Below are positions 1 through 64,000 of a stretch of 64,000 bases of DNA, in pieces. Below the pieces are notes generated by a model. The model ran no database searches, was not told where the DNA came from, and worked only from the letters and a program-made list of their open reading frames with translations. The DNA comes from Deltaproteobacteria bacterium UBA1386 (GTDB lineage Bacteria; Desulfobacterota; Syntrophorhabdia; Syntrophorhabdales; Syntrophorhabdaceae), in assembly GCA_002305765.1 (NCBI GenBank), contig DBQU01000062.1, positions 27,859 to 91,858 of the forward strand, read 5' to 3'. How positions within the stretch are numbered: position 1 is the first letter of the stretch; the number at the start of each line of letters is the position of its first letter. The translations under genes were made by a program, and so were the position numbers.

Positions 1-153
1 GGTGATGAAGCTCAGGTTGACCGCGTTCAGCATGAGCTCGATGCACATGAAGATCACGATCGCGTTCCTCCGTGTTATGACACCCACGGCCCCCACGGTG
101 AAAAGCACCGCCGAGAGCAGGTAATAGAGGGTCTGCGGTATCTCGGGCAACAT
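1..153 (-). CDS. nuoK: NADH-quinone oxidoreductase subunit K (first 51 codons; 3' part runs off the left edge)
   Basis: Own reverse-strand translation from ATG at 153 gives [51 protein letters not shown], the conserved NuoK/ND4L core. It follows nuoJ in canonical order. Confidence 0.85.
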
Positions 154-163
154 TTTCTCTCTC

Positions 164-697
164 CTAATCCTTTCTTTTCTTCGCGAGCAGTACGGCCCCC
201 ACTATACCCACGAGAAGAAGTATCGAGGCAATCTCGAAGGCGAAGACGTACTTGCCGTAAAGGAGTGTTCCCACCGCCCTGGTGTTGCCGATCTCGGCGA
301 GCTTCTGGGCGCTGTAGACCCCTTTCTGCCCCGCGTCGCTATAGGTGAACACCCCCGCCAGGACCTGCAGAAAAAGCAGGATGGTAACGACTCCGCCGAT
401 AAGCTTCGCAAAGGAAAGCCTTCTCTTCCACTGCGCGCCCCATTCCAGGTGGATCAGCATTATCACGAAGAGGACGAGCATCATGATCGCCCCGGCATAG
501 ACCATGATCTGGGCCACGGCGATGAATGTCGCGTTGAGGAGCACGTAGAGGATCGCGACGGAGAAGAAGGTCACGATCAACCACAGGGCGCTGTGGATGG
601 GGTTTTTCCTTGTCACCATCATGAGCGACGATCCCGTCGCCACAAGGGCCGCAACAACAAAGATAAACCATTTGAATCCGATACCGATGCCGATCAT
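164..697 (-). CDS. nuoJ: NADH-quinone oxidoreductase subunit J
   Basis: 177-aa polytopic membrane ORF with a NuoJ/ND6-like block ([22 protein letters not shown]). 4-nt overlap with the nuoI stop; canonical operon position. Confidence 0.9.
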
Positions 698-1116
698 TTT
701 CTATCCTCATACATGGCAAGGAGTCTCTTCATGTCCAGTACAAAATCCTCTTTCCGGTAATGTGCCTGCTCGTAGTCTTTGCCGAGATTGATGGCGTTAA
801 CCGGGCAGGCATCCTGGCAGAAGCCGCAGTAGATGCATCGCCACGGGTCGATCTCGTATTTTATGGGATACCGTTTGCCGTCGAATCTCTCGCCTATCTC
901 CAGAGTGATGCACTGGTTGGGACAGGCCTTGACACAGAGTCCGCAGGCGACACAGGCCGTCTCACCGGCCTCGTTCTTCTTGAAGTAGTGTATCCCTCGC
1001 CATCTTTCGGGTACTTCATGCTTCTTCTCCGGGTACTGATAGGTTATGGGCTTCGTGAAGACCCGTGTGAACGTCAACCTGAGACCTTTGAGAAGGGGCA
1101 GGATCTGTTTCATCAC
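694..1116 (-). CDS. nuoI: NADH-quinone oxidoreductase subunit I (2x[4Fe-4S] ferredoxin-type)
   Basis: Two CxxCxxCxxxCP motifs (CVACGLCVKACP, CIYCGFCQDACP). 140 aa; overlaps the nuoH stop by 4 nt. Confidence 0.95.
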   Translation of the reverse strand: MMKQILPLLKGLRLTFTRVFTKPITYQYPEKKHEVPERWRGIHYFKKNEAGETACVACGLCVKACPNQCITLEIGERFDGKRYPIKYEIDPWRCIYCGFCQDACPVNAINLGKDYEQAHYRKEDFVLDMKRLLAMYEDRK

Positions 1117-2105
1117 AGCACCCCCATTGCCACGAGGGCAGCGGTAACGACAACGTTAAGGAGGGTAAGGGGCAGGAGCACCTTCCATCCGAATTGCATG
1201 ATGTGATCGTATCTCAACCTCGGGTACGTCCCCCTCTCCCAGATAAAGAAGAAGATGACACAGAAGACCTTTATCAGGAACCAGATCGGCCCGGGCAGCC
1301 AGGGCCCCATCCATCCGCCGAGGAACAGGGTGGTAACGATGGCAGCTATGGTGAACATGTGCGCGTACTCGGCGATCATGAAGGTCGCGAACTTCATGCT
1401 GCTGTATTCGATGTTGAAACCGCATGCCAGCTCGCTCTCCGATTCGGGCATATCGAAAGGCGTCCTGTTTATCTCCGCCAGTCCTGCTACGAGGTAGAAG
1501 AGAAAGCCTGCCGGATACTTGATCACGAACCACATCCCTTCCTGAGCCGAAACGATGTCACGGAGGTTCAAGGACCCTGCGAGGATTATGGTGCCGATGA
1601 CCGCAAGGCCAAGGGCCACCTCGTAGCTGATCATCTGCGCCGCGGCACGCAATGCCCCGAGCACCCCGTACTTGTTCCCTGAGGCCCACCCGCCGAGAAC
1701 CACACCATACTCACCGAGGGTCGCGAGGGCAAGCAGGTACAGAAGGCCCGTATCCAGGTCGGCAACGACCAGCTTGATCTGTCTGCCCAGGAAGGTTACG
1801 GTGTCTCCGAAGGGAATGACCGCGAACATGGAGAGCGCCGCGAAGAGGGAGATGCCCGGTGCGAGGACGTAGAGAGTCTTGTCCGCCTCGTCAGGTATGA
1901 TGTCTTCCTTGAAGAAAGACTTGACGCCGTCCGCGATCGGCTGAAGGAGACCGAAGGGCCCCACCCTGTTGGGACCGAGCCTGACCTGCAGACGGCCGAG
2001 CAGTTTTCGCTCAAGGAGCGTGGTATAGGCCACACATCCCATGAGGACGAGCACCACAACGATGTTCTTGACCACCATTTCAATCAAAGTATAGAGCGAT
2101 TCCAT
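1113..2105 (-). CDS. nuoH: NADH-quinone oxidoreductase subunit H
   Basis: 330-aa polytopic protein with the NuoH/ND1 signature LLERKLLGRLQVRLGPNRVGPFGLLQPIADGVK. Confidence 0.95.
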   Translation of the reverse strand: MESLYTLIEMVVKNIVVVLVLMGCVAYTTLLERKLLGRLQVRLGPNRVGPFGLLQPIADGVKSFFKEDIIPDEADKTLYVLAPGISLFAALSMFAVIPFGDTVTFLGRQIKLVVADLDTGLLYLLALATLGEYGVVLGGWASGNKYGVLGALRAAAQMISYEVALGLAVIGTIILAGSLNLRDIVSAQEGMWFVIKYPAGFLFYLVAGLAEINRTPFDMPESESELACGFNIEYSSMKFATFMIAEYAHMFTIAAIVTTLFLGGWMGPWLPGPIWFLIKVFCVIFFFIWERGTYPRLRYDHIMQFGWKVLLPLTLLNVVVTAALVAMGVL

Positions 2106-2108
2106 GCC

Positions 2109-4514
2109 TTAACCTTTTTTTACCGTCACTGCGATGTGTTTGCCGTATCCGTCGGCAAGCTTCAATACGTCCTGCCTGTTCTTCAGCATCCTGTATTCAA
2201 GCACGCCCTTGCCAAGACCTTCCTTGACCGTGACGGGGTGCTGCAGTGTCCCGTGGTCCGATTCGACGATGACCTGACCGCCGTCGGCTATACCCAACGC
2301 CGCGGCGTCTTCCGGTGAAATGAACAGCTTGTCTCCGGCAACCGCGGGATTCTGGAGGTACACCATCTTCGAGTAGACACCCTGTCCCGCCAGGTGATGG
2401 TGGAAGAAGACATTCCTCAGGACAAGGGTGAGCGGTCTCGCCGGCTTGCCCTCCGCGGCTTTGCCCGCTGAGGCCAGACGTGCCTGGCCGTTCGTGGGTT
2501 TGAGCATCGCCCTGCCGCTGTCGTCCGCCACGAGGACCTCCTTCCCGAAGAGAACCCTGGATGCCTCCTGTTCGTCCCTGTACAGGCCGCCGCCCAACCG
2601 GTCGAGGAGGAGCCTCAGGTAGTCGAACCCCGGCGAGGATCCGCCTTCCGCCCGTGCCACATCGCGCACGTAACCATCTTCCGCGACGTAGCTGCCGTCC
2701 TTCTGGGCAAAGCTGCCGGAGGGGACGACGACATGCGCCAGCGCGGAGGCGCCCGTCGGGAACATGTCACAGACCGCCACAAAGGCCTTGTTCTTCAATG
2801 ATTCTTCCACCCTCTTTCCTCCGAGGTAATGGAAAGGATCGTCCTCATAGATGAAGAGGCCATCCGCCTCACCCAGAACATCCCCGGAAGAGACGGCATC
2901 GGGCAGGACCGAGATGACTCCGACGGCATTGGACTGGAGCGCCGTCGGCATCACGACCCCCGTCTTTTGAACGCCTTTCACGAGACAGAGGTTGAGGAGC
3001 GCTTCCATGCTCTCCGTCCTGTCGCTGATACCGGTGCCGAATATGACAGCCACGCGGGAGGCCGCGGCGAAAAGAGCATAGAACCTGTCCACGCTCTTCT
3101 CGTCGGCCCCGCTCCGTACTGCATCCCCTTTGCCTCCACCGGTACTACCCGAAAAACCTTCCAGACTTCCCGCCTCCGGGTCGTTCTTCTTGTCCGCGAT
3201 CAACTGCGAGGCGACGCCGTTGAAGAACAGCGCGTCGGAACCCGGAGCGACCTTCACCCACACGTCACAGGCTCTCGTCAGTGCCGCGGAGGAAGGGTCG
3301 ACAACGGCCACCTTCGTTCCCTTGTTCTTCACCACTTCCCGCACTTTGTTCGCAAGGAGATGGTTATTGCCGAGAAGGTCGGCGCCGGCAACGACCACGA
3401 GATCGCAGTCGTTGATCGCTTCATATTCGTAAGGATAGGGAATTCCCATGCGGCGCAGTGTTTCGAGCACCCTGCCCGTATGGTAGTACCCGGCGGTCCC
3501 GAACCGGGTCTTCGAGAACGTGCCCGCGATCTGCGAGATCATGTAGGCTTCCTCGTTCGTCGCCCGGGGGGACACGATAAAACCGATCGTCTTTCCTTCC
3601 TTGTCGAGCTTCGCGAGAGCTGACGCGGTCGCCTCGACGGCCTCGGCAAGGGTGGCTTCCGACGCTGCCGCGCCCTGCTTGAGGGTCGGTGTCGCAAGCC
3701 GCGCCTCGTTGTTCGCGAAGTCGTACCCGAAGCGTCCCATCACGCAGAGGGAACCCTTGTTGGGAAGACGTTCCGGACGGGTTACGACCTTCGTCACGAA
3801 CCTGTCCTCGAACACGTCGAGGTCGAGGGAACAGCCGAATCCGCAGTGCGGGCAGGTCGTCGTCTGCCGCTTCGTCTGCCACTTCCTGCTCTTCAACGGG
3901 CTTTCCTGCTCGGTAAGGGCGCCGACGGGACACACGTTGAGACATTCACCGCAGGAGATGCAGTCCTCGGGCACCTTCGGCGCCATGGCCGCTTCTATAC
4001 CGCTCCCGGTAAGTTCCAGGACCCTGCGACCGGATATCTCACGGCAGGCATGAACGCAGCGCAGACAGAGCACGCATCTGTCCTCGGAATACCTGATCAG
4101 CGCCGTGGCATAGGGTTTCACCTTTTTCGGCTCCCTTTCGGCGGCAAGATCGACGGATTCGATCTTGTGCTCGAAGACGAGGTCCTGCAGACGGCACTCC
4201 CCGCCGGAGTCACAGATGGGACAGTCGAGGGGGTGATTGATGAGAAGGAACCTCAGGTACTCCTGGCGCATGGCGAAGAGCTTCTCCGATCGTGTCGTGA
4301 CCGATATGCCCTCGACGGCGGCCGTGGTGCACGATGCCACCGGTTTGTCGTACCCCTCGATCTCAACGATGCAAAGCCTGCACGAGCCAATGGGGAGAAG
4401 GTTCTCGTGGTAGCACAACGTGGGAATGTGGATGTCGTTCTCCCGTGCCGCTTCGAGTATCGTCTTACCCTTCTCGGTCTTTATCTCTTTGCCGTCTATC
4501 TTGAGTGTTATCAT
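2109..4514 (-). CDS. nuoG: NuoG-like Fe-S / molybdopterin-oxidoreductase-fold subunit (NuoG / formate-dehydrogenase-alpha / SfrA-like)
   Basis: ORF 2109..4541. Preferred start is ATG 4514 (MITLKIDG), 13 nt after the upstream stop, with an AAGGGAA-type RBS. Motifs: 2Fe-2S fold (CYHENLLPIGSCRLC), HPLDCPICDSGGEC, two 4Fe-4S motifs (CVLCLRCVHAC, CISCGECLNVCP), CPHCGFGC, then a long MopB-like C-terminal region. Confidence 0.8.
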   Translation of the reverse strand: MITLKIDGKEIKTEKGKTILEAARENDIHIPTLCYHENLLPIGSCRLCIVEIEGYDKPVASCTTAAVEGISVTTRSEKLFAMRQEYLRFLLINHPLDCPICDSGGECRLQDLVFEHKIESVDLAAEREPKKVKPYATALIRYSEDRCVLCLRCVHACREISGRRVLELTGSGIEAAMAPKVPEDCISCGECLNVCPVGALTEQESPLKSRKWQTKRQTTTCPHCGFGCSLDLDVFEDRFVTKVVTRPERLPNKGSLCVMGRFGYDFANNEARLATPTLKQGAAASEATLAEAVEATASALAKLDKEGKTIGFIVSPRATNEEAYMISQIAGTFSKTRFGTAGYYHTGRVLETLRRMGIPYPYEYEAINDCDLVVVAGADLLGNNHLLANKVREVVKNKGTKVAVVDPSSAALTRACDVWVKVAPGSDALFFNGVASQLIADKKNDPEAGSLEGFSGSTGGGKGDAVRSGADEKSVDRFYALFAAASRVAVIFGTGISDRTESMEALLNLCLVKGVQKTGVVMPTALQSNAVGVISVLPDAVSSGDVLGEADGLFIYEDDPFHYLGGKRVEESLKNKAFVAVCDMFPTGASALAHVVVPSGSFAQKDGSYVAEDGYVRDVARAEGGSSPGFDYLRLLLDRLGGGLYRDEQEASRVLFGKEVLVADDSGRAMLKPTNGQARLASAGKAAEGKPARPLTLVLRNVFFHHHLAGQGVYSKMVYLQNPAVAGDKLFISPEDAAALGIADGGQVIVESDHGTLQHPVTVKEGLGKGVLEYRMLKNRQDVLKLADGYGKHIAVTVKKG

Positions 4515-4527
4515 TCCCGTTCCCTTT

Positions 4528-6477
4528 TCAACCAACCGCAATCATGCCTATTCTGTAACAGCGAAGGCACCGTGACGCCTCCGTGATCGCCTCATCGGTC
4601 CGGAAACCCTCTTCCACCTCGTCGAAGGTCCACTTCCTGACCTCGGGGGCCATCGGCCGCAGAAGAAGTCTTGCCCTGTCGCCCAGAAAACCAACGTTCT
4701 CGTTCTTGTCGTAGACCTTGACGTCACCGAAGAACTTCACGAACCTCTCGCTCATGCGGGCCTTCGGTTTCTCTCCCCTCAGGTATTCATCGATCTTCCA
4801 GGCAGCGCGCTTGCCGTTGCCGCAGGCGCGGACGAGGACGTCCGGGCCGGTTTCGCAGTCGCCGGCGGAGAAAACACCCGGCACGTTGGTCTCGAAGGTC
4901 TCCTGGTCGACCTGGAAGGTGTTCCATTTCGTTATGGCAAAATCTTCCTTCTTCTCAAGGAAGGAGAAGTCGACGGCCTGACCGATCGCGGGGATGAGTA
5001 TGTCCGTATCGATCACGAACTCGGAACCCGGAACGGGAACCGGCCTTCTGCGCCCACTCGCGTCCGGTTCTCCCAGTTCCATTCGGATGCACTCCACGCC
5101 GACGACCTTGCCGTCCTTCTCGAGGATCCGCGTGGGATTGCACAGGTAGTGGAACTCAACGCCCTCTTCCTCCGCCTCGTGGATCTCCACGGGGTCCGCG
5201 GGCATCTCTTTCTTCGTACGCCTGTAGACCAGGTGAACGTCCGGCTTGCCGACGCGGAAGGATGACCTGACGCAGTCCATCGCCACGTTGCCGCCGCCAA
5301 CGACTACGACCTTCTTTCCCTCGGGATAGGGGTCTTGCCCGTTGTTGATGTCGAGAAGATACTTCACGCCGGGGATGAAGCCGCGATAGCCCGAGTCCTC
5401 GCCCTGCACGCCCATGGGTGAGGAACTGTGGGCGCCGACACCGATGAAGACGGCATCGAAATCCTTCCGTATCTGGTCGATGGTTATGTCTTTGCCCAGA
5501 GCCACGCCGTACCGCATGGTTACGCCGAAGGACTCCACGAAGGCGCCCTCGCCGCCAAGAATGACCCTCGGCAAACGATAGTCGGGGATACCCACCGCCG
5601 CCATGCCGCCTGGTTCCCCGAGCTTCTCGAAGACCGTCACGGGGTAGCCCATCTGGGCGAGATAATAGGCGCAGGAAAGCCCGGCAGGGCCGGCACCGAT
5701 GACGGCGATCTTCTTGTTCTTATCTATCTTCGCCTCGACGTTGCGTTTTACGTCCTTGTCCAATTCGTAGTCCGCAACGAACCGCTTGAGGCTTTTGATG
5801 GAGATCGCCTCGTCGATGTTCGCTCGCCTGCAGTTGGACTCGCACGGCCGGACACAGACCCTTCCCAGTGTCCCGGCGAGGCAGGTGTTCTCCCGTATCG
5901 TCGCGAGGGATTCCGTGAACCGCCCTTCGCTTATGGCCTCCACGTACTTCGGGATATCGAGCTGAGTGGGGCACACGCTCATGCAGGGGGCCGTGACGGA
6001 CACCTTGTAGTCGCCCGCCTTCGCCTTGCGCCCTTCAGCTATCGACCGGTCGAACTCGGGGCCGAAGAACGAAAGGGCCTGAAGGAGAGGCACGAAACCT
6101 GTCTGGCCAATCTGGCACTTGGAGCCGTCCTTTATGCCGGCGGCGATGGTGGGGATCCTCGCAAGATCTTCCTTCTTGCCCCGACCGTCGGCGATGCCCT
6201 TCAGGATGTCCAGAATGACCTTGCTGCCTATCCTGCAGGGCACGCACCGTCCGCAGGATTCTTTCTGGACCGCCTCGACGTACCTGACGGACATGTCGAC
6301 GATATCCACACTCTCATCACAGAGGATGATGCCATCCCACCCCATGAAGGCCTTGACGGGAAGACCCTTCTCTAACTCTCCGGGGAGTTTTACCTTCGGG
6401 GCTTCGAAAGACTCGCGGGCCTTGCCCCTGTTGTCTATTATCTCACCCTGCCAGGAACTGAAGATCACGTCTGCCAT
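4528..6477 (-). CDS. Fusion protein: C-terminal 4Fe-4S (N3) part of NuoF joined to a GltD/NfnB/SfrB-like FAD- and NAD(P)H-binding oxidoreductase
   Basis: ORF 4528..6483 (TTG); first ATG at 6477. Residues about 60-125 carry the NuoF N3 motif ESCGRCVPCRIG...SKCQIGQT, but the FMN/NADH-binding domain that precedes it in NuoF is absent. The rest is GltD-like: Cys clusters CMSVCPTQ and CVRPCESNC, FAD fold KIAVIGAGPAGL, second dinucleotide fold KKVVVVGGGNVAMD. Confidence 0.8.
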   Translation of the reverse strand: MADVIFSSWQGEIIDNRGKARESFEAPKVKLPGELEKGLPVKAFMGWDGIILCDESVDIVDMSVRYVEAVQKESCGRCVPCRIGSKVILDILKGIADGRGKKEDLARIPTIAAGIKDGSKCQIGQTGFVPLLQALSFFGPEFDRSIAEGRKAKAGDYKVSVTAPCMSVCPTQLDIPKYVEAISEGRFTESLATIRENTCLAGTLGRVCVRPCESNCRRANIDEAISIKSLKRFVADYELDKDVKRNVEAKIDKNKKIAVIGAGPAGLSCAYYLAQMGYPVTVFEKLGEPGGMAAVGIPDYRLPRVILGGEGAFVESFGVTMRYGVALGKDITIDQIRKDFDAVFIGVGAHSSSPMGVQGEDSGYRGFIPGVKYLLDINNGQDPYPEGKKVVVVGGGNVAMDCVRSSFRVGKPDVHLVYRRTKKEMPADPVEIHEAEEEGVEFHYLCNPTRILEKDGKVVGVECIRMELGEPDASGRRRPVPVPGSEFVIDTDILIPAIGQAVDFSFLEKKEDFAITKWNTFQVDQETFETNVPGVFSAGDCETGPDVLVRACGNGKRAAWKIDEYLRGEKPKARMSERFVKFFGDVKVYDKNENVGFLGDRARLLLRPMAPEVRKWTFDEVEEGFRTDEAITEASRCLRCYRIGMIAVG

Positions 6478-6486
6478 AGTCAACCT

Positions 6487-7659
6487 TTACTTGTCTATTT
6501 CCCCGAGAACTATGTCGATGCTTCCTATCGCAGCGACCACGTCGGCCACCAGCGATCCCTCTATCATCTTCGACACGGAGCCGAGGTTGAGGAATGAGGG
6601 CGGACGGATCCTTACCCTGTAGGGTTTCTCCGAACCGTCGCTGACGATATAGAACCCGAGCTCACCCTTTGAAGACTCGATCGACGCATACGCCTCACCC
6701 TTCGGCGGCTTGATGCCGTCGGCCATGATCTTGAAATGGCGGATGAGGGCGGCCATGTCCTTTGACACCTCTTCCTTTTCCGGTGGCACGTATTCCGGCG
6801 CATCCGCCTTGATGGGCCCCTCGGGGAGCTTCTGGATGGCCTGATCGACGATCCTTACGGACTGTCTCATCTCCTTGAGACGGACGAGGTACCGGTCGTA
6901 GACATCACCTGCCGTGCCGAGAGGTATCTCGAAGTCGAAATCCTCATAGCTCGAATAGGGATAGGCTTTACGGACGTCGTAATTAACCCCCGAGGCGCGA
7001 AGCACGGGGCCCGTCACGCCGTAGCCTATGGCATCCTCGGCGCTCAAGGGACAGACACCTTTCAGGCGCCTCTTCCATATGACATTCTCCGTAAGCAGTG
7101 TCTCGTATTCATCGATCCTGCGGGGGAGATCGTCGATGAAGGCCTTCGCTTCCTTCAGAAAACCCTCGGGCAGCTCTTCCCGGAGCCCGCCGAAGCGTAT
7201 ATAGTCCGGCATGAGCCTTGCGCCCGCAACTGTCTCCAACACCTTCAGGCAGGATTCCCTTTCCCGGAACCCGTAGAAAAGCACCGTCATGGCGCCCATA
7301 TCGAGGGCGTGCGTCGATATCCAGAGAAGGTGGGCGGCGATGCGCTGCAATTCACTCAGCATCACACGGATGTACTGGGCCCTTTTCGGTATCTCTATGC
7401 CGAGCAGTTTCTCCACGGCAAGGCAGTAGGCCAGGTTGTTGGACATGCCGCTCGTGTAATCGAGCCGGTCCGTGAGGGGCTGGCCCTGCCAGTAGGTCCT
7501 GTTCTCGAAGATCTTCTCAATGCCGCGATGGAGATACCCGATGTCAGGGATGCTTGACACGACGGTCTCGCCGTCAAGCTCGAGCACCACCCTCAGCACC
7601 CCGTGTGTGGCGGGATGCTGCGGCCCCATGTTGATCGTCATGTACTTGGTCTCAGCCAT
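6487..7659 (-). CDS. nuoD: NADH-quinone oxidoreductase subunit D (49-kDa)
   Basis: 390 aa. N-terminus MTINMGPQHPATHGVLRVVLELDGE and C-terminus SIDIVLGEIDK are typical NuoD. Directly abuts nuoC. Confidence 0.95.
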   Translation of the reverse strand: MAETKYMTINMGPQHPATHGVLRVVLELDGETVVSSIPDIGYLHRGIEKIFENRTYWQGQPLTDRLDYTSGMSNNLAYCLAVEKLLGIEIPKRAQYIRVMLSELQRIAAHLLWISTHALDMGAMTVLFYGFRERESCLKVLETVAGARLMPDYIRFGGLREELPEGFLKEAKAFIDDLPRRIDEYETLLTENVIWKRRLKGVCPLSAEDAIGYGVTGPVLRASGVNYDVRKAYPYSSYEDFDFEIPLGTAGDVYDRYLVRLKEMRQSVRIVDQAIQKLPEGPIKADAPEYVPPEKEEVSKDMAALIRHFKIMADGIKPPKGEAYASIESSKGELGFYIVSDGSEKPYRVRIRPPSFLNLGSVSKMIEGSLVADVVAAIGSIDIVLGEIDK

Positions 7660-8151
7660 TTATGCCTTCTCCAGGTCCACCACGAAGGGTTTGTCGAAAT
7701 CCTTGCCTTCGAGGGGAAACTCCTTGCGCAGGGGATGGCCCTCAAAATCATCGGGGTTGTATATCCTGCGCAGATCGGGATGATTCGCGAAAGGCAGACC
7801 GAACATGTCGTAGATCTCCCTTTCGAGGAAATTGGCAGCCGGCCACAGGTGGCTCGCCGTTTCGATGCCCTCGTCGCCCGTTCTCGTCTTCACCACTATC
7901 CTCGCGTTGTTCTTCGTGGAGCGGAGGATGTAGACGATCTCGAAGCGCGGCTCTTCGCCTGTGTAGTCGACTGCAAAGAGCTCGACAAGCATGTCGAACA
8001 AGAGGTCCCGGTCATACCTGAGATGGTCGAGGGCCTCGTGGATGCTTTCCCTGTCGACCATCGCGCTCGGTTCGCCGGGGGGCGTCGGCACGATCTTTAC
8101 GCCTGCCACCTTATCGGAGAGTATTTTCAGAAACTCGCTGTTATCGCTCAT
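7660..8151 (-). CDS. nuoC: NADH-quinone oxidoreductase subunit C (30-kDa)
   Basis: ORF 7660..8262. Preferred start is the internal ATG 8151 ([11 protein letters not shown]), giving an ATGA overlap with the nuoB stop. Contains the NuoC block [25 protein letters not shown]. Confidence 0.9.
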
Positions 8152-8642
8152 GCACTCTTCCCGGGCAATGTTATCAGAGGTCTGTCCTTGATGGACTCTT
8201 TCTGGATCTTCTTCTGAAGCTCTATGATGCCCTTCAGGAGGGCTTCCGGCCGGGGAGGACATCCGGGGATGTACACGTCCACGGGGATTATCTGGTCAAC
8301 ACCCTGCACGACGCTGTAGGATTTGAAGATTCCGCCCGATGATGCGCAGGCGCCGTACGCGATGACCCACTTGGGATTCGGCATCTGTTCGTATATCCTC
8401 CGAACCACGGGGGCCATTTTTTTCGTCAGTGTTCCGGCGACTATCATGAGGTCCGACTGCCTCGGCGAGGGACGGAACACCTCGGCGCCGAAACGGGCGA
8501 TATCGTACTCCGCGGAGCTTGCCACCATCATCTCGAGGGCGCAGCAGGCAAGGCCGAATGTGACAGGGAAGAGAGAGTTCTTCCTGGACCAGTTGATGGC
8601 CCAGTCAAGTGTCGTTACAAGTACGTTCTTTTCTATTCCCAT
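8148..8642 (-). CDS. nuoB: NADH-quinone oxidoreductase subunit B (N2 cluster)
   Basis: N2-cluster cysteine blocks [19 protein letters not shown] and IPGCPPRPE; 164 aa. Confidence 0.95.
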
Positions 8643-8986
8643 TCCAATGCACCTTTTTTCCAGATGTAGATATACCCAATGAAGAGTATGAAAACAAAGA
8701 CCAGCATCTCGATGAATCCGAAGAGCCCGAGGCGACGGGAGATAACTGCCCAGGGATAGAGGAATATGATTTCAATGTCGAAGACGAGGAAGAGCATGGC
8801 CACAATATAGTACCGGATGGTCATGATCCGGCGCGTCGGGCCGCTCGTCGTCATGCCGCATTCATAGGGAGCAAGTTTGGTCTTGCTTTTCGTCCTGTGT
8901 CCGAGAACATGTGAAGCACCGATTATCACGGCCGCGATGATCCCGGCAAGGCACATCATGACAAAGATCGCTACGTACTCGAGCAT
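8633..8986 (-). CDS. nuoA: NADH-quinone oxidoreductase subunit A
   Basis: 117 aa with 3 TM segments. NuoA/ND3-like block YECGM...[22 protein letters not shown]. First gene of the operon. Confidence 0.9.
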
Positions 8987-9067
8987 GTCTCAGGTCCTCT
9001 TTGAAGTATGTTGCAAAAAAAAAACTTAAAGGTAGATTATGAAACTGCACTCCCACTTTGTTCCCAA

Positions 9068-9100
9068 TTTCACAATGGCAAACTTTACCCAATTGTGAAA
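9068..9100. promoter_or_regulatory. Perfect 9-bp inverted repeat TTTCACAAT-N15-ATTGTGAAA overlapping the nuo promoter
   Basis: Read directly: 9068..9076 is the reverse complement of 9092..9100. One arm lies in the -35/-10 spacer; the other lies just downstream of the -10. Confidence 0.5.
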
Positions 9101-9110
9101 GATTTGTCAA
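9082..9110 (-). promoter_or_regulatory. Candidate sigma70-type promoter of the nuo operon
   Basis: Reverse strand reads TTGACA (9110..9105), a 17-nt spacer, then TAAAGT (9087..9082), about 95 nt upstream of the nuoA ATG. This is the only AT-rich gap upstream of nuoA. Confidence 0.4.
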
Positions 9111-9226
9111 TCATAAAATACCCCGTTATTTGCATTTTCTTTGCCTGCTGAAAGGCCGCAGAAATAAAGGTTTGCCGCGCTATACAGTCAATGATATCAA
9201 TTTGTTGCAGCCAACTGTCCGAAGGC

Positions 9227-10279
9227 TCACCGCACGTCGATATAATCGTAGGTTTTCATTTTCTTTATGAAGATCTCCTTCTTTTCCACGGGAACGTTGA
9301 TTCGGTAAATACCCCTGGGAAGGTTGTATCTTCTCAGATGAAGGTTGTTGATCCTGAAGGTCCGGTAGGGGGTATCCATTGCCTTCGCGAGAATGTACGA
9401 GTGGAATTCCCGGCTCGCCTCGATGGTGACCTCCGAAAGGATGGCGGGCCTGTAGAGGTCTTTATCGTTTATCTTTATTCCGTAGCGCTCGCGGTTCGCG
9501 ATGATCTCCTTCAGAGCCAGAACCCTGAAGACGTATCGCTCCGTCTCCTCCGGCAGGTACATGTCGAAAAAATCCCTGGTAGCCTGGTTCTCTATGACCT
9601 CGCGGACGCGACCCGGACCCGCGTTATAAGCGCACATGGCGAGAAGCCAGTCGTTGAATTCCGCGTTGAGCTTCTTGAGGTGCGTCAGGGCGGAGCGCGT
9701 CGCCTTTTTCATGTTGAAGCGTTCATCGATATGATCGTTCACGAGAAGGCCCTCGCGTTTGCCCGTTTCCTTTATGAACTGCCACATCCCGGCCGCGTTC
9801 GCCCGTGAGACGGCCCTGGGGTTCAGATAGCTTTCCGTCACCGCGAGATAGATGAGATCCGAAGGCACGCCCATTCGCTGGATCTCCTCGCTGATCATGG
9901 GAAGGTACTTATAGTAGCGCTTGATGACGACCGTCAGCAATCCCTTGTTCTCGAGCAACTGGAAGAACTCGCGCTCGAACCGCTCCCGAACGTCTCCCCT
10001 GTATATGGGGACTTTCTTGTCGCAAAGCATCAGGTTGTCCGGCAACGCATCAAGATTGAAAAGGTCGGCCTGCCGCTCAAGTCTCATCACGTCCTTTTCG
10101 AGATCGCCCATCCTTTTTTCAACCGGGGCGTTCGTCTTCTTCGAGACGCCCTGGGCCGACAACACCGGCGCGGCAAAAAGAACGGCAACGAGGAGGACGG
10201 CAAAAAAAACGGCCGGAAAAGGGGCGGAGCGGGGTGTTCTCTTCCCGGTCTGCCGCGAGATCACGCCTGACCCGATCAC
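9227..10279 (-). CDS. Lytic murein transglycosylase (SLT domain), secreted
   Basis: Signal-peptide-like N-terminus (FFAVLLVAVLFAAPVLSAQG). SLT catalytic block VTESYLNPRAVSRANAAGMWQF plus AYNAGPGRV. Confidence 0.85.
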   Translation of the reverse strand: MIGSGVISRQTGKRTPRSAPFPAVFFAVLLVAVLFAAPVLSAQGVSKKTNAPVEKRMGDLEKDVMRLERQADLFNLDALPDNLMLCDKKVPIYRGDVRERFEREFFQLLENKGLLTVVIKRYYKYLPMISEEIQRMGVPSDLIYLAVTESYLNPRAVSRANAAGMWQFIKETGKREGLLVNDHIDERFNMKKATRSALTHLKKLNAEFNDWLLAMCAYNAGPGRVREVIENQATRDFFDMYLPEETERYVFRVLALKEIIANRERYGIKINDKDLYRPAILSEVTIEASREFHSYILAKAMDTPYRTFRINNLHLRRYNLPRGIYRINVPVEKKEIFIKKMKTYDYIDVR

Positions 10280-10500
10280 GACTCCTCCCGCACCATCTTC
10301 GTGAGGATGGAGACCCTGTTCCCCATGCGCTCGATGACACGCTTCATCTCTGTCTGCACGGCGGCGAGATTGTCGTATTTCTTCCTGTAAACCGCCTCGA
10401 TCTCAGTCTTCCAGTGATCGACGATCTCGATCTCCTTCCTGTTCATCTCGATGTCGAATTTCTTCCGGAGCTCACGCATCATCTTCTCATTGATCTCCAT
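10276..10500 (-). CDS. Small charged coiled-coil-like protein, unknown function
   Basis: 74-aa ORF wedged between dedA and slt (14-nt and 4-nt overlaps). Lys/Glu-rich heptad-like sequence; no family recognised. Confidence 0.5.
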   Translation of the reverse strand: MEINEKMMRELRKKFDIEMNRKEIEIVDHWKTEIEAVYRKKYDNLAAVQTEMKRVIERMGNRVSILTKMVREES

Positions 10501-11062
10501 AGGTCTCCCTCTCTTTCTTGTTCACTATATACCGGTAGAAGAGAATGAACAATATGACGAGACCGAGGACCACCGGCACGATTACGGTTTCATACTTCTT
10601 GATGTCATCGAGAAAGACAAAAACGACGCTGCCGAAGAGATATCCGATAAGACCAACAAGGATGCTCCAGCAGACGGAATTGAGAATGCTGAAAAGGAGG
10701 AACCTGCCTATCCTCATGTTCGTGCAGCCCAGCAGGATGAGGACCACCGCCCTGATACCCACGAGGAACCGGATGATGAATATGATAAAATTCCCGTAGT
10801 GCTTGATGATCCTGTTGGCAAGAGGTACCTTGTTCCTGATGAACTCGAAGCGGTCGACGATGTTTTTCCCGAAGCACCTTCCGATGGAGAAGAATGTGCA
10901 GTCTCCCGCGAGGGTCCCCGCAAAGGCATACAGCATGACCATGAAGATGTTCATGAATCCCAGCCGGGAGAAGATCCCGCCAAGGAGCACCGTGGTCTCT
11001 CCTTCAAGAAAAGTACCGACAAAAATGCCGATATAACCGTATTTTGCGATATACGCTTCCAT
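10487..11062 (-). CDS. DedA family membrane protein
   Basis: N-terminal DedA motif YGYIGIFVGTFLEGETTVLLGG; 191 aa with multiple TM segments. Confidence 0.8.
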   Translation of the reverse strand: MEAYIAKYGYIGIFVGTFLEGETTVLLGGIFSRLGFMNIFMVMLYAFAGTLAGDCTFFSIGRCFGKNIVDRFEFIRNKVPLANRIIKHYGNFIIFIIRFLVGIRAVVLILLGCTNMRIGRFLLFSILNSVCWSILVGLIGYLFGSVVFVFLDDIKKYETVIVPVVLGLVILFILFYRYIVNKKERETYGDQ

Positions 11063-11232
11063 GTCGCGAAGCAGTCAGCTCTCGTGAAGGGTCCTCGGGG
11101 AGGCCTCTTTCCGGCGGGTGCTTCATATCCTCCTTGTGGTCATTCATTTTATATGGATGTCGCGCAATGGTCAACACAACATTTCCCGTTCCTTCCCGCC
11201 AGATGATCAGGATCGCGCCGGGATGCGCGGAC

Positions 11233-11943
11233 TCATGAGTCCTTATCCTTCTGTTTCTCGACCATCTTCACGAGGATTATGCCGATCTCATAGAAAATAT
11301 ACATGGGTACCGCGAGAAGCGAGAGGTTGTATACATCGGGCGTGGGCGTGATGAGGGCCGAGGCGACGACAATGCCCAGGAGGGCGTATCGCCGCGTGCG
11401 CACCAGCATCCTCGCCTTTACGATCCCGAGCTTTCCCAGGGCGAGGAGGATAAGGGGCACTTCGAAGGTGGTCCCGAAGGCGAAGATCATGGCAGTGGAG
11501 AAGGTGAGGTATCGTTCCACCGATATCATGGCCATCAGGGCGTCGCTTTCGTAACCCGTGACGAGGAACTTGATCCCCGAGGGAAGCACTATTTTCCAGC
11601 AGAAGAAACTGCCCCCGTAAAAGAGGACTATCGCGGCAAACACCAGGAGGTAGCCAAAGACGCGCTTGGTCCTGTACAGGTCCTTCATCTCGTGCCAGGC
11701 GAGAAATATGATGACGGGCAGAGCGAAAAAAATGCCTGCGTAGAGGGCAAGCTGCACGGTGGCGAGGAAGACCTCCTGGATGGTGAGGTAATAGACCTTG
11801 ATGCCCGTCGCCTTGACGAGAAGGTAGAGCATCTGCTTCGAGTAGACGAAGCTGACGATCCCGGCGACGGCGATGAAGGCCAGTGACTTGAGAAATACCC
11901 TTCGCACCCCCGTCAGGGCGCCTATGATCTTTTCCCGTTCCAT
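11233..11943 (-). CDS. tatC: Twin-arginine translocase subunit TatC
   Basis: 236 aa, 6 TM. TatC-like blocks (LPSGIKFL, ALITPTPDVYNLSLLAVPMYIFYE). Confidence 0.85.
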   Translation of the reverse strand: MEREKIIGALTGVRRVFLKSLAFIAVAGIVSFVYSKQMLYLLVKATGIKVYYLTIQEVFLATVQLALYAGIFFALPVIIFLAWHEMKDLYRTKRVFGYLLVFAAIVLFYGGSFFCWKIVLPSGIKFLVTGYESDALMAMISVERYLTFSTAMIFAFGTTFEVPLILLALGKLGIVKARMLVRTRRYALLGIVVASALITPTPDVYNLSLLAVPMYIFYEIGIILVKMVEKQKDKDS

Positions 11944-12539
11944 ATGGGTCCGCTCCGGGATGTACCCAGCGAGATAATGTACTTCAGCGCGTCGTCAGTT
12001 GCCATGTCGAGAAAGAGGAGTTCTTCCTCCTTCGTGATGATGATGTACCCCGATGTGGGGTTCGGCGTGGTGGGCACGAAAACCGCGCAATGCTTGATCC
12101 CCCCGATCTCCACCCTGTTCGTCACAAGCCCTATCGCGTACCTCCCCTGAAAAGGGAATTCGATGAGGACGACCTCCTTGAACGACTTTATCTTCTCCGA
12201 CGAGAAGGCCTCCATCATGTCCTTGACGGAGCCGTAGATGCTCTTCACGATGGGGATCCTCTTCACCAGTCTTTCTCCCCGTGAGAAAAGGGTCTTCCCG
12301 AAGTAGTTGGAGACGAAAAGACCGGTGAGGTACGTAATGACGACGAAGATGATGCAGGCTGTGCCCGTTACGTAGACCTCGCGTTGAAAGACCTGGAAAA
12401 AGATGTTCTTCAGGGCAGGCCCGATGAAGCCTTCGATGAAGGAAACGACAACGTAGATGATATAGGCGGTGACTATGAGCGGAATGAGGACGAAAAGCCC
12501 GGTAATGAACTTTTTTTTCAGGTGCTTTGCCACACTCAT
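11922..12539 (-). CDS. DUF502-like membrane protein
   Basis: 205 aa. Two N-terminal TM helices (KKKFITGLFVLIPLIVTAYIIYVV) and a conserved soluble C-terminal part (TTPNPTSGYIIIT). The family assignment is from memory. Confidence 0.6.
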   Translation of the reverse strand: MSVAKHLKKKFITGLFVLIPLIVTAYIIYVVVSFIEGFIGPALKNIFFQVFQREVYVTGTACIIFVVITYLTGLFVSNYFGKTLFSRGERLVKRIPIVKSIYGSVKDMMEAFSSEKIKSFKEVVLIEFPFQGRYAIGLVTNRVEIGGIKHCAVFVPTTPNPTSGYIIITKEEELLFLDMATDDALKYIISLGTSRSGPIWNGKRS

Positions 12540-12590
12540 GGTGTCGACATACTATCGTCGGAAGGGAGGAAAGTCAATGAAAAGACCATT

Positions 12591-12626
12591 TGAATCGCTT
12601 GAGCCGTTTGAATCGCTTGAGCCGTT
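12591..12626. repeat. Perfect tandem duplication of the 18-mer TGAATCGCTTGAGCCGTT (two 9-nt subunits each); family A arm without a partner
   Basis: Read directly: 12591..12608 equals 12609..12626. Same 9-nt unit type (CTTGARYSG) as the arms at 19.8, 30.9 and 42.6 kb. Confidence 0.9.
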
Positions 12627-12661
12627 TCAAGACAAGAAAAAAGACAATACTTTACCTTGCT

Positions 12662-14629
12662 TTATATGCCGGGTTCCCTGGCCTCCAGGAACTCTTTCAA
12701 TGCCTCGGCGGAGGTGAGGGGTTCGTAGCAGGTGGTGGCGATGCAGGGGATGATGATGTTATCGCCGGGGTCGCCCCAGGTGATGCACGTATAAGGGTGA
12801 TAAGAGAAGAGGGAGGCTTCGGCAAGTTCCGACACAGCCCCGGCGCGGAGCTCGAGCTTTACCATCCGGTAGAAGGCCTCGAGGGCGCAAAGACAATAGG
12901 CTCCATGGATCGCCATAGGGGATGCCTCGGACGAAAAGGCTTCGAGGGCCTTCGCAGCGTGGTCGCGGTACATGTCGTCGCCTGATATCGCCGCGAGCTT
13001 GATGAGCACAAGGATGGCAACGGCGTTAGGTGATGGTCTCGGTATGTCCTCGATGCCCTTGAGGCGGATCCCTATCACCTCTTCTTCGGTGTCGAAGAAC
13101 CCCGCCCCCGCGCTGTCCCGGAAACGGTCGATGCAGATGTCCATGAGAACCTTTGCCTCGTCGAGGTATTTCCTCTCACCCGTCGCCTCGTAGACGGAGA
13201 TGAGACCATCGCAGAAGTACGCGTAATCCTCGAGGAAGGCCTTCACACCCTCGGAGTGATAGAGTTCTCCGTCCCGCAGGTTCACGTCCAGGATCCTCGC
13301 AAGCGCGAGGCGGGCGCGGTCAAGCACCGTCCTGTCACCAAATGTCCTGTAAGCTTTGCAGTAGGCCGATATCATCATGCCGTTGAGGGACGTGTACAGC
13401 GCGGTGTCGATGAAGGGTTTCTGTCTCTTCTCACGCTCGGCGAGAAGCTTCTGTTTTCCGCGCGCTATAACCTCCCGCACCGTCGGTGCATCCATGCCCG
13501 TTTTGCGGGCGATGTCTTCGACGGACCCGCGGACGGAGAGCACCACCTTCCGTGGGTCGTGGTGCACGGCGTTGCCCGGGTCAAAGAGATACATCGACAG
13601 CACCCGGTGCTCCTCTTCACCCAGCACCCGCCTGAGGTCCTCATCGGTCCAGGTGAAATACCCCCCTTCATCGTCAGGCGTCACGTCGGCGTCCATGCTG
13701 GCGTAGAAACCGCCCTGCGGGTCCGAGAGCTCCTTGTCGACAAAGGCGATGATGCCCCGGGCCGTGTCCTTGAGGTACGGGTCTCCGAAGAGCCGGTAGG
13801 CGTCGCAATAATTCCTGAGAAGCCATGCGTTGTCGTCCGCCATCTTCTCGAAATGAGGCACAGCCCATGCACTGTCCGTCGAATAGCGGTGAAAACCGCC
13901 GCCGATCTGGTCGTGGAAACCGCCGTTCGCCATGGCCGAAAGAGTCTTCTTCAGCATGAGGACAAGGCTTTCGTCGCCCGTGAAGAAACACCTTCCCAGC
14001 AGGAACTCGATGGCACCGGGCATGGCAAATTTCGGGGCGCTTCCGAATCCTCCGTTGGTGCTGTCGAAAACGGCAAGCATCGCTGCTGCCGCCTCATCGA
14101 TGAGCATGCCCGAGAGGGGCCTCGATGCCTTCCTCTCTTTCCTGACGGCGTCAAGGAACATCCCTCCCTGCTCTTCGATCTCCTCCCTCTTCTCCTTGTA
14201 GTAGAGGCTGATCGCCAGGAGGACCGTCCCGAAGGCCGGGATGCCGAAGCGCTCGACGGGCGGGAAATAGGTGCCCCCGAAAAAGGGTTTCTTGTCGGGG
14301 GTCAGAAAGACACTGAGCGGCCATCCTCCGCCCTGCCCCATGGCGGCCACCGCCTGCTGGTAGCGGCGGTCGATGTCGGGCCGCTCGTCGCGATCGAGCT
14401 TGACGGCCACAAAGTGCTCGTTAAGGATCGCCGCCACGGTGTCATCTTCGAAGCTTTCCTTCGCCATTACATGGCACCAGTGGCACCAGATAGCCCCCGA
14501 GCTCAGAAAGACGGGCTTGTTCTCCCTCGCCGCCCTGTCAAAGGCTTCCTGCGACCAGGGCTGCCAGTCGATCTTTTGATGAGCGGCATGCCTGAGATAC
14601 GCCGACCGTTCCTGGGCCAGTCTGTTCAT
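12662..14629 (-). CDS. Thioredoxin-domain protein of the YyaL/DUF255 type with (alpha/alpha)6 epimerase-like C-terminal domain
   Basis: ORF to 14647; preferred start ATG 14629 (MNRLAQERSAYL) preceded by GGAGGA. Motif KPVFLSSGAIWCHWCHVMAKESFED. Confidence 0.8.
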   Translation of the reverse strand: MNRLAQERSAYLRHAAHQKIDWQPWSQEAFDRAARENKPVFLSSGAIWCHWCHVMAKESFEDDTVAAILNEHFVAVKLDRDERPDIDRRYQQAVAAMGQGGGWPLSVFLTPDKKPFFGGTYFPPVERFGIPAFGTVLLAISLYYKEKREEIEEQGGMFLDAVRKERKASRPLSGMLIDEAAAAMLAVFDSTNGGFGSAPKFAMPGAIEFLLGRCFFTGDESLVLMLKKTLSAMANGGFHDQIGGGFHRYSTDSAWAVPHFEKMADDNAWLLRNYCDAYRLFGDPYLKDTARGIIAFVDKELSDPQGGFYASMDADVTPDDEGGYFTWTDEDLRRVLGEEEHRVLSMYLFDPGNAVHHDPRKVVLSVRGSVEDIARKTGMDAPTVREVIARGKQKLLAEREKRQKPFIDTALYTSLNGMMISAYCKAYRTFGDRTVLDRARLALARILDVNLRDGELYHSEGVKAFLEDYAYFCDGLISVYEATGERKYLDEAKVLMDICIDRFRDSAGAGFFDTEEEVIGIRLKGIEDIPRPSPNAVAILVLIKLAAISGDDMYRDHAAKALEAFSSEASPMAIHGAYCLCALEAFYRMVKLELRAGAVSELAEASLFSYHPYTCITWGDPGDNIIIPCIATTCYEPLTSAEALKEFLEAREPGI

Positions 14630-14787
14630 CGGTCCTCCATCGTGCAAGCGCTAAAGACGCATCAAGCAATATCAGCACGAAAACGTGCGATGTCAACGAC
14701 GATGCGCCGCACATCATTGTTCCCTTGCCTGGTGACCTTTCCTGGGGCATAATAGACATATACAACAACACGACGGGGAGCGGCACC

Positions 14788-16089
14788 ATGAGACAGGTCA
14801 GACATTACCGGATATTCGTTGCAGTTGCCCTTGCGGCGTTCATATTGGCATCTGCCAGGGGGTATGCCATGAACCTTATCTTCGAGGACGCGCAGTACTC
14901 TTTCCAGACCTTGAGGGCAACAGCGGCGACGGCTGGGGGCGCCGCCGACATCGGTGAATGCCTCAAAACCGCCTACCGCATCACGGAAGGCGATGACGAG
15001 AGCTGGTACCGCGAATGGTTCAGGACGGCCGAGCAGCGAAGGAAGGAAGCCGATGATCTCGCCGCACAGGGCAGAATGATGAGCGCACACCAGGAATACC
15101 TGAAGGCGTCCAACTATTACAGGACCGCCGAGTTCTTCCTCCACAACAACCCTGAAGACCCCCGAATACTTGCCACCTGGCGAGAAGGCCGCGAGAGCTT
15201 TCTCAAGGCCGCGCGACTTTCCCGGGCACCGATAATTCCCGTGGAGATCCCTTTCGAAGGCACGACCCTCCCGGGGTATCGCTGTCTCGTGGATGACCGG
15301 AAGGTAAAGCGACCGCTTCTCGTCATCCAGACAGGTTTCGACGGAACCGCGGAGGAGCTCTATTATACCGTGGCCGTATTCGCCCTCGCGAGAGGATACA
15401 ACTGTCTGCTGTTCGAGGGGCCGGGTCAGGGACGCGTCATTCGTGAACAGAAGATACCATTCCGCCCGAACTGGGAAACCGTGATCACACCTGTTGTTGA
15501 TTTCGCTCTGGGACAGGAGGAAACGGACCCCCGGCACATCGCGATAATGGGGATCAGCTTCGGGGGGTATTTCGTGCCGCGGGCCATGGCCTTCGAGAAA
15601 AGGATCCCCTTCTGCATAGTGAACGGCGGCGTCTACGACTTTCACAGGACTGCCCGCCTCACCCCCGAGCTGGAGAAGATGCTCGACTCGGCGGAGGGCT
15701 CCGGGGCCATCGACAGGGAGGTTTACGAGAGGATGGAAAAGAGTCCTTCCCTCCGATGGGCGGTCGGCAACGGCATGTTCACCTTCCACGCGAAGACGCC
15801 GTCGGAGTGGTTCAGGATGACACGGGCCTACACGCTTGAAGGGGTGACAGACAGGATCACCTGCACGATGCTCGTCGTCGACTCCGAGGATGACAGGGAC
15901 ATGCCGGGCCAGTCACGGATGCTGTACGACGCGCTCAGGTCTCCCCGGGATTACATGCTCTTCACCAGGGAAGAAGGGGCGGAGGAACACTGCCAGGTGG
16001 GCGCCTCCCGTATATCGAACGCGCGCATCCTCGACTGGCTGGACAACGCAATGAAGGCAAAACCGATGATGGAGGGAAGCAGGGAATGA
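14788..16089 (+). CDS. Secreted alpha/beta-fold hydrolase
   Basis: ORF from 14725; preferred start ATG 14788 after GGGGAG. Signal-like N-terminus (IFVAVALAAFILASARG) and nucleophile elbow GISFGG. Confidence 0.75.
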   Translation: MRQVRHYRIFVAVALAAFILASARGYAMNLIFEDAQYSFQTLRATAATAGGAADIGECLKTAYRITEGDDESWYREWFRTAEQRRKEADDLAAQGRMMSAHQEYLKASNYYRTAEFFLHNNPEDPRILATWREGRESFLKAARLSRAPIIPVEIPFEGTTLPGYRCLVDDRKVKRPLLVIQTGFDGTAEELYYTVAVFALARGYNCLLFEGPGQGRVIREQKIPFRPNWETVITPVVDFALGQEETDPRHIAIMGISFGGYFVPRAMAFEKRIPFCIVNGGVYDFHRTARLTPELEKMLDSAEGSGAIDREVYERMEKSPSLRWAVGNGMFTFHAKTPSEWFRMTRAYTLEGVTDRITCTMLVVDSEDDRDMPGQSRMLYDALRSPRDYMLFTREEGAEEHCQVGASRISNARILDWLDNAMKAKPMMEGSRE

Positions 16090-16162
16090 AGGCTCAATGA
16101 ACAACTGCACCGTATCCTGCCGGATGGGAGCTTTGACGCTTTTCGTTCGACTGTCGATCTTC

Positions 16163-16209
16163 GGCCAATTCGCTCTTGTCTGGTTATTGGGATTTGATCA
16201 TTGGTTATT
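16163..16209. repeat. Family D arm (single copy) overlapping the ahbD stop codon
   Basis: 16172..16209 matches 18381..18418 at 32 of 38 positions (hand alignment). Both lie at the 3' end of a radical-SAM ahb gene. Confidence 0.7.
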
Positions 16210-17217
16210 CTTTTCCCTGTACGAACACAGCGGCTCTTCCTGGAGGTAATCTCCCGTCTCCTCGTAGGCGCGGGCGCGGCAGCCGCCGCAGATGCGGACA
16301 TAGCGGCAGGTCGAGCATTTTCCACGATATAACGTGAGATCGCGCAGGCGCCGGAACACCTCGGAGCCCTCCCAGACAGTCCTCACACCGTCCCTTCGCA
16401 CATCGCCCGAATCGATCTCAAGGTAACCGCAGGGCTGGGCGATGCCTCGGTGAGAGATGAACATGAAGCTCTTCCCGGCAAGGCACCCTGCGCTTTTCGG
16501 CGTCTCCCCATCTTCCTTCACGATGCGGTAATAGTGCGGGGCACAGGTCACCTTCATCTCCAGCTCGCCCCTCTTTTCAATTGCCCGAAGCCGGTGGAGC
16601 ACCTCCTCATAGGCCTCGGCGGAGAGTTCCTTTCCCTTGAGGCCTGTTCCCCTGCCGACAGGCACGAGGAGAAAGACGTGCCAGGCGACAGCCCCGAGGG
16701 ACCTGACCAACGCATAGATATCGTCGAGGTCATCGACATTGAGCCTCGTCACCGTGGTATTTATCTGGAAAGGCAGACCCGTCAGCTTGAGGGTCCCTGC
16801 CGCCCCGGTCACGGCCCGGAAGGACCCGTCGACACCGCGAAACTTGTCGTGACCGGTTCCGTCCCTTGCGTCGATGCTGAGGCTCACCCTCTTTATACCC
16901 GAGGCCTCGAGCCTTTTCGCCACCCCTTCGTCGACAAGGGTACCGTTCACGGCGATGACCATTCTCAATCCCCTGTCATTGCCATATTCGATGATGTCGA
17001 AGATATCGCGTCTCATCAGCGGTTCCCCGCCGGTCAAAATGACCGTCGGCTCCGAGAAGGACAGGATGTCATCAATGACGGCCTTGCACTCTTCCGTTGA
17101 GAGCTCGCCCTCGTAGGGACCCGACGCCGCTGACGCGCGGCAGTGCATGCAGGAAAGGTTGCAGTTGCGGGTCAGCTCCCAGGCGACCATCCTCAAAGGG
17201 TATGTTCTTTCGCCCAT
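16198..17217 (-). CDS. ahbD: Radical SAM/SPASM haem-biosynthesis enzyme (NirJ-like), probable haem synthase AhbD
   Basis: CxxxCxxC motif in WELTRNCNLSCMHC. C-terminal SPASM-like Cys cluster (CSTCRYVRICGGCRARAY). Flanks hemB, as I recall for the Desulfovibrio ahbD-hemB-ahbC arrangement. The AhbC versus AhbD assignment rests on length only. Confidence 0.55.
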   Translation of the reverse strand: MGERTYPLRMVAWELTRNCNLSCMHCRASAASGPYEGELSTEECKAVIDDILSFSEPTVILTGGEPLMRRDIFDIIEYGNDRGLRMVIAVNGTLVDEGVAKRLEASGIKRVSLSIDARDGTGHDKFRGVDGSFRAVTGAAGTLKLTGLPFQINTTVTRLNVDDLDDIYALVRSLGAVAWHVFLLVPVGRGTGLKGKELSAEAYEEVLHRLRAIEKRGELEMKVTCAPHYYRIVKEDGETPKSAGCLAGKSFMFISHRGIAQPCGYLEIDSGDVRRDGVRTVWEGSEVFRRLRDLTLYRGKCSTCRYVRICGGCRARAYEETGDYLQEEPLCSYREKNNQ

Positions 17218-18179
17218 GTGCCGATCTCTTTCGCGAAGTAGGTGATGATGATGTCCGCTCCGGCGCGCCGGATGCTCGTCGTGGATTCGATGACCGCCCT
17301 TTTCAGATCGAGGGAGCCCTGCGCCGCGGCGAACCTTATCATGGAATACTCGCCGCTGACGCTGTACGCGGCGAGAGGTATGTTGAACCTTTCTCTCGCC
17401 TGACTCAAGACGTCAAGGTAGAAGAGCGCCGGCTTCACTATGATTATGTCCGCCCCCTCCTCAATGTCGAGAGCGATCTCCCGCAGGGCCTCACGGCTGT
17501 TGGGGGGATCCATCTGGTAGGACTTTCGGTCACCGAACTGCGGGGCCGACTCCGCCGCCTCCCGGAAGGGGCCGTAGAGACAGGATGCGTACTTCGCGGC
17601 ATAGCTCATTACGGGCACATTGTAGTCCCCGTGAAGGTCGATCATCTCCCTGATGGCACGCACACGACCGTCCATCATGTCCGAAGGCGCGACCATGTCG
17701 GCACCGGCCACGACATGACTGAGCGCGCTTTTCGCGAGGAGCTTCAAGGTCTCGTCGTTGTCGACATAGCCGTCCTTCACGACGCCGCAGTGGCCGTGAT
17801 TCGTGTACTCGCACATGCAGACGTCGGTGATGACGAGGATGTCTTCGCCGAAGCGCGCCTTGATGGCCCGCACCGCCTGTTGGACGATACCGTTCTTGTC
17901 GTAGGCACCGCTGCCCGTTTCGTCCTTCTTCTCGGGTATGCCGAAGACGAGGATGGCAGGCACACCCGCCTCAAGAACCTTCTCCACCTCGCCGAGCACC
18001 CCCTCGACGGAGAACTGGTTGATCCCGGGCATGGCGTCGATGGGAACCTCGCGTTCGCTCATCTCCTTCACAAAGACGGGATAGACGAGGCAATCGGGCG
18101 AGAGCGTGGTTTCGCGGACCATGTTCCTCAGTTTCTCGTTCTTCCTCATTCTCCTCGGCCGGTACGTCGGGTAACGCAT
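17193..18179 (-). CDS. hemB: Porphobilinogen synthase (delta-aminolevulinate dehydratase)
   Basis: 328 aa. N-terminus MRYPTYRPRRMRKNEKLRNMVRET and a Cys-rich metal site (DVCMCEYTNHGHCG). Strong SD (TAAGGAGG) upstream. Confidence 0.95.
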   Translation of the reverse strand: MRYPTYRPRRMRKNEKLRNMVRETTLSPDCLVYPVFVKEMSEREVPIDAMPGINQFSVEGVLGEVEKVLEAGVPAILVFGIPEKKDETGSGAYDKNGIVQQAVRAIKARFGEDILVITDVCMCEYTNHGHCGVVKDGYVDNDETLKLLAKSALSHVVAGADMVAPSDMMDGRVRAIREMIDLHGDYNVPVMSYAAKYASCLYGPFREAAESAPQFGDRKSYQMDPPNSREALREIALDIEEGADIIIVKPALFYLDVLSQARERFNIPLAAYSVSGEYSMIRFAAAQGSLDLKRAVIESTTSIRRAGADIIITYFAKEIGTWAKEHTL

Positions 18180-18195
18180 GAAGCCTCCTTAGAAG

Positions 18196-18420
18196 ATAAT
18201 GACCAATGACCACATTCCAGCAACCAGGGAAAGAAAACCACCAAGAGACCAGGCGCCAGTGACCACGAACTGATAATGACAAATCTACCAGATTCCAGCC
18301 GACCAGACAACAGTCACGTGCGTGGCCAATGGGTCGTCTCGTCTGTCGTTTCTGGCTGGAGATTGATTATTGCTCGATTGGCTATTGTTTGGTTATTTGA
18401 ATTTGATCATTGATCATTAT
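18196..18420. repeat. Family D element: about 225-nt imperfect palindrome between ahbC and hemB
   Basis: Outer arms 18196..18228 and 18388..18420 are reverse complements at 25 of 33 positions. Arms contain AATGAYC-type short repeats and the centre is at CACGTG (about 18318). The left half is A/C-rich and the right half G/T-rich. Confidence 0.75.
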
Positions 18421-19601
18421 CGTTTTATCTCTTCATCCGTCAGATAACACTGCGGGTCCTCGGCCCAGAGGTTGCCCGTTGCCGCTTCGGCGCGGACGCG
18501 GAAGTTGCCGGCACAGACGTCGAGCCATCTGCACGCTGCGCAGCGGCCGACCACGTACTTCTTCTTTTCCTTGAGCTTCGCCATGACCGGGTCCGCAAGG
18601 TCCTCCCAGATCGTGCTGAAAGACCGCTCCCGGACGTTGCCGAAGCTGTGGTGCCTCCAGAACTGGTCCGCGTGGACATTTCCCTTTTCATCGATGCAGG
18701 CGATGCCGACGCCCGAAGAGTTCCCTTCGTTCATCCTGAGCAGTTCCAACACCTCCGCCGCCCTTCGCGGGTCCTCCCTGAGAAGCCTCAGATACACGTA
18801 TGGACCGTCGGCGTGGTTGTCGACGGTAAGGACCTCCGGCGATCCTCCCCTGGCAAAGAGGGCCTTCGTCCTGTCCATGATGAGGTCGACGACGCGGCGC
18901 GTCTCATCATGGGAGAGGTCCTCGCCGATGAGCTTCGATCCTCGCCCCGCGTACACAAGGTGATAGAAACAGACACGTTGAACGTTCTCTTCCTCTATGA
19001 GATCGAAGATCTTCGGTACCTCGCCGGCATTTCTCTTGTTGATCGTGAACCTGAGGCCCACCTTGATACCCGCGTCCCTCGCATTCCTGATGCCCTCCAT
19101 TGCACGCGCGAAGGCACCCTCGACCCCGCGGAAGGCGTCGTTGATCTCCGTCAGACCGTCGAGGCTGACACCGATGTAGGACAGCGAACACCGGGCGAAC
19201 ACCCGGGCCTTCTCCTTCGTGATGAGGGTACCGTTCGTCGATATGACGGCCCTGACGCCCTTTTTCACCGCGTGGTCGATGAGCTCCGGAAGGTCCTCCC
19301 TCAGCACCGGCTCCCCTCCGGAGAAGAGAATGACGGGCACACGGAAACGAGCCAGGTCATCGATGAGCGCTTTGCCCTCGTCCGTCGACAACTCGTCGCC
19401 CCTGTAATCTTCCCCCTCGGCAAAAGCGTAGCAGTGAACGCACCTGAGATTACAGCGCTTCGTTGTGTTCCACACAACGACGGGTCTCTTGTCCTTTGAG
19501 AACTGCAGAAGGTGTGACGGCAAAAGCGAAGAATCCCTGCCGTACCTCAGGGGGTCGGAGGCCTCTACGGCCCCGCAGTAGAGTTTGGATATGCCGATCA
19601 T
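18417..19601 (-). CDS. ahbC: Radical SAM/SPASM haem-biosynthesis enzyme (NirJ-like), probable Fe-coproporphyrin synthase AhbC
   Basis: ORF to 19655; preferred start ATG 19601 (MIGISKLYCGAVEASDPLRYG). Motif NTTKRCNLRCVHC and a C-terminal Cys cluster (CAACRWLDVCAGNF). Confidence 0.55.
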   Translation of the reverse strand: MIGISKLYCGAVEASDPLRYGRDSSLLPSHLLQFSKDKRPVVVWNTTKRCNLRCVHCYAFAEGEDYRGDELSTDEGKALIDDLARFRVPVILFSGGEPVLREDLPELIDHAVKKGVRAVISTNGTLITKEKARVFARCSLSYIGVSLDGLTEINDAFRGVEGAFARAMEGIRNARDAGIKVGLRFTINKRNAGEVPKIFDLIEEENVQRVCFYHLVYAGRGSKLIGEDLSHDETRRVVDLIMDRTKALFARGGSPEVLTVDNHADGPYVYLRLLREDPRRAAEVLELLRMNEGNSSGVGIACIDEKGNVHADQFWRHHSFGNVRERSFSTIWEDLADPVMAKLKEKKKYVVGRCAACRWLDVCAGNFRVRAEAATGNLWAEDPQCYLTDEEIKR

Positions 19602-19674
19602 GGTGCCCTTATTGTGAGCCGAAACGTGAAAAAAGTCAACGCCGTTGTCCCTCACCCTGTAAGGGCCCGACTTA

Positions 19675-19703
19675 TTGAAATGCGACTTTTTCTGTGATAT
19701 GCT
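19675..19703 (+). promoter_or_regulatory. Candidate promoter of tRNA-Pro
   Basis: TTGAAA (19675..19680), 17-nt spacer, TGa-TATGCT extended -10 (19695..19703). The mature tRNA 5' end lies 10 nt downstream. Confidence 0.45.
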
Positions 19704-19713
19704 GGTGGCTGAT

Positions 19714-19792
19714 CGGGGCGTGGCGCAGTATGGTTCAGCGCGCTTGCCTTGGGCGCAAGAGGCCGCTGGTTCAAATCCAGTCGCCCCGACCA
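19714..19792 (+). tRNA. tRNA-Pro (anticodon TGG)
   Basis: Hand-folded cloverleaf: acceptor CGGGGCG/CGCCCCG, anticodon stem CTTGC/GCAAG with loop CTTGGGC, T-loop TTCAAAT, encoded CCA. Confidence 0.9.
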
Positions 19793-19797
19793 GAAAA

Positions 19798-19930
19798 CCG
19801 GCTTAAACCGCTTGAACCGCTTGAACGTCCGAGGCGAATGGAGGCTTTTCACGCGGTGTTCGGTTATATCACGCGATTCTTTCCTTTTTCTTACCCTCAA
19901 ACGCTCAAGCGGTTCAAGCGATTCAAGCCG
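19798..19930. repeat. Family A hairpin element (30-nt arms of 9-nt units, about 70-nt core) at a convergent junction
   Basis: 19799..19828 and 19901..19930 are reverse complements at 27 of 30 positions. Arms are tandem CTTGAACCG-type units. Confidence 0.9.
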
Positions 19931-19935
19931 TCTTT

Positions 19936-20589
19936 CTAGTCTATCCACCTCACGAAGTTCTCAAGGTCCTCACGGGGAGAGGTGAACTCGTTGATAGGGC
20001 TTGCCAGGTCGGGATAGCCCAGAGCGGCTCCGATCACCACGTCCTTGTTGTCGGGGATGTTGAGCATGTCCTTGATATCATCCTCATAGGCGTTGATAAG
20101 CCCGATGGGGCAGGTGGAAAGGCCGAAGTTGTGGGCGATCAGGACAAAATATCCGAGGGCGATCCCGATGTCCACGAGACGGGCCTCGGAAAAGGCGTTG
20201 TCGAGGCAAAAAATGACTGCCGACGGCGCGCCGTAGAAGTTGCAGCTGCCCTCGTTGATAAACCGGTTGAACTCCTGGCCCATCTTCTCCAGGTAGGGGT
20301 TCATCAGTATGAAGGATTCAGCTCCCCTCTTGTGAAACTCAGCTGAAAGGGGCTTCACGTTCCCGGGACTGCAGGAGATCTGCTTTTCACGGTAGAGCTT
20401 CACCAGTCTGCGGCTCAGCCGTTCCTTCTCCTCACCCATGACAACGATGAATTCCCAGGGCTGGAGATTGATGGCCGACGGCGCGCGGACCACCAGGCTC
20501 AGTATCTCCTCTATCTGCTGTCTAGAGACCGCATCGGGCTTGAAGGCCCGTGCGCTCTTCCTCACTTTAATGGCTTCGATGAGATCCAT
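19936..20589 (-). CDS. Nitroreductase family protein
   Basis: ORF to 20625; preferred start ATG 20589 (MDLIEAIKVRKSARAF) with AGGAGG 9 nt upstream. Classic nitroreductase N-terminal block (RKSARAF...APSAINLQPW). Confidence 0.85.
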   Translation of the reverse strand: MDLIEAIKVRKSARAFKPDAVSRQQIEEILSLVVRAPSAINLQPWEFIVVMGEEKERLSRRLVKLYREKQISCSPGNVKPLSAEFHKRGAESFILMNPYLEKMGQEFNRFINEGSCNFYGAPSAVIFCLDNAFSEARLVDIGIALGYFVLIAHNFGLSTCPIGLINAYEDDIKDMLNIPDNKDVVIGAALGYPDLASPINEFTSPREDLENFVRWID

Positions 20590-20625
20590 GGGATCAGTCC
20601 TCCTAGTTGCCGAACCCGCCGACAC

Positions 20626-21324
20626 TCATACCGCGAATTCGGTCTCTCTTTGTGATGCCGTCACTGTCGCCCGATGAACGATCCTTCCGTACTCATTGAC
20701 GAGGATGCTATCGACAAGGTCCTTCGCTGCCCTCTCGCAGAGCCAGTCGGGCAGGCCCGACATGGCATGGATCAAAAGACACGCCCTTGTGGTCTCACTC
20801 TCGATCCTGTCCTTGTTCGATCGCTTCCAGAGCCACCGGCGGGTCAGGGCGTCCCTGTCATCCTTCACGATCACCTCACCCTTGTCTACGGCCTCCTGCT
20901 CGCCCATATCCATGGGGATGAAGGTTTCCGTGCCGGCGGCGAAGGTGAGGCTGATATTTCCGTCCACCCCGCTGATAGCGTGCCCGCTGATGGGAACAAG
21001 GTACTTGAGGGCGATCGAATTGTACAGGTCGACTATGGGGTTGAAACGCGGGAACGGTCCCCCCTTGAGGGCCCGCTTGAGAAGGGATTCTATAAAACTC
21101 GGATACTTCGTCGGGGCCATCCCCATCTTCTTGAAGGCTTCCCGCCAGGCTTTTATATTCGGATGGTCCTGCGGACGTTCAAAAGAAAAATGGACTCTCA
21201 GATCGTCAACGACCTCCTCGAGTCCATCTTCGCCGTACCTTATGTTGTCAATCTCGCAAACAACCACACCGACCTGCAATGCAGGAAAAAGGCTGAATAG
21301 CCCCTCGTCTATGGTGAAGACCAT
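20626..21324 (-). CDS. B3/B4 domain protein (Phe-tRNA-synthetase beta-subunit-like tRNA-binding fold)
   Basis: 232 aa. Blocks WREAFKKMGMAPTKYPSFIESLLKR and PRFNPIVDLYNSIALKYLVPISGH. Its start overlaps the atpC stop by 1 nt (TAATG). Confidence 0.7.
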   Translation of the reverse strand: MVFTIDEGLFSLFPALQVGVVVCEIDNIRYGEDGLEEVVDDLRVHFSFERPQDHPNIKAWREAFKKMGMAPTKYPSFIESLLKRALKGGPFPRFNPIVDLYNSIALKYLVPISGHAISGVDGNISLTFAAGTETFIPMDMGEQEAVDKGEVIVKDDRDALTRRWLWKRSNKDRIESETTRACLLIHAMSGLPDWLCERAAKDLVDSILVNEYGRIVHRATVTASQRETEFAV

Positions 21325-21725
21325 TATATTTTCTTGGACGCCACGCCTATACGGGCAATCGCCCGGAGCAATGCCATTTCCATCATCCGGTATTCCGTAT
21401 GATCATAGGCCATCGTCTTCAAAAGGGCTTCGGCACGATCCATTGCCTTCTTCGCCCGTTCAACATCTATTTCCTTCGCGGACTCCGCGGTATCTACAAG
21501 CAATGTCACCTTGTCGTCGACCACCTCGGCAAACCCGCCGCTCGATGCAATGTAGGTGGTCTCCGAACCTTTCCTGTACCGGATCTCTCCTATACGAAGG
21601 GTCGTGAGGAACTGGGTGTGGCCCGGCATGATACCGAACTCGCCCTCTGCTCCCGTGGCCTCCACCACATCGACTTCGTCCTTGACAACCGTTCTCTCAG
21701 GGGTAATTATCTCAAGGTTGAGCAT
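21324..21725 (-). CDS. atpC: F1 ATP synthase epsilon subunit
   Basis: 133 aa; MLNLEIITPERTVVKDEVDVVEATGAEGEFGIMPGH is typical of epsilon. Follows atpD. Confidence 0.95.
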   Translation of the reverse strand: MLNLEIITPERTVVKDEVDVVEATGAEGEFGIMPGHTQFLTTLRIGEIRYRKGSETTYIASSGGFAEVVDDKVTLLVDTAESAKEIDVERAKKAMDRAEALLKTMAYDHTEYRMMEMALLRAIARIGVASKKI

Positions 21726-21734
21726 AACGTTCTC

Positions 21735-23156
<1,422 letters not shown>

Positions 23157-23173
23157 CTATCTTCCTCCTTAGA

Positions 23174-24034
23174 TTATGTTCCTCGCAAGGCTTCAGCGCC
23201 ACCAACGATATCCAACATTTCGTTGGTTATACCTTCCTGTCTTCTCTTGTTGTAAACGAGGGTGAGATACCGCACCATCTCACCGCAGTTATTCGTCGCG
23301 TTCTCCATCGCGCTCATCCGGGCCGCGTGCTCCGACGTCTGGGATTCCACCAGGGCGTAGTATATCTTCGTGCTTATGTAACGGGGGATGAGGGACCCGA
23401 CGATCTCCATGCGGTCGGGCTCGCATATGTAATCGATATACTCGACATCCTCGGGCGTCTTGATGGGGATGAATTCCTCGAAGACGATCTCCTGCTTCAC
23501 CGGGGACGCGAAATACGTGTAGGAGAGGTACACCTTGTCGAACTCGCCTGTCAGGTACAGTTCTATTATCTCCTCGGCGACGGCGTCCACAAGCTCCTGG
23601 TCGACCTTCTTGATGTCGACCCAGCTCTTCACCACATCTATTCTTCTCTTGGCGAGATAATCCCGGATCTTCCGGCCGAAAACGTAGACACCCACTCTTT
23701 CATAGGTGTCGCGGTTCTGCTTCGAGAAGTTCTCCGCCGTCAGAGCCACGTTGACATTGAACCCGCCGCACAGGCCCCTGTCGGAGCCGATGGAAACGAT
23801 GAGGACCTTCTTGATCTCTTCTCTCGTCTCGAGAAGGGGATGGGCATCGACGGGCATGTTCTTGACGACACGTCCGGTCAGCTCTTCTATCTTCACCGCG
23901 TAGTCCTTGATCTTCTCGAGGTCCGTCTGGGCCCGCCTCAGTTTCGAGGCGGAAACCATTTTCATCGTCCTCGTGATCGTCTGGGTGCTGTTGACACTTC
24001 CTATCTTTCTCTTGATATCTCTTAGCGTCGCCAC
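23174..24034 (-). CDS. atpG: F1 ATP synthase gamma subunit
   Basis: 286 aa; MATLRDIKRKIGSVNSTQTITRTMKMVSASKLRRAQ is the canonical gamma N-terminus. Confidence 0.95.
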   Translation of the reverse strand: MATLRDIKRKIGSVNSTQTITRTMKMVSASKLRRAQTDLEKIKDYAVKIEELTGRVVKNMPVDAHPLLETREEIKKVLIVSIGSDRGLCGGFNVNVALTAENFSKQNRDTYERVGVYVFGRKIRDYLAKRRIDVVKSWVDIKKVDQELVDAVAEEIIELYLTGEFDKVYLSYTYFASPVKQEIVFEEFIPIKTPEDVEYIDYICEPDRMEIVGSLIPRYISTKIYYALVESQTSEHAARMSAMENATNNCGEMVRYLTLVYNKRRQEGITNEMLDIVGGAEALRGT

Positions 24035-24046
24035 TGAAAGCTCCCT

Positions 24047-25561
24047 TTAGTAGGTAAATCCTTCCTTGAACTCGTTGAGCGCCTTCGTAAGCTTCTCTTC
24101 GATCGACGCGTCGATGGCCTTCTTCTCCCCGATCTCCTGGAGGATATTGGTATACTTGGAATCCATGAAGCGCGTCAGCTCCGCCTCGTATTTCTTGAGA
24201 GCGCTCTCGGGATAGGTATCGATGAACCCGTTCGCCGCGGCGTAGAGGAGAACGACCTGTTTCTCGACGGCGATGGGAACGTACTGGCCCTGCTTGAAAA
24301 GCTCCGTCAGCCGTGAACCGCGGGCAAGGAGGGCTTGCGTGGCCTTGTCAAGGTCGGAACCGAACTTGGCAAACGCTGCCATCTCGCGGTACTGGGCCAT
24401 TTCCAGCCTCAACCTGCCTGCCACCTGCTTCATTGCCTTGATCTGTGCGTTGCCGCCGACCCTCGATACCGAGATACCGACGTTGATCGCGGGCCTGACA
24501 CCGGCGTAGAACAATTCCGGCTCAAGGTAGATCTGACCGTCGGTAATGGAAATGACGTTCGTCGGAATATACGCGGAAACGTCGCCCGCCTGGGTCTCGA
24601 TGATCGGGAGGGAGGTAAGGGACCCGCCGCCATGGGCGTCATCCCACTTCGCCGATCTTTCAAGAAGGCGTGAGTGGAGATAGAAGATGTCCCCGGGGTA
24701 CGCCTCACGTCCCGGCGGTCTCCTGAGGAGCAGCGAGAGCTGGCGGTACGCGACGGCATGCTTTGAAAGGTCGTCATACACGATGAGGGCATGTTTGCCG
24801 TTGTCCCTGAAGTACTCACCCATCGCGGTGCCCGCGAAGGGAGCGAGGAACTGGAGCGGAGCGGAGTCGCTTGCCGTCGCCGCGACGACCGTGGTGTACT
24901 CCATCGCGCCGTACTCCGTCAGCAGGTCGACGATCCTCGCCACGGAGAACCTCTTCTGGCCTATGGCCACGTATATGCAGAAGACATCCTTGCCTTTCTG
25001 GTTGATGATCGTATCGAGGGCCACGACGGTCTTTCCCGTGCCGCGGTCGCCGATGATGAGCTCCCTCTGACCCCTGCCGATGGGGATGAGGGCGTCGATC
25101 TCCTTGATGCCCGTCTGCAGAGGCTCCTTAACGGGCTGGCGCACGACGACGCCGGGCGCTATCTGTTCGACGGGCCGGAACTCTTTCGCATCGATCGGAC
25201 CTTTGCCGTCGATCGGAGTCCCGAGGGCGTCGACAACCCTGCCCACCAGGGCCTCACCGACGGGGACCTGGGCGATCTTTCCCGTTCTTTTTGCCAGGTC
25301 GCCTTCTTTTATCTTGTAGTCCTCGCCGAAGATAACGGCGCCGATGTTGTCTTCCTCAAGGTTCTGCACCATGCCGGTAATACCGTGGGGCAGCTCAAGG
25401 AGCTCGCCGGCCATGGCGTTCTCAAGCCCGTATATCCTTGCGATACCGTCGCCCACCGTCATGATGACACCGGTTTCCTGAAGGTCGATCTCCTTTTCGA
25501 AACCCGATATCTTCTGCTCTATGATCCTGCTTATTTCGTCGGCCCTGATCTCCATAGACAC
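24047..25561 (-). CDS. atpA: F1 ATP synthase alpha subunit
   Basis: 504 aa; Walker A GDRGTGKT and conserved alpha blocks. Confidence 0.98.
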
Positions 25562-26103
25562 TACTCCTTCAGTATATTTTCCTGCAACGTGTGCAGCTGT
25601 CTTTTCACGCTTCCGTCTATTATCGTTCCCTTAATTGCAACCTTGACCCCGCCGATAAGGCTTTTGTCTTCCTGTACCGTCAGCAGGACCTCTTTCCCGA
25701 GTTTCGCCCCGAGTTCCTTCTCTATCTTCCCCTTCGCGGCATCATCCATGGGGAACGCCGTCCAAAGGGTGCCCTTGACCCTGCCTTCCTTTTCGTCGAC
25801 GAGTTCGTTGTAGACATCCCTGATCAACGATAGGTACCCCATCCTGTTCTTCTCAAGGAGCATGGTGAACATGCTGGCGAGCGGAGAGGAGACCTGAAGC
25901 GACTTGAGAACGTCGCTCAAGACCTCACGGCGCTTTTCCACCTCCACGAGGGGCAGCACGATGGCCCTTTTCAGGCGCTCTTCCTTGTCGAAGACACCAA
26001 GGATGCCTTCTATCTCAGACTGGTATTCCTTGTATTTCCCGTTCTTTTCACCCACGTTGAACAGACCTTTAGCATATCTCTTGGCAATGGATTGGCTTAT
26101 CAA
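25561..26103 (-). CDS. atpH: F1 ATP synthase delta (OSCP) subunit
   Basis: 180 aa; N-terminus [13 protein letters not shown] is typical of delta. Position between b and alpha. Confidence 0.9.
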
Positions 26104-26594
26104 TTCATGCTCCTCAGTTTTACGATGAAATCTTCCACCAGACTGTCATGGTCGGACTGGGTGATCTTTTCGGTGATGAGTTTCTCCGCCTGTTCCACGG
26201 TGAGACGGGAGATCTCTTCCTTGATCCTCCGGGCCACCTCTTTGTTCTCCTGCTCTGCCGTCAGGCGGGCTTGTTCCCGTATTCTCGCAGCGAAGCCCAT
26301 GGCCTCGTCGATGATCTTCTTCTTTTCCGTTTCCGCTTCCTGCATCGTCTGCTTCTTGAAGGCCTCCATCTCGCCCTCGAGCTTGTCCATCTTCTCCTGG
26401 TACCGGGCACGCAGGGCCTGGGCCTCGCTCAAGGCCTTCTGTGTTTCCTCGAGTTGCGTCTTCACCGTCTGGTGACGCTTCCTGAGGAAACCCTTCAGGG
26501 GCTTACCGACAAAATAGATAAGTAGGCCGACCAGAACAAAGAAATTGAAGAATTTGAATATTAGACTCCAGACCGACTCGCCACCGGGTGCCAT
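26100..26594 (-). CDS. atpF: Fo ATP synthase subunit b
   Basis: 164 aa; one N-terminal TM helix followed by a long charged coiled coil. Operon position. Confidence 0.85.
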   Translation of the reverse strand: MAPGGESVWSLIFKFFNFFVLVGLLIYFVGKPLKGFLRKRHQTVKTQLEETQKALSEAQALRARYQEKMDKLEGEMEAFKKQTMQEAETEKKKIIDEAMGFAARIREQARLTAEQENKEVARRIKEEISRLTVEQAEKLITEKITQSDHDSLVEDFIVKLRSMN

Positions 26595-27019
26595 CAGATA
26601 CTCCTTTTCAAGATCTTCTGCGCCGCTTCCATGGAAAGCTTGCCGACATCGGCTCTAAGCGCGTCATAGACCTTCCTGCCTTCCACTTCTATCTCACTCT
26701 TTATCTTCGCAAGCTCTTCGGACAGTTCGCTCCTGGCCTTCTCGATCACATGCACGGCTTCCTTGTTGGCCTCCGAGATGACCGCATCCCTGCCGCCGAT
26801 GATGGGCTTTCTCTTTTCCACGAAGGAGGACTCGTAGTTCTTCTCCAGGTCTACCGTGTCCTGCTTTGCCTGTTCGACACCGTCCGTTAACCCTTTAATG
26901 GCGTTCTGGCGTTTTTCCAGGGCCCTGAGGACCGGTTTGAAAAGGATGAAGTTCAGGATAAAAAGCAGGATAAGGAAGTGAACAAACTGGTACAAAATGG
27001 TCGCATCGAAGTTAATCAT
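26594..27019 (-). CDS. Fo ATP synthase subunit b' (second b-type stalk subunit)
   Basis: 141 aa with the same architecture as subunit b (TM helix FVHFLILLFILNFILFKPVL plus coiled coil). First gene of this atp cluster. Confidence 0.8.
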   Translation of the reverse strand: MINFDATILYQFVHFLILLFILNFILFKPVLRALEKRQNAIKGLTDGVEQAKQDTVDLEKNYESSFVEKRKPIIGGRDAVISEANKEAVHVIEKARSELSEELAKIKSEIEVEGRKVYDALRADVGKLSMEAAQKILKRSI

Positions 27020-27151
27020 AGGGAACTTCCTAATTAGATTGGCGTTTAACTATCCGTAGGGTTTTAACACAATTCCCGTCGGCATTTCAATTATTTTTGT
27101 CACATATTTTCAAGAAACGCTGATTGATGTGCTTCAACCCCGATACAGCCG

Positions 27152-27964
27152 TTAATTCAAGCCGGTTATCAACTCAGACAGGCGCTCCAGATCCTCCCGC
27201 GAATAGAATTCTATAATGATCTTGCCCCTGTTCCTTCTCATTGTGATGTTCACCTTCGTCTGCAGGGCCTTGACCAGCGTCTCCTCCAGAAATGCCAGCG
27301 CGGGCTCCTTGGTAGGGGACGCCTTCCTTGCCTGTCTCTCCAGTTCCCGGACGGAAGTCCCCTCATGAAGGACCTTTTCTACAAACCTCTTCTGTTCCCT
27401 TTCACCCTTAAGCGAAAGGATGACCCGTCCGTGCCCCTGCGTGAGCTTGCCCTCCGACATGAGTTCCTTCACCCATGCGGGCAGCTTCAAGAGACGCAGG
27501 CAGTTCGTAACGGAGCTGCGGTCAACGCCCATCTTCTTCGCGATGTCCTCGTGGGTGTACGTGAATTCCTCCACGAACCGCTCGTACACCGCGGCCACCT
27601 CCAGGGGACCAAGGTCCTCTCTCTGGAGGTTCTCCATGAGGGCGATCTCCAGCGCCTCCCTGTCGTCGACATCCCGGACCATGGCCGGGACCTCCCTCAG
27701 GCCCGCCAGAATGGCCGCCCGGTAGCGCCTCTCCCCGGCAATGATCTCGTAGACGCTTCCCTTCCTCTTGAGTATGATGGGCTGGAGAAGGCCTTTTTCG
27801 CTGATGGATGCCGCCAGTTCGTCGATGCCTCTCTCATCCATCCGGATGCGCGGCTGGGCAGGGTTGGGCACGATCTGGTCGATCGCGATGAGTCGCGTCG
27901 TGCCCTTCTCCTCTATGTCCTTGAGTATGGCGGAGAGTCCTCTTCCCAGGGGGTCTTTCTTCAC
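27152..27964 (-). CDS. parB: Chromosome partitioning protein ParB
   Basis: 270 aa; LGRGLSAIL, GERRYRAA box, HTH region (HEDIAKKMGVDRSSVTNCLRLL). Confidence 0.95.
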   Translation of the reverse strand: MKKDPLGRGLSAILKDIEEKGTTRLIAIDQIVPNPAQPRIRMDERGIDELAASISEKGLLQPIILKRKGSVYEIIAGERRYRAAILAGLREVPAMVRDVDDREALEIALMENLQREDLGPLEVAAVYERFVEEFTYTHEDIAKKMGVDRSSVTNCLRLLKLPAWVKELMSEGKLTQGHGRVILSLKGEREQKRFVEKVLHEGTSVRELERQARKASPTKEPALAFLEETLVKALQTKVNITMRRNRGKIIIEFYSREDLERLSELITGLN

Positions 27965-28749
27965 GCCTCGCTCCTCTTTTCAAGAATTTCCGACGCCAGC
28001 CGGAGATAGCTCTCGGCGCCTCGTGAACTTATATCATAAAGGAGTGCCGGTTTTCCATGGCTCGGTGATTCGCTGAGCTTCACGTTGCGGGGGATGACGG
28101 TCCTGAAAACGGTGTCATTGAAGCACTTCGTGACCTCTTCCCACACCCTGAAGGAAAGGTTGTTCCTCCTGTCGAACATGGTGAGGAGTATGCCCAGGAC
28201 CTCGAGTCCGGGATTGAGCTTTCTTTGAATGATGGAAATGGTCCTCAGGAGCATGGCGAGGCCCTCGAGGGCGAAATACTCGCACTGCAGGGGTATGATG
28301 ACGCGGTCCGAAGCAGCCAGCGAGTTTATGGTGAGAAGCCCCAGCGATGGCGGGCAGTCGACGAATATGTACGAATAGGTGTCCCCCAGTTCCCCGATGG
28401 CCTTCTTCAGGGCGTACTCCCGCTCGGTCGTGTCGAGAAGCTCGATCTCCGCGCCTATGAGGTCGGGATGGGCGGGGATGATATCCAGATAAGGGACCGC
28501 GGTGGGACGGATCACCTCGGCCATCGTCTTCTCGCCGATGAGGACGCTGTAAATGTGGCCGACCACATTGTTGTAAGGAATGCCGAACCCGGACGTGGTG
28601 TTGCACTGGGAATCCATGTCGATGACGAGGGTCTTCCGTTCGGATACCGCGATGGACGCCGAGAGGTTGACAGCGGTTGTCGTCTTGCCGACCCCGCCCT
28701 TCTGGTTCGCGATGGAGATCACCATGACAGTTTCATTACCATACCACAT
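27961..28749 (-). CDS. parA: Chromosome partitioning ATPase ParA/Soj
   Basis: Deviant Walker A NQKGGVGKTT. An alternative start at ATG 28725 (MVISIANQKGG) is possible. 4-nt overlap with parB. Confidence 0.95.
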   Translation of the reverse strand: MWYGNETVMVISIANQKGGVGKTTTAVNLSASIAVSERKTLVIDMDSQCNTTSGFGIPYNNVVGHIYSVLIGEKTMAEVIRPTAVPYLDIIPAHPDLIGAEIELLDTTEREYALKKAIGELGDTYSYIFVDCPPSLGLLTINSLAASDRVIIPLQCEYFALEGLAMLLRTISIIQRKLNPGLEVLGILLTMFDRRNNLSFRVWEEVTKCFNDTVFRTVIPRNVKLSESPSHGKPALLYDISSRGAESYLRLASEILEKRSEA

Positions 28750-28758
28750 TACCGGGCA

Positions 28759-29376
28759 CTAGCAAATTTTTTTGTATATGAGAAGGCGGTAGTCCCTGGC
28801 AACCCCCGGCAATGAATAGCCGAGGCTCTTCTCCAACCTGTGGCCCGGGAAGTTCTCGTCCCGTTGTCCCTTTCCCTTGAGGACAAAAGTCAGCCCTCCC
28901 GCCGCGAGATGCCTGTTCGACGCGGCGATGACAGCCCCCGTGGTCCCGTAGGCCTTCGCGACGAGACCATCGGCATCGAGGGGGTCGATCGCCTCTATCC
29001 GTCCCCCGACGGGCCGGAGGTTGGTGAGCGAGAGGGTGCGGCGGACGTGACGCTGGAACTGGACCTTCTTGAGGCTCTTGTCGACGGCCAGGACCTCAAG
29101 GGATCCGTTGAGGATGGCCAGCGGAACGGCAAGGATGCCGGACCCCGAACCGACGTCGACGAGACGCCGCCTGTCCCCCACAAAAGCATGGAGAAAGAAG
29201 GAGTCCGCCAGGAGCTCGCGGCAGACACGCTCCATGTCCTTGAGCCCCACGAGGTTCATCCTGCTTCCCCAGCGTTCGAGCTCCTCAATGTAACGCACGA
29301 GGGACACCAACCCGGCCTCTCCGGGAGAGATGAGGAAATGCTCCAGAGTCTCGGCTATCAGTCCTTTCAGGTCCAC
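28759..29376 (-). CDS. rsmG: 16S rRNA (guanine527-N7)-methyltransferase RsmG (GidB)
   Basis: 205 aa; SAM motif LVDVGSGSGILAVPLAI. Conserved rsmG-parA-parB synteny. Confidence 0.9.
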   Translation of the reverse strand: MDLKGLIAETLEHFLISPGEAGLVSLVRYIEELERWGSRMNLVGLKDMERVCRELLADSFFLHAFVGDRRRLVDVGSGSGILAVPLAILNGSLEVLAVDKSLKKVQFQRHVRRTLSLTNLRPVGGRIEAIDPLDADGLVAKAYGTTGAVIAASNRHLAAGGLTFVLKGKGQRDENFPGHRLEKSLGYSLPGVARDYRLLIYKKIC

Positions 29377-29407
29377 GCGTTAAAGAATAGCATAATTCTT
29401 TTTCTTC

Positions 29408-29416
29408 TGTTATACT
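29408..29416 (+). promoter_or_regulatory. Extended -10 element TGtTATACT immediately upstream of the BamD::LptA ORF
   Basis: TATACT at 29411..29416 with TG at 29408..29409. Only 6 nt (AAGCCC, no SD) separate it from the ATG at 29423. Confidence 0.35.
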
Positions 29417-29422
29417 AAGCCC

Positions 29423-30946
29423 ATGCGAAAATTCTTCATTATTTTCATTGCACTTTTCGTGCTCGTTTCGTGCTCCTCGAAGACCCCTAAGAAGGCCGAG
29501 AACCCCGTCGACCTCTACGTTGCCGGCGTGAACCTGATGAACACCAAGAAATATGACAAGGCCGTGGAAAAGTTCAAGGCCATCCGCGAACAGTATCCCT
29601 TCGACCCCATGGCCCTCGTCGCCGCCGTCAAGCTCGGCGATACCTACTTCCTGAAGAAGGACTATGTCCTGGCCGCCGGCACCTACGAGGACTATTTCAA
29701 GGCCCACCCGGATGAAGAGAACATCCCCTACGTCCTCTTCCGTCTCGGCGAATGCTACGAGAAGCTTTCGCCCAGCATCGACCGCGATCAGGCGAACACG
29801 GTGAAAGGCATCGAAAGGATAACCTACCTGAGGAACCGGTACCCCACGAGCTCCTACGCAAAGGAGTCGGAATCGAGATTGAAAAGGTTCATACAGAAGC
29901 TGGCTGACCGGGAGCTCTACGTGGGCGAATTCTATGTCAGGACCGCCCAGTACAACGCATGCGTGATCAGGCTCGAGGACATGCTGAAAAGATATCCGGA
30001 GTCAAAGAACATGGACAAGGCCCTTTTCTACCTTGTGACCGCCCATCGGGAACTGGGAAACCAGGGCAAGAGCGACGAGTACCTCGAACGGCTGCGCAGA
30101 GAATACCCGAAAAGCATCTATTCGCGCTCCACCGTAAGGCAGCGTAAGACCCTCAAGATGGTGCGCGAGGAGGAGAAGAACGCGACGTCACCCGGTACCG
30201 CCGCAGCGGCGCCCCGGGCGGCCGCCTCCGATCCTGCCAGGGCCTCCATGCAGGCAACGGGCATACCCATGGCCAGCGCCACGACCTCCACTGTCCCTGC
30301 TGCTGAAGCAACAACAGCAACACCGCAGTACAGGGAAGGAAAGAGGAAAGAGATAGATCTCAGGCCCCCCGAGGCTGAGCCCGCCGCACAGCTATCCTCC
30401 GAGCCGCCGAAGGTGGACGCTGTGCAGACGGCGAAACACGCCGAAACCCCCGGCGCCACACGTCCCGAAACCAAAGAAGAGGGCAAGACGGCCCCGGAGG
30501 ACAAGCCAAAGGCAAGGGGCGTGGACAAGGCGCTCGGCTTTCTTGACCAGAAGAAACCCATAGATATCGTCTCCGATACAATGGAAGGCTTCGACAAGGA
30601 AAAATATGTCTTCTTCAAGGGCAGCGTCGTGGCCAAACAGGATGACCTCTACATCTATTCCGATACGATGGAGGCCTTCATGAGCGCCGACACCAACGAG
30701 ATAGAGAAGGCGAACGCGAAGGGCAACGTGAGGATCATCAAGCAGAACAGGACGGCAACCTGCAAAGAGGCCTTCTTCGACAACATCAAGGGCGAGATCG
30801 TCCTCAAGGGAAACGCCGTCGTGACGTCGGACAAGGACAAGGTCGAAGGCGATATCGTCACATACTACGTAAACGAAGACCGCGCCGTGGTCACCGCGGA
30901 AAAAAGCAAGAAAGCAAAGGTGACCATATACCCCCAACAGAAATAA
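29423..30946 (+). CDS. Lipoprotein fusing a BamD/YfiO-like TPR domain, a low-complexity linker and an LptA/OstA-N-like domain
   Basis: Lipobox-like LVSCSS. The N-terminal ~240 aa are BamD-like (KYDKAVEKFKAIREQYPFDP...ADRELYVGEFYVRTAQYNACVIRLEDMLKRYPES). An Ala/Thr/Pro/Glu-rich linker follows. The C-terminal ~130 aa are LptA-like (IDIVSDTMEGF...FKGSVVAKQDDLYIYSDTMEAF...KGNVRI...LKGNAVVTSDKDKVEGDIVTYYVNED). Confidence 0.75.
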   Translation: MRKFFIIFIALFVLVSCSSKTPKKAENPVDLYVAGVNLMNTKKYDKAVEKFKAIREQYPFDPMALVAAVKLGDTYFLKKDYVLAAGTYEDYFKAHPDEENIPYVLFRLGECYEKLSPSIDRDQANTVKGIERITYLRNRYPTSSYAKESESRLKRFIQKLADRELYVGEFYVRTAQYNACVIRLEDMLKRYPESKNMDKALFYLVTAHRELGNQGKSDEYLERLRREYPKSIYSRSTVRQRKTLKMVREEEKNATSPGTAAAAPRAAASDPARASMQATGIPMASATTSTVPAAEATTATPQYREGKRKEIDLRPPEAEPAAQLSSEPPKVDAVQTAKHAETPGATRPETKEEGKTAPEDKPKARGVDKALGFLDQKKPIDIVSDTMEGFDKEKYVFFKGSVVAKQDDLYIYSDTMEAFMSADTNEIEKANAKGNVRIIKQNRTATCKEAFFDNIKGEIVLKGNAVVTSDKDKVEGDIVTYYVNEDRAVVTAEKSKKAKVTIYPQQK

Positions 30947-30947
30947 A

Positions 30948-31234
30948 GACGGCTTAAATAGCTTGAGCCGCTTGAATGGCTTGAAAGTGAAAGGCAAGAA
31001 CCTTTGTTCGCCGACAACGGTTCTTGCCTTTTGTTCTAACGCTCAACAGGCTGTTGACAAAGTGATTTCTGAAGACGATTCGTGTTCTTTCGTCATTCCG
31101 GCGAAGGCCGGAATCCAGGAAAAACGAGGGGTTAGAGAAACCTCTGGATTCCGGCCTTCGCCGGAATGACGTAGAAAATGGGTTTATCAACAGCCTGTCA
31201 AACGACTCAAGCCATTCAAGCGGCTCAAGCCGTC
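30948..31234. repeat. Family A element with three nested inverted-repeat layers
   Basis: Outer arms of 9-nt units lie at 30948..30989 and 31199..31234. Middle arms are AACAGGCTGTTGAYAAA-type. The inner layer is a perfect 28-bp inverted repeat, CGTCATTCCGGCGAAGGCCGGAATCCAG (31091..31118) paired with 31144..31171. Confidence 0.9.
30991..31037 (+). terminator. Intrinsic terminator after the BamD::LptA gene
   Basis: 12-bp stem AAGGCAAGAACC / GGTTCTTGCCTT (30991..31002 and 31019..31030) followed by TTGTTCT. Confidence 0.6.
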
Positions 31235-31656
31235 CCTTCCGGCAGGAAGGGTATGGGGTCGGACTTGCGGTAGACGAGGGCCTGGCACACGGCTATGGTG
31301 TCGTCGCGGTCCTTTACCGTTATATAGTAGGAAGCCGTCCTGTTCGTCTTGTGTGTTTCCTTCGATTCAGCAACAAGGAGGGCACCCTTTTCGGGTGGTT
31401 TCATATAGGTTATGTTCATGTTCAGGGCAACGGCCACCCTGTCATGACTGTTCGACGAGATCTCGAAGGCCTCGTCGATGAGCCCGAAGATCGCTCCGCC
31501 ATGGGCGTTGCCGTAGATGTTGTCCATGTCCCCCGTGTAGCACATCTCGCACAGGGCATATCCTTCGCTGACATCCCTGAGCCGTATGTCGAGAAGACGC
31601 GCGAAGGGCTCTTTTTCAACCCGATCGAAATAGGCGTTCCTTTTTCCGTCCTCCAT
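31225..31656 (-). CDS. PaaI-type hotdog-fold thioesterase
   Basis: 143 aa; motif GNAHGGAIFGLIDEAFEISSNS. Confidence 0.8.
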   Translation of the reverse strand: MEDGKRNAYFDRVEKEPFARLLDIRLRDVSEGYALCEMCYTGDMDNIYGNAHGGAIFGLIDEAFEISSNSHDRVAVALNMNITYMKPPEKGALLVAESKETHKTNRTASYYITVKDRDDTIAVCQALVYRKSDPIPFLPEGTA

Positions 31657-31659
31657 CCC

Positions 31660-31983
31660 TCACAGCACCTTCTTCAAGGCATCATCGACGTTGCCCTTGG
31701 GCTGCGCCCCGACGATGCGTCCCGATTCGGCGCCATTCTTAAAGATGATCAACGTGGGGATGCCCCGGACCCCGTATTGCGCCGGCGTCTGGGGGTTCTC
31801 GTCGACATTGAGCTTGAGGATCTTCACCTTGCCCTCATATTCACCGGCAAGGGCATCGATCACGGGACCCATCACCTGGCATGGCCCGCACCAGGTCGCC
31901 CAGAAATCCACGAGAACAGGGATGCTCGATTCGAGAACCTCGGTTCTGAACTCTCCGTCCGTTACCGCTCTTGCGTTGCTCAT
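31660..31983 (-). CDS. trxA: Thioredoxin
   Basis: ORF to 32070; preferred start ATG 31983 after AAGGAGGAA. Active site WCGPC in [14 protein letters not shown]; 107 aa. Confidence 0.95.
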
Positions 31984-32076
31984 GCCTTCCTCCTTGTTCG
32001 TTGTCCGCCACAGGACCCCCGGGCAGGCAATGTTTTTATAATAGTTAAGCCCTTCGCCGGTCGTTGTCAACCATGT

Positions 32077-32682
32077 TCAGTCATCGAGGCATTCCTTCCA
32101 TTCCTCCTCGGAGATGCGCCGTATCCTTCCGCCATCGTTCATGTCGCGCACAAGCCCCGCTTCTAGGTATGCCTCATCGGTGTACCCCCTTTCCTCCCAG
32201 TAGCCTGACACGTAGCGGTCCATAAGGGTGACGCGAATGACGCTCTTCGCCGACTTGTAGCCCCAGAGGTAGGGCACGAAGGCCCTCACGGGCCCCCCGT
32301 AATCCTCCTCGAGGTATTCCCCGTCGAATTCGTAGGCCAGGAGGGTCTTGCTCCTTACGGCCGTTTCCACCGGTATGGACGTGTCGTAGATCCTCTTTAT
32401 CGACCAGAACCTCACAAAAGCAACGGAAGGATGCGCCTTCACGGCGTTCATGATGTCGAGGACCCTGACCCCGCCCCAGTTGCCCCGCACGGTGAAGCGC
32501 GTCACGCTCGTCAGGCGGGCGTCGACGACCGTTTTCGGCATCGCCCTGAGATCGGCCCACGTGAATGTCCGCGGCGCGTCACAGAGTCCTGTCACCTCTA
32601 TCTCCCATCCTTCCCTGTCAAGGACCCCGGGGTGCCCCTCGGCCCAAAAAACGGGTGTTCTCAACTCCTTCAACCGGCTCAT
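32077..32682 (-). CDS. Small molybdopterin-binding oxidoreductase domain protein (sulfite-oxidase/YedY fold)
   Basis: ORF to 32748; preferred start ATG 32682 (MSRLKEL). Blocks EVTGLCDAPRTFTWADLRAMP and EDYGGPVRAFVPYLWGYKSAKSV resemble Oxidored_molyb domains. Confidence 0.6.
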   Translation of the reverse strand: MSRLKELRTPVFWAEGHPGVLDREGWEIEVTGLCDAPRTFTWADLRAMPKTVVDARLTSVTRFTVRGNWGGVRVLDIMNAVKAHPSVAFVRFWSIKRIYDTSIPVETAVRSKTLLAYEFDGEYLEEDYGGPVRAFVPYLWGYKSAKSVIRVTLMDRYVSGYWEERGYTDEAYLEAGLVRDMNDGGRIRRISEEEWKECLDD

Positions 32683-32832
32683 CGCGACCTCCCGCCCTAA
32701 ACAATAATCATAGCCGAATTTCAGGGGTCCGCAAATAAAAAAGACCACCCGGGAGCAAAGCCCTCATATGCCCTATGGCTCCTGGGCCTCTTCCTGTTCC
32801 ATTTTTCCCGCGATTGTTCTATACTTGCGACC

Positions 32833-34005
32833 ATGGTCAAGCTCACGGTAAGAAAGGAGCGCAGCGGACCCGTCAGAGGGTTCCATCCCTGGGTGTTTTC
32901 GAAAGCGCTCAGGTCCATACCGGAGGGTCTCGTGCCGGGTGAACCCGTCGAGCTTTGTGATGAGTCCGGTTCCTTCCTGGCATCGGGCTACTTCAACTCC
33001 TACGGACAGATATCGGTGAGGCTCTGGGGACATGAGAAGGACGAGCCCGTCGGAACGGATTTCTTCGTCCGGAGGTTGGAGAGGGCGGCTGATATCCGCC
33101 GCCGCTACGTGGAACGCCCGGGCACGAACGCCTATCGCCTGATCAACGGTGAAAGCGATCTCATTCCGGGACTTATCGTGGACAGGTACGGTGATCACCT
33201 CGTGGTCCAGTTCCACACCCGGGGTATGGAACGGTGGAAGACCGAGGTCGTGGAGTCCCTCGTAGCGGTATTCGGGCCTCGGGGTATCTGGGAACGCTCC
33301 GATGTGTCCGTGAGGAACATCGAGAACCTCGGCGCCGTTCGGGGGCTTCTCCACGGCAGCGTCCCCGACGCGATAGAGATCGCAGAGAACGGGCTCAGGT
33401 TTCTCGTCGATGTCAAGGAAGGACAGAAGACGGGGTTCTTTCTCGACCAGCGAGACAAACGCAGCGCCTTCACCAAATACGCGAAGGACAGGGAGGTCCT
33501 CAATTGCTTCTCCTATACGGGAGGGTTCACGGTCTACGCCGTGGCCGGGGGCGCCCGCCGCGTCGTCAGCGTCGACTCTTCCCGGCGCGCCCTCGACATC
33601 GCGAAGGAGAACATCATCCTCAATGGATTCGACACGTCACGGTGCGAATTCGTCTGTGACGACGCGAAGAGGTATCTCAGGGAGCCGGGCCGGCACTTCG
33701 AGGCGACCGTGCTGGACCCTCCCGCGTTCATAAAGGACCGCAGGAAGAAACAGGAAGGCCTTGCCGGCTACCGGGCGATCAACGAAATGGCCTTGAGAAA
33801 CCTCTCGCCCGGGGGCGTCCTCGTGACATGCTCCTGTTCCGCCCATCTGTCCCTGAGCGATTTCCGCTTCCTCCTGTCGGAGGCGGGGGCAAAGACGGGA
33901 AGACCGCTCACCTTACTCGAAACCCACACCCACGGCATAGACCATCCCCAGCTCGTACCGTTCACGGAGGGGGAATACCTGAAATGTTTCATCCTGAGGG
34001 GATGA
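32833..34005 (+). CDS. rlmI: 23S rRNA m5C methyltransferase RlmI-like (PUA + class I SAM-MTase)
   Basis: 390 aa; HPWVFSKAL N-terminal block, DRYGDHLVVQ, QKTGFFLDQR, VLDPPAF. Confidence 0.85.
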   Translation: MVKLTVRKERSGPVRGFHPWVFSKALRSIPEGLVPGEPVELCDESGSFLASGYFNSYGQISVRLWGHEKDEPVGTDFFVRRLERAADIRRRYVERPGTNAYRLINGESDLIPGLIVDRYGDHLVVQFHTRGMERWKTEVVESLVAVFGPRGIWERSDVSVRNIENLGAVRGLLHGSVPDAIEIAENGLRFLVDVKEGQKTGFFLDQRDKRSAFTKYAKDREVLNCFSYTGGFTVYAVAGGARRVVSVDSSRRALDIAKENIILNGFDTSRCEFVCDDAKRYLREPGRHFEATVLDPPAFIKDRRKKQEGLAGYRAINEMALRNLSPGGVLVTCSCSAHLSLSDFRFLLSEAGAKTGRPLTLLETHTHGIDHPQLVPFTEGEYLKCFILRG

Positions 34006-34020
34006 AACATTTCCCGTTTT
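33981..34020 (+). terminator. Perfect 14-bp hairpin spanning the last rlmI codons and stop, followed by CCGTTTT
   Basis: GAAATGTTTCATCC (33981..33994) is the exact reverse complement of GGATGAAACATTTC (34000..34013). Confidence 0.55.
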
Positions 34021-34110
34021 AAGTGATTGAGTTTTAAGTGTTAAGTCAAAGGCAGGAGCAGAAAGGATTTCATCTTTTACTTAAAACTTAAAACCTAAAA
34101 CTTAAAACCG
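34015..34110. repeat. Family B hairpin element (arms of TTTTAAGT-type 8-nt units) at a convergent junction
   Basis: 34015..34046 and 34079..34110 are imperfect reverse complements (GTTTTAAGT repeats versus ACTTAAAAC repeats) around a ~32-nt core. Confidence 0.85.
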
Positions 34111-34114
34111 TCTT

Positions 34115-34879
34115 TTACAGGTTTACCGCCACTCCCTTCCCCTTCAAATACTCCTTCACCTGGCGGACCGTGAAGGTGCGGAAGTGGAAGACCGATGCGG
34201 CCAGCAGAATGTCCGCGCCACCACGCACGACACCTTCGTAGAAGTGCTCCAGGGTTCCCGCTCCGCCCGAGGCGATCACGGGCAGGGTCACCGCGTCGGA
34301 TATGGCCTTCGTGAACTCGAGGTCGTATCCTTTCAGGGTCCCGTCGCCGTCCATGCTCGTCGGCAGGATGGTACCGGCACCGAGTTCCTGGCAGCGCTTC
34401 GCCCATTCCACGGCGTCCTTGCCGACGGGGGTCGTACCGCCCGCCACGACAAGCTCGAAACCCGAGGGCATTGCCCCGTTACGCCTCGCATCGACGGCGA
34501 TGACGATCCTCCCGCCTCCGAACCTGTCGGCGGCTTCCTTCACCAAGGTCGGGTCCTTCACGGCGGCGCTGTTCATGGACACCTTGTCGGCCCCGGCCTT
34601 GAGGACGAGCTCGATGTCATCCGTCGTGTTGATGCCGCCTCCCACAGTGAGGGGAATGGTGATCACCGAGGAGACCTCCTTGACCCATTCCAGCCGGGTC
34701 TTGCGGTTTTCGACGGTGGCCGCAATGTCGAGCATCGCGAGTTCATCCGCCCCTTCCTTCTGGTAATAAGCCGCATTCTCGACGGGATCTCCGGCATCCT
34801 TGAGGTCAACAAAATGGACACCTTTCACAACGCGTCCATTTTTCATATCGAGACATGGCATGATCTTCACGGTCTTCAT
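34115..34879 (-). CDS. hisF: Imidazole glycerol phosphate synthase cyclase subunit HisF (no other his genes adjacent)
   Basis: ORF to 34894; preferred start ATG 34879 with AGGAG 7 nt upstream. Blocks IMPCLDMKNGRVVKG, TVGGGI, SGGAG. Confidence 0.9.
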   Translation of the reverse strand: MKTVKIMPCLDMKNGRVVKGVHFVDLKDAGDPVENAAYYQKEGADELAMLDIAATVENRKTRLEWVKEVSSVITIPLTVGGGINTTDDIELVLKAGADKVSMNSAAVKDPTLVKEAADRFGGGRIVIAVDARRNGAMPSGFELVVAGGTTPVGKDAVEWAKRCQELGAGTILPTSMDGDGTLKGYDLEFTKAISDAVTLPVIASGGAGTLEHFYEGVVRGGADILLAASVFHFRTFTVRQVKEYLKGKGVAVNL

Positions 34880-35138
34880 TGTCAGGCTCCTCATCTTTTG
34901 GATTTCCGTCCGGCCTCCCCGGCCGGCGGCGGTTCATAAATACATATTCGCTTTCTTCATCCCCTGTCAAGGAGCCTTCTTCCGCATCTCCGGGAAATGC
35001 CTTGCGAGCCCCTGTAAATTCTTGTAAAGTTATCTGACGGGCACCCGATAATATCGTTAAAGGCATATTTCACCACCTTGCGTCGATCAGAAGGCCTCTG
35101 CCATACGCATTGAAAAATGAACCGGGAGGTGTGTTCAC

Positions 35139-36785
35139 GTGAAGATCGAAAAGCTCAGGAACCTCGGCATTTTCTACAAGATCATGGGGATCTCGGCCGT
35201 TGCCATCGTCGTCATCATCCTCTGGAACATCCTGTATCTTCTCCCTCAAATGGAGCGGATCATGCTGAAGGAGAAACAGAACGCCGTCAAGGACGTCGTC
35301 GATGTCGCGTTCAGCATGCTCAACGATTATGACAAGAGGGTGAAGGCTCACGAGATCGAGATGGGCATGGCCCAGATGGCGGCGATAAAGTCGATCCAGC
35401 AGCTTCGTTATCGCGGCGAGAATTATTTCTGGATAAACGACACGCAGCCCAAGATGATCGTGAACCCCGTCATGATAGACCTGGAAGGACAGGACGTGTC
35501 GGGTTTTGAGGACCCCAAAACGAAAAAGAAGATCTTCGTCGAGATGACCGCCATAGCGAAGGATAGAAAGGCGGGCTTCTATGAATACAACTGGAAGAGG
35601 TCGGGGGCGACGTCCTTCTCCACGAAGCAATCCTACATAAAATACTTCGAACCCTGGGGGTGGGTGATAGGTTCGGGCATGTATCTCGACGACGTGAACA
35701 GGGAGATCGCGAAATTTCGCTGGATCATCATCGGCACCACTCTCGTTCTAGCCCTTCTCGTGCTCGCGTTGAGCTACCTCATCGCCAACAACATACGAAA
35801 GAACCTCAGCAAGGCCGTCGATGCCAGCAGATCCCTGTCGGAAGGCGATCTCAGCATCGACATCAGCGCCAACGGTTCGGACGAAACGGGACAGCTTCTG
35901 CAGTCGATGAAGAACATGATAGGCTCCTTCAACACGATGATCGGCAGCATCAAATCATCCGTCGACAGCCTCGATACGTCGGTCGAGACCATCAAGACAC
36001 TCGCCGACAGGACGTCGGAGGGAACACGAACACAGGCCGATCAGGCCAACCAGATATCGGTCTCGGCCGAAGAGATGAGCCAGACCATCGTTGATGTCGC
36101 AAACAACGCCAGCGGCGTCAAAGACGCCTCGACGAACGCGATGGAGGCCGCGATAACGGGGAAGAAGGTCACTCAGGAGGCCGTCGCCGAGGTCAACAAG
36201 GTCCAGCATTCCTCCACCGAACTGGCAAACACGATCCAGAAACTCAACCAGCGCGTCAGCGAGGTTGCCAAGATCATAACCATAATAGACGACATAGCCG
36301 ACCAGACGAACCTACTGGCGCTCAACGCAGCCATAGAGGCTGCGCGCGCAGGAGAGCACGGACGGGGCTTTGCCGTCGTCGCCGACGAGGTGAAGAAGCT
36401 TGCCGAAAAGACGATGAACGCGACAAAGGAGATCACGAACCATCTGACCACGGTTCAAAGGGAATCGGAGGAAACCACGAGGTCCATGGAGATCACCTCA
36501 GCCGAGGTTGAAAGGGTGACGGAGTACATGCAGGAGGTCGAGCAGTCGCTGGGGAATATCGTCTCGTCCTCCGAACAGGTTCGCGACCAGATCATGCAGA
36601 TCGCCACCGCCGTCGAGCAGCAGTCGGCGAGTTCCGAAGAGATAGCGAGGAACATCACCTCCACCTCCGGCATCGCCAAGGAGATCGAGGCGGTGTCCAG
36701 TCAGGTGATGTCCGAGGTCAACAAACTCGTCGAGATAACGCAGGTACTGGGAAGCTCCGCGGCCCAGTTCAAGACAAAAGCCTGA
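35139..36785 (+). CDS. Methyl-accepting chemotaxis protein with periplasmic Cache-type sensor and HAMP
   Basis: GTG start after GGGAGG. Cache-like block [16 protein letters not shown]...[17 protein letters not shown], a second TM helix, and the MCP signalling hairpin ([40 protein letters not shown]). Confidence 0.9.
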
Positions 36786-36877
36786 AGGCGGCTTTAAGGG
36801 GGTTACAGGGTAACGGGGTGAGCCGCTGGAAGGGATGCGGGCATACGGGCTTTCTTCCGTGTGCCCCTTCTTTTGGC

Positions 36878-37417
36878 TTACAGAAGGCCTTCCTTCCATT
36901 TGTCTATCTGCCGCCTGAAGGCGCGGCGGACATCCGAGGACGCCTTCTTCCATACCGGCCACGCCTCGATATTGGGCTCCACGCTGTCTCCCTTGATGCC
37001 CGACGCGGCAAGGTCTTGGGTTATCCGGGATGCGATCGAGCCTCGTATCTTTTCGAGTTCCCCGAGGCACTCCTTTTGAAGGGCCAGCAATTCCCTGCGG
37101 GCCTTCTCATCGACGACGAAACCGATGAACGAGAAGAGGGGGGCCATTTGGGCAACATCGTCCCCAGCCTCGAACTCGTCGCCAAGGATGTCAAGGGCGA
37201 TCTTTCTCTTCCCGGCACTGTCGCATTCAAGCGCGTCGAGTTGGGCTTTTGTCTCGTCATCGCCGGAGAGACCCTCACGATAACGCCGGTAGATCGTCAT
37301 CATCCCGGCCGCAAGCTCCTTGAGGGCAAGGGACCTTTTTTCCCTGTCGTCCATGACGAGACCCTTCGTCTTCTCCATGGCCAATTCGATGGCACTCTTT
37401 ATCTCCGCCATGATCAC
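36878..37417 (-). CDS. Hypothetical protein (helical, acidic), no family recognised
   Basis: 179-aa ORF with an ATGA overlap to the upstream cupin gene. Codon usage is consistent with its neighbours. Confidence 0.55.
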   Translation of the reverse strand: MIMAEIKSAIELAMEKTKGLVMDDREKRSLALKELAAGMMTIYRRYREGLSGDDETKAQLDALECDSAGKRKIALDILGDEFEAGDDVAQMAPLFSFIGFVVDEKARRELLALQKECLGELEKIRGSIASRITQDLAASGIKGDSVEPNIEAWPVWKKASSDVRRAFRRQIDKWKEGLL

Positions 37418-37815
37418 TCTCCCAGGTCTGCCCTCAGGGCGTCGGTCTTGTCGTAGTACTGAGGGCTGTACTCGATCACGAGGGAATCCTCGATGCCTTC
37501 GAAGCGATGGCCTACACGGGTCCCGACACGGACCTTCATCCCCTTTTCAAGGATGCGGGTCTCTCTCCCGCCGCTCCCGAGATCGGCGAAGACGGCCCTG
37601 ATCGTGCCGCTGACGACATAGAAGACCTCCTCTTTGCGCTCGTGGTAATGACCGCCGCGAAACTGTCCCTTGCGGAGTTCGAAAAAGGCCAGGTGGCCTA
37701 TGTCCTCCCTCCAGGATATCTGTACGAACTCGCCTTTCTCATCAACCCAGCGCTTGGCGCCGGCGAGGTCCTTGTTCTCGGGGAGGTGTTCGATGATCAC
37801 CCTGTCCATTGTCAT
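37414..37815 (-). CDS. Cupin domain protein
   Basis: 133 aa; cupin motifs GGHYHERKEEVFYVVSG and HRFEG. Confidence 0.75.
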   Translation of the reverse strand: MTMDRVIIEHLPENKDLAGAKRWVDEKGEFVQISWREDIGHLAFFELRKGQFRGGHYHERKEEVFYVVSGTIRAVFADLGSGGRETRILEKGMKVRVGTRVGHRFEGIEDSLVIEYSPQYYDKTDALRADLGE

Positions 37816-38354
37816 GCCCCGCCCGGCGGTCCCTGCAGCGGTCTCATCCCTTTTTCCAGGTACTTCTTCGCCAGGTCGATGTAGAGCTGTTTGCCCTTAT
37901 CCCAGAACTCCATGTCCTTCGGGGCGATCTGTCTGATCACGCGCATGGGATTCCCGCCTACGACGACGCGCGCCGTCACCTTCTGCCGCATCCTGACAAC
38001 GGTCCCCTCGGCAACGATGGTGCCCTCACCGATCTCGCTCTCTATACTGAGGACCGCTCCCATGCCGATAACGGCCGAATCACCGATGCTCGCGGCGTGG
38101 ATGACGGCTCCGTGGCCGATGGTGACCCTCTTTCCGATACGGCAGTACCTGTCGGGGGGCGCGTGGACGACGACCCCCTCTTCCACCGCCGTGCCGCTTC
38201 CCACGACGATGGCGCCATAGTCTCCCCTGAGAATGGCTCCGTGGCCTATGTAACAGTTGTCACCTATCACGACATCGCCGATCACATGGGCGATGTCGCT
38301 TACATAACTGTCCTTGCCGACCGTCGGCCTTCGTCCGTCGTATTCGTAAAGCAT
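37812..38354 (-). CDS. Left-handed beta-helix (hexapeptide) protein, gamma-carbonic-anhydrase/PaaY-like
   Basis: 180 aa; repeated hexapeptide pattern (VIGDVVIGDNCYIGHGAILRGD...) with a typical gamma-CA-like N-terminus (YEYDGRRPTVGKDSYV). Confidence 0.8.
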   Translation of the reverse strand: MLYEYDGRRPTVGKDSYVSDIAHVIGDVVIGDNCYIGHGAILRGDYGAIVVGSGTAVEEGVVVHAPPDRYCRIGKRVTIGHGAVIHAASIGDSAVIGMGAVLSIESEIGEGTIVAEGTVVRMRQKVTARVVVGGNPMRVIRQIAPKDMEFWDKGKQLYIDLAKKYLEKGMRPLQGPPGGA

Positions 38355-38391
38355 GCGTCGTTCCGCCTTCCGTTCACCCCGGGGAAGAGGC

Positions 38392-39201
38392 TCACTTGCC
38401 CTCGGTCGCTTTCTTTTCGGGTTCGGCCGGTTTCTTTTCCGGCGCGCCCGTTTTCTGCTCCGACGAGCCCTGTTTCTGGTCGTCCGTCCTGAGGGCAGCC
38501 TCTATCGCGGGAAAATTGGCACCCATCACAAGGTCTTTGCCGTTTATGATGAACATCGGGGTGCCGCTCACTCCGATCTGGACCCCTATCTGCTTGTGGG
38601 CGTTCAACAGATCCGCTGCCTCCTGCTTTTTGCACACCTTGTATTTCTGCGTATCCAGCTTGCCCTTCATCGCCTCTTCGTATGCCTTTGCCCTGTCGGA
38701 GGAACAGAAGACATACTTGATCTTGTTCTCGGCGTCCTTGTGGGAAGGCAGGGGGAAGAAGAAAACATACCGCGTCAGGTCCTTCCTGGACTCGAAATAT
38801 GACGCGGCCCGGCGGCAGTAGGGACAATCGGGGTCGGTGAACTCTATGACCGTCTGCTTCCCGTTGCCGATCTTGATCGCCTTGTCGAGGGGCATCTTCT
38901 TTACGTTGGCCACGAGCATTTCCGACTTCCTGTCCTCCGTCAGGTTCTTGCCCGTCCCATCGATGATCTCGCCGACGAAGAGAAGGCCCTTTTCCTCAAA
39001 GAAATAGATGATGTCACCACCCTTCGAGACCTCATAGAGGCCGTTGACGGGTGTCGGGCGCATGGAATCGAAGGGTATCTGCGGATAGGCCTTCTTGAAT
39101 GCCTCCTCGTAAGGTTCGGCACACAGGCCGGCTGTGACGGTGAGCAGCGAAAGACCGATCACGATCATCATCATATATAGCAAAGAGTTTCTCTTTTTCA
39201 C
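38392..39201 (-). CDS. Periplasmic thiol:disulfide interchange protein (DsbC/DsbG-like)
   Basis: GTG start after AGGAGG. Signal peptide, CxxC in FTDPDCPYCRRA, and a low-complexity Lys/Glu/Pro C-terminal tail. Confidence 0.75.
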   Translation of the reverse strand: MKKRNSLLYMMMIVIGLSLLTVTAGLCAEPYEEAFKKAYPQIPFDSMRPTPVNGLYEVSKGGDIIYFFEEKGLLFVGEIIDGTGKNLTEDRKSEMLVANVKKMPLDKAIKIGNGKQTVIEFTDPDCPYCRRAASYFESRKDLTRYVFFFPLPSHKDAENKIKYVFCSSDRAKAYEEAMKGKLDTQKYKVCKKQEAADLLNAHKQIGVQIGVSGTPMFIINGKDLVMGANFPAIEAALRTDDQKQGSSEQKTGAPEKKPAEPEKKATEGK

Positions 39202-39359
39202 GGTTCCTCCTGTCGGAATTGATGGTCAAATATACCACCGACAGGGGGCAATTTCCATGAATAATTAGCCCGATGCCGGCCGGTAGCGGTATGCGGCGCG
39301 GCTCTTCGGATGCTGTCACCGGCGCCAGATGAGCCGCCTCTCGAGCCCGATCTGGGATC

Positions 39360-40019
39360 CTATCCGTTCCATTCTTGAACCCCCAGCAACCCTACCACTC
39401 CCCGTATATCATCGAAGATGTGGTCGGCCCCAGCGTTCACGAACTGCACGCGGGAGGTCCTGCCGGTTAGCACTCCCGCCGTCAGGGTCCCGAAGGCCCT
39501 GCCCGCCTCTATGTCCGTCGGATGGTCGCCCACCAGGACGGCCTCCCCCGGTGCCGCCTGAAGGGCCTCGAGGGCCAGGCGCACGTGCTCGGGGTTGGGT
39601 TTCACGTAGCGCGTGTCATCGCGTGTCACGACAGTGTCGACATGGCCGGCAAGATCGGGGAACACGGTCTCGATCACCTCGATGCATGTCCTCGTTATTA
39701 TTCCGACCTTGACTCCCTTTGACCTCAGCCGGAGAAGTGTGTCTTTTGCGTATGGATAAAGGGATTTGCCCCGTGCGGCCTCCACTTCAAGAAGACGTAG
39801 TTCCTGAAAGGCCCTCTGCCGAAACAGGGGTCCCTCCCCGGCGAGGGTGTCCGCGACGGCATGGATCATCTCGAGGATGTACTGGTCCGACTGGGAAGCA
39901 AGGAAGGACTCATCGACGTACTCCCTGGCCGTGTCCTCCACCTTCGCCCCGAGAACGGAGAAATCGAGGGTAAGAGGGGTCAGCGTACCGTCAAAATCAA
40001 ATATCGCCGCGCGTATCAT
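39360..40019 (-). CDS. HAD-superfamily hydrolase (phosphoglycolate-phosphatase-like)
   Basis: Motif I FDFDGTLT at the N-terminus; motif III/IV region VLVGDHPTDIEAG. Confidence 0.8.
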   Translation of the reverse strand: MIRAAIFDFDGTLTPLTLDFSVLGAKVEDTAREYVDESFLASQSDQYILEMIHAVADTLAGEGPLFRQRAFQELRLLEVEAARGKSLYPYAKDTLLRLRSKGVKVGIITRTCIEVIETVFPDLAGHVDTVVTRDDTRYVKPNPEHVRLALEALQAAPGEAVLVGDHPTDIEAGRAFGTLTAGVLTGRTSRVQFVNAGADHIFDDIRGVVGLLGVQEWNG

Positions 40020-40069
40020 GGATCAGGGGACCTGCCGGTTCCGGGGGGCAGTGATATGGTCATCATCCG

Positions 40070-41215
40070 CTAGAGATCTTTGAGGCAATCCGTCGCGGCG
40101 GCAACACCCGCCCCCATCGTGAAGGCGTAGCCAAGGTCCCTGAGCGCGAACTCGATGGCCGCGACGGCCGTTATGACATCGTACTTGTCGGCGTAGCCGA
40201 GGGTAGCCAGGCGGAATATCCTCCCCTTCAACTGGTCCTGTCCACCGGCACCGGTCACACCATATTTCTTCCACAGGGTCTTGTATATCGCCTGGCCGTC
40301 GATCCCTTCCGGGGCGCAAATGGCCGTGACCGCCGGAGAGGGATTCTTCGAGAATATCTCCAGACCGATCGCGCAGGCGCCTTCCCGGGTCGCTTTGGCG
40401 AGCATCTCACTCCTGCGGTAGACATTTTCCAGGCCTTCCTCCCTGAGGATCCTCAGGGACTCCCTCAAGCCCACGATCAGCGAGATGGCGGGGGTGAAGT
40501 TGGTCTGGTTCTTTTTCAGATTGTTCCGTTCCTTCTCCCAGTCAAAGTAGAACCTCGGCATACGGGACGCCTTGTTGAACTCCCAGGCCTTGTCGCTGAC
40601 CCCGGCAAAGGCCAGCCCCGGCGGGAGCATAAGGGCCTTCTGGGAACCGCCGATCAGGACGTCGATGCCCCACTCGTCCATGGGCAGGGGGAAAACCCCG
40701 ACACCGGTTATCCCGTCGACGACCATCAATGTGCCGGGGCACTCCCTGACGATGGCGGCAACTTCCCTGACGGGGAACATGGTCCCCGTGGAGGTCTCCG
40801 TGGCCTGCATGTAGACCGCCTTGGCGTCGGGGTTCTCCTTGAGGGTCCTTTCGACTACCGCCGGGTCGAGGACGTCCCCCCAGGGTAGATCGATGTTCAC
40901 GCATTCCACGCCGTAAGCGCGGCAGATCTCAGCCCAGCGTTCCCCGAACTTGCCGCTGCGGACCACGACGGCCCTGTCTCCCGGTGAAAGCATGTTCGTC
41001 ACGGCGCCTTCCATCGCGCCCGTACCCGATGAAGAGAAAATGAGCACCTCGTTGCCGGTGCCGAAGAGGTGCCTCAGGTTCTCCCTGACCTCATCCACCA
41101 CCACCTCGAACATTGGATTGCGATGGTGGACCATGGGCTCCGCCATCTTCAGCAACACCTCCGGCGGGATCTGGGTCGGGCCGGGAGCGAGCAAGTACCG
41201 TTTAAGCATCATCAA
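40070..41215 (-). CDS. Class V aminotransferase (serine-pyruvate / alanine-glyoxylate type)
   Basis: 381 aa; N-terminus LLAPGPTQIPPEVL and the PLP-Lys region SQKAL. Confidence 0.85.
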   Translation of the reverse strand: MMMLKRYLLAPGPTQIPPEVLLKMAEPMVHHRNPMFEVVVDEVRENLRHLFGTGNEVLIFSSSGTGAMEGAVTNMLSPGDRAVVVRSGKFGERWAEICRAYGVECVNIDLPWGDVLDPAVVERTLKENPDAKAVYMQATETSTGTMFPVREVAAIVRECPGTLMVVDGITGVGVFPLPMDEWGIDVLIGGSQKALMLPPGLAFAGVSDKAWEFNKASRMPRFYFDWEKERNNLKKNQTNFTPAISLIVGLRESLRILREEGLENVYRRSEMLAKATREGACAIGLEIFSKNPSPAVTAICAPEGIDGQAIYKTLWKKYGVTGAGGQDQLKGRIFRLATLGYADKYDVITAVAAIEFALRDLGYAFTMGAGVAAATDCLKDL

Positions 41216-41354
41216 TCTCCTTAATTTTAATGCTAGTTTCTAACAAATTCGTCTTAAAACCGTCAAGCAAAATGATATTACAAAAGGTCTGCCGTTTATG
41301 CTATATTTCACCTATACGATTCGTCCCGCCATCGCGGGTGAACAACAGGAGGTA

Positions 41355-41753
41355 ATGATGGCGCAGGGCCCCTATAGCGATACAGTGATGGACCATTTCG
41401 AGCATCCCAGGAACATGGGCGAGATGGACGGAGCCGATGGCATGGCACAGGTGGGCAACCCCGCGTGCGGTGACGTGACGAGGATCTTCCTCAAGATAGA
41501 GAACGACCGCATTGTCGATGTCAAGTTCAAGACCTTCGGCTGCGCGGCCGCGATCGCGTCAAGCAGCATGACCACGGAACTCATCAAGGGAAAGACCATC
41601 GATGAGGCTCTTAAGCTCACGAACGAGATCGTCGCGCGGGAGCTCGGCGGGCTCCCCGAGGCCAAGATGCACTGTTCGGTCATGGCGGAAGAGGCCCTCA
41701 GGGCCGCCATCGAAGACTACAGGAAGAAACAGGGGGAACAGGGCGATCCATGA
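41355..41753 (+). CDS. iscU: Fe-S cluster scaffold IscU/NifU N-terminal-domain protein
   Basis: AGGAGG precedes the tandem ATG ATG at 41355/41358. Motifs NPACGD, FGCAAAIASSS and KMHCS. Confidence 0.9.
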   Translation: MMAQGPYSDTVMDHFEHPRNMGEMDGADGMAQVGNPACGDVTRIFLKIENDRIVDVKFKTFGCAAAIASSSMTTELIKGKTIDEALKLTNEIVARELGGLPEAKMHCSVMAEEALRAAIEDYRKKQGEQGDP

Positions 41754-42133
41754 CGGAGTTCCATGTCAGAACGTCGAAAAGAATAGAGGCCCTGAACATA
41801 ACCAGCCAGGTCGTGAACGCGGCAAGGGGAAAGGCCGGGAAGATCCTCCATGTCTACACCCCCCACACCACGTGCGCGATTACGATCAATGAATACGCTG
41901 ACCCCGATGTCGTGCGTGACATCATCGAAGCCCTGGACAGGATGGTTCCTGCGGGGTATCCGTACCGGCACGGGGAGGGAAATTCCGATGCCCACATCAA
42001 GGCCGTGCTCGTCGGGGCGTCGGTGAGCATCCCGCTTTCCGGGGACGTGCCCGCGCTGGGAACCTGGCAGGGAATCTTCCTCATGGAATTCGACGGACCG
42101 CGGGAGAGAAAGGTCCAGATCACGGTGACATGA
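41750..42133 (+). CDS. yjbQ: YjbQ/UPF0047 family protein (secondary thiamine-phosphate synthase fold)
   Basis: 127 aa; blocks HTTCAITINEYADPDV and NSDAHIKAVLVGASVSIP. ATGA overlap with iscU. Confidence 0.8.
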   Translation: MTEFHVRTSKRIEALNITSQVVNAARGKAGKILHVYTPHTTCAITINEYADPDVVRDIIEALDRMVPAGYPYRHGEGNSDAHIKAVLVGASVSIPLSGDVPALGTWQGIFLMEFDGPRERKVQITVT

Positions 42134-42164
42134 GATAGCAACACGCGTGCCGAAAGAACGATAA

Positions 42165-42641
42165 ATGGAGAAACCAATGACAAGACTGAAGACAATATGC
42201 GCCATAACACTGTGTCTCGTTTTCTTAGGGGCCTCTGCAACAATAGCCTTCGCGAAGAATGAAAAGGTCGCGACACCGAAGGAGTACGGGGCATACATCA
42301 AGACGAGCAAGGGACTCATCAGGCTCCTGCCCAACATCGTCTTCGATGAGGACGGGGTCATCTTCGTGGAGTCCAACAATCCCGCCCATTTTTTCCTCAA
42401 GGATTTCCAGTACTTCGTCCTCTACGGCAAATACGAAATGAGCGTGCTCACCGTGAACCCCATGGGCTTCTATCAGTCGTCGGCACTCGGCAAACCACGC
42501 TTCGCCTTCGGCAAGGACATCGAGATCGACGTCAAACCCCAGGGCAAAGACATGTACATCATCAAACCCAAGGGGCTGCTCGGCAGGGGATACTACAGCA
42601 TCTGGATCAACGACACCGCATGGGATTTCATGCTCGACTGA
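42165..42641 (+). CDS. Secreted hypothetical protein
   Basis: 158 aa; signal peptide (ICAITLCLVFLGASATIAFA). No family recognised. Confidence 0.6.
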   Translation: MEKPMTRLKTICAITLCLVFLGASATIAFAKNEKVATPKEYGAYIKTSKGLIRLLPNIVFDEDGVIFVESNNPAHFFLKDFQYFVLYGKYEMSVLTVNPMGFYQSSALGKPRFAFGKDIEIDVKPQGKDMYIIKPKGLLGRGYYSIWINDTAWDFMLD

Positions 42642-42785
42642 CACCGGCTTGAACCGCTTGAATGGCTTGAGCCGTTTGAGCGTTGAAAGACAAAAAAAAT
42701 GACCCCCGTTGTGCTCGGCCACACAGGGGTCGTTCTTTTTCTAACGTTCAAGCGGCTCAAGCCATTCAAGCGGTTTAAGCCGGTG
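42642..42785. repeat. Family A hairpin element (about 45-nt arms of 9-nt units) enclosing a bidirectional terminator
   Basis: 42642..42684 and 42743..42785 are reverse complements at 40 of 43 positions. Confidence 0.9.
42691..42740. terminator. Bidirectional intrinsic terminator (A-run, GC hairpin, T-run)
   Basis: CAAAAAAAAT, then GACCCC...GGGGTC (42701..42731, with inner TGTG/CACA pairing), then GTTCTTTTT. Confidence 0.65.
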
Positions 42786-42790
42786 TTTTT

Positions 42791-42865
42791 TGGAGGCGGC
42801 ATCCGGATTTGAACCGGAGAATAACGGTTTTGCAGACCGTCGCCTTACCACTTGGCTATGCCGCC
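42791..42865 (-). tRNA. tRNA-Cys (anticodon GCA)
   Basis: The reverse complement folds as a cloverleaf: acceptor GGCGGCA/TGCCGCC, anticodon loop CTGCAAA, T-loop TTCAAAT, encoded CCA. Confidence 0.9.
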
Positions 42866-42956
42866 ATGCATTTCAGGACCAGGCGAGCCGCGTCGGCAAC
42901 TCGTGAAGCCAATGAGCTTTTTTTTGGAGCGGGCGTCTTCACCCGCTTCGGTTTTT

Positions 42957-43031
<75 letters not shown>

Positions 43032-43043
43032 ACGTGTTGTTTC

Positions 43044-43072
43044 TTATAATACAAACCCCTCCCCGATGTCAA
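43044..43072 (-). promoter_or_regulatory. Candidate sigma70 promoter of the tRNA-Gly/tRNA-Cys unit
   Basis: Reverse strand reads TTGACA (43072..43067), a 17-nt spacer, then TTATAA (43049..43044). The mature tRNA-Gly 5' end lies 12 nt downstream. Confidence 0.5.
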
Positions 43073-43107
43073 GACGGAAAAGAGTGGTCGCCTCGGAGCC
43101 GCGACGC

Positions 43108-43144
43108 AAAAAAAACCGGAGGAGACCCGGATAATCTCCCCCGG
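43108..43144 (-). terminator. Orphan intrinsic terminator on the minus strand
   Basis: Reverse strand reads CCGGGGGAGA-TTATCCGGG-TCTCCTCCGG (10-bp stem including one G:U) followed directly by 8 T. No annotated minus-strand gene lies upstream of it. Confidence 0.5.
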
Positions 43145-43309
43145 CATTCAGCAGGCAAGCCAGCTACCCTGCATCTTCATTCATCGTTAAGGCGACCCGG
43201 GGTCCACGCCCTTTGTCGGCCCTTTATCGTACCGGCCCGTAATCCCTTTCCTGAGAACCTTTCCCGACCGTTCGACACATCTATGATATACGGCCTCCTG
43301 TCATTTTTC

Positions 43310-43325
43310 TGTAAAACAGGCTACA
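43310..43325. promoter_or_regulatory. Near-palindrome TGTAA-N6-CTACA, 21 nt upstream of the Crp/Fnr-family gene
   Basis: TGTAAAACAGGCTACA is identical at 13 of 16 positions to the palindrome at 47795..47810. It has 5-N6-5 spacing like CRP-family sites. Confidence 0.35.
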
Positions 43326-43345
43326 TTCGTGCTAGTTTTTATAGG

Positions 43346-44065
43346 ATGAAAACCAAGAAAGTCGAAAACGAGGTTCCCCTGCCCTATTTTTCCGATTCAC
43401 CCTATGTCACGGATAATGTCGGCAAATTCACGGACGAACTGGACACTCTTCTCTCCATCGGGCGCCTCAGGCACTACAGCCCCGGTCAGATCATATACCT
43501 GCAGGGCGAGGAGAGCACGAGCTTCTACTTTGTCAGGGACGGGAAGGTCAAGGTGAGCATTTTCAAGGAGAACGGTTCGGAGAAGATACTCGCCATACAG
43601 GAGGACAACACCTTTTTCGGAGAGAGCGCGGCCTTCGATCGCTACCCCTATTTCGCCACGGCCACGGCCATGGAGGAATCGAACATCTACGCCTTCGATA
43701 TCGAGGAGACCGAGGCCCTGCTCAAGGCGCATCCCGAGGTGTCGCTGCTCATCATCACCTCCATCATCAGAAAGCTCAGACTTCTCGGGCTGCAGGTGGA
43801 AGGCCTCTCTTTCCTGGACGCGCAGAAACGTGTTGCCAGCATCCTCCTGAAGCTCATGCACGAGGTCGGCGAACCCACCGCCGGCGGCATTCTCATAAAG
43901 AAGAGGATCACCCACGAAGACCTTGCCAACATCACGGGCCTCTCGCGGGTAACGGTGACGAATGTTCTTAACTACCTGGACAGACTGAAGCTCATCACGA
44001 AAGGGCGCCTGAAGTATACCATCATAGATCGCGCCAAGCTCGAGTCCTTTGTTCGGTCGAAATGA
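43346..44065 (+). CDS. Crp/Fnr family transcriptional regulator
   Basis: The long ORF 42809..44065 crosses two tRNA genes. The start is taken at ATG 43346 (MKTKKVENE). cNMP-binding-like barrel (GQIIYLQGEESTSFYFVRDGKVKV...FGESA) and a C-terminal HTH (HEDLANITGLSRVTVTNVL). The start codon is uncertain because the SD is weak. Confidence 0.8.
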   Translation: MKTKKVENEVPLPYFSDSPYVTDNVGKFTDELDTLLSIGRLRHYSPGQIIYLQGEESTSFYFVRDGKVKVSIFKENGSEKILAIQEDNTFFGESAAFDRYPYFATATAMEESNIYAFDIEETEALLKAHPEVSLLIITSIIRKLRLLGLQVEGLSFLDAQKRVASILLKLMHEVGEPTAGGILIKKRITHEDLANITGLSRVTVTNVLNYLDRLKLITKGRLKYTIIDRAKLESFVRSK

Positions 44066-45045
44066 GCAGGACGCCTATCATGTTCCGGAGCATGTTATAC
44101 TGCCTTGCCCTGGCGGCCGTCTGTCTCCTTCCTGCCACGCAGGCGCATTGTACCCGCCTGAAAACGGTCACCTTCGCAGCGACAAACACGGTCTGGGTGA
44201 GACAGTTCCATCTCTTCACCGACGCCGTACAACGCGACAGCAAAGGGGAGATCCGTTTTCAGTTGGTGGGGGGGCCCGAGGCGATCCCGCCTTTTGAACA
44301 GATCGAGGCGATACGAAAAGGCGTCGTCGATATGGCCCTTCTGCCGGCGGCCTATTTCGTGGCCCAGATGCCCGAAGCGGATGCCATGAAGCTTTCTCCC
44401 CATTCTCCCATGGAAGAACGAAAAAGGGGGATCTTCGCGTTCTACAGGGAACTGATGGAGAAACATCTCGACGTCATATATCTCGGGAAGGTAACGGGGG
44501 GGATCAGTTATCATCTCTACCTCAGGAAGCCTTTAAAAGGACCTGATCTCAAGGGTCTTAAGATCAGGGTCACCCCCATTTACGAACCCTTCGTCAGGGC
44601 CCTTGGCGGAGCCGGGGTCACGACGGCTCCCGGTGAGGTCTATGTCGCCCTCGAAAGGGCCATAGTGGATGGTTTCGGCTGGCCGTCCATCGGCGTTCAA
44701 GAGATGGGGTGGGAAGAGGTGGTCCGCTATGTCATAGACCCCGGCTTCTACCAGACCGATGTCTGCGTTCTGATGAACAGGAAGACCTGGGACGCTCTTC
44801 CCGCCAGCGAAAAAAAGCTCATCGCCCGGGCCGTCGAGAAAGCAGAGCGTGAGACCTATGACCTTTCCAGGAAGCTGGCAGGGCAGGAAAGACAGCTTCT
44901 CCTCTCCCGGGGCGTACAGGCGATAGAGTTCAGGGACAATGAAAAGGAGTTTTACCTCGACACGGCCTACCGGGCGGGCTGGGAGAAGGTCATTGCAAAG
45001 AGTCCCGTCATCGGGGGGCATCTCAGAAAGCTGATGGGGCGATGA
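44062..45045 (+). CDS. dctP: TRAP transporter substrate-binding protein (DctP family)
   Basis: 327 aa with a signal peptide. DctP-like blocks; followed by the Q and M permease genes. ATGA overlap with the regulator gene. Confidence 0.8.
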   Translation: MSRTPIMFRSMLYCLALAAVCLLPATQAHCTRLKTVTFAATNTVWVRQFHLFTDAVQRDSKGEIRFQLVGGPEAIPPFEQIEAIRKGVVDMALLPAAYFVAQMPEADAMKLSPHSPMEERKRGIFAFYRELMEKHLDVIYLGKVTGGISYHLYLRKPLKGPDLKGLKIRVTPIYEPFVRALGGAGVTTAPGEVYVALERAIVDGFGWPSIGVQEMGWEEVVRYVIDPGFYQTDVCVLMNRKTWDALPASEKKLIARAVEKAERETYDLSRKLAGQERQLLLSRGVQAIEFRDNEKEFYLDTAYRAGWEKVIAKSPVIGGHLRKLMGR

Positions 45046-45046
45046 T

Positions 45047-45523
45047 GTGAGGCGCCTCCTTTCCAGGACCCTCGACGCCGCGGCCGTATTCTCCGCCGCC
45101 TGCATAGCGTTCATCGCCCTGTCCATATCCTGCGAGGTCATAGCAAGGTATTTCCTGCACCGGCCCCTCAGGTGGACCGTCGAGATATCGGAATACCTGC
45201 AGATCTACTTTTCCTTTCTCAGTGCCGCCTGGGTCCTGAGGAAAAAAGGGCATGTAAGCCTGGATATCGTGGTGGTCCGGCTCGGCCCCAGGGGCAGGAA
45301 AGCCTTCAGGTTGGCAACGGACATACTTTCCATCGTCGTTGCCGCAACGCTGTGCCTCTTCTCAGCCCTCGTCGCACGCGAACAACTCCTTCTCGGGACA
45401 CCTGTCATCAAGTCGCTGGAAGTGCCGAAATGGATCGTCATCGCACCCATACCGCTGGGCATGCTCCTTGTTACGGCTGAATCCTTCGTCAAGCTCATCG
45501 ACGACCTGCGGGGCGGGGGCTGA
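45047..45523 (+). CDS. dctQ: TRAP transporter small permease (DctQ family)
   Basis: 158 aa, 4 TM, GTG start 1 nt after the dctP stop. Confidence 0.8.
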   Translation: MRRLLSRTLDAAAVFSAACIAFIALSISCEVIARYFLHRPLRWTVEISEYLQIYFSFLSAAWVLRKKGHVSLDIVVVRLGPRGRKAFRLATDILSIVVAATLCLFSALVAREQLLLGTPVIKSLEVPKWIVIAPIPLGMLLVTAESFVKLIDDLRGGG

Positions 45524-45524
45524 C

Positions 45525-46829
45525 GTGGAGTGGTGGGTCGTACTCCTCGTCTTCTTCGGCGGTTTCATCGGCCTGCTCGTGACCGGTCTCCCCGTTGCCT
45601 TCGCCTTCTTTCTCATCAATATCGTTGGGGCATATTTCTTCATGGGAGGAACCGAAGGCATCAAACAGCTCATCCTCAATATGTACAGCTCCCTCGCCAA
45701 CTTCACCCTGACTCCCATACCCCTGTTCATTTTCATGGGAGAGATACTGTTCAGATGCGGCATCGCGCGCAACGTCCTCAATATCTTCGACAAGTTCTTC
45801 GGCCGGATCCCGGGAAGGCTCGGCATCCTGGCCGTCGCCGCCTCCACCTTCTTCTCCGGTCTCACCGGTTCCGCCATCAGCAACACGGCCCTTCTGGGCT
45901 CGTCACTCATGCCGGAGATGCGCCTGAGAGGCTACGGCAAACCCCTCATGATCGGCCCCATAATCGGGACCGGAGGACTTGCCATGATGATCCCGCCAAG
46001 CGCGCTTGCCGTCGTCCTCGGCTCCGTGGCCCAGATATCCATATCGGGGATACTGATAGGGGGCATATTCCCGGGACTCATCATGGCCTTTCTCTACGCC
46101 GCTTATATCATAGGGAGGACTTTCCTCCAGCCCTCGATGGCCCCGGATTACGAGGTCCCGAGATCGGACCCCGTGAGCATCGTGAAGGAGCTTCTCGTTT
46201 ACGTCATGCCTTTGACAAGCGTCGTAGCCCTCGTCCTGGGCCCGATATACATGGGGATAGCCACACCCACCGAGGCCGCCTCCCTGGGATGCGTGGGAGC
46301 CCTGACCCTTTCGATCGTGTACGGAAAGCTCACATTCTCGATATTCTCGGAAGCCCTGGCGGCCACGCTGAGAACGAGTTCGATGATCTTCCTCATAATA
46401 GCCGGTTCCGTCGGGTACAGCCAGATCATTTCCTTCAGCGGCGCCGGAGCGGGCCTCATCTCCGCTGTCGTCTCCCTCAACCTGCCCGACGTCCTTCTCA
46501 TCACGATCCTGCTTTCGATGCTGCTTCTGCTCGGCTGTTTCATGGACCAGATAGCCATGATGATGGTAACGGTCCCCCTCTTCATGCCCATCGTCTACCA
46601 GGCGAACATAGACCCGCTCTGGTTCGGGATCATGATGCTCATCGCCCTCGACATCGGCTTCACCTCGCCGCCCTTCGGCCTCCTCCTTTTCGTGATGAAA
46701 GGCATAACCTCGGAAGATATCACCATGCTGGACATTTACAAGGCGACAATCCCCTTCATTGCCTGCAATCTCTTCACCCTCACTCTCATCCTCGCGTTCC
46801 CGCGCATAGTGATGGTTTTTCTGAAATGA
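45525..46829 (+). CDS. dctM: TRAP transporter large permease (DctM family)
   Basis: In-frame GTG at 45525 (VEWWVVLLVFFGGFIGLLVTGLPVAFAFF), 1 nt after the dctQ stop. About 434 aa, polytopic. Confidence 0.85.
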   Translation: MEWWVVLLVFFGGFIGLLVTGLPVAFAFFLINIVGAYFFMGGTEGIKQLILNMYSSLANFTLTPIPLFIFMGEILFRCGIARNVLNIFDKFFGRIPGRLGILAVAASTFFSGLTGSAISNTALLGSSLMPEMRLRGYGKPLMIGPIIGTGGLAMMIPPSALAVVLGSVAQISISGILIGGIFPGLIMAFLYAAYIIGRTFLQPSMAPDYEVPRSDPVSIVKELLVYVMPLTSVVALVLGPIYMGIATPTEAASLGCVGALTLSIVYGKLTFSIFSEALAATLRTSSMIFLIIAGSVGYSQIISFSGAGAGLISAVVSLNLPDVLLITILLSMLLLLGCFMDQIAMMMVTVPLFMPIVYQANIDPLWFGIMMLIALDIGFTSPPFGLLLFVMKGITSEDITMLDIYKATIPFIACNLFTLTLILAFPRIVMVFLK

Positions 46830-46852
46830 CGTGAAGGACCGTGGGACAGGAT

Positions 46853-47776
46853 TCACAGGTCCTTGAGGAGTCTCATTATCGCACTGTTCCAACCATCCGG
46901 TCCCGCTCCCCGGGCCCGGTCGAAATCCTCCGCTACAAGCACCCGGTCGTAGCCCCCGCCGTGTTTTTCGACGATGATCGGGCGGTCGACAGCCTGGAGC
47001 ATCGGCAGGTCATTGGGGCTGTCCCCCAGGGCCACCGTCGTCACCTCGCCATATTCTCTGCGGAACATTCCGGTGAGGATGGAAACAGCCTTACCCTTGT
47101 CACTTTCGCCCAGGATATGATGGAAAAGCCCCTGCGTGACCCTGAAGCCCTTCCTTTCTATGGAGGCCCGCAGCTTATCCCCCATCACCGCGTCTCCCCC
47201 GAAGAGGAAAGGTTCGTCGAATTCCCGCTTTGCCGCCATGACCGCTTCGTTGAGGGGCAGGCCGGTCGCGGCGGCGATCTCTTCGGCGGTCATATCTCCG
47301 AATCCGCGAACGTCAAACCCCTCGCCGCGAAGCTCTCTCAGGGCCCTGCGCAGGTCCTGATACCTGGCGCCAAGCCGGAGGACAAGATGCGGCCCCTCGT
47401 CGCCTCCTTCGGGCCTCGCCGGCGACACCGCGTCGGCCCTGAAATACCCGTGTGGCACGAAGACCGCGCCTCCGTTCTCCGAGATGAAAGGGTCGGCGTT
47501 ACGCAGTTTTGCGCGATAATGCTCGATCTCGGCCCGTGTCTTGCTGGAACAGATCACTACGGGGACATGTCTCTCCCTGAGCATGCCGAGGGCGGGCAGG
47601 GCCGGATCAAAGGAATAGGTCCGCGCGTCGAGGAGGGTTCCATCGAGGTCGGTGAACACGACGGCTCTTCTCACCGGCACACAGCCTTTCCGGCACCCCC
47701 GCCCGAAGGCGAACGGCACATGTGAGCCCGCGACCCTTTTTTGTGACGTATTATCATACTTATGATATGCTACCAT
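46853..47776 (-). CDS. HAD-IIB phosphatase of the mannosyl-/glucosyl-3-phosphoglycerate phosphatase (MpgP/YedP) family
   Basis: VVFTDLDGTLLDARTYSFDPALPALGMLRERHVPVVICSSKTRAEIE closely parallels E. coli YedP / MpgP as I recall them. The N-terminal ~35 aa may be an over-extension. Confidence 0.75.
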   Translation of the reverse strand: MVAYHKYDNTSQKRVAGSHVPFAFGRGCRKGCVPVRRAVVFTDLDGTLLDARTYSFDPALPALGMLRERHVPVVICSSKTRAEIEHYRAKLRNADPFISENGGAVFVPHGYFRADAVSPARPEGGDEGPHLVLRLGARYQDLRRALRELRGEGFDVRGFGDMTAEEIAAATGLPLNEAVMAAKREFDEPFLFGGDAVMGDKLRASIERKGFRVTQGLFHHILGESDKGKAVSILTGMFRREYGEVTTVALGDSPNDLPMLQAVDRPIIVEKHGGGYDRVLVAEDFDRARGAGPDGWNSAIMRLLKDL

Positions 47777-47794
47777 ATAGCGGTTTCAGGAGAG

Positions 47795-47810
47795 TGTAAA
47801 ATAGTTTACA
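47795..47810. promoter_or_regulatory. Perfect palindrome TGTAAA-ATAG-TTTACA (TGTAA-N6-TTACA) in the divergent phosphatase / GpgS-like promoter region
   Basis: Read directly. It lies in the 81-bp gap between the divergent start codons at 47776 and 47858. Confidence 0.45.
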
Positions 47811-47857
47811 GATTTTCCACCGCTTCTCGGATAGAGTGCTAGACTACATTCCAGGAG

Positions 47858-49075
47858 GTGAGCATGTCCGACTTTTACCAGACAGGCGTTGTCCCCACGC
47901 TGCACAGACTGGGAAAGGACAATCTCGAGGAGATCGAATCGAGGCTCAGGCGATACGCTCAAGACAGGCCCATCGCACTCGTCCTTCCCTCCCTGTACAG
48001 CGAGCTTTCCGGCGCTGCACTCGGTGGGATCGTTGAAGAACTGAAAAAGGTTCAGTATATCAAGGAGATCGTCGTGACCCTGGGTCCCGCGTCGGACAGC
48101 GAGTTTCAGAACGCCCGGCGTTTCTTCTCCGCCCTCCCCCAGAAGGTGTGCGTCATATGGAACAATGGAAAGAGGATGAAGAAACTGTACCGGGCCATCG
48201 AGGCGGAAGACCTTCCCACGGGCCTCGAAGGCAAGGGCCGCTCCGTGTGGATGGCTTACGGCTACGTTTTGGCGCGGAGGGAGTTCAACGCCATTGCCCT
48301 GCACGATTGCGACATCCTCACCTATTCGCGCGACATGCTCGCGAGGCTCTGCTATCCCGTCACGAACCCCAGCCTCGACTACGATTTCTGCAAGGGCTTC
48401 TATACGAGAGTCACGGACAAGATGCACGGGAGGGTCACCCGGCTCCTCGTGACCCCCCTCATACGCGCCCTTGTCAAGATCATCGGATTTCACCCTCTCC
48501 TGGTCTTCTTCGACAGTTTCCGCTATATCCTGGCGGGCGAGTTCTCCATGGACGTGAACCTCGCCCGCATCAACAAGATTCCCGGCGACTGGGGCCTTGA
48601 GGTGGGAACACTCGCGGAGGTCTACAAAAATACCTCCATAAACCGCGTCTGCCAGGTCGACATCGCCGAGAACTACGAACACAAGCACCAGGAGCTTTCC
48701 CCCGAGGACGCCTCGAAAGGCCTCAACAAGATGTGCGTGGATATCTGCAAGTCCATATTCCGGACCCTGACCTCCGAGGGAATAGTCTTTTCCGACGGTT
48801 TTTTCAAGACACTCTTTGCCACCTATGCACGCACCGCACAGGACCACCTGAAGAGGTACGAGGATGACGCCTCCATCAACGGCCTGCGTTTCGACCGTCA
48901 CGAGGAAAGTCTCTCCGTGGAAACCTTCACGAAAGGCATCAAGACTGCCGCTGAGGTGATCATGAAAGACCCCCTGGGAGTTCCCCTCATCTCGAGCTGG
49001 GACAGGGTGACGGCGGCATTGCCCGACATACTCGACAGGATACGGGAGGCGGTCGAGGAGGATAACCGGTCCTGA
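47858..49075 (+). CDS. GT-A glycosyltransferase, candidate glucosyl-3-phosphoglycerate synthase (GpgS-like)
   Basis: 405 aa with AGGAGG RBS. The N-terminus MSDFYQTGVVPTLHRL and the HDCD acidic motif resemble the ~400-aa GpgS-type enzymes I recall. Divergently paired with the MpgP-family phosphatase. Confidence 0.55.
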   Translation: MSMSDFYQTGVVPTLHRLGKDNLEEIESRLRRYAQDRPIALVLPSLYSELSGAALGGIVEELKKVQYIKEIVVTLGPASDSEFQNARRFFSALPQKVCVIWNNGKRMKKLYRAIEAEDLPTGLEGKGRSVWMAYGYVLARREFNAIALHDCDILTYSRDMLARLCYPVTNPSLDYDFCKGFYTRVTDKMHGRVTRLLVTPLIRALVKIIGFHPLLVFFDSFRYILAGEFSMDVNLARINKIPGDWGLEVGTLAEVYKNTSINRVCQVDIAENYEHKHQELSPEDASKGLNKMCVDICKSIFRTLTSEGIVFSDGFFKTLFATYARTAQDHLKRYEDDASINGLRFDRHEESLSVETFTKGIKTAAEVIMKDPLGVPLISSWDRVTAALPDILDRIREAVEEDNRS

Positions 49076-49115
49076 AGAACGCGAGGCCGGCCGGGAAGGG
49101 GCCGAGGGAGGCAAG

Positions 49116-49376
49116 ATGCGTTTTCTCATACTTATCGCCTGCATCGTCATTGTCGTGGCCATTTTCTCCACCCAGAACTCGCAGCCGGTCTCCGTCTCCT
49201 TCTTCGTCTGGAACTTCCAGGCCTCTCTGGCCATCGTGGTCTTTCTCTCGGTCATATGCGGCCTGGTCCTCGGTGTGCTGGCGTCATTCTTCCTGGGGCT
49301 GACCAGGAAACGAAAAGCGGCGGCCGGGAAGGGGCCCGGAACAACCCCGGCGGAACCGGACGGGACCGGGTCGTGA
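49116..49376 (+). CDS. LapA-domain (DUF1049-like) small membrane protein
   Basis: 86 aa, two TM helices; block IFSTQNSQPVSVSFFVWNFQASLAIVVFLSVICGLVLG. Confidence 0.65.
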   Translation: MRFLILIACIVIVVAIFSTQNSQPVSVSFFVWNFQASLAIVVFLSVICGLVLGVLASFFLGLTRKRKAAAGKGPGTTPAEPDGTGS

Positions 49377-49409
49377 TCGCGGGTCTCCGGGACCGCGCTC
49401 ATCGGTGAG

Positions 49410-50105
49410 GTGAAACGTATGGAAGGACACGAAGAATTGGAGCGCCCTTTTGACTTCAGGCAGTGCATAAGCATAATAAAGTCAACGGGCGAGAAGGCGG
49501 CGGACCTCAAGGAATTGCGGGAGGTGATCGCCAGGGTAAGCGATGATTCCATATTCCATCACACGTACCAGTATTTCCTGAAGGAGCACATCCTGGAGTA
49601 CACCAACGATCTCGCACATTGGGCCGGGGAAAGCCTCGAGGAGAGGGCGCTGGCGGAGCAGCTGTCGAACATCGACCCTTATTCCTTTGGGTCCATCGCG
49701 GACCTTCGCGAAGCCCTCGTGGGGGTGATCGATTCCTACCTGGAAAGGTTCCCCGAGCCTCGCTATGCCCTTCCAGGAGACGAGTTCTTCTTCAACGAGA
49801 CGGTCACCTTCGTCTTCCCCGTCGGGGTCTACGCGAAAAACCTGGCCGAATTCCTTCTTGCCCTGAGATTCGTTGACAGCGGCAGCATCTACTACCATTT
49901 TTACGAGGCGCGCATGCGCGTTCCCGCCGGCACCGATGATTTCTCCCGGTGGGTCGATGAGGCGCTGGGAAAGAGGGAGTTGGCGGAAAAGATCAGGGCC
50001 ATCGACCCTTTCATGCACAATACAGAGGAGATACGGGCCTACATCGCCGGGATCGTCATGGAGGAAGTGAGCAGGGACATGGAAAAGACGGGGGTCCTGC
50101 CATGA
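49410..50105 (+). CDS. Uncharacterised protein with an internal two-fold repeat (possibly DUF5752-like)
   Basis: 231 aa. The two halves align: F.F....TG..A.DL.EL...V...SI.HH.Y...ND...W....L....LAE.L..IDP versus FFF....VG..A.NL.EF...VD.GSIYYHFYE...DDFS.W....L....LAE.I..IDP. ATGA overlap with treT. Confidence 0.6.
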   Translation: MKRMEGHEELERPFDFRQCISIIKSTGEKAADLKELREVIARVSDDSIFHHTYQYFLKEHILEYTNDLAHWAGESLEERALAEQLSNIDPYSFGSIADLREALVGVIDSYLERFPEPRYALPGDEFFFNETVTFVFPVGVYAKNLAEFLLALRFVDSGSIYYHFYEARMRVPAGTDDFSRWVDEALGKRELAEKIRAIDPFMHNTEEIRAYIAGIVMEEVSRDMEKTGVLP

Positions 50106-51313
50106 TAGGATCGTACGGCGGCATCTCTCCCCGGGGCGACCTCCTGCTTCTTCGAAAGTTGGCCGACCATCTGGCGGGAAAGACTTTCCTCCACATCAAT
50201 TCGACCCGTGAGGGCGGGGGAGTGGCGGAGATACTCCAGAGGATGATCCCCATCATGTCAAGCCTCGGGGTCAACGCGCGGTGGGACGTCATAACAGGCG
50301 ACCAAAGGTTCTTCGACATGACGAAGAAGGTGCACAACGCCCTCCAGGGATACACGGAAACCATCGATGACCGGATGTGGGAGCATCATTTCGAGATCAA
50401 TGAGGCAAACGCCTCCCACATGAACCTCGACGCAGACGCGGTGCTGATACATGACCCCCAGCCCCTTCCTCTGGTCACCTTCAGGAAGGAAGGCGTCTGG
50501 ATCTGGCGGTGCCACATAGACGTCTCCAACCCCCAGAGAGATGTGTTCGAAAAGATAGGGAAGTACGCCACGAAGTTCGACGCGGCCATCTACTCCGTTG
50601 CCCGATTTGCGGGCGCCATGGGCATCAACGAGTTCATCATACCCCCGTCGATCGACCCCCTGTCCGAGAAGAACAGGCAGCTCAGCGACGACGAGATCAA
50701 CGAGACAGCTCAGAAGCTCGGCATCCCCCGGGACCGACCGGTCATCCTCCAGGTATCCCGTTTCGACAGGTTCAAGGACCCCACCGGCGTCATCATGGCC
50801 TACCGCATGGTCAAGAAGTATAACGACTGCGTCCTCGTGCTGGCAGGCAGCCCGGCAACGGACGACCCCGAAGGAGCGGGGGTGCTGGAGGAGGTCCGGC
50901 GGTTCGCTTCGGACGATCCTGACATCCACATCCTCCTTCTCCCACCCTTCAGCGACAGGGACATCAACGCACTGCAGACCATCGCCAGCGTCATCCTCCA
51001 GAAATCGCTCAAAGAGGGTTTCGGCCTCACCGTCGCTGAAGGCATGTGGAAAGGCAAGCCCGTCATCGGAGGCGCGGCAGGAGGCATACCCCTGCAGATA
51101 GTTCACGGCGTGACGGGCTTTCTCGTTCATTCCATCGAGGGGTGCGCCTTCAGGATACGCCAGCTCCTCAACAACACGGAGATGGCCGCCAGCATGGGTG
51201 AACAGGCCCGCGAGTTCGTCCGCCAGAACTTCCTTATCACGAGACAGGTGCGGGATTACCTGGCGGTGTGGTACACGCTCCTCACGAACAAGAAGAGCCT
51301 CGTGGAACTGTAG
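50102..51313 (+). CDS. treT: Trehalose glycosyltransferring synthase (TreT, GT4)
   Basis: Blocks HINSTREGGGVAEIL, NARWDVITGD..FF..TKKVHNALQG, IHDPQP, WRCHID, PPSIDPLSEKN, QVSRFDRFKDP, KEGFGLTVAEGMWKGKPVIGG match archaeal TreT as I recall it. Confidence 0.8.
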   Translation: MIGSYGGISPRGDLLLLRKLADHLAGKTFLHINSTREGGGVAEILQRMIPIMSSLGVNARWDVITGDQRFFDMTKKVHNALQGYTETIDDRMWEHHFEINEANASHMNLDADAVLIHDPQPLPLVTFRKEGVWIWRCHIDVSNPQRDVFEKIGKYATKFDAAIYSVARFAGAMGINEFIIPPSIDPLSEKNRQLSDDEINETAQKLGIPRDRPVILQVSRFDRFKDPTGVIMAYRMVKKYNDCVLVLAGSPATDDPEGAGVLEEVRRFASDDPDIHILLLPPFSDRDINALQTIASVILQKSLKEGFGLTVAEGMWKGKPVIGGAAGGIPLQIVHGVTGFLVHSIEGCAFRIRQLLNNTEMAASMGEQAREFVRQNFLITRQVRDYLAVWYTLLTNKKSLVEL

Positions 51314-51362
51314 GGACGGGCCGCGGCTCGCGCCTCACGATCTTCTGCTATACTGGTGAGAG

Positions 51363-53222
51363 ATGAGAGTATTCGACAAGACGAGCGCGCCGGCGCATCT
51401 CGGAGCGGTGCCCTCCGCGGACGGATCGACATCCTTCCGGGTGTGGGCGCCTTTTGCGCGGACGGTGTCCGTGGACATGCTCCTGGGTCCCGGAGGGAGG
51501 CGGGAGCCCCTCACGCCTTCCGGGGGGAACTACTTCGAAGGAAAGGTGGACGGCGTCGGCGATGGCGACCTTTACCGGTATGTCATCGACGGAAGCTCCA
51601 CTTTTCCCGATCCCGCATCCCAATCGCAGCCGGAGGGGGTCCACGGCCCCTCGCGGATCGTGGACCACGCGTCGTTCCGATGGAGCGACGACGGATGGCG
51701 GGGCCGCGCCCTTGAGGAGTACATCATCTACGAGCTCCACGTGGGCACCTTCACGGAGCAGGGAACCTTCGAGGCCATTGTTGGCTGCCTTGATTATTTC
51801 AAGGACGTGGGTATCAATGCCATCGAGCTCATGCCCGTCAGCCAGTTCCCGGGCAGCCGGAACTGGGGATATGACGGCGCCTTTCCCTTCGCCCCCCACA
51901 ATACGTACGGAGGGCCCCGGGGGCTCAAGACCCTGGTGAACGCCTGTCACGAACAGGGCTTCGCTGTCGTTCTCGATGTGGTCTACAACCATCTCGGCCC
52001 CGAAGGCAATTACCTGGCAAACTTCGGGCCCTATTTCACGGACCGCCATCGGACGCCATGGGGCGAGGCCCTCAACTTCGACGGCCCCTTCAGCGACGAG
52101 GTGCGCAACTATTTCATTCGAAACGCCCTCGACTGGTTCGTACGGTACCACGTGGACGCCCTCAGGCTCGACGCCATACATGGGATATTCGACTTCAGCG
52201 CCAGGACCTTCCTGCAGGAGCTCTCGGAGACGGTGGGGTCCGCGCTGTCCGGCAATCCCCCCGCCTACCTCATTGCCGAGAGCGATCTCAACGACATCCG
52301 GATCATAACACCCCGGGAGAACGGCGGCATCGGCCTCGACGCCCAGTGGAACGACGATTTCCATCACGCCCTCCACACCCTTCTCACCGGGGAGAGACAG
52401 GGCTATTACCAGGATTTCGGCGATATCGAGAATCTGGCGAAGTCTTTCGCTGAAGGGTACGTATACACGGGCGAGTTCTCCTCCTACCGCGTAAGAAAAC
52501 ACGGAAGCCCGTCGAAACACAGGCCGGCCACGCAGTTCATCGTCTTCTCTCAGAATCACGACCAGGCGGGAAACAGGCCTGGCGGCGACCGCCTCGCCTC
52601 CCTCGTGGGTCACGACAGGCTTAAGGTCGCGGCGACAGCCGTCCTGCTGTCGCCGTACATCCCTCTTCTTTTCATGGGGGAAGAGTACGGCGAGACCTCT
52701 CCCTTCCTGTATTTCGTGGACCACGGTGACGAAAGGCTCATCGAGGCCGTAAGGACAGGGAGAACACGCGAATTCGCCTGGTTCCCGTCCATCGGAGAGA
52801 TACCCGACCCCCAAAGAGAGAAAACATTCCGTCTGTCGAGGATCGACAAGGTCTCCCGCTTCGAGGAGGCCCGTCGCCCACTCTTCGCATTTTACCGGCA
52901 CCTGACATCGTTGCGGCGCTCGCTCAGGCCCTGGCAGATGACAGGGGGCCGCCCTCTCGTCAGATGCTGGCCGGACAAGGGCACCCTCTTTGTCATGATG
53001 CCTCTTCCAGGGAATGATGTTTCCCTCTTTTTCAACTTCAGTGAAGAGAACGCGCACGTCGCATCGCCGCTCCACGAAGGCTCGTGGGCCGCGGTCTCCG
53101 ACACCCTTTCGACCCGTTGGGGCGGAAGCGGGGAAATAGCACCGCCCCGCATCTGCGGGAAGACCGGGACCGTCCTTTCCCTGGGGCCGCTCAACGCCGT
53201 CGCGTACAGGAGAGAGGGATGA
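51363..53222 (+). CDS. treZ: Malto-oligosyltrehalose trehalohydrolase (TreZ, GH13)
   Basis: 619 aa; FRVWAP N-domain, YELHVGTFT, GINAIELMPV, DVVYNH, LRLDAIH, AESDLND, QNHDQ. Confidence 0.85.
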   Translation: MRVFDKTSAPAHLGAVPSADGSTSFRVWAPFARTVSVDMLLGPGGRREPLTPSGGNYFEGKVDGVGDGDLYRYVIDGSSTFPDPASQSQPEGVHGPSRIVDHASFRWSDDGWRGRALEEYIIYELHVGTFTEQGTFEAIVGCLDYFKDVGINAIELMPVSQFPGSRNWGYDGAFPFAPHNTYGGPRGLKTLVNACHEQGFAVVLDVVYNHLGPEGNYLANFGPYFTDRHRTPWGEALNFDGPFSDEVRNYFIRNALDWFVRYHVDALRLDAIHGIFDFSARTFLQELSETVGSALSGNPPAYLIAESDLNDIRIITPRENGGIGLDAQWNDDFHHALHTLLTGERQGYYQDFGDIENLAKSFAEGYVYTGEFSSYRVRKHGSPSKHRPATQFIVFSQNHDQAGNRPGGDRLASLVGHDRLKVAATAVLLSPYIPLLFMGEEYGETSPFLYFVDHGDERLIEAVRTGRTREFAWFPSIGEIPDPQREKTFRLSRIDKVSRFEEARRPLFAFYRHLTSLRRSLRPWQMTGGRPLVRCWPDKGTLFVMMPLPGNDVSLFFNFSEENAHVASPLHEGSWAAVSDTLSTRWGGSGEIAPPRICGKTGTVLSLGPLNAVAYRREG

Positions 53223-53244
53223 TGGGGCATGAGGTGAGCTAGCC

Positions 53245-56235
53245 ATGGAAAGGCCCGTCTTTCGAAACCTCCGGATACCTCTTGCGACCTACCGGGTCCA
53301 GTTCAACCGGGATTTCCGGTTCACCGACGCGGTGAAGGTGATCCCCTACCTCAGGGAACTGGGTATCACCGACCTCTATGCATCCCCCTATTTTGCTGCC
53401 CGTCCCGGGAGCCTTCACGGATACGATATCACGGATCCCACCAGGATCAACCCGGAGATCGGCACCCGGGAAGATTACGATATCTTCGTGACGACCCTGC
53501 GGGAGCACGATATGGGACAGATCCTCGACATCGTTCCCAATCACATGTGCATCGACGGAGAGAACCGGTACTGGATGGATCTTCTGGAGAACGGACCGTC
53601 CTCCCCGTACAGCGGCTTCTTCGACATCGACTGGGACCCGGTCAAGGAGGAGCTGCATGGCAAGATCCTCCTGCCCTTTCTTGGCGACCAGTACGGCGTC
53701 GTTCTGGAGGACAGGCAGATACGGCTGGAATACAGGGACGGCTCATTCTTCGTCCTCCTCTACGAGATCAGGCTGCCTCTTCTTCCGGAGACGTACAGCG
53801 ACATCCTCTCCTTCGGGATCGATCACCTCGGGGAGAGGATCGGCGAAACGGCCGGTTACGAAGAACTGCTCAGCATAATCACGTCGGCAGGAAAACTGCC
53901 TTCGTACGTCGAAACGGACCCGGAAAGGGCAGCCGAGCGGACCCGCGAGAAAGAGATCGTGAAGAAACGGCTGAACGGTCTCTATCGAAGCGATGGGGAC
54001 ATACGGGCCTTCGTGGACAGGAACATCGCGGTCTTCAATGGCAACGAGGGTGACCCGAAGAGCTTCGACCTTCTTGACGGTTTGCTCTCGCGGCAGATCT
54101 ACCGGCTGTCCCACTGGCAGGTGGCGACGGAAGAGATCAACTACCGGAGGTTCTTCGACATCAACAGCCTAGCCGCCATCAGGGTCGAGGACCCGACGGT
54201 CTTTGATGAGACGCACCGCTTTGTTTTCGAACTCATCGAGGGCGGGTGTGTCACGGGCCTGAGGGTGGACCACCCCGATGGCCTCTATGACCCCTCCGAG
54301 TATTTCGACCGCCTCCAGCGGCGCTGCTTTGCGATAGCCATGAGATCGCACCTCGAGGAGGTCAGGGAGAACGTCGATCTCCCCTACGGCAGGTCTTATA
54401 TAGAACCCGCCATCTCGGAACGCTACGACGAGGCGTTGAGGACACATCGATACTTCAAGCCCTTTTACATCGTTGCAGAGAAGATACTCGGGAAGGGTGA
54501 GATCATGCCGGAGGAGTGGCCTCTATTCAGCACCACGGGATACGTGTTCCTGAACTCCTTAAACGGGCTCTTCGTCGACGGACGGAACGCGAAGGCCTTC
54601 GACACGCTTTACAGGCGGTTCACGGGAATGCAGACCGATTTCCAGGACGTGCTCTACGAGAACAAGAAGCTCGTCATGGAAGTCGCCATGTCGAGCGAGG
54701 TCAATACCCTGGGGCGCAGCCTGAACAGGATCACCGAGATGGACCGGCAAACGCGCGATTTCACTCTCAACAGCCTCATCAAGGTCATCATCGAGGTCAT
54801 AGCCTGCTTCCCGGTCTACAGAACCTACATAAACGGCCCCGACGTGAAGGAAAGGGACCGTCATTACATCGAACTCGCCCTGTCCCGGGCCATCAGGAAA
54901 AATCCCGCCCTCAACGAGTCGATCTTTCTCTTCATGAAACGTGTCCTGCTCCTGGAATTCTCCGCCGATATGGATGAAGAGATGCGCGGGACGTGGCTCA
55001 ATTTCGCGATGAAGTTCCAGCAGACGACCGGCCCTGTCATGGCAAAGGGTGTGGAGGACACAGCCTTCTATGTGTACAACCGGCTCGTGTCCCTCAACGA
55101 GGTCGGGGGCAGCCCGGACAGGTTCGGCACCTCGCCGGACACCTTTCACGGGCAGAATATCGAGCGCATCAAGAACTGGCCCTACGCCCTCATCACCTCC
55201 TCCACCCATGACACGAAGCGTAGCGAGGATGTGCGCGCAAGGATAAACGTGCTTTCCGAGATCCCCGGGGAATGGAGGGAGCATGTCGTCCTGTGGGCAA
55301 AGGTGAACCGGAAACGAAAGATGCTCGTCAACAACAGGAAGGTGCCTGACAGTAACGAGGAGTACCTTCTCTACCAGACGCTCGTCGGCAGTTGGCCTTT
55401 CGGCACGGTGAGCGACGATGAGTACGAGTCATACAAGGGACGGATCAAGGCGTACATGGCCAAGGCGGCAAAGGAAGCAAAGGTGAACACCAGCTGGATA
55501 AACCCTGACAGGATGTATGAGGAGGCGATGACGCTCTTTGTGGATTCCATCCTCGACAGAAGGAGGGACAACCCCTTTCTCGCTGACTTCGTCCCCTTTC
55601 AGCAGCGCGTGTCCCTCTTCGGCATGTACAATTCCGCGGCACAGACGCTTCTCAAGATATGTTCTCCCGGCGTACCCGACTTCTACCAGGGCACGGAGGT
55701 CTGGAACCTCAGCCTCGTCGACCCCGACAACAGGATGCCCGTCGACCACGGGCTTCGCATGCGCATGCTCGACGAGATGAAGGAACAGCTCTCCCGGCGC
55801 GACACCGCCGCATACGCGAAAGATTTGACAAGTTCCATGGAAGACGGCAGAATAAAGCTGTACATAACGTATAAGGCGCTCGGTCTTCGCCGGAAGATGA
55901 GAGAGGTCTTTGAGAAGGGTGAATACATTCCGCTGGAAGCGGCAGGAACCCGGTCGGAACACGTCATAGCCTTCGCGCGTCGTTTCCTCAATACGATGAT
56001 CATAGTGGTCGTTCCGAGGTTCGTGGCGAAGGTGCTGTCTTCGCCGGGCATGACCTTCGAGGACATGTGGGAGGATACGATGGTGATCGTTCCCGAAAGC
56101 TCGGAAGGAGCGACCTTCAGAAACGTCCTCACCGGCGAAGAACTGGCGCGAACCCGCCGGCAGGGGTTATCGGGACTTGCGTGTTCCGGGCTTTTCAGGA
56201 ATCTTCCTGTCGCGCTTCTCGAAACCGGTCGTTGA
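53245..56235 (+). CDS. treY: Malto-oligosyltrehalose synthase (TreY, GH13)
   Basis: 996 aa; N-terminus PLATYRVQFNRDFRFTDAVKVIPYLRELGITDLYASPYF...GSLHGYDITD; later GLRVDHPDGL and TSSTHDTKRSEDVRARI. Confidence 0.85.
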   Translation: MERPVFRNLRIPLATYRVQFNRDFRFTDAVKVIPYLRELGITDLYASPYFAARPGSLHGYDITDPTRINPEIGTREDYDIFVTTLREHDMGQILDIVPNHMCIDGENRYWMDLLENGPSSPYSGFFDIDWDPVKEELHGKILLPFLGDQYGVVLEDRQIRLEYRDGSFFVLLYEIRLPLLPETYSDILSFGIDHLGERIGETAGYEELLSIITSAGKLPSYVETDPERAAERTREKEIVKKRLNGLYRSDGDIRAFVDRNIAVFNGNEGDPKSFDLLDGLLSRQIYRLSHWQVATEEINYRRFFDINSLAAIRVEDPTVFDETHRFVFELIEGGCVTGLRVDHPDGLYDPSEYFDRLQRRCFAIAMRSHLEEVRENVDLPYGRSYIEPAISERYDEALRTHRYFKPFYIVAEKILGKGEIMPEEWPLFSTTGYVFLNSLNGLFVDGRNAKAFDTLYRRFTGMQTDFQDVLYENKKLVMEVAMSSEVNTLGRSLNRITEMDRQTRDFTLNSLIKVIIEVIACFPVYRTYINGPDVKERDRHYIELALSRAIRKNPALNESIFLFMKRVLLLEFSADMDEEMRGTWLNFAMKFQQTTGPVMAKGVEDTAFYVYNRLVSLNEVGGSPDRFGTSPDTFHGQNIERIKNWPYALITSSTHDTKRSEDVRARINVLSEIPGEWREHVVLWAKVNRKRKMLVNNRKVPDSNEEYLLYQTLVGSWPFGTVSDDEYESYKGRIKAYMAKAAKEAKVNTSWINPDRMYEEAMTLFVDSILDRRRDNPFLADFVPFQQRVSLFGMYNSAAQTLLKICSPGVPDFYQGTEVWNLSLVDPDNRMPVDHGLRMRMLDEMKEQLSRRDTAAYAKDLTSSMEDGRIKLYITYKALGLRRKMREVFEKGEYIPLEAAGTRSEHVIAFARRFLNTMIIVVVPRFVAKVLSSPGMTFEDMWEDTMVIVPESSEGATFRNVLTGEELARTRRQGLSGLACSGLFRNLPVALLETGR

Positions 56236-56258
56236 TCGACCGGGAAAGGAGTCGTCTC

Positions 56259-57491
56259 ATGGCACAGGTGCTCGCAATGATCCTCGCGGGAGGCAGGGTG
56301 GGCGAACTCGACGTGCTCACCTTCTACCGGCCCAAATCCGTCCTGCCTTACGGCGGGCTGTATCGCGTCATCGATTTCCCGATGAGCAACCTCATGCATT
56401 CCGACATCGAGAACGTGGGTATCCTGTCGCAGTACAGGCCCTTCGAATTGATCAGCCACATAGCGAACGGCGAACCCTGGGACATGACGGGAAGGCACCG
56501 CAGGGCGGTGATACTCCCGCCCTTTCAGGGCCGGGACGCCTCCGACTGGTACAAGGGAACGGCCGACGCCGTGTACCAGAACATCGACTTCATACGGATG
56601 AACGACCCCGGGATCGTCGTGGTCCTTTCCGGAGATCACATCTACCGAATGGACTATCGCAAGCTCATAGAGTTCCACCTGGAGAAGAACGCGGACCTGA
56701 CGGTCGCCTTCACGAAGGTCGTCCCCGAAGCCTCGTCCCGTTTCGGCCTTGCCTTCATAGAGGACGAGGACCCCCGGGGAGGAAGGGTCACTCAATACAG
56801 GGAGAAACCGAGAAACTCGAAACTGGAATGGGCGTCCCTTACCATTTACGTCTTCCGGACGGAACTGCTTGTCGCCGCCCTCGAGGAGAATGCCGCACAC
56901 TCCTCCCATGAGTTCGGTAAGGACATAATCCCCATGCTCATGGAAAACCACCGCGTTTACGGCTACAAGCACAGCGGTTACTGGGGGTACACCAGGACGA
57001 TAGGCGAATACTACCGGACGAGCATGGATGTCCTGGGGGACAAACCCAGGCTGGACATACGCTCCTGGCAGCTCAGGACCAACATGGCGGATAGAAGCAT
57101 CAGGGACCGGCAACCGGCCTTCGTCGGTCCTTCGGCCAGCGTCGAGGACGCCTTCTTCCATTGCGGTTGCGTCATCAAGGGCCGCGTGGCCCGCTCCATT
57201 CTCTTTCCAGGCGTGACCGTCGAGGAGGGAGCGGTCGTCGAGGATTCCATTCTCTTCTTCGATTCAGCCGTCCGCGGGGGGGCGCATGTCAAGCGCACCA
57301 TAGCGGATACCGGCTGCGTAATATCCGAACGGGCCGATGTCGGAGGCGCGGGCGACGACCTTGCCGTCATCGGTATGGGAACGGTCATTCCCGAAGGGGT
57401 CCGCATACGGGGCGGTGCCACGGTCCATCCCAAGCTCAAGGCCGACGCGTTCTCGAAGAAGGAGTATCTCAGCGGGGAGGTGGTCCAATGA
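56259..57491 (+). CDS. Glucose-1-phosphate adenylyltransferase-like subunit with a degenerate glycine-rich loop (GlgD-like, probably regulatory)
   Basis: ATG 56259 after AAAGGAG. The N-terminus ILAGGRVGELDVLT replaces the canonical GGxGxRL loop. The rest is GlgC-like, including the C-terminal LbH region. ATGA overlap with the next gene. Confidence 0.7.
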   Translation: MAQVLAMILAGGRVGELDVLTFYRPKSVLPYGGLYRVIDFPMSNLMHSDIENVGILSQYRPFELISHIANGEPWDMTGRHRRAVILPPFQGRDASDWYKGTADAVYQNIDFIRMNDPGIVVVLSGDHIYRMDYRKLIEFHLEKNADLTVAFTKVVPEASSRFGLAFIEDEDPRGGRVTQYREKPRNSKLEWASLTIYVFRTELLVAALEENAAHSSHEFGKDIIPMLMENHRVYGYKHSGYWGYTRTIGEYYRTSMDVLGDKPRLDIRSWQLRTNMADRSIRDRQPAFVGPSASVEDAFFHCGCVIKGRVARSILFPGVTVEEGAVVEDSILFFDSAVRGGAHVKRTIADTGCVISERADVGGAGDDLAVIGMGTVIPEGVRIRGGATVHPKLKADAFSKKEYLSGEVVQ

Positions 57492-58744
57492 AAGGTCCGG
57501 CCGCGATCCTTCTGGCAGGCGGAGTGGGAAGCAGGCTCAACATCCTCGTCCGGCACAGGGCGAAACCTGCCGTCCCTTTCGGTGGCATATACAGGATAAT
57601 CGACTTCACCCTCAGCAACATCGGCAATTCGGAAATGACCAGTGTGGCCGTTCTGACGCAGTACAAGCCTCTTTCCCTCATGGACCACATAGGCGACGGC
57701 TCCTCCTGGGACCTGTCGGGCCGCTCGCGCAGCGTCAAGATCTTCCCCCCCAAGACGGGAGAGGAGGACTGGGATTGGTACAAAGGCACAGCCGACGCCG
57801 TGCGCCAGAACCTTTCCTTCGTCGTCTCGGCCGAAAGCGATGAGATCATGATCCTGTCGGGCGACCACGTCTATCACATGGACTACCGCCGGATGGTCTC
57901 CTTTCACCGGGAGAAGAAAGCCCGCGTCACCATCGCCGCCATTCCCGTGCCCTGGGAGGAAACATACCAGTTCGGGACTGCCGTCACAGACGACAGCAAC
58001 AGGATAGTAAGCTGGGAGGAAAAATCGCCAAGGGCAAGGTCCAACCTCGCCTCGATGGGGATATATGTCTTCGACAGGAAATATCTGATCGATCTCCTCG
58101 AGGAATCCAAGGAAGATGATTTCGGGCACCACATCATCCCCCGGGCCCTTGAGGAAAAGGTCGTCTTCGCTTATCCTTTCGACGGATACTGGCGCGACGT
58201 GGGCACCGTTCAGGCGTACTGGGACGCGAATATGGACCTTCTTGACCCATCCTCGGGGATAGACCCGGGATCCTGGAGGACAATGACAAACATAAGCGCC
58301 CGGGAACCGGCCTTCGACAGGCCACCCGTCCTGGTATCTTCCGGCGCCCGGGTGGTGCGTTCCATCCTGTCGCCCGGCTGCACCGTCGAGGGGCATGTGG
58401 AGAACTGCGTCCTGTCGCCCGGAGTCGCGGTCGAACGCGGCGCCTTCGTTCGCGACTCCATCATAATGCATGATTGCCGCATAGGTGAAGGGGCACGCGT
58501 CGAACGCTGCATTTTCGACAAGGAGGTGGTCGTGGGTGCGCATACCACGGTCGGTATCGGGGACCCGAAGACGGTCAACCGGACCCACCCGGAACATCTC
58601 TACTCGGGCCTCACCATCATCGGAAAACAGTCGATCATCCCCGGAGACATCACCATAGGCACAAACTGCATCATCAACCCCATGCTGGGCTCCAGATCCT
58701 TCACGGGAGAGGTCGGGAGCGGAACGACCATAACTGGAGCGTGA
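57488..58744 (+). CDS. glgC: Glucose-1-phosphate adenylyltransferase (catalytic-type)
   Basis: ATG 57488. Canonical LLAGGVGSRLNILVRHRAKPAVPFGGIYRIIDFTLSN, WYKGTADAV, SGDHVYHMDY, and a C-terminal LbH region. Confidence 0.85.
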   Translation: MKGPAAILLAGGVGSRLNILVRHRAKPAVPFGGIYRIIDFTLSNIGNSEMTSVAVLTQYKPLSLMDHIGDGSSWDLSGRSRSVKIFPPKTGEEDWDWYKGTADAVRQNLSFVVSAESDEIMILSGDHVYHMDYRRMVSFHREKKARVTIAAIPVPWEETYQFGTAVTDDSNRIVSWEEKSPRARSNLASMGIYVFDRKYLIDLLEESKEDDFGHHIIPRALEEKVVFAYPFDGYWRDVGTVQAYWDANMDLLDPSSGIDPGSWRTMTNISAREPAFDRPPVLVSSGARVVRSILSPGCTVEGHVENCVLSPGVAVERGAFVRDSIIMHDCRIGEGARVERCIFDKEVVVGAHTTVGIGDPKTVNRTHPEHLYSGLTIIGKQSIIPGDITIGTNCIINPMLGSRSFTGEVGSGTTITGA

Positions 58745-58759
58745 AAGCGAAAGGAACAT

Positions 58760-60022
58760 ATGGCTGACACCGCGATCAAGAGAGAGGACATCCAGGCGCG
58801 GGTGACCCGGATCGGCAAGGCCGACATACTTGTGGGCATCCCCAGCTACAACAACGCCCGATCCATCGGCCACGTGGTACGGGCCGTGCAGGCAGGTCTC
58901 GCCAAGTATTTCCCCGACCGCAAGACAGTCCTCGTGAATTCCGACGGAGGCTCGACGGACGGGACGATGGATGTTGTCCATGACACGACGATCGATGATT
59001 TCCGGTCGATCCTCCTTTCCCACCGTGTGGAATCCTTTTCCAAGATGACCATCCCCTACCACGGGATCCCCGGCAAGGGAAGCGCTTTCAGGACCATCTT
59101 CGAGATCGCGCAGGCCCTCGACGTGAAAGCCTGTGCCGTGGTGGACTCCGACCTGCGCAGCATCACCCCCGAGTGGATAGAACTTCTCGTTAAGCCCGTC
59201 ATGGAGGACGGCTATGATTACGTCTCTCCCCTTTACCATCGCCACAAGTACGACGGGACGATCACGAACAGCATCGTCTATCCCCTGACACGGGCCCTCT
59301 ACGGCAGGAACGTGCGCCAACCCATAGGCGGTGACTTCGGGTTCTCGGGGAAACTCGCGGGATTCTATCTGTCCAAGGACGTCTGGGAAACCGACGTTGC
59401 CCGCTACGGCATAGACATCTGGATGACGACAACGGCCATAGCCAATGACTTCCGGGTCTGCCAGGCCTTTCTCGGGGCCAAGATCCACGATGCCAAGGAC
59501 CCGGGGGCGGACCTTTCGGCCATGCTCTACCAGGTCGTGGGGGCAACCTTCGGCCTCATGGAGGAATACCCGAGAACATGGAAGAGCGTGACACGGACAC
59601 AGCCGGTGCCCGTATTCGGGTTCACCTACGAGGTCGGCCTCGAACCGGTGAGCGTCAACATCCAGAGAATGATCGACAAGTTCACACTGGGCGCCAGAGA
59701 ACTTGTCCCCGTGTGGGAGAACGTCCTGTCCGAAGAGACCCTCGGCTTCCTCAAGGAACTGGCCGACGCGCCGCAGGACAATTTCCACATGCCTGACGCG
59801 GTGTGGGTGGACATCATATACAGCTTCGCCCTGGCCGCGCATCGCAACCTGCTCAACAAGGAACACCTTCTCAAGTCGCTGACCCCGCTGTACATAGGAC
59901 GCACGGCGTCATTCGTGATCGAGGCCTGGGAAAGCAGCGGACCCGAGGTGGAAGAGAAGATAGAGAACCTCTGCGGGGTATACGAGAAGCTCAAGCCGTC
60001 CTTCTCGGACCGCTGGAAGTAA
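58760..60022 (+). CDS. GT-A glycosyltransferase resembling glycosyl(-3-phospho)glycerate synthases; substrate unknown
   Basis: 420 aa; ILVGIPSYNN, NSDGGSTDGT, GKGSAF, acidic motif VVDSDL, PIGGDFGFSG, YGIDIWMTT, then a helical C-terminal domain. The order of motifs parallels mannosylglycerate synthase as I recall it. Confidence 0.55.
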   Translation: MADTAIKREDIQARVTRIGKADILVGIPSYNNARSIGHVVRAVQAGLAKYFPDRKTVLVNSDGGSTDGTMDVVHDTTIDDFRSILLSHRVESFSKMTIPYHGIPGKGSAFRTIFEIAQALDVKACAVVDSDLRSITPEWIELLVKPVMEDGYDYVSPLYHRHKYDGTITNSIVYPLTRALYGRNVRQPIGGDFGFSGKLAGFYLSKDVWETDVARYGIDIWMTTTAIANDFRVCQAFLGAKIHDAKDPGADLSAMLYQVVGATFGLMEEYPRTWKSVTRTQPVPVFGFTYEVGLEPVSVNIQRMIDKFTLGARELVPVWENVLSEETLGFLKELADAPQDNFHMPDAVWVDIIYSFALAAHRNLLNKEHLLKSLTPLYIGRTASFVIEAWESSGPEVEEKIENLCGVYEKLKPSFSDRWK

Positions 60023-60040
60023 AACGAAAGGGGGCTTTAC

Positions 60041-60748
60041 ATGAATTTTCTTCAGAGGGTCATTATAGAGCCTTTCGAGAGCTCTTACGAGAAGTTCCTC
60101 ACATTCATGCCCAATTTCCTCACCTCCCTGGCGCTTCTCATTGTGGGCATCGTCCTTGCTGCGGTCCTCAGGATGGTCTTTCTAAGGATCTTCCGGGCCA
60201 TAAACCTCGACAAGGCGGCCCAACGCCTCGGGCTTTTCGACATGCTCCTCAAAGGCGGGATCAGGGACTCCCTTTCGGCCTTCATCGCAAGGATAATCGG
60301 ATGGCTCGTCATCTTCACCTTCGCCGTCGTGGCGGTGCAGACGCTCAAGATACCCACCGTCGAGCACCTCCTGGAGCGTTTCTTCCTCTATCTCCCCAAT
60401 GTCTTCACGGCGGCGGTGATCCTTCTCTTCGGCTATCTTTTCAGCAACTTTTTCGGACGCGCCGCGCTCATAGCGTCGGTCAACGCGGGAATACAAAGGG
60501 CCGGCCTCGTCGGCAGGCTGGTCAAGATCACCGTCTTCATCCTGTCCGCCACAATGGCGATGGAACAGCTCGGGATCGGCCGTGATACCGTGCTCATAGC
60601 CTTTGCCATTATCTTCGGAGGCATTGTCCTGGCCCTCGCCATCGCCTTCGGCTTCGGCGGAAGGGACATCGCCAGGACCTATCTGCAAAGGACCGTGGGG
60701 AAAGAGAAGGAGAATGAAGAGAACCGGGACGACATCAATCCGCTGTAG
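60041..60748 (+). CDS. Membrane protein with repeated conserved TM-helix modules (mechanosensitive-channel-associated type)
   Basis: 235 aa; repeated pattern of TM helix plus short amphipathic segment (LALLIVGIVLAAVLRMVF...; LVIFTFAVVAVQTLKIP...; FTAAVILLFGYLFSNFFG...; ITVFILSATMAMEQLGIG...; FGGIVLALAIAFGFGGRD). The family assignment is from memory. Confidence 0.55.
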   Translation: MNFLQRVIIEPFESSYEKFLTFMPNFLTSLALLIVGIVLAAVLRMVFLRIFRAINLDKAAQRLGLFDMLLKGGIRDSLSAFIARIIGWLVIFTFAVVAVQTLKIPTVEHLLERFFLYLPNVFTAAVILLFGYLFSNFFGRAALIASVNAGIQRAGLVGRLVKITVFILSATMAMEQLGIGRDTVLIAFAIIFGGIVLALAIAFGFGGRDIARTYLQRTVGKEKENEENRDDINPL

Positions 60749-60785
60749 AGTTTTAAGTTGTCAGGTTTTAGGTTTTAAGTTGAAG
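60749..60785. repeat. Family B arm without a partner
   Basis: AGTTTTAAGTTGTCAGGTTTTAGGTTTTAAGTTGAAG immediately follows the stop codon. It resembles the arms at 34015..34110. Confidence 0.8.
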
Positions 60786-60884
60786 ACCGTCGTTGTCCTG
60801 ACCCTTATCCGTTCTTTCCATTGACAGGCGGTTGGGGATTCTGCTCTTATTTTGAGAAATACAACGACAGGGAGATGACGGCGC

Positions 60885-61919
60885 ATGATCGAGTTCAGGA
60901 TGGTGGAATCGGAAAGTACTTTCCTTGACCCGCGAAAGGGCTTCGAGCCCACTACCGTACGTTTCCAGGTGCGTGTCGATCCGTTAACGGGCAGGACCTG
61001 TCATTTTTCTCATTTCGGCGCCGTCAAAGCCCAGAGACTCGATCTGGCCGGGTATCACGATCCCGCCGTAAAGGGTTTCTGTCCCTTCTGCGCCGAACAT
61101 CGCGAAAGGACAACGCCGAGATTCACGCCCGATGTCGTTCCCGAGGGGAGGCTGGAGAACGGGGAGGCGCTTCTTATACCCAATCTATTCCCCTATGACA
61201 TCCACAGCGGTGTCGTCGTCATGACCGACGATCACGTCGTCGGCCTGAAGGACTTCACCCGAAAGAGGCTCGATGATGCCTTTTCCCTGGGCATCGACTT
61301 CCTGCGCCGCATAGCGGATCTCGACGGTTCGTTGCCCTATCACCTCATGACATGGAACTACATGCCCCCTTCGGGGGGAGGCCTCGTTCATCCCCATCAG
61401 CAATACTTCGCCACCGCATGCCCCGGCAACCAGTTCATGGATGAGCTGTCCGCATCACGACGCTTCGCGGAACGCCACAGGCAGAATTACTGGTATGCCC
61501 TCGCGAGACAGGAGGCGACAGGCAACGAGCGGTATATCGCACGGATCGGTTCGGGACACTGGATCGCTTCTTTCGTCTCTCTCGGGCTGCTCGGAGAGAT
61601 CATGTGCATCTTTCCCGACGTCTTTTCCCTCCAGGACCTCACCGACGACGATATCGACGACCTCGTTTCCGGACTCGAGCGCGTCTTCCGGTATTTCGAG
61701 GAAGCGGGGGTCTTCAGCTTCAACGCGTCGCTCTGTCTCGGCCCCCGCGACCAGGAGCACTTCAGCTGCTACTTCCGCATCGTCCCCCGGACGTTCCTCA
61801 ACACGCGTGACTTTGCCCCGGACCTCAATTTCTTCCAGGCCATCCTCTCCGAACCCATCTGCGTGGTCCTCCCGGAAGACCTCTGCAGGGAGGTAAAGCC
61901 CTACTTCAACCAGGGATAG
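60885..61919 (+). CDS. GalT-type (HIT superfamily, HxHxQ) nucleotidyl-hexose-1-phosphate transferase/phosphorylase-like protein
   Basis: 344 aa; Zn-type CPFC motif (GFCPFCAEH) and the active-site histidine motif GLVHPHQQYF. Confidence 0.65.
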   Translation: MIEFRMVESESTFLDPRKGFEPTTVRFQVRVDPLTGRTCHFSHFGAVKAQRLDLAGYHDPAVKGFCPFCAEHRERTTPRFTPDVVPEGRLENGEALLIPNLFPYDIHSGVVVMTDDHVVGLKDFTRKRLDDAFSLGIDFLRRIADLDGSLPYHLMTWNYMPPSGGGLVHPHQQYFATACPGNQFMDELSASRRFAERHRQNYWYALARQEATGNERYIARIGSGHWIASFVSLGLLGEIMCIFPDVFSLQDLTDDDIDDLVSGLERVFRYFEEAGVFSFNASLCLGPRDQEHFSCYFRIVPRTFLNTRDFAPDLNFFQAILSEPICVVLPEDLCREVKPYFNQG

Positions 61920-61924
61920 TTGCA

Positions 61925-62133
61925 GGTTCAAGGGTTCAAAGACATTTCAAGAGTTCAAGGGCTCAAGAGTAAAAGAAGAAAACAACGGACGCTTTTGGCG
62001 TGTAAGCACGATTCGAGGGAAGGACCGCGAAGGGGGATCGGTTGTCAATACTATTCGCGTACCGGCCAAAGGCATCCGGCGCCTTTTGGTCTTCTACTCT
62101 TGAACTCTTGAACTTTTGAACCCTTGAACTTTC
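61925..62133. repeat. Family C hairpin element, gene-free copy (arms of GTTCAAGRG-type units, core contains a ~70-nt conserved module)
   Basis: The left arm 61925..61972 and right arm 62094..62133 are imperfect reverse complements. The core 62022..62094 is about 75 percent identical to 63394..63464. Confidence 0.85.
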
Positions 62134-62173
62134 TTTTGCTTGCATGCCCCTCCTTCTATCCTATAGTTCCTGT

Positions 62174-62746
62174 ATGGATATCATCGAACTGGTCACGAAG
62201 AACAGGAGCCACCGGCGGTTTCAGGAGAGCGAACCCATAACCATGGAACAGCTGGAGGGCCTCGTGGAGCTTGCCCGTCTTTCGCCGTCGGCCGCGAATC
62301 TCCAGCCTCTCAAGTTCGTTCTCTCCAACGACCCCGCCCGCAACGCGTCCATTTTCTCCTGTCTTGCGTGGGAGGATTATATCAGGAACTCCCGCGGGCC
62401 TGCCGAAGGCCGTCGGCCGTCGGGATACATCGTCGTCCTCGGTGATACCACCATCACGAAGGACTTCTCGTGCAACCACGGGATCGCCGCGCAGAGCATA
62501 CTCCTCGGCGCCACGGAGATGGGTCTGGGCGGATACATGTTCGCCGGGGTGGATAAGGCCAGGCTTGCGACTCTTCTCCGTATACCCCGGGAATACGAGA
62601 TACTGCTCGTCATCGCCCTGGGCGTTCCCAGGGAACGTGTCGTCGTCACGGAGGCCAGGGACGGCAACATCGCCTATTGGCGCGACATCAACAAGGTCCA
62701 CCACGTTCCTAAACGCCCCCTGGCGGAGATCATACTGGATCTTTGA
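62174..62746 (+). CDS. Nitroreductase family protein (paralogue 1)
   Basis: ORF from 62144; preferred ATG 62174 (MDIIELVTKNRSHRRF). Roughly two-thirds identical by eye to the downstream paralogue. Confidence 0.85.
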   Translation: MDIIELVTKNRSHRRFQESEPITMEQLEGLVELARLSPSAANLQPLKFVLSNDPARNASIFSCLAWEDYIRNSRGPAEGRRPSGYIVVLGDTTITKDFSCNHGIAAQSILLGATEMGLGGYMFAGVDKARLATLLRIPREYEILLVIALGVPRERVVVTEARDGNIAYWRDINKVHHVPKRPLAEIILDL

Positions 62747-62755
62747 AAAAATGTT

Positions 62756-62793
62756 CCAGGTTCAAGGGTTCCAGAGTTTCAGGTTTTTGAATC
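62756..62793. repeat. Family C left arm between the two nitroreductase genes
   Basis: CCAGGTTCAAGGGTTCCAGAGTTTCAGG is the near reverse complement of the right arm at 63465..63496. Confidence 0.8.
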
Positions 62794-62818
62794 TTACGTC
62801 ACAGCGATGGGAGATGGC

Positions 62819-63391
62819 ATGACTGTGCTGGAGCTTGTTACGAAGAGCAGGAGTTACCGGAGGTTTCACGAGGACAGGACGATCAGTTTGCAGCAGCTGA
62901 AGGGGCTTGTCGAGCTTGCCCGCCTTTCGCCCTCGGCGAGGAACCTGCAGCCCTTGAAGTTCATCCTGTCCCATGACTCCCGGAAGAACGCCGCCATATT
63001 CTCGTGCCTTGCATGGGCAGGCTATCTCAAGGACTGGCCGGGCCCCGAGGAAGGCGAAAGGCCTTCCGCCTATATCATTATCCTCGGGGACGGGTCCCTC
63101 ACAAAGGACTTCGGCTGCGACCACGGGATCGCCGCCCAGAGCATTTTGCTGGGAGCGACGGAGACGGGACTCGGCGGATGTATACTCGGCAATATCCAGA
63201 GGGACCGCCTGAAAGCCCTTCTGAAGATACCAGATCGGTACGAGATCCTCCTTGTCGTTGCCCTCGGAGCACCCAAAGAAGAGGTCATCATCGACGAGGT
63301 GAAGGAGGGGGACATCAAGTACTGGCGCGACGCCGACAAAGTCCACCACGTGCCGAAACGCTCCCGGGGGGAACTGATACTCAAGATTTGA
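62819..63391 (+). CDS. Nitroreductase family protein (paralogue 2)
   Basis: ORF from 62807; probable ATG 62819 (MTVLELVTKSRSYRRF). Shares blocks LVELARLSPSA.NLQPLKF, IFSCLAW, HGIAAQSILLGATE.GLGG, YWRD..KVHHVPKR with paralogue 1. Confidence 0.85.
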   Translation: MTVLELVTKSRSYRRFHEDRTISLQQLKGLVELARLSPSARNLQPLKFILSHDSRKNAAIFSCLAWAGYLKDWPGPEEGERPSAYIIILGDGSLTKDFGCDHGIAAQSILLGATETGLGGCILGNIQRDRLKALLKIPDRYEILLVVALGAPKEEVIIDEVKEGDIKYWRDADKVHHVPKRSRGELILKI

Positions 63392-63393
63392 AA

Positions 63394-63496
63394 GACCGCG
63401 AAGGGGGGTCGGCTGTCAAGGGAATACGTACACCGGCCGAAGGCGCCGGTGCCCTTTTTGTCTTTTACTCTTGAACTCTGGAGCTCTTGAACCTTC
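63394..63496. repeat. Family C conserved module plus right arm
   Basis: The module 63394..63464 is homologous to 62022..62094. The right arm 63465..63496 (TTACTCTTGAACTCTGGAGCTCTTGAACCTTC) pairs with 62756..62793. Confidence 0.85.
63431..63466 (+). terminator. Intrinsic terminator inside the family C module
   Basis: 7-bp stem CACCGGC / GCCGGTG (63431..63437 and 63445..63451) followed by CCCTTTTTGTCTTTT. Confidence 0.6.
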
Positions 63497-63497
63497 T

Positions 63498-64000
63498 TTA
63501 TTTCCTGTCCAGAAGTTCCCTCACTTTCTTGAGGAGCAGGGTCGGGGACACGGGTTTCGAGAGGTATTCCAGGGATTGGTCGCGTATCCCCTTGTCTGTG
63601 ATGACATCGGCCGCATACCCGCTGACAAAGAGCACCTTCGCATCGGGCCGCATCATGATGATCTCGTCATACACCTGTTTGCCGTTTCTCTTCGGCATGA
63701 CCACGTCGAGGATCGATAGGTCGATCACGTGAGAGAACTCGGTGAAACGCTCGATGGCCTCCTGTCCGTCGACCGCCTCTATTATGCGATAACCGGCCTT
63801 CCGCAGGATCTCGCGCGTAAGCTCACGGACGCTCCTGTTGTCCTCGGCTATCAGGATCGTCTCGCTGCCGCCCCGCATGGGCTGAACGCCGGCGCGTCTG
63901 CGTTCCGGTCTCCCCTTCGCGACGGGGAGGTAGACCGTGAAGGTCGTTCCTGCCCCGGGGGCGCTGCAGACATCGATAAAACCGCCATGCTGCTTGACTA
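63498..64000 (-). CDS. Hybrid sensor histidine kinase, C-terminal HATPase end plus receiver domain (5' part beyond the right edge)
   Basis: Receiver domain TILIAEDNRSVRELTREILRKAGY...DLSILDVVMP...KVLFVSGY. The same frame stays open upstream to the window edge and reads ...KQHGGFIDVCSAPGAGTTFTVYLPV, the end of an HATPase_c domain. Confidence 0.85.
   Translation of the reverse strand, partial: VKQHGGFIDVCSAPGAGTTFTVYLPVAKGRPERRRAGVQPMRGGSETILIAEDNRSVRELTREILRKAGYRIIEAVDGQEAIERFTEFSHVIDLSILDVVMPKRNGKQVYDEIIMMRPDAKVLFVSGYAADVITDKGIRDQSLEYLSKPVSPTLLLKKVRELLDRK

Follow-up and report, generated by a model that had tools for sequence, protein, structure and literature searches.

The N-module of canonical complex I is built from NuoE, NuoF and NuoG, and the N3 domain links its flavin subunit to NuoG. 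Complex I variants without NuoE and NuoF are common in anaerobes, and to our knowledge the electron feed of most of these variants is unknown. The closest described case is a Sulfurimonas-type operon (Suden_1824), for which replacement of NuoF by an NfnB-like protein was noted in silico and, in Sulfurimonas denitrificans, a reverse role driven by the proton motive force (pmf) was proposed (McNichol & Sievert 2019 preprint, bioRxiv 10.1101/717884). In the literature searched, this preprint alone describes such a replacement: gltD is mentioned only in mbx-like operons by Degli Esposti (2015), and the Campylobacterota enzymes were counted as 12-subunit forms with NuoG, the flavoprotein being unmentioned, by Moparthi and Hagerhall (2011). 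Outside nuo operons, the soluble SfrAB of Geobacter sulfurreducens and FdhAB of the Moorella type pair a GltD-like NADPH flavoprotein with a NuoG/FdhA-like subunit (SfrB being GltD-like and SfrA NuoG-like; PMC7483475). In NfnABC and StnABC (Bfu family; PDB 9n5u, 9bov, 8oh5), the GltD module of NfnA or StnC is fused to a NuoG-like domain and accompanied by complete NuoF- and NuoE-like subunits (FMN, NAD+).

We found a nuo operon of the replaced type in Deltaproteobacteria bacterium UBA1386, a member of the Syntrophorhabdaceae (Desulfobacterota). The window, meaning the whole 64,000-nucleotide stretch analysed here (GCA_002305765.1, contig DBQU01000062.1, positions 27,859 to 91,858), carries on its minus strand nuoA-B-C-D, a gene for a 649-aa fusion protein, a gene for an 801-aa NuoG-like protein and nuoH-I-J-K, in the order and at the coordinates reported in an earlier note on this DNA. 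The genes nuoL, nuoM and nuoN follow nuoK on the same contig, just beyond the window, and their homologues stand in the same order at related loci. Both the Q-module and the remainder of the operon (A-D, H-N) are canonical. Upstream of the inserted pair lie nuoA (8633..8986; Pfam Oxidored_q4, E 2.8e-37), nuoB for the N2 cluster subunit (8148..8642; Pfam Oxidored_q6; NCBIfam NuoB subfamily at 253.7 bits, above the cut-off of 116), with Cys33/34/99/128 present, nuoC (7660..8262; Pfam Complex1_30kDa at residues 68-187, E 1e-41) and nuoD for the quinone-site subunit (6487..7659; TIGR01962 NuoD at 581.6 bits, above the cut-off of 459), with its GPQHPATHG loop and RLDY motif. The longest nuoC reading frame overlaps the 3' end of nuoB, and the true start is probably further downstream. 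Below the pair lie nuoH (1113..2105; Pfam NADHdh, E 5e-124), nuoI for the N6a/N6b clusters (694..1116; Fer4 dicluster families, two CxxCxxCxxxCP motifs), nuoJ (164..697; Pfam Oxidored_q3, E 2.7e-41) and the 5' part of nuoK, which runs off the window (1..153).

The two inserted genes are tightly packed between nuoD and nuoH. The spacers measure only 9 nt from the nuoD stop to the fusion ATG (gene at 4528..6477, ATG at 6477), 13 nt from the fusion to the NuoG/FdhA-like gene (2109..4514, ATG at 4514), and 3 nt from the stop of the latter to nuoH. The absence of nuoE, which the note had also claimed, is borne out by the 9-nt gap and by a profile search that found no 2Fe-2S_thioredx match on the operon's contig. 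A putative sigma-70-like promoter upstream of nuoA (TTGACA-17-TAAAGT, 9082..9110, minus strand; 10/12 consensus, by consensus match only) is the only strong minus-strand match upstream of the operon. No terminator-like sites were found on the coding strand from nuoB to nuoI; those detected on this strand, in nuoA (8832-8812) and within or near nuoJ/nuoK (237-223, 120-108), all lie within or at coding sequence.

Judged by its sequence, the 649-aa protein lacks the canonical FMN/NADH domain of NuoF and keeps only the C-terminal N3 [4Fe-4S] domain. Pfam (fusion residues are given in 651-residue numbering) detected NADH_4Fe-4S at residues 64-146 (E 4e-21), Fer4_20 at 164-243 (E 7e-23) and Pyr_redox_2 at 258-555 (E 1e-28), and found no match to Complex1_51K (FMN/NADH) or SLBB. 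The NuoF equivalog TIGR01959 aligned only at model positions 306-410, with 62.5 bits against a cut-off of 558.65. This agrees with the truncation proposed earlier from the open reading frames, for which a complete NuoF domain, not found here, had been named beforehand as refuting evidence; the motifs then quoted, ESCGRCVPCRIG, GAGPAGL and VVVVGGGNVAMD, are all present in the protein. The N3-type domain (6046..6294, minus strand; PF10589) aligns with the last ~105 residues of NuoF/HydB chains from the PDB, and its Cys77/80/83/123 are kept in 49-50 of 50 homologues.

The rest of the fusion is a GltD/NfnB/SfrB-type module, as had been suspected, with the dicluster domain and paired Rossmann folds of GltD/NfnB/SudA-type NADPH iron-sulfur flavoproteins. 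Its GltD/DPD-type dicluster domain (5755..5994, minus strand; PF14691) contains Cys167/171/210/214/218, invariant in 50/50 homologues, and is followed by FAD and NADPH dinucleotide folds (4819..5712, minus strand; PF07992; GAGPAG at 263-268, GGGNVA at 396-401). The GxGxxG, GGGNVA and YRR motifs are invariant across the 50 homologues. Tyr420-Arg421-Arg422 aligns with Y310-R311-R312 of Thermotoga maritima NfnB, the residues for the NADPH 2'-phosphate (10.1101/717884), and this Tyr-Arg-Arg motif after the second Rossmann beta strand points to a predicted NADPH site in the fusion. At the C-terminus, a CxxC pair (Cys639/Cys642; 4558..4569, minus strand) is the counterpart of the CxxC found at the N-terminus of GltD/NfnB, fusion residues 608-642 matching NfnB residues 8-42 in the alignment. 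This is a circular permutation of the GltD module, and both cysteines are invariant (50/50 homologues). The GltD-type equivalogs TIGR01316 (360.5 bits) and TIGR01318 (312.6 bits) both score below their cut-offs. Matches in the PDB include NfnB, GltD and DPD, the nearest solved structures being the NADPH-oxidising GltD-like parts of NfnA and StnC. An AlphaFold2 monomer model (pLDDT 76.5) gives folds in agreement with the domain calls.

The 801-aa partner had been described as NuoG/formate-dehydrogenase-like, and both halves of that description are supported. Pfam finds Fer2_4, NADH-G_4Fe-4S_3, Fer4 (Fer4_Nqo3), Molybdop_Fe4S4, Molybdopterin and Molydop_binding domains, and all NuoG cluster motifs are kept, namely [2Fe-2S] N1b, His-ligated N5, N4 and N7-type. 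The top curated family is TIGR01973 NuoG at 348.3 bits, but this lies below the cut-off of 470. Its AGYYHTGR motif aligns with ARVCHSPTG of Rhodobacter capsulatus FdsA, with Tyr353-His354 against Cys386-His387, so that the Tyr353 codon (3483..3485, minus strand) stands where formate dehydrogenases have the Cys/Sec that ligates Mo and where relatives have TGA (Sec) or Cys. We conclude from these residues that the subunit is a degenerate formate dehydrogenase and is predicted to be catalytically dead; because the Mo ligand is lost, the molybdopterin cofactor is probably absent as well. A formate-oxidising complex I was considered and rejected for this window, the Cys/Sec ligand being Tyr, and that reading stands for the TGA-bearing relatives. 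The degenerate nature of this subunit, and the occurrence of Sec relatives in the slot, had not featured in the earlier note.

As in the canonical N-module, the pair occupies the NuoE-NuoF-NuoG slot and retains an N3-type domain and N1b/N4/N5/N7 motifs; unlike it, there is no NuoE (N1a) and no FMN/NADH domain; the flavin is predicted to be an FAD bound by a GltD-type fold, which brings with it a motif for NADPH and two additional [4Fe-4S] clusters. The NfnABC/StnABC family provides the top sequence and fold matches for fusion residues ~155-643 (sequence E 1e-103 to 1e-114; Foldseek E 1e-40 to 1e-42) and shares the circular permutation, C-terminal CxxC and NADPH site. In contrast to NfnA and StnC, the fusion carries just the NuoF C-terminal cluster domain, and it comes with neither an FMN subunit nor NuoE. 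The resemblance to SfrAB, also raised in the note and resting on published descriptions of that enzyme, extends to gene layout, in that a beta-like gene with a NuoF-type cluster domain adjoins an alpha-like gene at 13 nt, as in the SfrAB/NADP-FdhAB type of gene pair. Related genomes also have SfrAB/FdhAB-like pairs, drawn from these two families, that stand alone. Unlike those enzymes, however, the window pair lies between nuoD and nuoH, and its alpha-like subunit lacks the catalytic Cys/Sec.

The likeness to the operon of chemoautotrophic Campylobacterota runs over fusion residues 1-650, with the same NuoF-C-terminus plus GltD/NfnB architecture and YRR kept. In at least three Campylobacterota loci (L071, L075, L077), a homologue of 34-36% identity occupies the same slot, in the order nuoABCD, fusion homologue, two NuoG-like genes and nuoH. 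Unlike the window, these operons carry a second NuoG paralogue, and a 77-aa gene, the small NuoE-replacing gene of this operon type, lies between nuoD and the fusion homologue; L071 also has Gly in place of the third N3 cysteine. The window, from a strict-anaerobe host of another phylum, has a single NuoG-like gene, lacks the small gene and keeps the N3 motif whole. For neither operon is a biochemical characterisation known. The earlier note had stated that no biochemical description of such an NADPH-fed complex was known, and none was found in the literature searched; the operon type itself, though, has a precedent in silico (10.1101/717884).

A phylogenetic survey, as the note had suggested, placed the fusion in the same operon slot at 36/50 examined Desulfobacterota loci, down to 46% identity; for named organisms, the survey of genome contigs is a sample of at least 600 stretches. 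Recurrence of the arrangement in dozens of genomes rules out both an assembly artefact and a chance layout. It is common in related anaerobes, while in the literature searched it had earlier been noted only in sulfur-oxidising Campylobacterota; a full-text search found no description of it in Desulfobacterota or syntrophs. Copies linked to nuo genes cluster on the tree, with 5 context changes compared with 12.3 for shuffled labels. At some Desulfobacterota loci a selenocysteine formate dehydrogenase stands in the NuoG slot. Pairs from the two families that stand alone, without nuo neighbours, are also common in the phylum (among them L047, L051, L053, L057, L060-L063), some with Sec in the alpha subunit. 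In one genome (G090) the NuoG-like gene is non-adjacent, upstream of nuoA, and in another (G085) it is missing from the operon.

We consider it somewhat better than even (roughly 55%) that the fusion and the NuoG-like subunit make up the N-module of a proton-pumping complex I and link it to NADP(H); the module would derive from an FdhAB/SfrAB-type enzyme and might work in reverse in this syntroph. Going by cofactor motifs and homology, hydride from NADPH would pass to the FAD of the GltD/NfnB-type module, whose two [4Fe-4S] clusters would hand electrons to the N3 cluster kept from NuoF; the NuoG-like subunit would take them up at N1b and N4/N5, and NuoI (N6a/b) and NuoB (N2) would carry them to the quinone site, with proton pumping by NuoH/L/M/N. 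The N3 domain would act as an adaptor to the NuoG-like subunit, and operon position, gene packing and conservation are what speaks for a putative association with NuoB/C/D/I. The ancestor of the module would have been an NADP-type formate dehydrogenase or SfrAB-like pair (FdhB-like plus FdhA-like); since the Mo-ligating Cys/Sec is now Tyr, the FdhA-like subunit would merely conduct electrons, as NuoG does. The reaction should be reversible, and in syntrophic Syntrophorhabdaceae the pmf may drive NADP+ reduction by quinol. If the proteins assemble in this way, the complex would couple NADPH oxidation by quinone to proton pumping or, run in reverse, would reduce NADP+ at the expense of the pmf. 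Against this reading count the sub-cut-off NuoG score of the NuoG-like protein and the quinone supply, since genes for quinone biosynthesis are not clearly present in the genome: MqnA/D were not found, MenD scored below its cut-off, and a MenA-like match fell exactly at the cut-off.

The best surviving alternative, to which we give a modest chance, is that the pair is a soluble SfrAB/FdhAB-like oxidoreductase between NADPH and an acceptor such as ferredoxin, merely co-transcribed with an 11-subunit complex I fed by ferredoxin or another donor. The stand-alone homologous pairs in the same phylum, by which such a pair can work as a soluble enzyme, are in keeping with this, as is the wide occurrence of 11-subunit complex I without an N-module (PMC3144371; PMC11238625). 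The displaced or missing NuoG-like gene in some relatives (G090, G085) points the same way and weakens a strict argument for F-to-G-to-I wiring. On the other hand, the pair fills precisely the E/F/G slot, its spacers being 3-13 nt long, and the slot is kept across the Desulfobacterota and Campylobacterota loci. With the catalytic ligand lost from the NuoG-like subunit, a soluble enzyme would have a site for the donor and no evident one for an acceptor, and a fusion that has kept nothing of NuoF but its N3 adaptor domain suits a role as a wire to NuoG-type clusters.

It appears less probable still that the pair is a bifurcating or confurcating head, in which bifurcation would take place at the NfnB-like FAD and complex I would couple quinol/quinone to NADP(H) and ferredoxin at the same time. 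The NfnB-type FAD is the bifurcating flavin of NfnAB/NfnSL, whose structures (PDB 4ylf, 5jca) are among the nearest folds, and this hypothesis was published for the homologous Suden_1824 operon (10.1101/717884); many ferredoxin-linked bifurcating enzymes in this genome would also suit it. However, the GltD-like domain of NfnABC/StnABC serves for NADPH oxidation only, the bifurcating role there being assigned to a NuoF-like FMN subunit (PMC11829005; PMC12018979), and this operon has no such subunit. Moreover, the operon encodes no NfnA/PyrK-like partner and no second exit path from the FAD, and no ferredoxin-binding element was found.

The preferred reading, an NADP(H)-linked module on complex I, also has to be weighed against NuoE/F proteins encoded elsewhere. 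Searches with tblastn (nuoA/B/C/D/H/J) returned a single nuo operon in this 97.6%-complete genome and no second one. The genome search for canonical nuoE/nuoF that the earlier note had proposed, and whose success it had counted as part of a refuting case, found none: the five NuoE/F-like pairs all belong to clusters of the [FeFe]-hydrogenase, GltB-like or Nfn type and, where tested, score below the NuoE/F/G equivalog cut-offs. Three [FeFe]-hydrogenase clusters on contig C60 carry Complex1_51K/NuoE matches and contig C15 has a NuoF::GltD and GltB-like cluster, these assignments coming partly from motif reading in translations rather than HMM calls; contig C66 encodes NuoE (149 aa), NuoF (626 aa) and a NuoG-like protein (732 aa), followed by nfnA-nfnB. 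The genome is generally rich in ferredoxin-linked bifurcating enzymes. That the C66 trio supplies NADH oxidation to the membrane arm while the in-operon pair does something else is very improbable, for although its NuoF has a complete FMN/NADH domain and split nuoEFG has been reported in other Deltaproteobacteria (PMC4453560), that NuoF is of the HydB/Bfu type with extra N- and C-terminal domains, the whole trio scores below the equivalog cut-offs (NuoG model at 250.6 bits versus 348.3 for the in-operon protein), the adjoining nfnA-nfnB point to a soluble Nfn/Stn-type enzyme, and the NuoG position on the arm would already be taken.

The NADP(H)-linked module would offer a testable answer to the question of electron feed for many Desulfobacterota and Campylobacterota, namely a GltD-type NADPH flavoprotein acting via a NuoF N3 domain. 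The coexistence of Sec, Cys and dead FdhA/NuoG-like versions in one slot bears on the origin of NuoG from formate dehydrogenases and on reverse electron transport in syntrophy. A broader and more speculative scenario, to which we give a low probability, well below that of the main reading, takes the operon family as a living record of N-module acquisition with reverse running in syntrophs. An NADP-type selenocysteine FdhAB would have been inserted between nuoD and nuoH, some lineages possibly remaining formate/NADPH-linked and proton-coupled, and in others, this one included, FdhA would have decayed repeatedly into a pure NuoG-like wire. In syntrophs running in reverse, the pmf could push quinol electrons from acyl-CoA oxidation to NADP+, or to CO2/formate in Sec-bearing relatives. 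If true, this would be the device for reverse electron transport that has long been sought in the syntrophic degradation of fatty acids and aromatics.

Present annotation masks the respiratory context of these proteins. At JGI, many near homologues of the fusion go under the name 'formate dehydrogenase (NADP+) beta subunit', and the labels in current use are 'formate dehydrogenase beta subunit', 'glutamate synthase small chain' and 'dihydropyrimidine dehydrogenase subunit A'.

The operon occupies positions 1-9110 of the window, where its genes lie closely packed on the minus strand. A sigma-70-like promoter matching the consensus (9110-9082) precedes nuoA (8633-8986), nuoB (8148-8642), nuoC (7660-8262, as longest ORF), nuoD (6487-7659), the gene for the 649-aa fusion protein (4528-6477), the gene for the 801-aa NuoG-like protein (2109-4514), nuoH (1113-2105), nuoI (694-1116), nuoJ (164-697) and nuoK, which starts at 153 and runs past the window edge, all on the minus strand; nuoL (661 aa), nuoM (542 aa) and nuoN (486 aa) follow downstream of nuoK on the same contig, beyond the window. 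Only 9 nt separate the nuoD stop from the ATG of the fusion, 13 nt the fusion stop from the ATG of the NuoG-like gene, and 3 nt the NuoG-like stop from nuoH. No terminator-like site was found on the coding strand from nuoB to nuoI, and the three on that strand lie inside nuoA and within or near nuoJ and nuoK. The coordinates, protein lengths and motifs quoted in the earlier note were all right when checked against the translated window. The first 115 nt of the longest nuoC ORF fall within the 3' end of nuoB, and its Pfam match begins only at residue 68; the annotated nuoC start is probably too far upstream.

We then examined the composition of the fusion protein (residues in the numbering of the 651-residue ORF). 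Its Pfam domains are NADH_4Fe-4S (residues 64-146), Fer4_20 (164-243) and Pyr_redox_2 (258-555), and neither Complex1_51K nor SLBB was found by Pfam, which bears out the earlier note's view that the FMN/NADH domain is missing. The NuoF equivalog model is matched over its last ~105 positions only. In a PDB search, residues ~43-158 aligned with the C-terminal cluster domain of NuoF, HydB and HoxF chains, and residues ~155-643 with the GltD-like part of NfnA (of NfnABC), StnC, NfnB, GltD and DPD. Foldseek matched an AlphaFold2 model (mean pLDDT 76.5; N-terminal 160 residues mostly >85) best to NfnA of NfnABC and to StnC. Conservation was judged on a 50-sequence alignment, in which the N3-type cysteines (77, 80, 83, 123), the GltD-cluster cysteines (167, 171, 210, 214, 218), the C-terminal CxxC (639, 642) and the motifs GAGPAG, GGGNVA and Y420-R421-R422 are invariant or nearly so. 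By phmmer alignment the last of these motifs corresponds to Y310-R311-R312 of T. maritima NfnB, which are reported to bind the 2'-phosphate of NADPH (as quoted in 10.1101/717884). Residues 608-642 align with the NfnB N-terminus (8-42; phmmer), and the GltD module is therefore circularly permuted, as it is in NfnA and StnC; the C-terminal CxxC is predicted to complete one cluster of this module. The cofactors predicted for the fusion are one N3-type [4Fe-4S] cluster, two GltD-type [4Fe-4S] clusters, FAD and an NADPH-type site.

The 801-aa protein carries the complete N-terminal cluster set of NuoG, comprising [2Fe-2S] N1b, His-ligated N5, N4 and a Molybdop_Fe4S4 domain of N7 type (Pfam and motifs), followed by a molybdopterin-oxidoreductase body and a Molydop_binding domain (Pfam). 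NuoG is its top curated family, at 348 bits, below the cut-off of 470, while its top PDB match is FdsA of the NAD-dependent formate dehydrogenase of Rhodobacter capsulatus. In the alignment, Tyr353-His354 take the place of the Mo-ligating Cys386-His387 pair in FdsA; like NuoG, the protein is thus a formate-dehydrogenase-like subunit that lacks the catalytic ligand.

Together, the domains, the NADPH-type motif and the operon slot uphold, as the best current hypothesis, the earlier note's proposal of a complex I variant fed by NADPH. On the most economical view, a linear electron chain would lead from NADPH to quinone. Within the fusion, electrons would pass from NADPH to FAD, then to the two [4Fe-4S] clusters and on to the N3-type cluster; they would next enter N1b, N4 and N5 of the NuoG-like subunit and continue through N6a/b (NuoI) and N2 (NuoB) to quinone, with the membrane arm pumping protons. 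In canonical complex I, electron transfer from the flavin subunit to NuoG runs through the NuoF fragment that is retained here, and this handover role accounts for its being the sole part of NuoF to survive the replacement. With textbook standard potentials of about -320 mV for NADP+/NADPH and about -74 mV for menaquinone, either direction is allowed, depending on the proton-motive force, and the reverse direction is attractive in a syntroph. Direction, NADPH specificity and assembly of the complex are what we infer.

The operon's Q-module appears canonical. The NuoD score exceeds the equivalog cut-off, and both the His loop and the Tyr motif are there; the tandem-Cys ligands of N2 occur in NuoB, and two CxxCxxCxxxCP motifs in NuoI. 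Despite these quinone-type complex I genes, menaquinone biosynthesis is not evident from the gene content of the genome (G000), in which no MqnA/MqnD family match and no MenD above the curated cut-off were found and the sole MenA-like prenyltransferase (contig C109, 15464-16204) is borderline, at the cut-off.

In this assembly (97.6% complete), nuoA, B, C, D, H and J occur once each, alongside five to six NuoF-like and several NuoE-like genes. The earlier note had suggested looking for canonical nuoE/nuoF elsewhere in the genome, and no canonical complex I pair was found among these NuoE/F-like genes. On contig C60, three NuoF-like genes adjoin [FeFe]-hydrogenase catalytic subunits, and one of them is a NuoF::GltD fusion; on C15, a 1088-aa NuoF::GltD gene adjoins HoxU-like and GltB-like genes; and on C66, a NuoE/NuoF/NuoG-like trio (NuoF 626 aa, HydB-type; NuoG-like 732 aa), with nfnA-nfnB directly after it, does not reach the equivalog cut-off for any of NuoE, NuoF and NuoG. 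All three regions lie beyond the window. The C60 region (40281-63502) packs three [FeFe]-hydrogenase clusters of HydABC type into 23 kb, along with a gene for a HydS-like sensory hydrogenase. The HydB that carries a fused GltD-type NADPH module is an 814-aa ORF that may be frameshifted near its 5' end, because the Complex1_51K match is split across two frames. The C15 region (1262-7792) encodes a 333-aa NuoE-like protein, the 1088-aa fusion, a 246-aa HoxU-like protein and a 526-aa GltB-like FMN protein. The C66 region (5064-11852), with a 149-aa NuoE, a NuoG-like protein without Cys or Sec at the FDH site, a PyrK-like nfnA and a GltD-like nfnB, resembles in its genes an unfused NfnABC/StnABC relative combined with NfnAB. 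The genome contains many NuoF-GltD fusions, of differing lengths.

Close homologues of the fusion (64-97% identity) occur in Syntrophorhabdaceae, Syntrophorhabdales, Syntrophales and 'Syntrophus' MAGs, variously labelled FAD-dependent oxidoreductase, formate dehydrogenase (NADP+) beta subunit, glutamate synthase small chain or dihydropyrimidine dehydrogenase subunit A. Among 301 sampled Desulfobacterota genomes, 212 have matches at E <= 1e-100 and roughly 80 a full-length ~650-aa orthologue. Where flanks were examined, nuoD lies directly upstream and/or nuoH downstream in 36 of 50 loci, down to 46% identity; the other 14 are SfrAB/FdhAB-type genes or gene pairs that stand alone. Such pairs show that the module can exist in soluble form, which is a caveat to the main reading. 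Nuo-linked copies group together strongly on a maximum-likelihood tree, which needs 5 changes of context vs 12.3 with shuffled labels; at least 4 of the 5 are forced by well-supported branches.

A pattern scan of GTDB species genomes found at least three Campylobacterota loci with a fusion homologue (Nitratifractor, Campylobacterales and Sulfurimonadaceae), ordered nuoA-B-C-D, a 77-aa gene, the fusion homologue, two NuoG paralogues and nuoH. These homologues are full-length, with 34-36% identity over residues 1-650. In the Nitratifractor MAG (L071, 3207-5449), the 77-aa ORF overlaps the start of the fusion homologue by 4 nt, and the third N3-cluster Cys is replaced by Gly (ACGRCTPGRWG); in this homologue the N3-type cluster may be missing or have other ligands. 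This Campylobacterota operon is the one discussed by McNichol and Sievert (bioRxiv 10.1101/717884), who describe Suden_1824, 'the protein replacing NuoF', as an NfnB homologue that keeps the NADPH-phosphate residues. Complex I with a GltD/NfnB-type NADPH input module is a kind already known from genome analysis; our full-text literature searches found no biochemical characterisation of such a complex, and no mention of a Desulfobacterota or syntroph version or of a Sec-to-dead series. The operon is a new lineage-level addition to this biochemically uncharacterised kind with predicted NADPH input, and gains interest from a NuoG-like partner that is a decayed formate dehydrogenase.

The adjacency of the NuoG-like gene is not constant, a caveat to the main reading. 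In one genus (L066; genome G090, contig C34, 3366-5915) it lies upstream of nuoA, leaving the fusion directly between nuoD and nuoH, and in a 1.8-Mb genome (L067; G085, contig C23) from the same taxonomic order as the window it is absent from the operon, a Sec-FdhA lying 120 kb away. Three classes of nuo-embedded NuoG-like subunit can be told apart by the catalytic position: an in-frame TGA in HCARL-U-HSxTVAG (L019, L049, L052, L055, L056, L058, L064), Cys (L025, L054), or a degenerate site (the window, L016, L017, L020, L021, L039, L045 and others). On the tree, the window's fusion falls in a well-supported 7-member clade that mixes Sec/Cys-partnered with dead-partnered members; the catalytic site was therefore lost within the nuo context, more than once. 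Elsewhere in G000, beyond the window (contig C75, 4741-7443), lies the gene of an FDH alpha subunit whose N-terminus is NuoG-like and whose motif HCART-U-HAPTVAG includes an in-frame TGA; UBA1386 therefore probably uses selenocysteine, despite its loss from the NuoG-like subunit of the nuo operon.

Follow-up and report, generated by a model that had tools for sequence, protein, structure and literature searches.

The window, a 64,000-nucleotide stretch of DNA from an uncultured Syntrophorhabdus bacterium, carries hairpin-forming repeats in its intergenic regions (Table 1). The elements are long, imperfect palindromes; their arms consist of 3–9 copies of a 7–10 nt unit and begin only a few bases away from the neighbouring stop codon or tRNA 3′ end. 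An earlier note had listed eleven intergenic sites in four unit families (A–D), and the arrays it described were found at all 11. TRF calls (period 7–9, at least 2.5 copies) identified 13 arrays of 7–10 nt units in the window, compared to a mean of 0.82 (maximum 3) expected by chance from 50 dinucleotide shuffles of the window. All 13 are intergenic, in a window whose non-coding share is ∼8–9%. C2 and the D arrays are degenerate and lie under the TRF thresholds; they are readable in the sequence and are backed by cleaner copies in relatives, such as the D-type copy of L080 (AATGACC x4 / AATTGGT x9) and the orthologous D element of L118. One further array (36798–36824), kept in L115, was missing from the original list. 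The period of the units is 7–8 nt in family B and 8 nt in family C, where 8 and 9–10 nt had been given.

Placed against gene orientation, a comparison that the earlier note had proposed, arrays occupy 7 of the 8 convergent junctions, none of the 8 divergent ones and 5 of the 47 co-directional ones, based on rough gene calls plus tRNAs. The median distance from stop codon to arm is ∼5 nt (36 pairs), and tRNA 3′ ends adjoin A2 (tRNA-Pro, 19714–19792, plus strand) and A4 (tRNA-Cys, 42791–42865, minus strand). The copy at 16163–16210 (D1), taken previously for a two-armed element between co-directional genes, has one arm only, and its junction is convergent; it is D2 (18195–18421, ahbC to hemB) that has two arms and co-directional neighbours. 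C3 is homologous to C1 over the 3′ half of the core plus the arm, C2 and the beginning of the C1 5′ arm have a 15-mer in common, and C2 and C3 enclose the nitroreductase-2 gene.

Table 1. Repeat arms, cores and nested element in the window, with TRF positions where called.
Feature	Positions	Strand	TRF	Sequence	Context
A1, single family-A arm	12589–12633		12599	(TTTGAATCG CTTGAGCCG)x2.2	Minus-strand sense; past T-run behind DsbH-like gene stop (12662), just upstream of DUF502 gene promoter; orthologous array in L118
A2 5′ arm	19796–19827		19796	GGCTTAAACC GCTTGAACC GCTTGAACG	Begins 4 nt past tRNA-Pro 3′ end
A2 3′ arm	19902–19936		19905	CGCTCAAGC GGTTCAAGC GATTCAAGC CG, then GTCTTTC end	Adjoins nitroreductase gene stop (19936, minus strand)
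A3 5′ arm	30947–30987		30951	Opens with AGACGG	Immediately behind TAA stop (30944–30946) of LptD_N/TPR gene
A3 core hairpin, intrinsic-terminator-like	30993–31034	+		GGCAAGAACC..GGTTCTTGCC then TTTTG	Ortholog in L115 core hairpin
MITE-like element nested in A3	31043–31201			TIR CAGGCTGTTGACAAA/TTTATCAACAGCCTG; inner palindrome GTCATTCCGGCGAAGGCCGGAATCCAG	Flanking TCAA duplication
A3 3′ arm	31203–31234		31198	CGACTCAAGC CATTCAAGC GGCTCAAGC CGTC	Overlaps final codons and stop (31225–31227, minus strand) of 4HBT gene
A4 5′ arm	42642–42689		42647		1 nt past TGA stop (42639–42641) of 158-aa gene
A4 core, bidirectional terminator-like hairpin	42701–42739	+		A-run, GACCCC..GGGGTC, T-run	
A4 3′ arm	42735–42791		42746	CCGGTG TTTTTT end	Adjoins tRNA-Cys 3′ end (minus strand)
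B1 5′ arm	34016–34046		34019	GTTTTAAGT-type units	10 nt past RlmI stop
B1 3′ arm	34079–34115		34079	ACTTAAA x4.3, then CCGTCTTTT end	Adjoins HisA/F-like gene stop (34115, minus strand)
B2, single 5′-type arm	60749–60783	+	60749		Right behind TAG stop (60746–60748); co-directional genes
C1 5′ arm	61925–61969		61925	GTTCAAGR 8-nt units	5 nt past TAG stop
C1 3′ arm	62096–62129		62096	ACTCTTGA x4.4	14 nt ahead of nitroreductase-1 start
C2, degenerate 5′-type C arm	62753–62783	+			Behind nitroreductase-1 stop
C3, core and 3′ arm (63467–63493)	63392–63493		63467	Core: small hairpin and terminator 63431–63451 with T-run	
D1, single array	16182–16210	−		AATRAYC-type units	Overlaps ahbD stop codon (16198–16200); junction convergent, peptidase S9 (+) versus AhbD (−)
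D2 5′ arm (transcription sense)	18361–18421	−		AATGATC/AATAACC units x∼8	Begins over ahbC stop (18417–18419)
D2 3′ arm	18195–18228	−		GGTCATT units on minus strand	Stops just short of hemB RBS
Extra single array, GGGGTAAC-like x3	36798–36824	+		GGGGGTTAC AGGGTAAC GGGGTGAGCC	Behind MCP stop, upstream of terminator hairpin

Anatomy and turnover of the elements

Paired arms show ∼89% Watson-Crick complementarity over ∼35 nt, and in minimum free energy folds arm pairs with arm on both strands (z −2.7 to −18.5). Arms of the same site match each other better than arms of the same family at different sites (22.5 versus 21.3 of 24; permutation p<5e-5). Mismatches on the transcribed strand comprise 16 G·U and 20 A·C; thus, with no G·U excess, there is no RNA-specific signature, and a palindrome at the DNA level fits equally well. 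The cores are site-specific and frequently hold the junction's own terminator, a GC hairpin with a T-run behind it. Arm ends often read AAGAC..GTCTT, and the motif AGAC(G/C)G / C(G/C)GTCT occurs at many paired-arm ends in several families when the flanks are read by eye. A looser version (GAC[CG]G or AGA[CT]G on the left, C[CG]GTC or C[AG]TCT on the right) is present in 18 left and 22 right flanks of 127 arrays (14% and 17%), compared to 4.7% at random positions. The left flanks are A-rich (5.8 of 14 nt) and the right flanks T-rich (5.7), against a background of 3.5 for each.

The families had been described as unrelated in sequence. This does not hold for A, B and C, which all contain CTT(G/A)AA(C)/GTT(C/T)AAG and, sharing the CTT(G/A)AA core, are therefore not unrelated. 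The core heptamer lies in the 5′ arm in family A but in the 3′ arm in B and C, the opposite polarity. Polarity is fixed within a family, at 17:0 in family A and, as counted by eye in metagenomes, about 27:1 in the GTTCAAGG family. Family-A arms also have conserved ends, with GACGG outermost and AACGTT innermost. Two other proposals of the earlier note stand: one architecture runs through the unit families, with inverted tandem-unit arms enclosing a variable core at the 3′ ends of genes, and simple duplication of one element is insufficient, because the cores of family-A copies are unrelated to one another; at least 15 units are in use in relatives.

In 425 kb from relatives, we identified 36 arm pairs belonging to at least 15 unit families, all of the same architecture. 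At orthologous junctions in five related species, the architecture is kept with other units (for example, GCTTGAACC to AATAGGTCC to CGGCTAA) or the element is missing, and the number of units varies between arms and between orthologues. The presence/absence polymorphism that had been suggested as a check is seen at D2, where the whole 230-bp element is missing from L119 and L120; comparison of the filled and empty D2 sites revealed no recognisable target-site duplication. L120 has short “empty” AAAGAC..GTCCTTTT hairpins at orthologous sites. Across six independent assemblies, the arrays are identical. The MITE has family-A units as its sole targets (5 of 5 sites), which parallels the role of REPs as known and preferred IS targets (PMC1525189). 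A search of the window and of the gene tables of six syntenic loci found no transposase or RAYT gene, and the open reading frames flanked by arms are ordinary genes only.

Published counterparts

The elements had not been placed in any described class. They do fail the tests for REPs, classical MITEs and CRISPRs, but paired short-unit arrays have been published in three groups. Opposed arrays of 7–9 nt units close to stop codons are known in Xanthomonas (Rehm 2015, PLoS One 10:e0144275; PMC4692102) and as the predicted “class 1–3 global regulator binding sites” of Geobacter metallireducens (Aklujkar 2009, BMC Microbiol 9:109; PMC2700814), and the STRR repeats of cyanobacteria form hairpins (PMC2670836). 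The class is not new: the elements are real and are of the same kind as these three bacterial repeats described before.

Xanthomonas genomes hold 70–75 opposed pairs of GGGAATC heptamers each, with a Nostoc counterpart, GGGGA(C/T)T (PMC4692102). As here, the units are short and in tandem (typically ∼4 copies, ∼90% intergenic), the pairs lie on opposite strands and can form stem-loops, and length and sequence at the same junction vary between close species. The positional rule is also the same, with pairs scarce between divergent genes. In contrast to the one dominant, G-rich heptamer of Xanthomonas, for which a G-quadruplex was proposed, the units here are 7–10 nt long and not G-rich, belong to several families per genome, are exchanged between species and surround cores that commonly hold a terminator. 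The G. metallireducens sites, from another formerly “deltaproteobacterial” anaerobe, likewise consist of 3–5 tandem repeats of 7–9 nt (GTTGCTYN, TCTCCGTS[Y], MTYCTGA) in opposite-strand pairs at variable distance, with several classes per genome that are missing from a sister species. Mobile elements also insert there: ISGme8/9 do so beside class-1 sites at a fixed distance (PMC2700814), and here the MITE goes into family-A units. However, their unit sequences are different, and their authors read them as putative IHF/HU binding sites.

STRRs are 7-bp tandem intergenic units able to form hairpins, for instance between hupS and hupL, and either the stability of transcripts or the coupling of translation has been proposed as their role (PMC2670836). 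Unlike the elements here, they are mostly described as single arrays and fingerprinting targets, with no emphasis on paired arms around terminators. STRR2 was reportedly given as TTGGTCA by Mazel in 1990, which would make it, read in reverse complement, the TGACCAA/AATGACC unit of family D. Gamma- and betaproteobacteria have abundant extragenic palindromes of their own, the REP/BIME/REPIN sequences. These too are species-specific, with each species' own version at orthologous junctions; they lie at 3′ ends and between converging genes, and they terminate transcription and stabilise mRNA. In contrast to the tandem-array arms, conserved AAGAC/GTCTT end and long spacer unrelated between copies seen here, a REP is a single imperfect palindrome of 20–40 nt that has a GT[AG]G head and is mobilised by a REP-flanked RAYT (PMC2817692). 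There are two further likenesses. Drosophila foldback (FB) transposons and subterminal-repeat transposons such as CACTA and Ac/Ds have inverted arms of short tandem or iterated units around a variable middle; however, they are eukaryotic, their arms are much longer, and they have known transposases as well as target-site duplications. The DNA uptake sequences of Neisseria and Haemophilus are short motifs, over-represented genome-wide, that sit in inverted pairs within the stems of terminators behind genes, but have one motif per arm, no tandem arrays and a tie to competence. Nothing in the elements described here suggests DNA uptake.

Possible roles at gene ends

The ends of genes are wrapped here by long hairpin-forming repeats that most likely act at transcript 3′ ends. 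We give about an even chance to their being lineage-specific, dispersed REP-like hairpin repeats that serve as the outer stems of compound terminators or as 3′-end stabilisers, roles that we infer from the anatomy of the elements. Once a transcript reached the second arm, the arms would close into a 30–50 bp stem resembling a 3′ UTR REP element in two respects: it would form an outer terminator or block to read-through, often working in both directions, and it would hold back 3′ exonucleases. Neighbouring transcription units, convergent ones above all, would thereby be insulated. E. coli REPs have such a dual role as terminators and stabilisers in 3′ UTRs (bioRxiv 10.64898/2026.03.23.713779). 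The tandem-unit make-up could have come from replication slippage, the units being too long for efficient mismatch repair, and either selection for pairing or template switching within the palindrome, or the two together, may uphold the matching of arms within a site. As polarity is fixed within a family, its copies probably descend from founder copies through some spreading mechanism. Several observations argue against the terminator reading. A3, A4 and C3 have good core terminators, where most transcripts should end before the second arm; loops of 25–270 nt are far above those of canonical intrinsic terminators; and T-tracts are missing behind some 3′ arms (A3, L091, L032). A stem does not require arms of unequal length (for example, 3 versus 9 units), and a terminator role leaves the sharing of units among the copies of one genome unaccounted for.

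The elements could instead be selfish, non-autonomous mobile DNA (REPIN-, MITE- or foldback-like) without host function, surviving at gene 3′ ends as the only permissive places, with the iterated units bound by a transposase or HUH enzyme whose gene lies elsewhere in the genome. We regard this as possible but doubtful. Dispersed copies of fixed polarity with conserved arm ends, the terminal motif common to several families, the patchy presence of D2 among relatives, the occupation of the same orthologous junction by different families and the lack of arrays at divergent (promoter) junctions all point this way, as do the species-specific families, which resemble REPs and their RAYTs in this (PMC2817692). 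However, copies of a family have unrelated cores, so the copying does not concern whole elements. The missing target-site duplication at D2, the failure to find a transposase or RAYT gene in the window or the six gene tables, the ordinary genes between arms and the identity of arrays across assemblies also speak against mobility. Growth of the stems in place by slippage, with template switching copying each expansion, would yield a neutral by-product with neither function nor mobility. The variable unit numbers, the co-variation of arms within a site and the short hairpins of L120 agree with such an origin; additionally, simple sequence repeats evade mismatch repair once their units have 4 nt or more, and the most common long ones are heptamers (PMC4060949 and PMC4679880, citing Mrazek 2007). 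Yet it predicts units that differ site by site and both polarities, whereas the same unit, its inner and outer ends conserved and its polarity constant, is found again at 4 window sites and dozens in relatives, and the arrays are stable across the six assemblies; we therefore consider it distinctly improbable.

It is unlikely that the arms are double-stranded binding sites for abundant DNA-bending or topology proteins (IHF/HU, gyrase or some “global regulator”), with two opposed arrays loading a protein on either side of the junction. Positive supercoils build up at convergent junctions. A candidate IHF consensus core, TCAA-N4-TT, can be read in the family-A 3′ arm, and the absence of G·U bias is compatible with a role at the DNA level. 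The same proposal was made for the equivalent paired sites of G. metallireducens (Aklujkar 2009, PMC2700814), and IHF, gyrase and Pol I bind BIMEs (PMC2817692). Against it, many fast-evolving cognate proteins would be needed to serve at least 4–5 unit families within a single genome and 15 or more across the genus, with periods of 7–10 nt and exchange of units at orthologous junctions. Families with a common core heptamer differ in polarity (A versus C), and independent sites need no arm-to-arm co-variation. Folding into G-quadruplexes or i-motifs, which has been proposed for the GGGNATC repeats of Xanthomonas and Nostoc, is very improbable, and for families A–D their sequence already rules it out, although GGGAATC oligonucleotides form G-quadruplexes (Rehm 2015, PMC4692102) and the extra array has three G-tracts: polarity is independent of G content, and the units of families A–D (GCTTGAACC, TTTTAAGT, GTTCAAGR, AATGAYC) lack G-tracts.

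The chance that the arrays are degenerate CRISPRs or small genes for periodic peptides is close to negligible, as the anatomy already contradicts both. The units stand head to tail without intervening spacers, and cas genes are absent. A unit length of 7 or 8 nt is not divisible by 3, and the arrays form inverted pairs on both strands. Spurious periodic open reading frames do pass through some arrays (19694–19939, plus strand; 42593–42802, minus strand; 12590–12985, plus strand), as the earlier note had warned, and the one over A2 overlaps tRNA-Pro.

Paired arrays in the window and their position relative to genes

Tandem Repeats Finder detected arrays with a period of 7–9 nt at the places named in an earlier note on this DNA (table below), and reading of the sequence confirmed both the units at these sites and the mutual reverse complementarity of the paired arrays. 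With an array defined by a period of 7–10 nt and at least 2.5 copies, the window contains 13 arrays (2.7–5 copies each, period 7–9 nt), whereas 50 dinucleotide-preserving shuffles average 0.82 and never exceed 3. They are intergenic, as the earlier note had claimed, with all 13 located in the non-coding ∼8–9% of the window. The window has six inverted pairs, and 425 kb of Syntrophorhabdus DNA has 36, with an arm complementarity of ∼89%. The arms pair with each other on both strands in the MFE fold of every two-armed element of the window, and the stability of the folds relative to shuffles ranges from z = −2.7 (D2, the two-armed family-D element) to z = −18.5 (A4, a family-A element with a stem of ∼50 bp).

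Two statements of the earlier note need revision. Its description of the four unit families as sequence-unrelated is too strong, since A, B and C have a core CTT(G/A)AA(C) in common. Its assignment of the family-D copies is incorrect: the copy at ∼16.2 kb (D1) is single-armed and located at a convergent junction, and the two-armed co-directional copy is that at 18.2–18.4 kb. The single GGGGTAAC array, which is kept in the syntenic locus L115 of a relative, was missing from its list.

Coordinates of arrays, mobile-element copies and spurious reading frames (window positions unless a locus of another genome is named)
Feature	Position	Unit or sequence	Remark
Family A arrays	12599; 19796/19905; 30951/31198; 42647/42746	GCTTGAACC-like, 9 nt	Tandem Repeats Finder; unit from sequence reading
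Family B arrays	34019/34079; 60749	GTTTTAAG(T)-like, 7–8 nt	Tandem Repeats Finder; unit from sequence reading
Family C arrays	61925/62096; 63467	GTTCAAGR-like, 8 nt	Tandem Repeats Finder; unit from sequence reading
Family D two-copy traces	18198; 18403	AATGAYC/AATAACC-like, 7 nt	Tandem Repeats Finder; unit from sequence reading
Single GGGGTAAC array	36798–36824	GGGGGTTAC AGGGTAAC GGGGTGAGCC	Abuts the stop of an MCP gene; terminator hairpin downstream at 36839–36866
MITE-like element	31043–31201; L118 9587–9684; L087 108–258; L097 3740; L113 25–38	TIR CAGGCTGTTGAYAAA/TTRTCAACAGCCTG, inner palindrome GTCATTCCGGCGAAGGCCGGAATCCAG	Five independent sites
Spurious ORFs through arrays	19694–19939 (+); 42593–42802 (−); 12590–12985 (+)		One overlaps tRNA-Pro

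Junctions were typed from rough GC3-based gene calls, the Pfam tables for the same contig and three tRNAs. On this basis, arrays occupy seven of the eight convergent junctions of the window, none of the eight divergent ones and 5 of the 47 co-directional ones (5 of 15 where the gap is at least 40 nt). The distance from stop codon to arm has a median of ∼5 nt over 36 pairs, and the stop codon itself is overlapped by D1, D2, the 3′ arm of A3 and a GTTCTAC array in the relative's locus L120. Element A2 starts 4 nt past tRNA-Pro, and A4 extends up to the 3′ terminus of tRNA-Cys. The rule for paired arms also holds for single ones, with 5′-type arms following a stop codon (B2, C2 and the GGGGTAAC array) and a 3′-type arm standing ahead of the next gene (A1).

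A σ70-like promoter (TTGACT-17 nt-TAGTAT; 12540–12585, minus strand) directly adjoins the A1 array, an arrangement also found in two syntenic relatives (L118 and L119). As its −10 box ends only 9 nt ahead of the ATG of a DUF502 gene, the promoter suggests that the mRNA of this gene may be leaderless or near-leaderless. Further along the window, two nitroreductase paralogues with 62% identity are arranged in tandem (62144–62746 and 62807–63391). The second is located between the C2 5′ arm and C3, whose core and 3′ arm share homology with the 3′ half of element C1; thus, a whole gene is enclosed by one arm pair.

Orthologous junctions and occurrence in relatives

The comparison of orthologous junctions is the most informative result. 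At the junction between the LptD_N/TPR and 4HBT genes, the window has family-A arms around a terminator; a species with 87% identity has family A around the orthologue of this terminator, an 80% species has a hairpin of AATAGGTCC units, and a 74% species has CGGCTAA/CCGTTAG arrays. The junction after RlmI is occupied by TTTTAAGT in the window, by an ACGGGCA-type array in one relative and by CGTAAGG/CCTTACG in another. Downstream of the nitroreductase gene, the window has family A, and the relatives have family A, GTTTCARN or CCGTTCAA/CGTGGAA. Where the same family is retained, the order and number of units nevertheless change, often differently in the two arms. In the ahbC–hemB spacer, the 230-bp D element of the window is also present in the 93% species, and the presence/absence comparison that the earlier note had proposed found it missing from two relatives, whose spacers are 10–40 nt. 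Thus, the architecture persists, the unit changes, and elements are gained or lost. No convincing target-site duplication was identified when the filled ahbC–hemB sites (window, L118) were compared with the empty ones (L119, L120).

The junction in L120 (11183–11222) contains just a short hairpin, AAAAGACCGG..GTCCTTTT, with AAGAC/GTC(T/C)TT ends like those of the large elements; it may be an “empty” or ancestral form. The surrounding genes of the window (16198–19655, minus strand) encode an alternative haem biosynthesis cluster consisting of an ahbC-like radical SAM protein, hemB/ALAD and an ahbD-like radical SAM/SPASM protein. As D2 splits ahbC from hemB, the element is located within an operon that is tight in relatives.

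The RlmI and AhbC proteins are 87–93% identical to their counterparts in Syntrophorhabdus metagenome-assembled genomes (MAGs). Six assemblies with the same protein, including MAG GCA_040769405.1, are 100% identical to the window over each assembly's share of 19.4–40.9 kb, and the arrays show no copy-number difference in these covered parts. A search with three family-A units, using one genome per GTDB species, gave at least 108 loci among the matches listed, ∼40 of them from five Syntrophorhabdus-type MAGs. The Syntrophorhabdus-type loci among the matches listed, together with six syntenic loci, make up the 425 kb of relatives' DNA, which contain 127 arrays, their 36 inverted pairs and at least 15 unit families (for example, GGTTTCA, GGGTTAT, AACCGTTAG, GTCCTATAA, CGGCTAA, CGTAAGG, GTTCTAC and ACCTGTG), compared to 3 pairs in 566 kb from other taxa. 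A metagenome search for (TTGAACYY)n, the GTTCAAGG family, gave at least 120 loci and at least 55 inverted pairs, and other unit families are present on the same contigs among the matches listed. A Verrucomicrobiae MAG contains inverted arrays of the 9-mer GAGCGGCTT (28 and 13 copies; L055 6153–6952) around a ∼440 bp ORF whose product, by eye, resembles a “23S rRNA intervening-sequence” protein with a four-helix bundle; another locus of this MAG (L037) has a hairpin of ATGACCG units resembling family D.

These comparisons show that Syntrophorhabdus conserves the architecture rather than the unit sequence, and that the arrays mark the ends of transcription units and turn over fast between species. 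A common, sequence-independent explanation is therefore favoured, and the Syntrophorhabdus junctions provide a compact set for testing it.

Known parallels and possible mechanisms

Earlier papers already describe this architecture of inverted array pairs with short tandem units. Xanthomonas genomes contain ∼190 arrays of the heptamer GGGAATC each, of which 70–75 cases are two convergently oriented arrays on opposite strands; on the sense strand they are no more than 50 bp away from a stop codon, and on the antisense strand they precede ORFs. They rarely occupy divergent junctions, are species-variable and are mostly transcribed (Rehm et al. 2015, PMC4692102). Geobacter metallireducens has three classes of paired sites, each site with 3–5 tandem repeats of 7–9 nt; the two sites of a pair are on opposite strands, their spacing varies, and IS elements are found at a fixed distance; IHF/HU binding at these sites is the authors' guess (Aklujkar et al. 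2009, PMC2700814). The STRR heptamers of cyanobacteria form intergenic hairpins, for which transcript stabilisation was suggested (PMC2670836). Long SSRs with units of 5–11 nt, heptamers above all, are over-represented in scattered bacterial lineages (PMC4060949, PMC4679880). Independent reports of paired arrays exist for cyanobacteria, Xanthomonas and Geobacter, with function demonstrated in none and a different sequence-specific explanation each time (fingerprinting target, G-quadruplex, IHF/HU site). The Syntrophorhabdus arrays share the properties of the STRR/long-SSR type: head-to-tail units (period 7–9 nt and 2.7–5 copies in the window, compared to 5–11 nt and about three or more copies for the type), opposite-strand pairs able to form a stem-loop, a position near stop codons, and unit number and sequence that vary among close relatives at the same junction.

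The earlier note could not place the elements among REPs, MITEs or CRISPRs, and our analysis agrees. The arms are tandem arrays with the recurrent end AAGAC/GTCTT, and lack the GT[AG]G head of a single 20–40 nt palindrome. The elements have inverted arms as MITEs do, but the cores are unrelated between copies and no duplication is present at the filled compared to the empty D2 site. CRISPR arrays, which have 24–48 nt repeats around unique spacers of like length and cas genes nearby, are ruled out by units of 7–10 nt that follow one another head to tail without spacers, and by the absence of cas genes. No Rfam family for the arrays was found at gathering and E-value thresholds, the window matches being three tRNAs only; below threshold, A4 matched a plant miRNA hairpin model, scoring 33 bits where gathering requires 140. 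A coding explanation was rejected on sequence grounds. G-quadruplexes (at least four runs of at least three G) were also rejected, as G-runs are absent from units A–D; thus, the idea put forward for Xanthomonas is not general.

Canonical intrinsic terminator hairpins (a GC-rich stem of 5–15 bp, a loop of 3–10 nt, then a U-tract) are present in the cores of A3, A4 and C3. The 8-nt loop limit of the terminator scan excludes the arm stems, so it detects core hairpins only. On average, T-rich sequence flanks the outer arm stems on the 3′ side, although some stems are without T-tracts, and the loops of the outer stems span 25–270 nt. No homology was found between family-A cores, which are unrelated in sequence and in length (25–190 nt); in many of them, an A-run precedes and a T-run follows a GC hairpin. 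Family-A arm ends are conserved (outer GACGG, inner AACGTT). Across several unrelated unit families, the flanks as read show recurrent ends (A)AGAC(G/C)G ... C(G/C)GTCT(T); a slightly looser pattern occurs in 14% of left and 17% of right flanks of the 127 arrays, compared to 4.7% of random positions. Left flanks are A-rich and right flanks T-rich.

The anatomy best supports a REP-like mechanism, the functional part of which we infer. Transcription units would end in a compound terminator, often acting in both directions, whose outer stem is made of the two arms, and this stem would be a barrier to 3′-exonuclease. Slippage would create and reshape the arrays, with the arms staying matched through pairing selection or template switching. 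Arms of the same site match better (22.5 of 24 positions) than arms of other sites (21.3; permutation p<5e-5), so that they are kept complementary, by selection or by templating within the palindrome. REPs resemble the Syntrophorhabdus arrays in 3′ UTR location, in species specificity (PMC2817692) and in targeting by IS elements (PMC1525189), and terminate or stabilise transcripts (bioRxiv 10.64898/2026.03.23.713779). The definition of a REP, however, requires one GTAG-headed palindrome together with a RAYT, neither of which is seen in the loci analysed. In the transcribed strand at co-directional junctions, the arm mismatches of a small sample (16 G·U-compatible, 20 A·C) give no RNA-specific bias of G·U over A·C.

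Other readings were weighed against the same observations. The elements are high-copy, species-specific, extragenic and located at 3′ ends, a REP trait, and they could be selfish mobile hairpins, which is possible but rather unlikely. Neither the window nor the Pfam tables of six 21-kb syntenic loci showed a RAYT (IS200/IS605-like Y1 transposase) flanked by repeats. The search for an autonomous element, with same-family arms 0.7–4 kb apart around an ORF, found just ordinary genes between the arms, and the gene inside the C2–C3 pair is the nitroreductase paralogue, not a transposase. Neutral growth in place is very improbable. CTTGAAC is located on the 5′ arm in 17 of 17 family-A cases, and the GTTCAAGG family has the opposite polarity, with GTTCAAG on the 5′ arm at ∼27:1 by eye among the matches listed; such constant polarity favours a common origin of the copies of a family from founders over separate growth site by site. 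That the arrays bind a protein, as guessed for G. metallireducens, seems improbable for units that are exchanged between species.

A broader reading, which we regard as speculative and doubtful, is that the arrays are the footprint of a widespread mechanism that builds or spreads hairpins at the 3′ ends of genes, their arms being modular strings of tandem units. A hairpin-recognising mobilising enzyme of a new class would be one possibility, a palindrome-extending repair process another. Such a mechanism would explain the same architecture in unrelated phyla (Thermodesulfobacteriota, Xanthomonas, cyanobacteria, Verrucomicrobiota and Nitrospirota), the unit swaps at orthologous junctions, the fixed polarity within a family, and the AAGAC..GTCTT ends common to different families.

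A nested mobile element and annotation artefacts

The nested inverted repeat in A3 is one insertion of a MITE-like element, a small, target-specific mobile element. Each of its five insertions interrupts a family-A unit at GCTTGA| and is accompanied by a 4-bp duplication, TTGA/TCAA. At the edge of this element in A3 (31069–31074), two independent short-read contigs (L002 and L005) stop, and assemblies are broken there. In the MAGs of this bacterium, an important syntrophic degrader of aromatics, the arrays are hotspots where MITEs insert.

In practice, the arrays also yield false small ORFs, as the earlier note had anticipated, and extended gene calls. Genes adjacent to arrays are called longer in relatives. 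RlmI is called with 411 residues in one relative (P0013) compared to 390; its extra length is at the 5′ end and the original stop is kept, so there is no read-through into the array. LptD_N is called with 560 residues in L117 (6273–7955), compared to 507.
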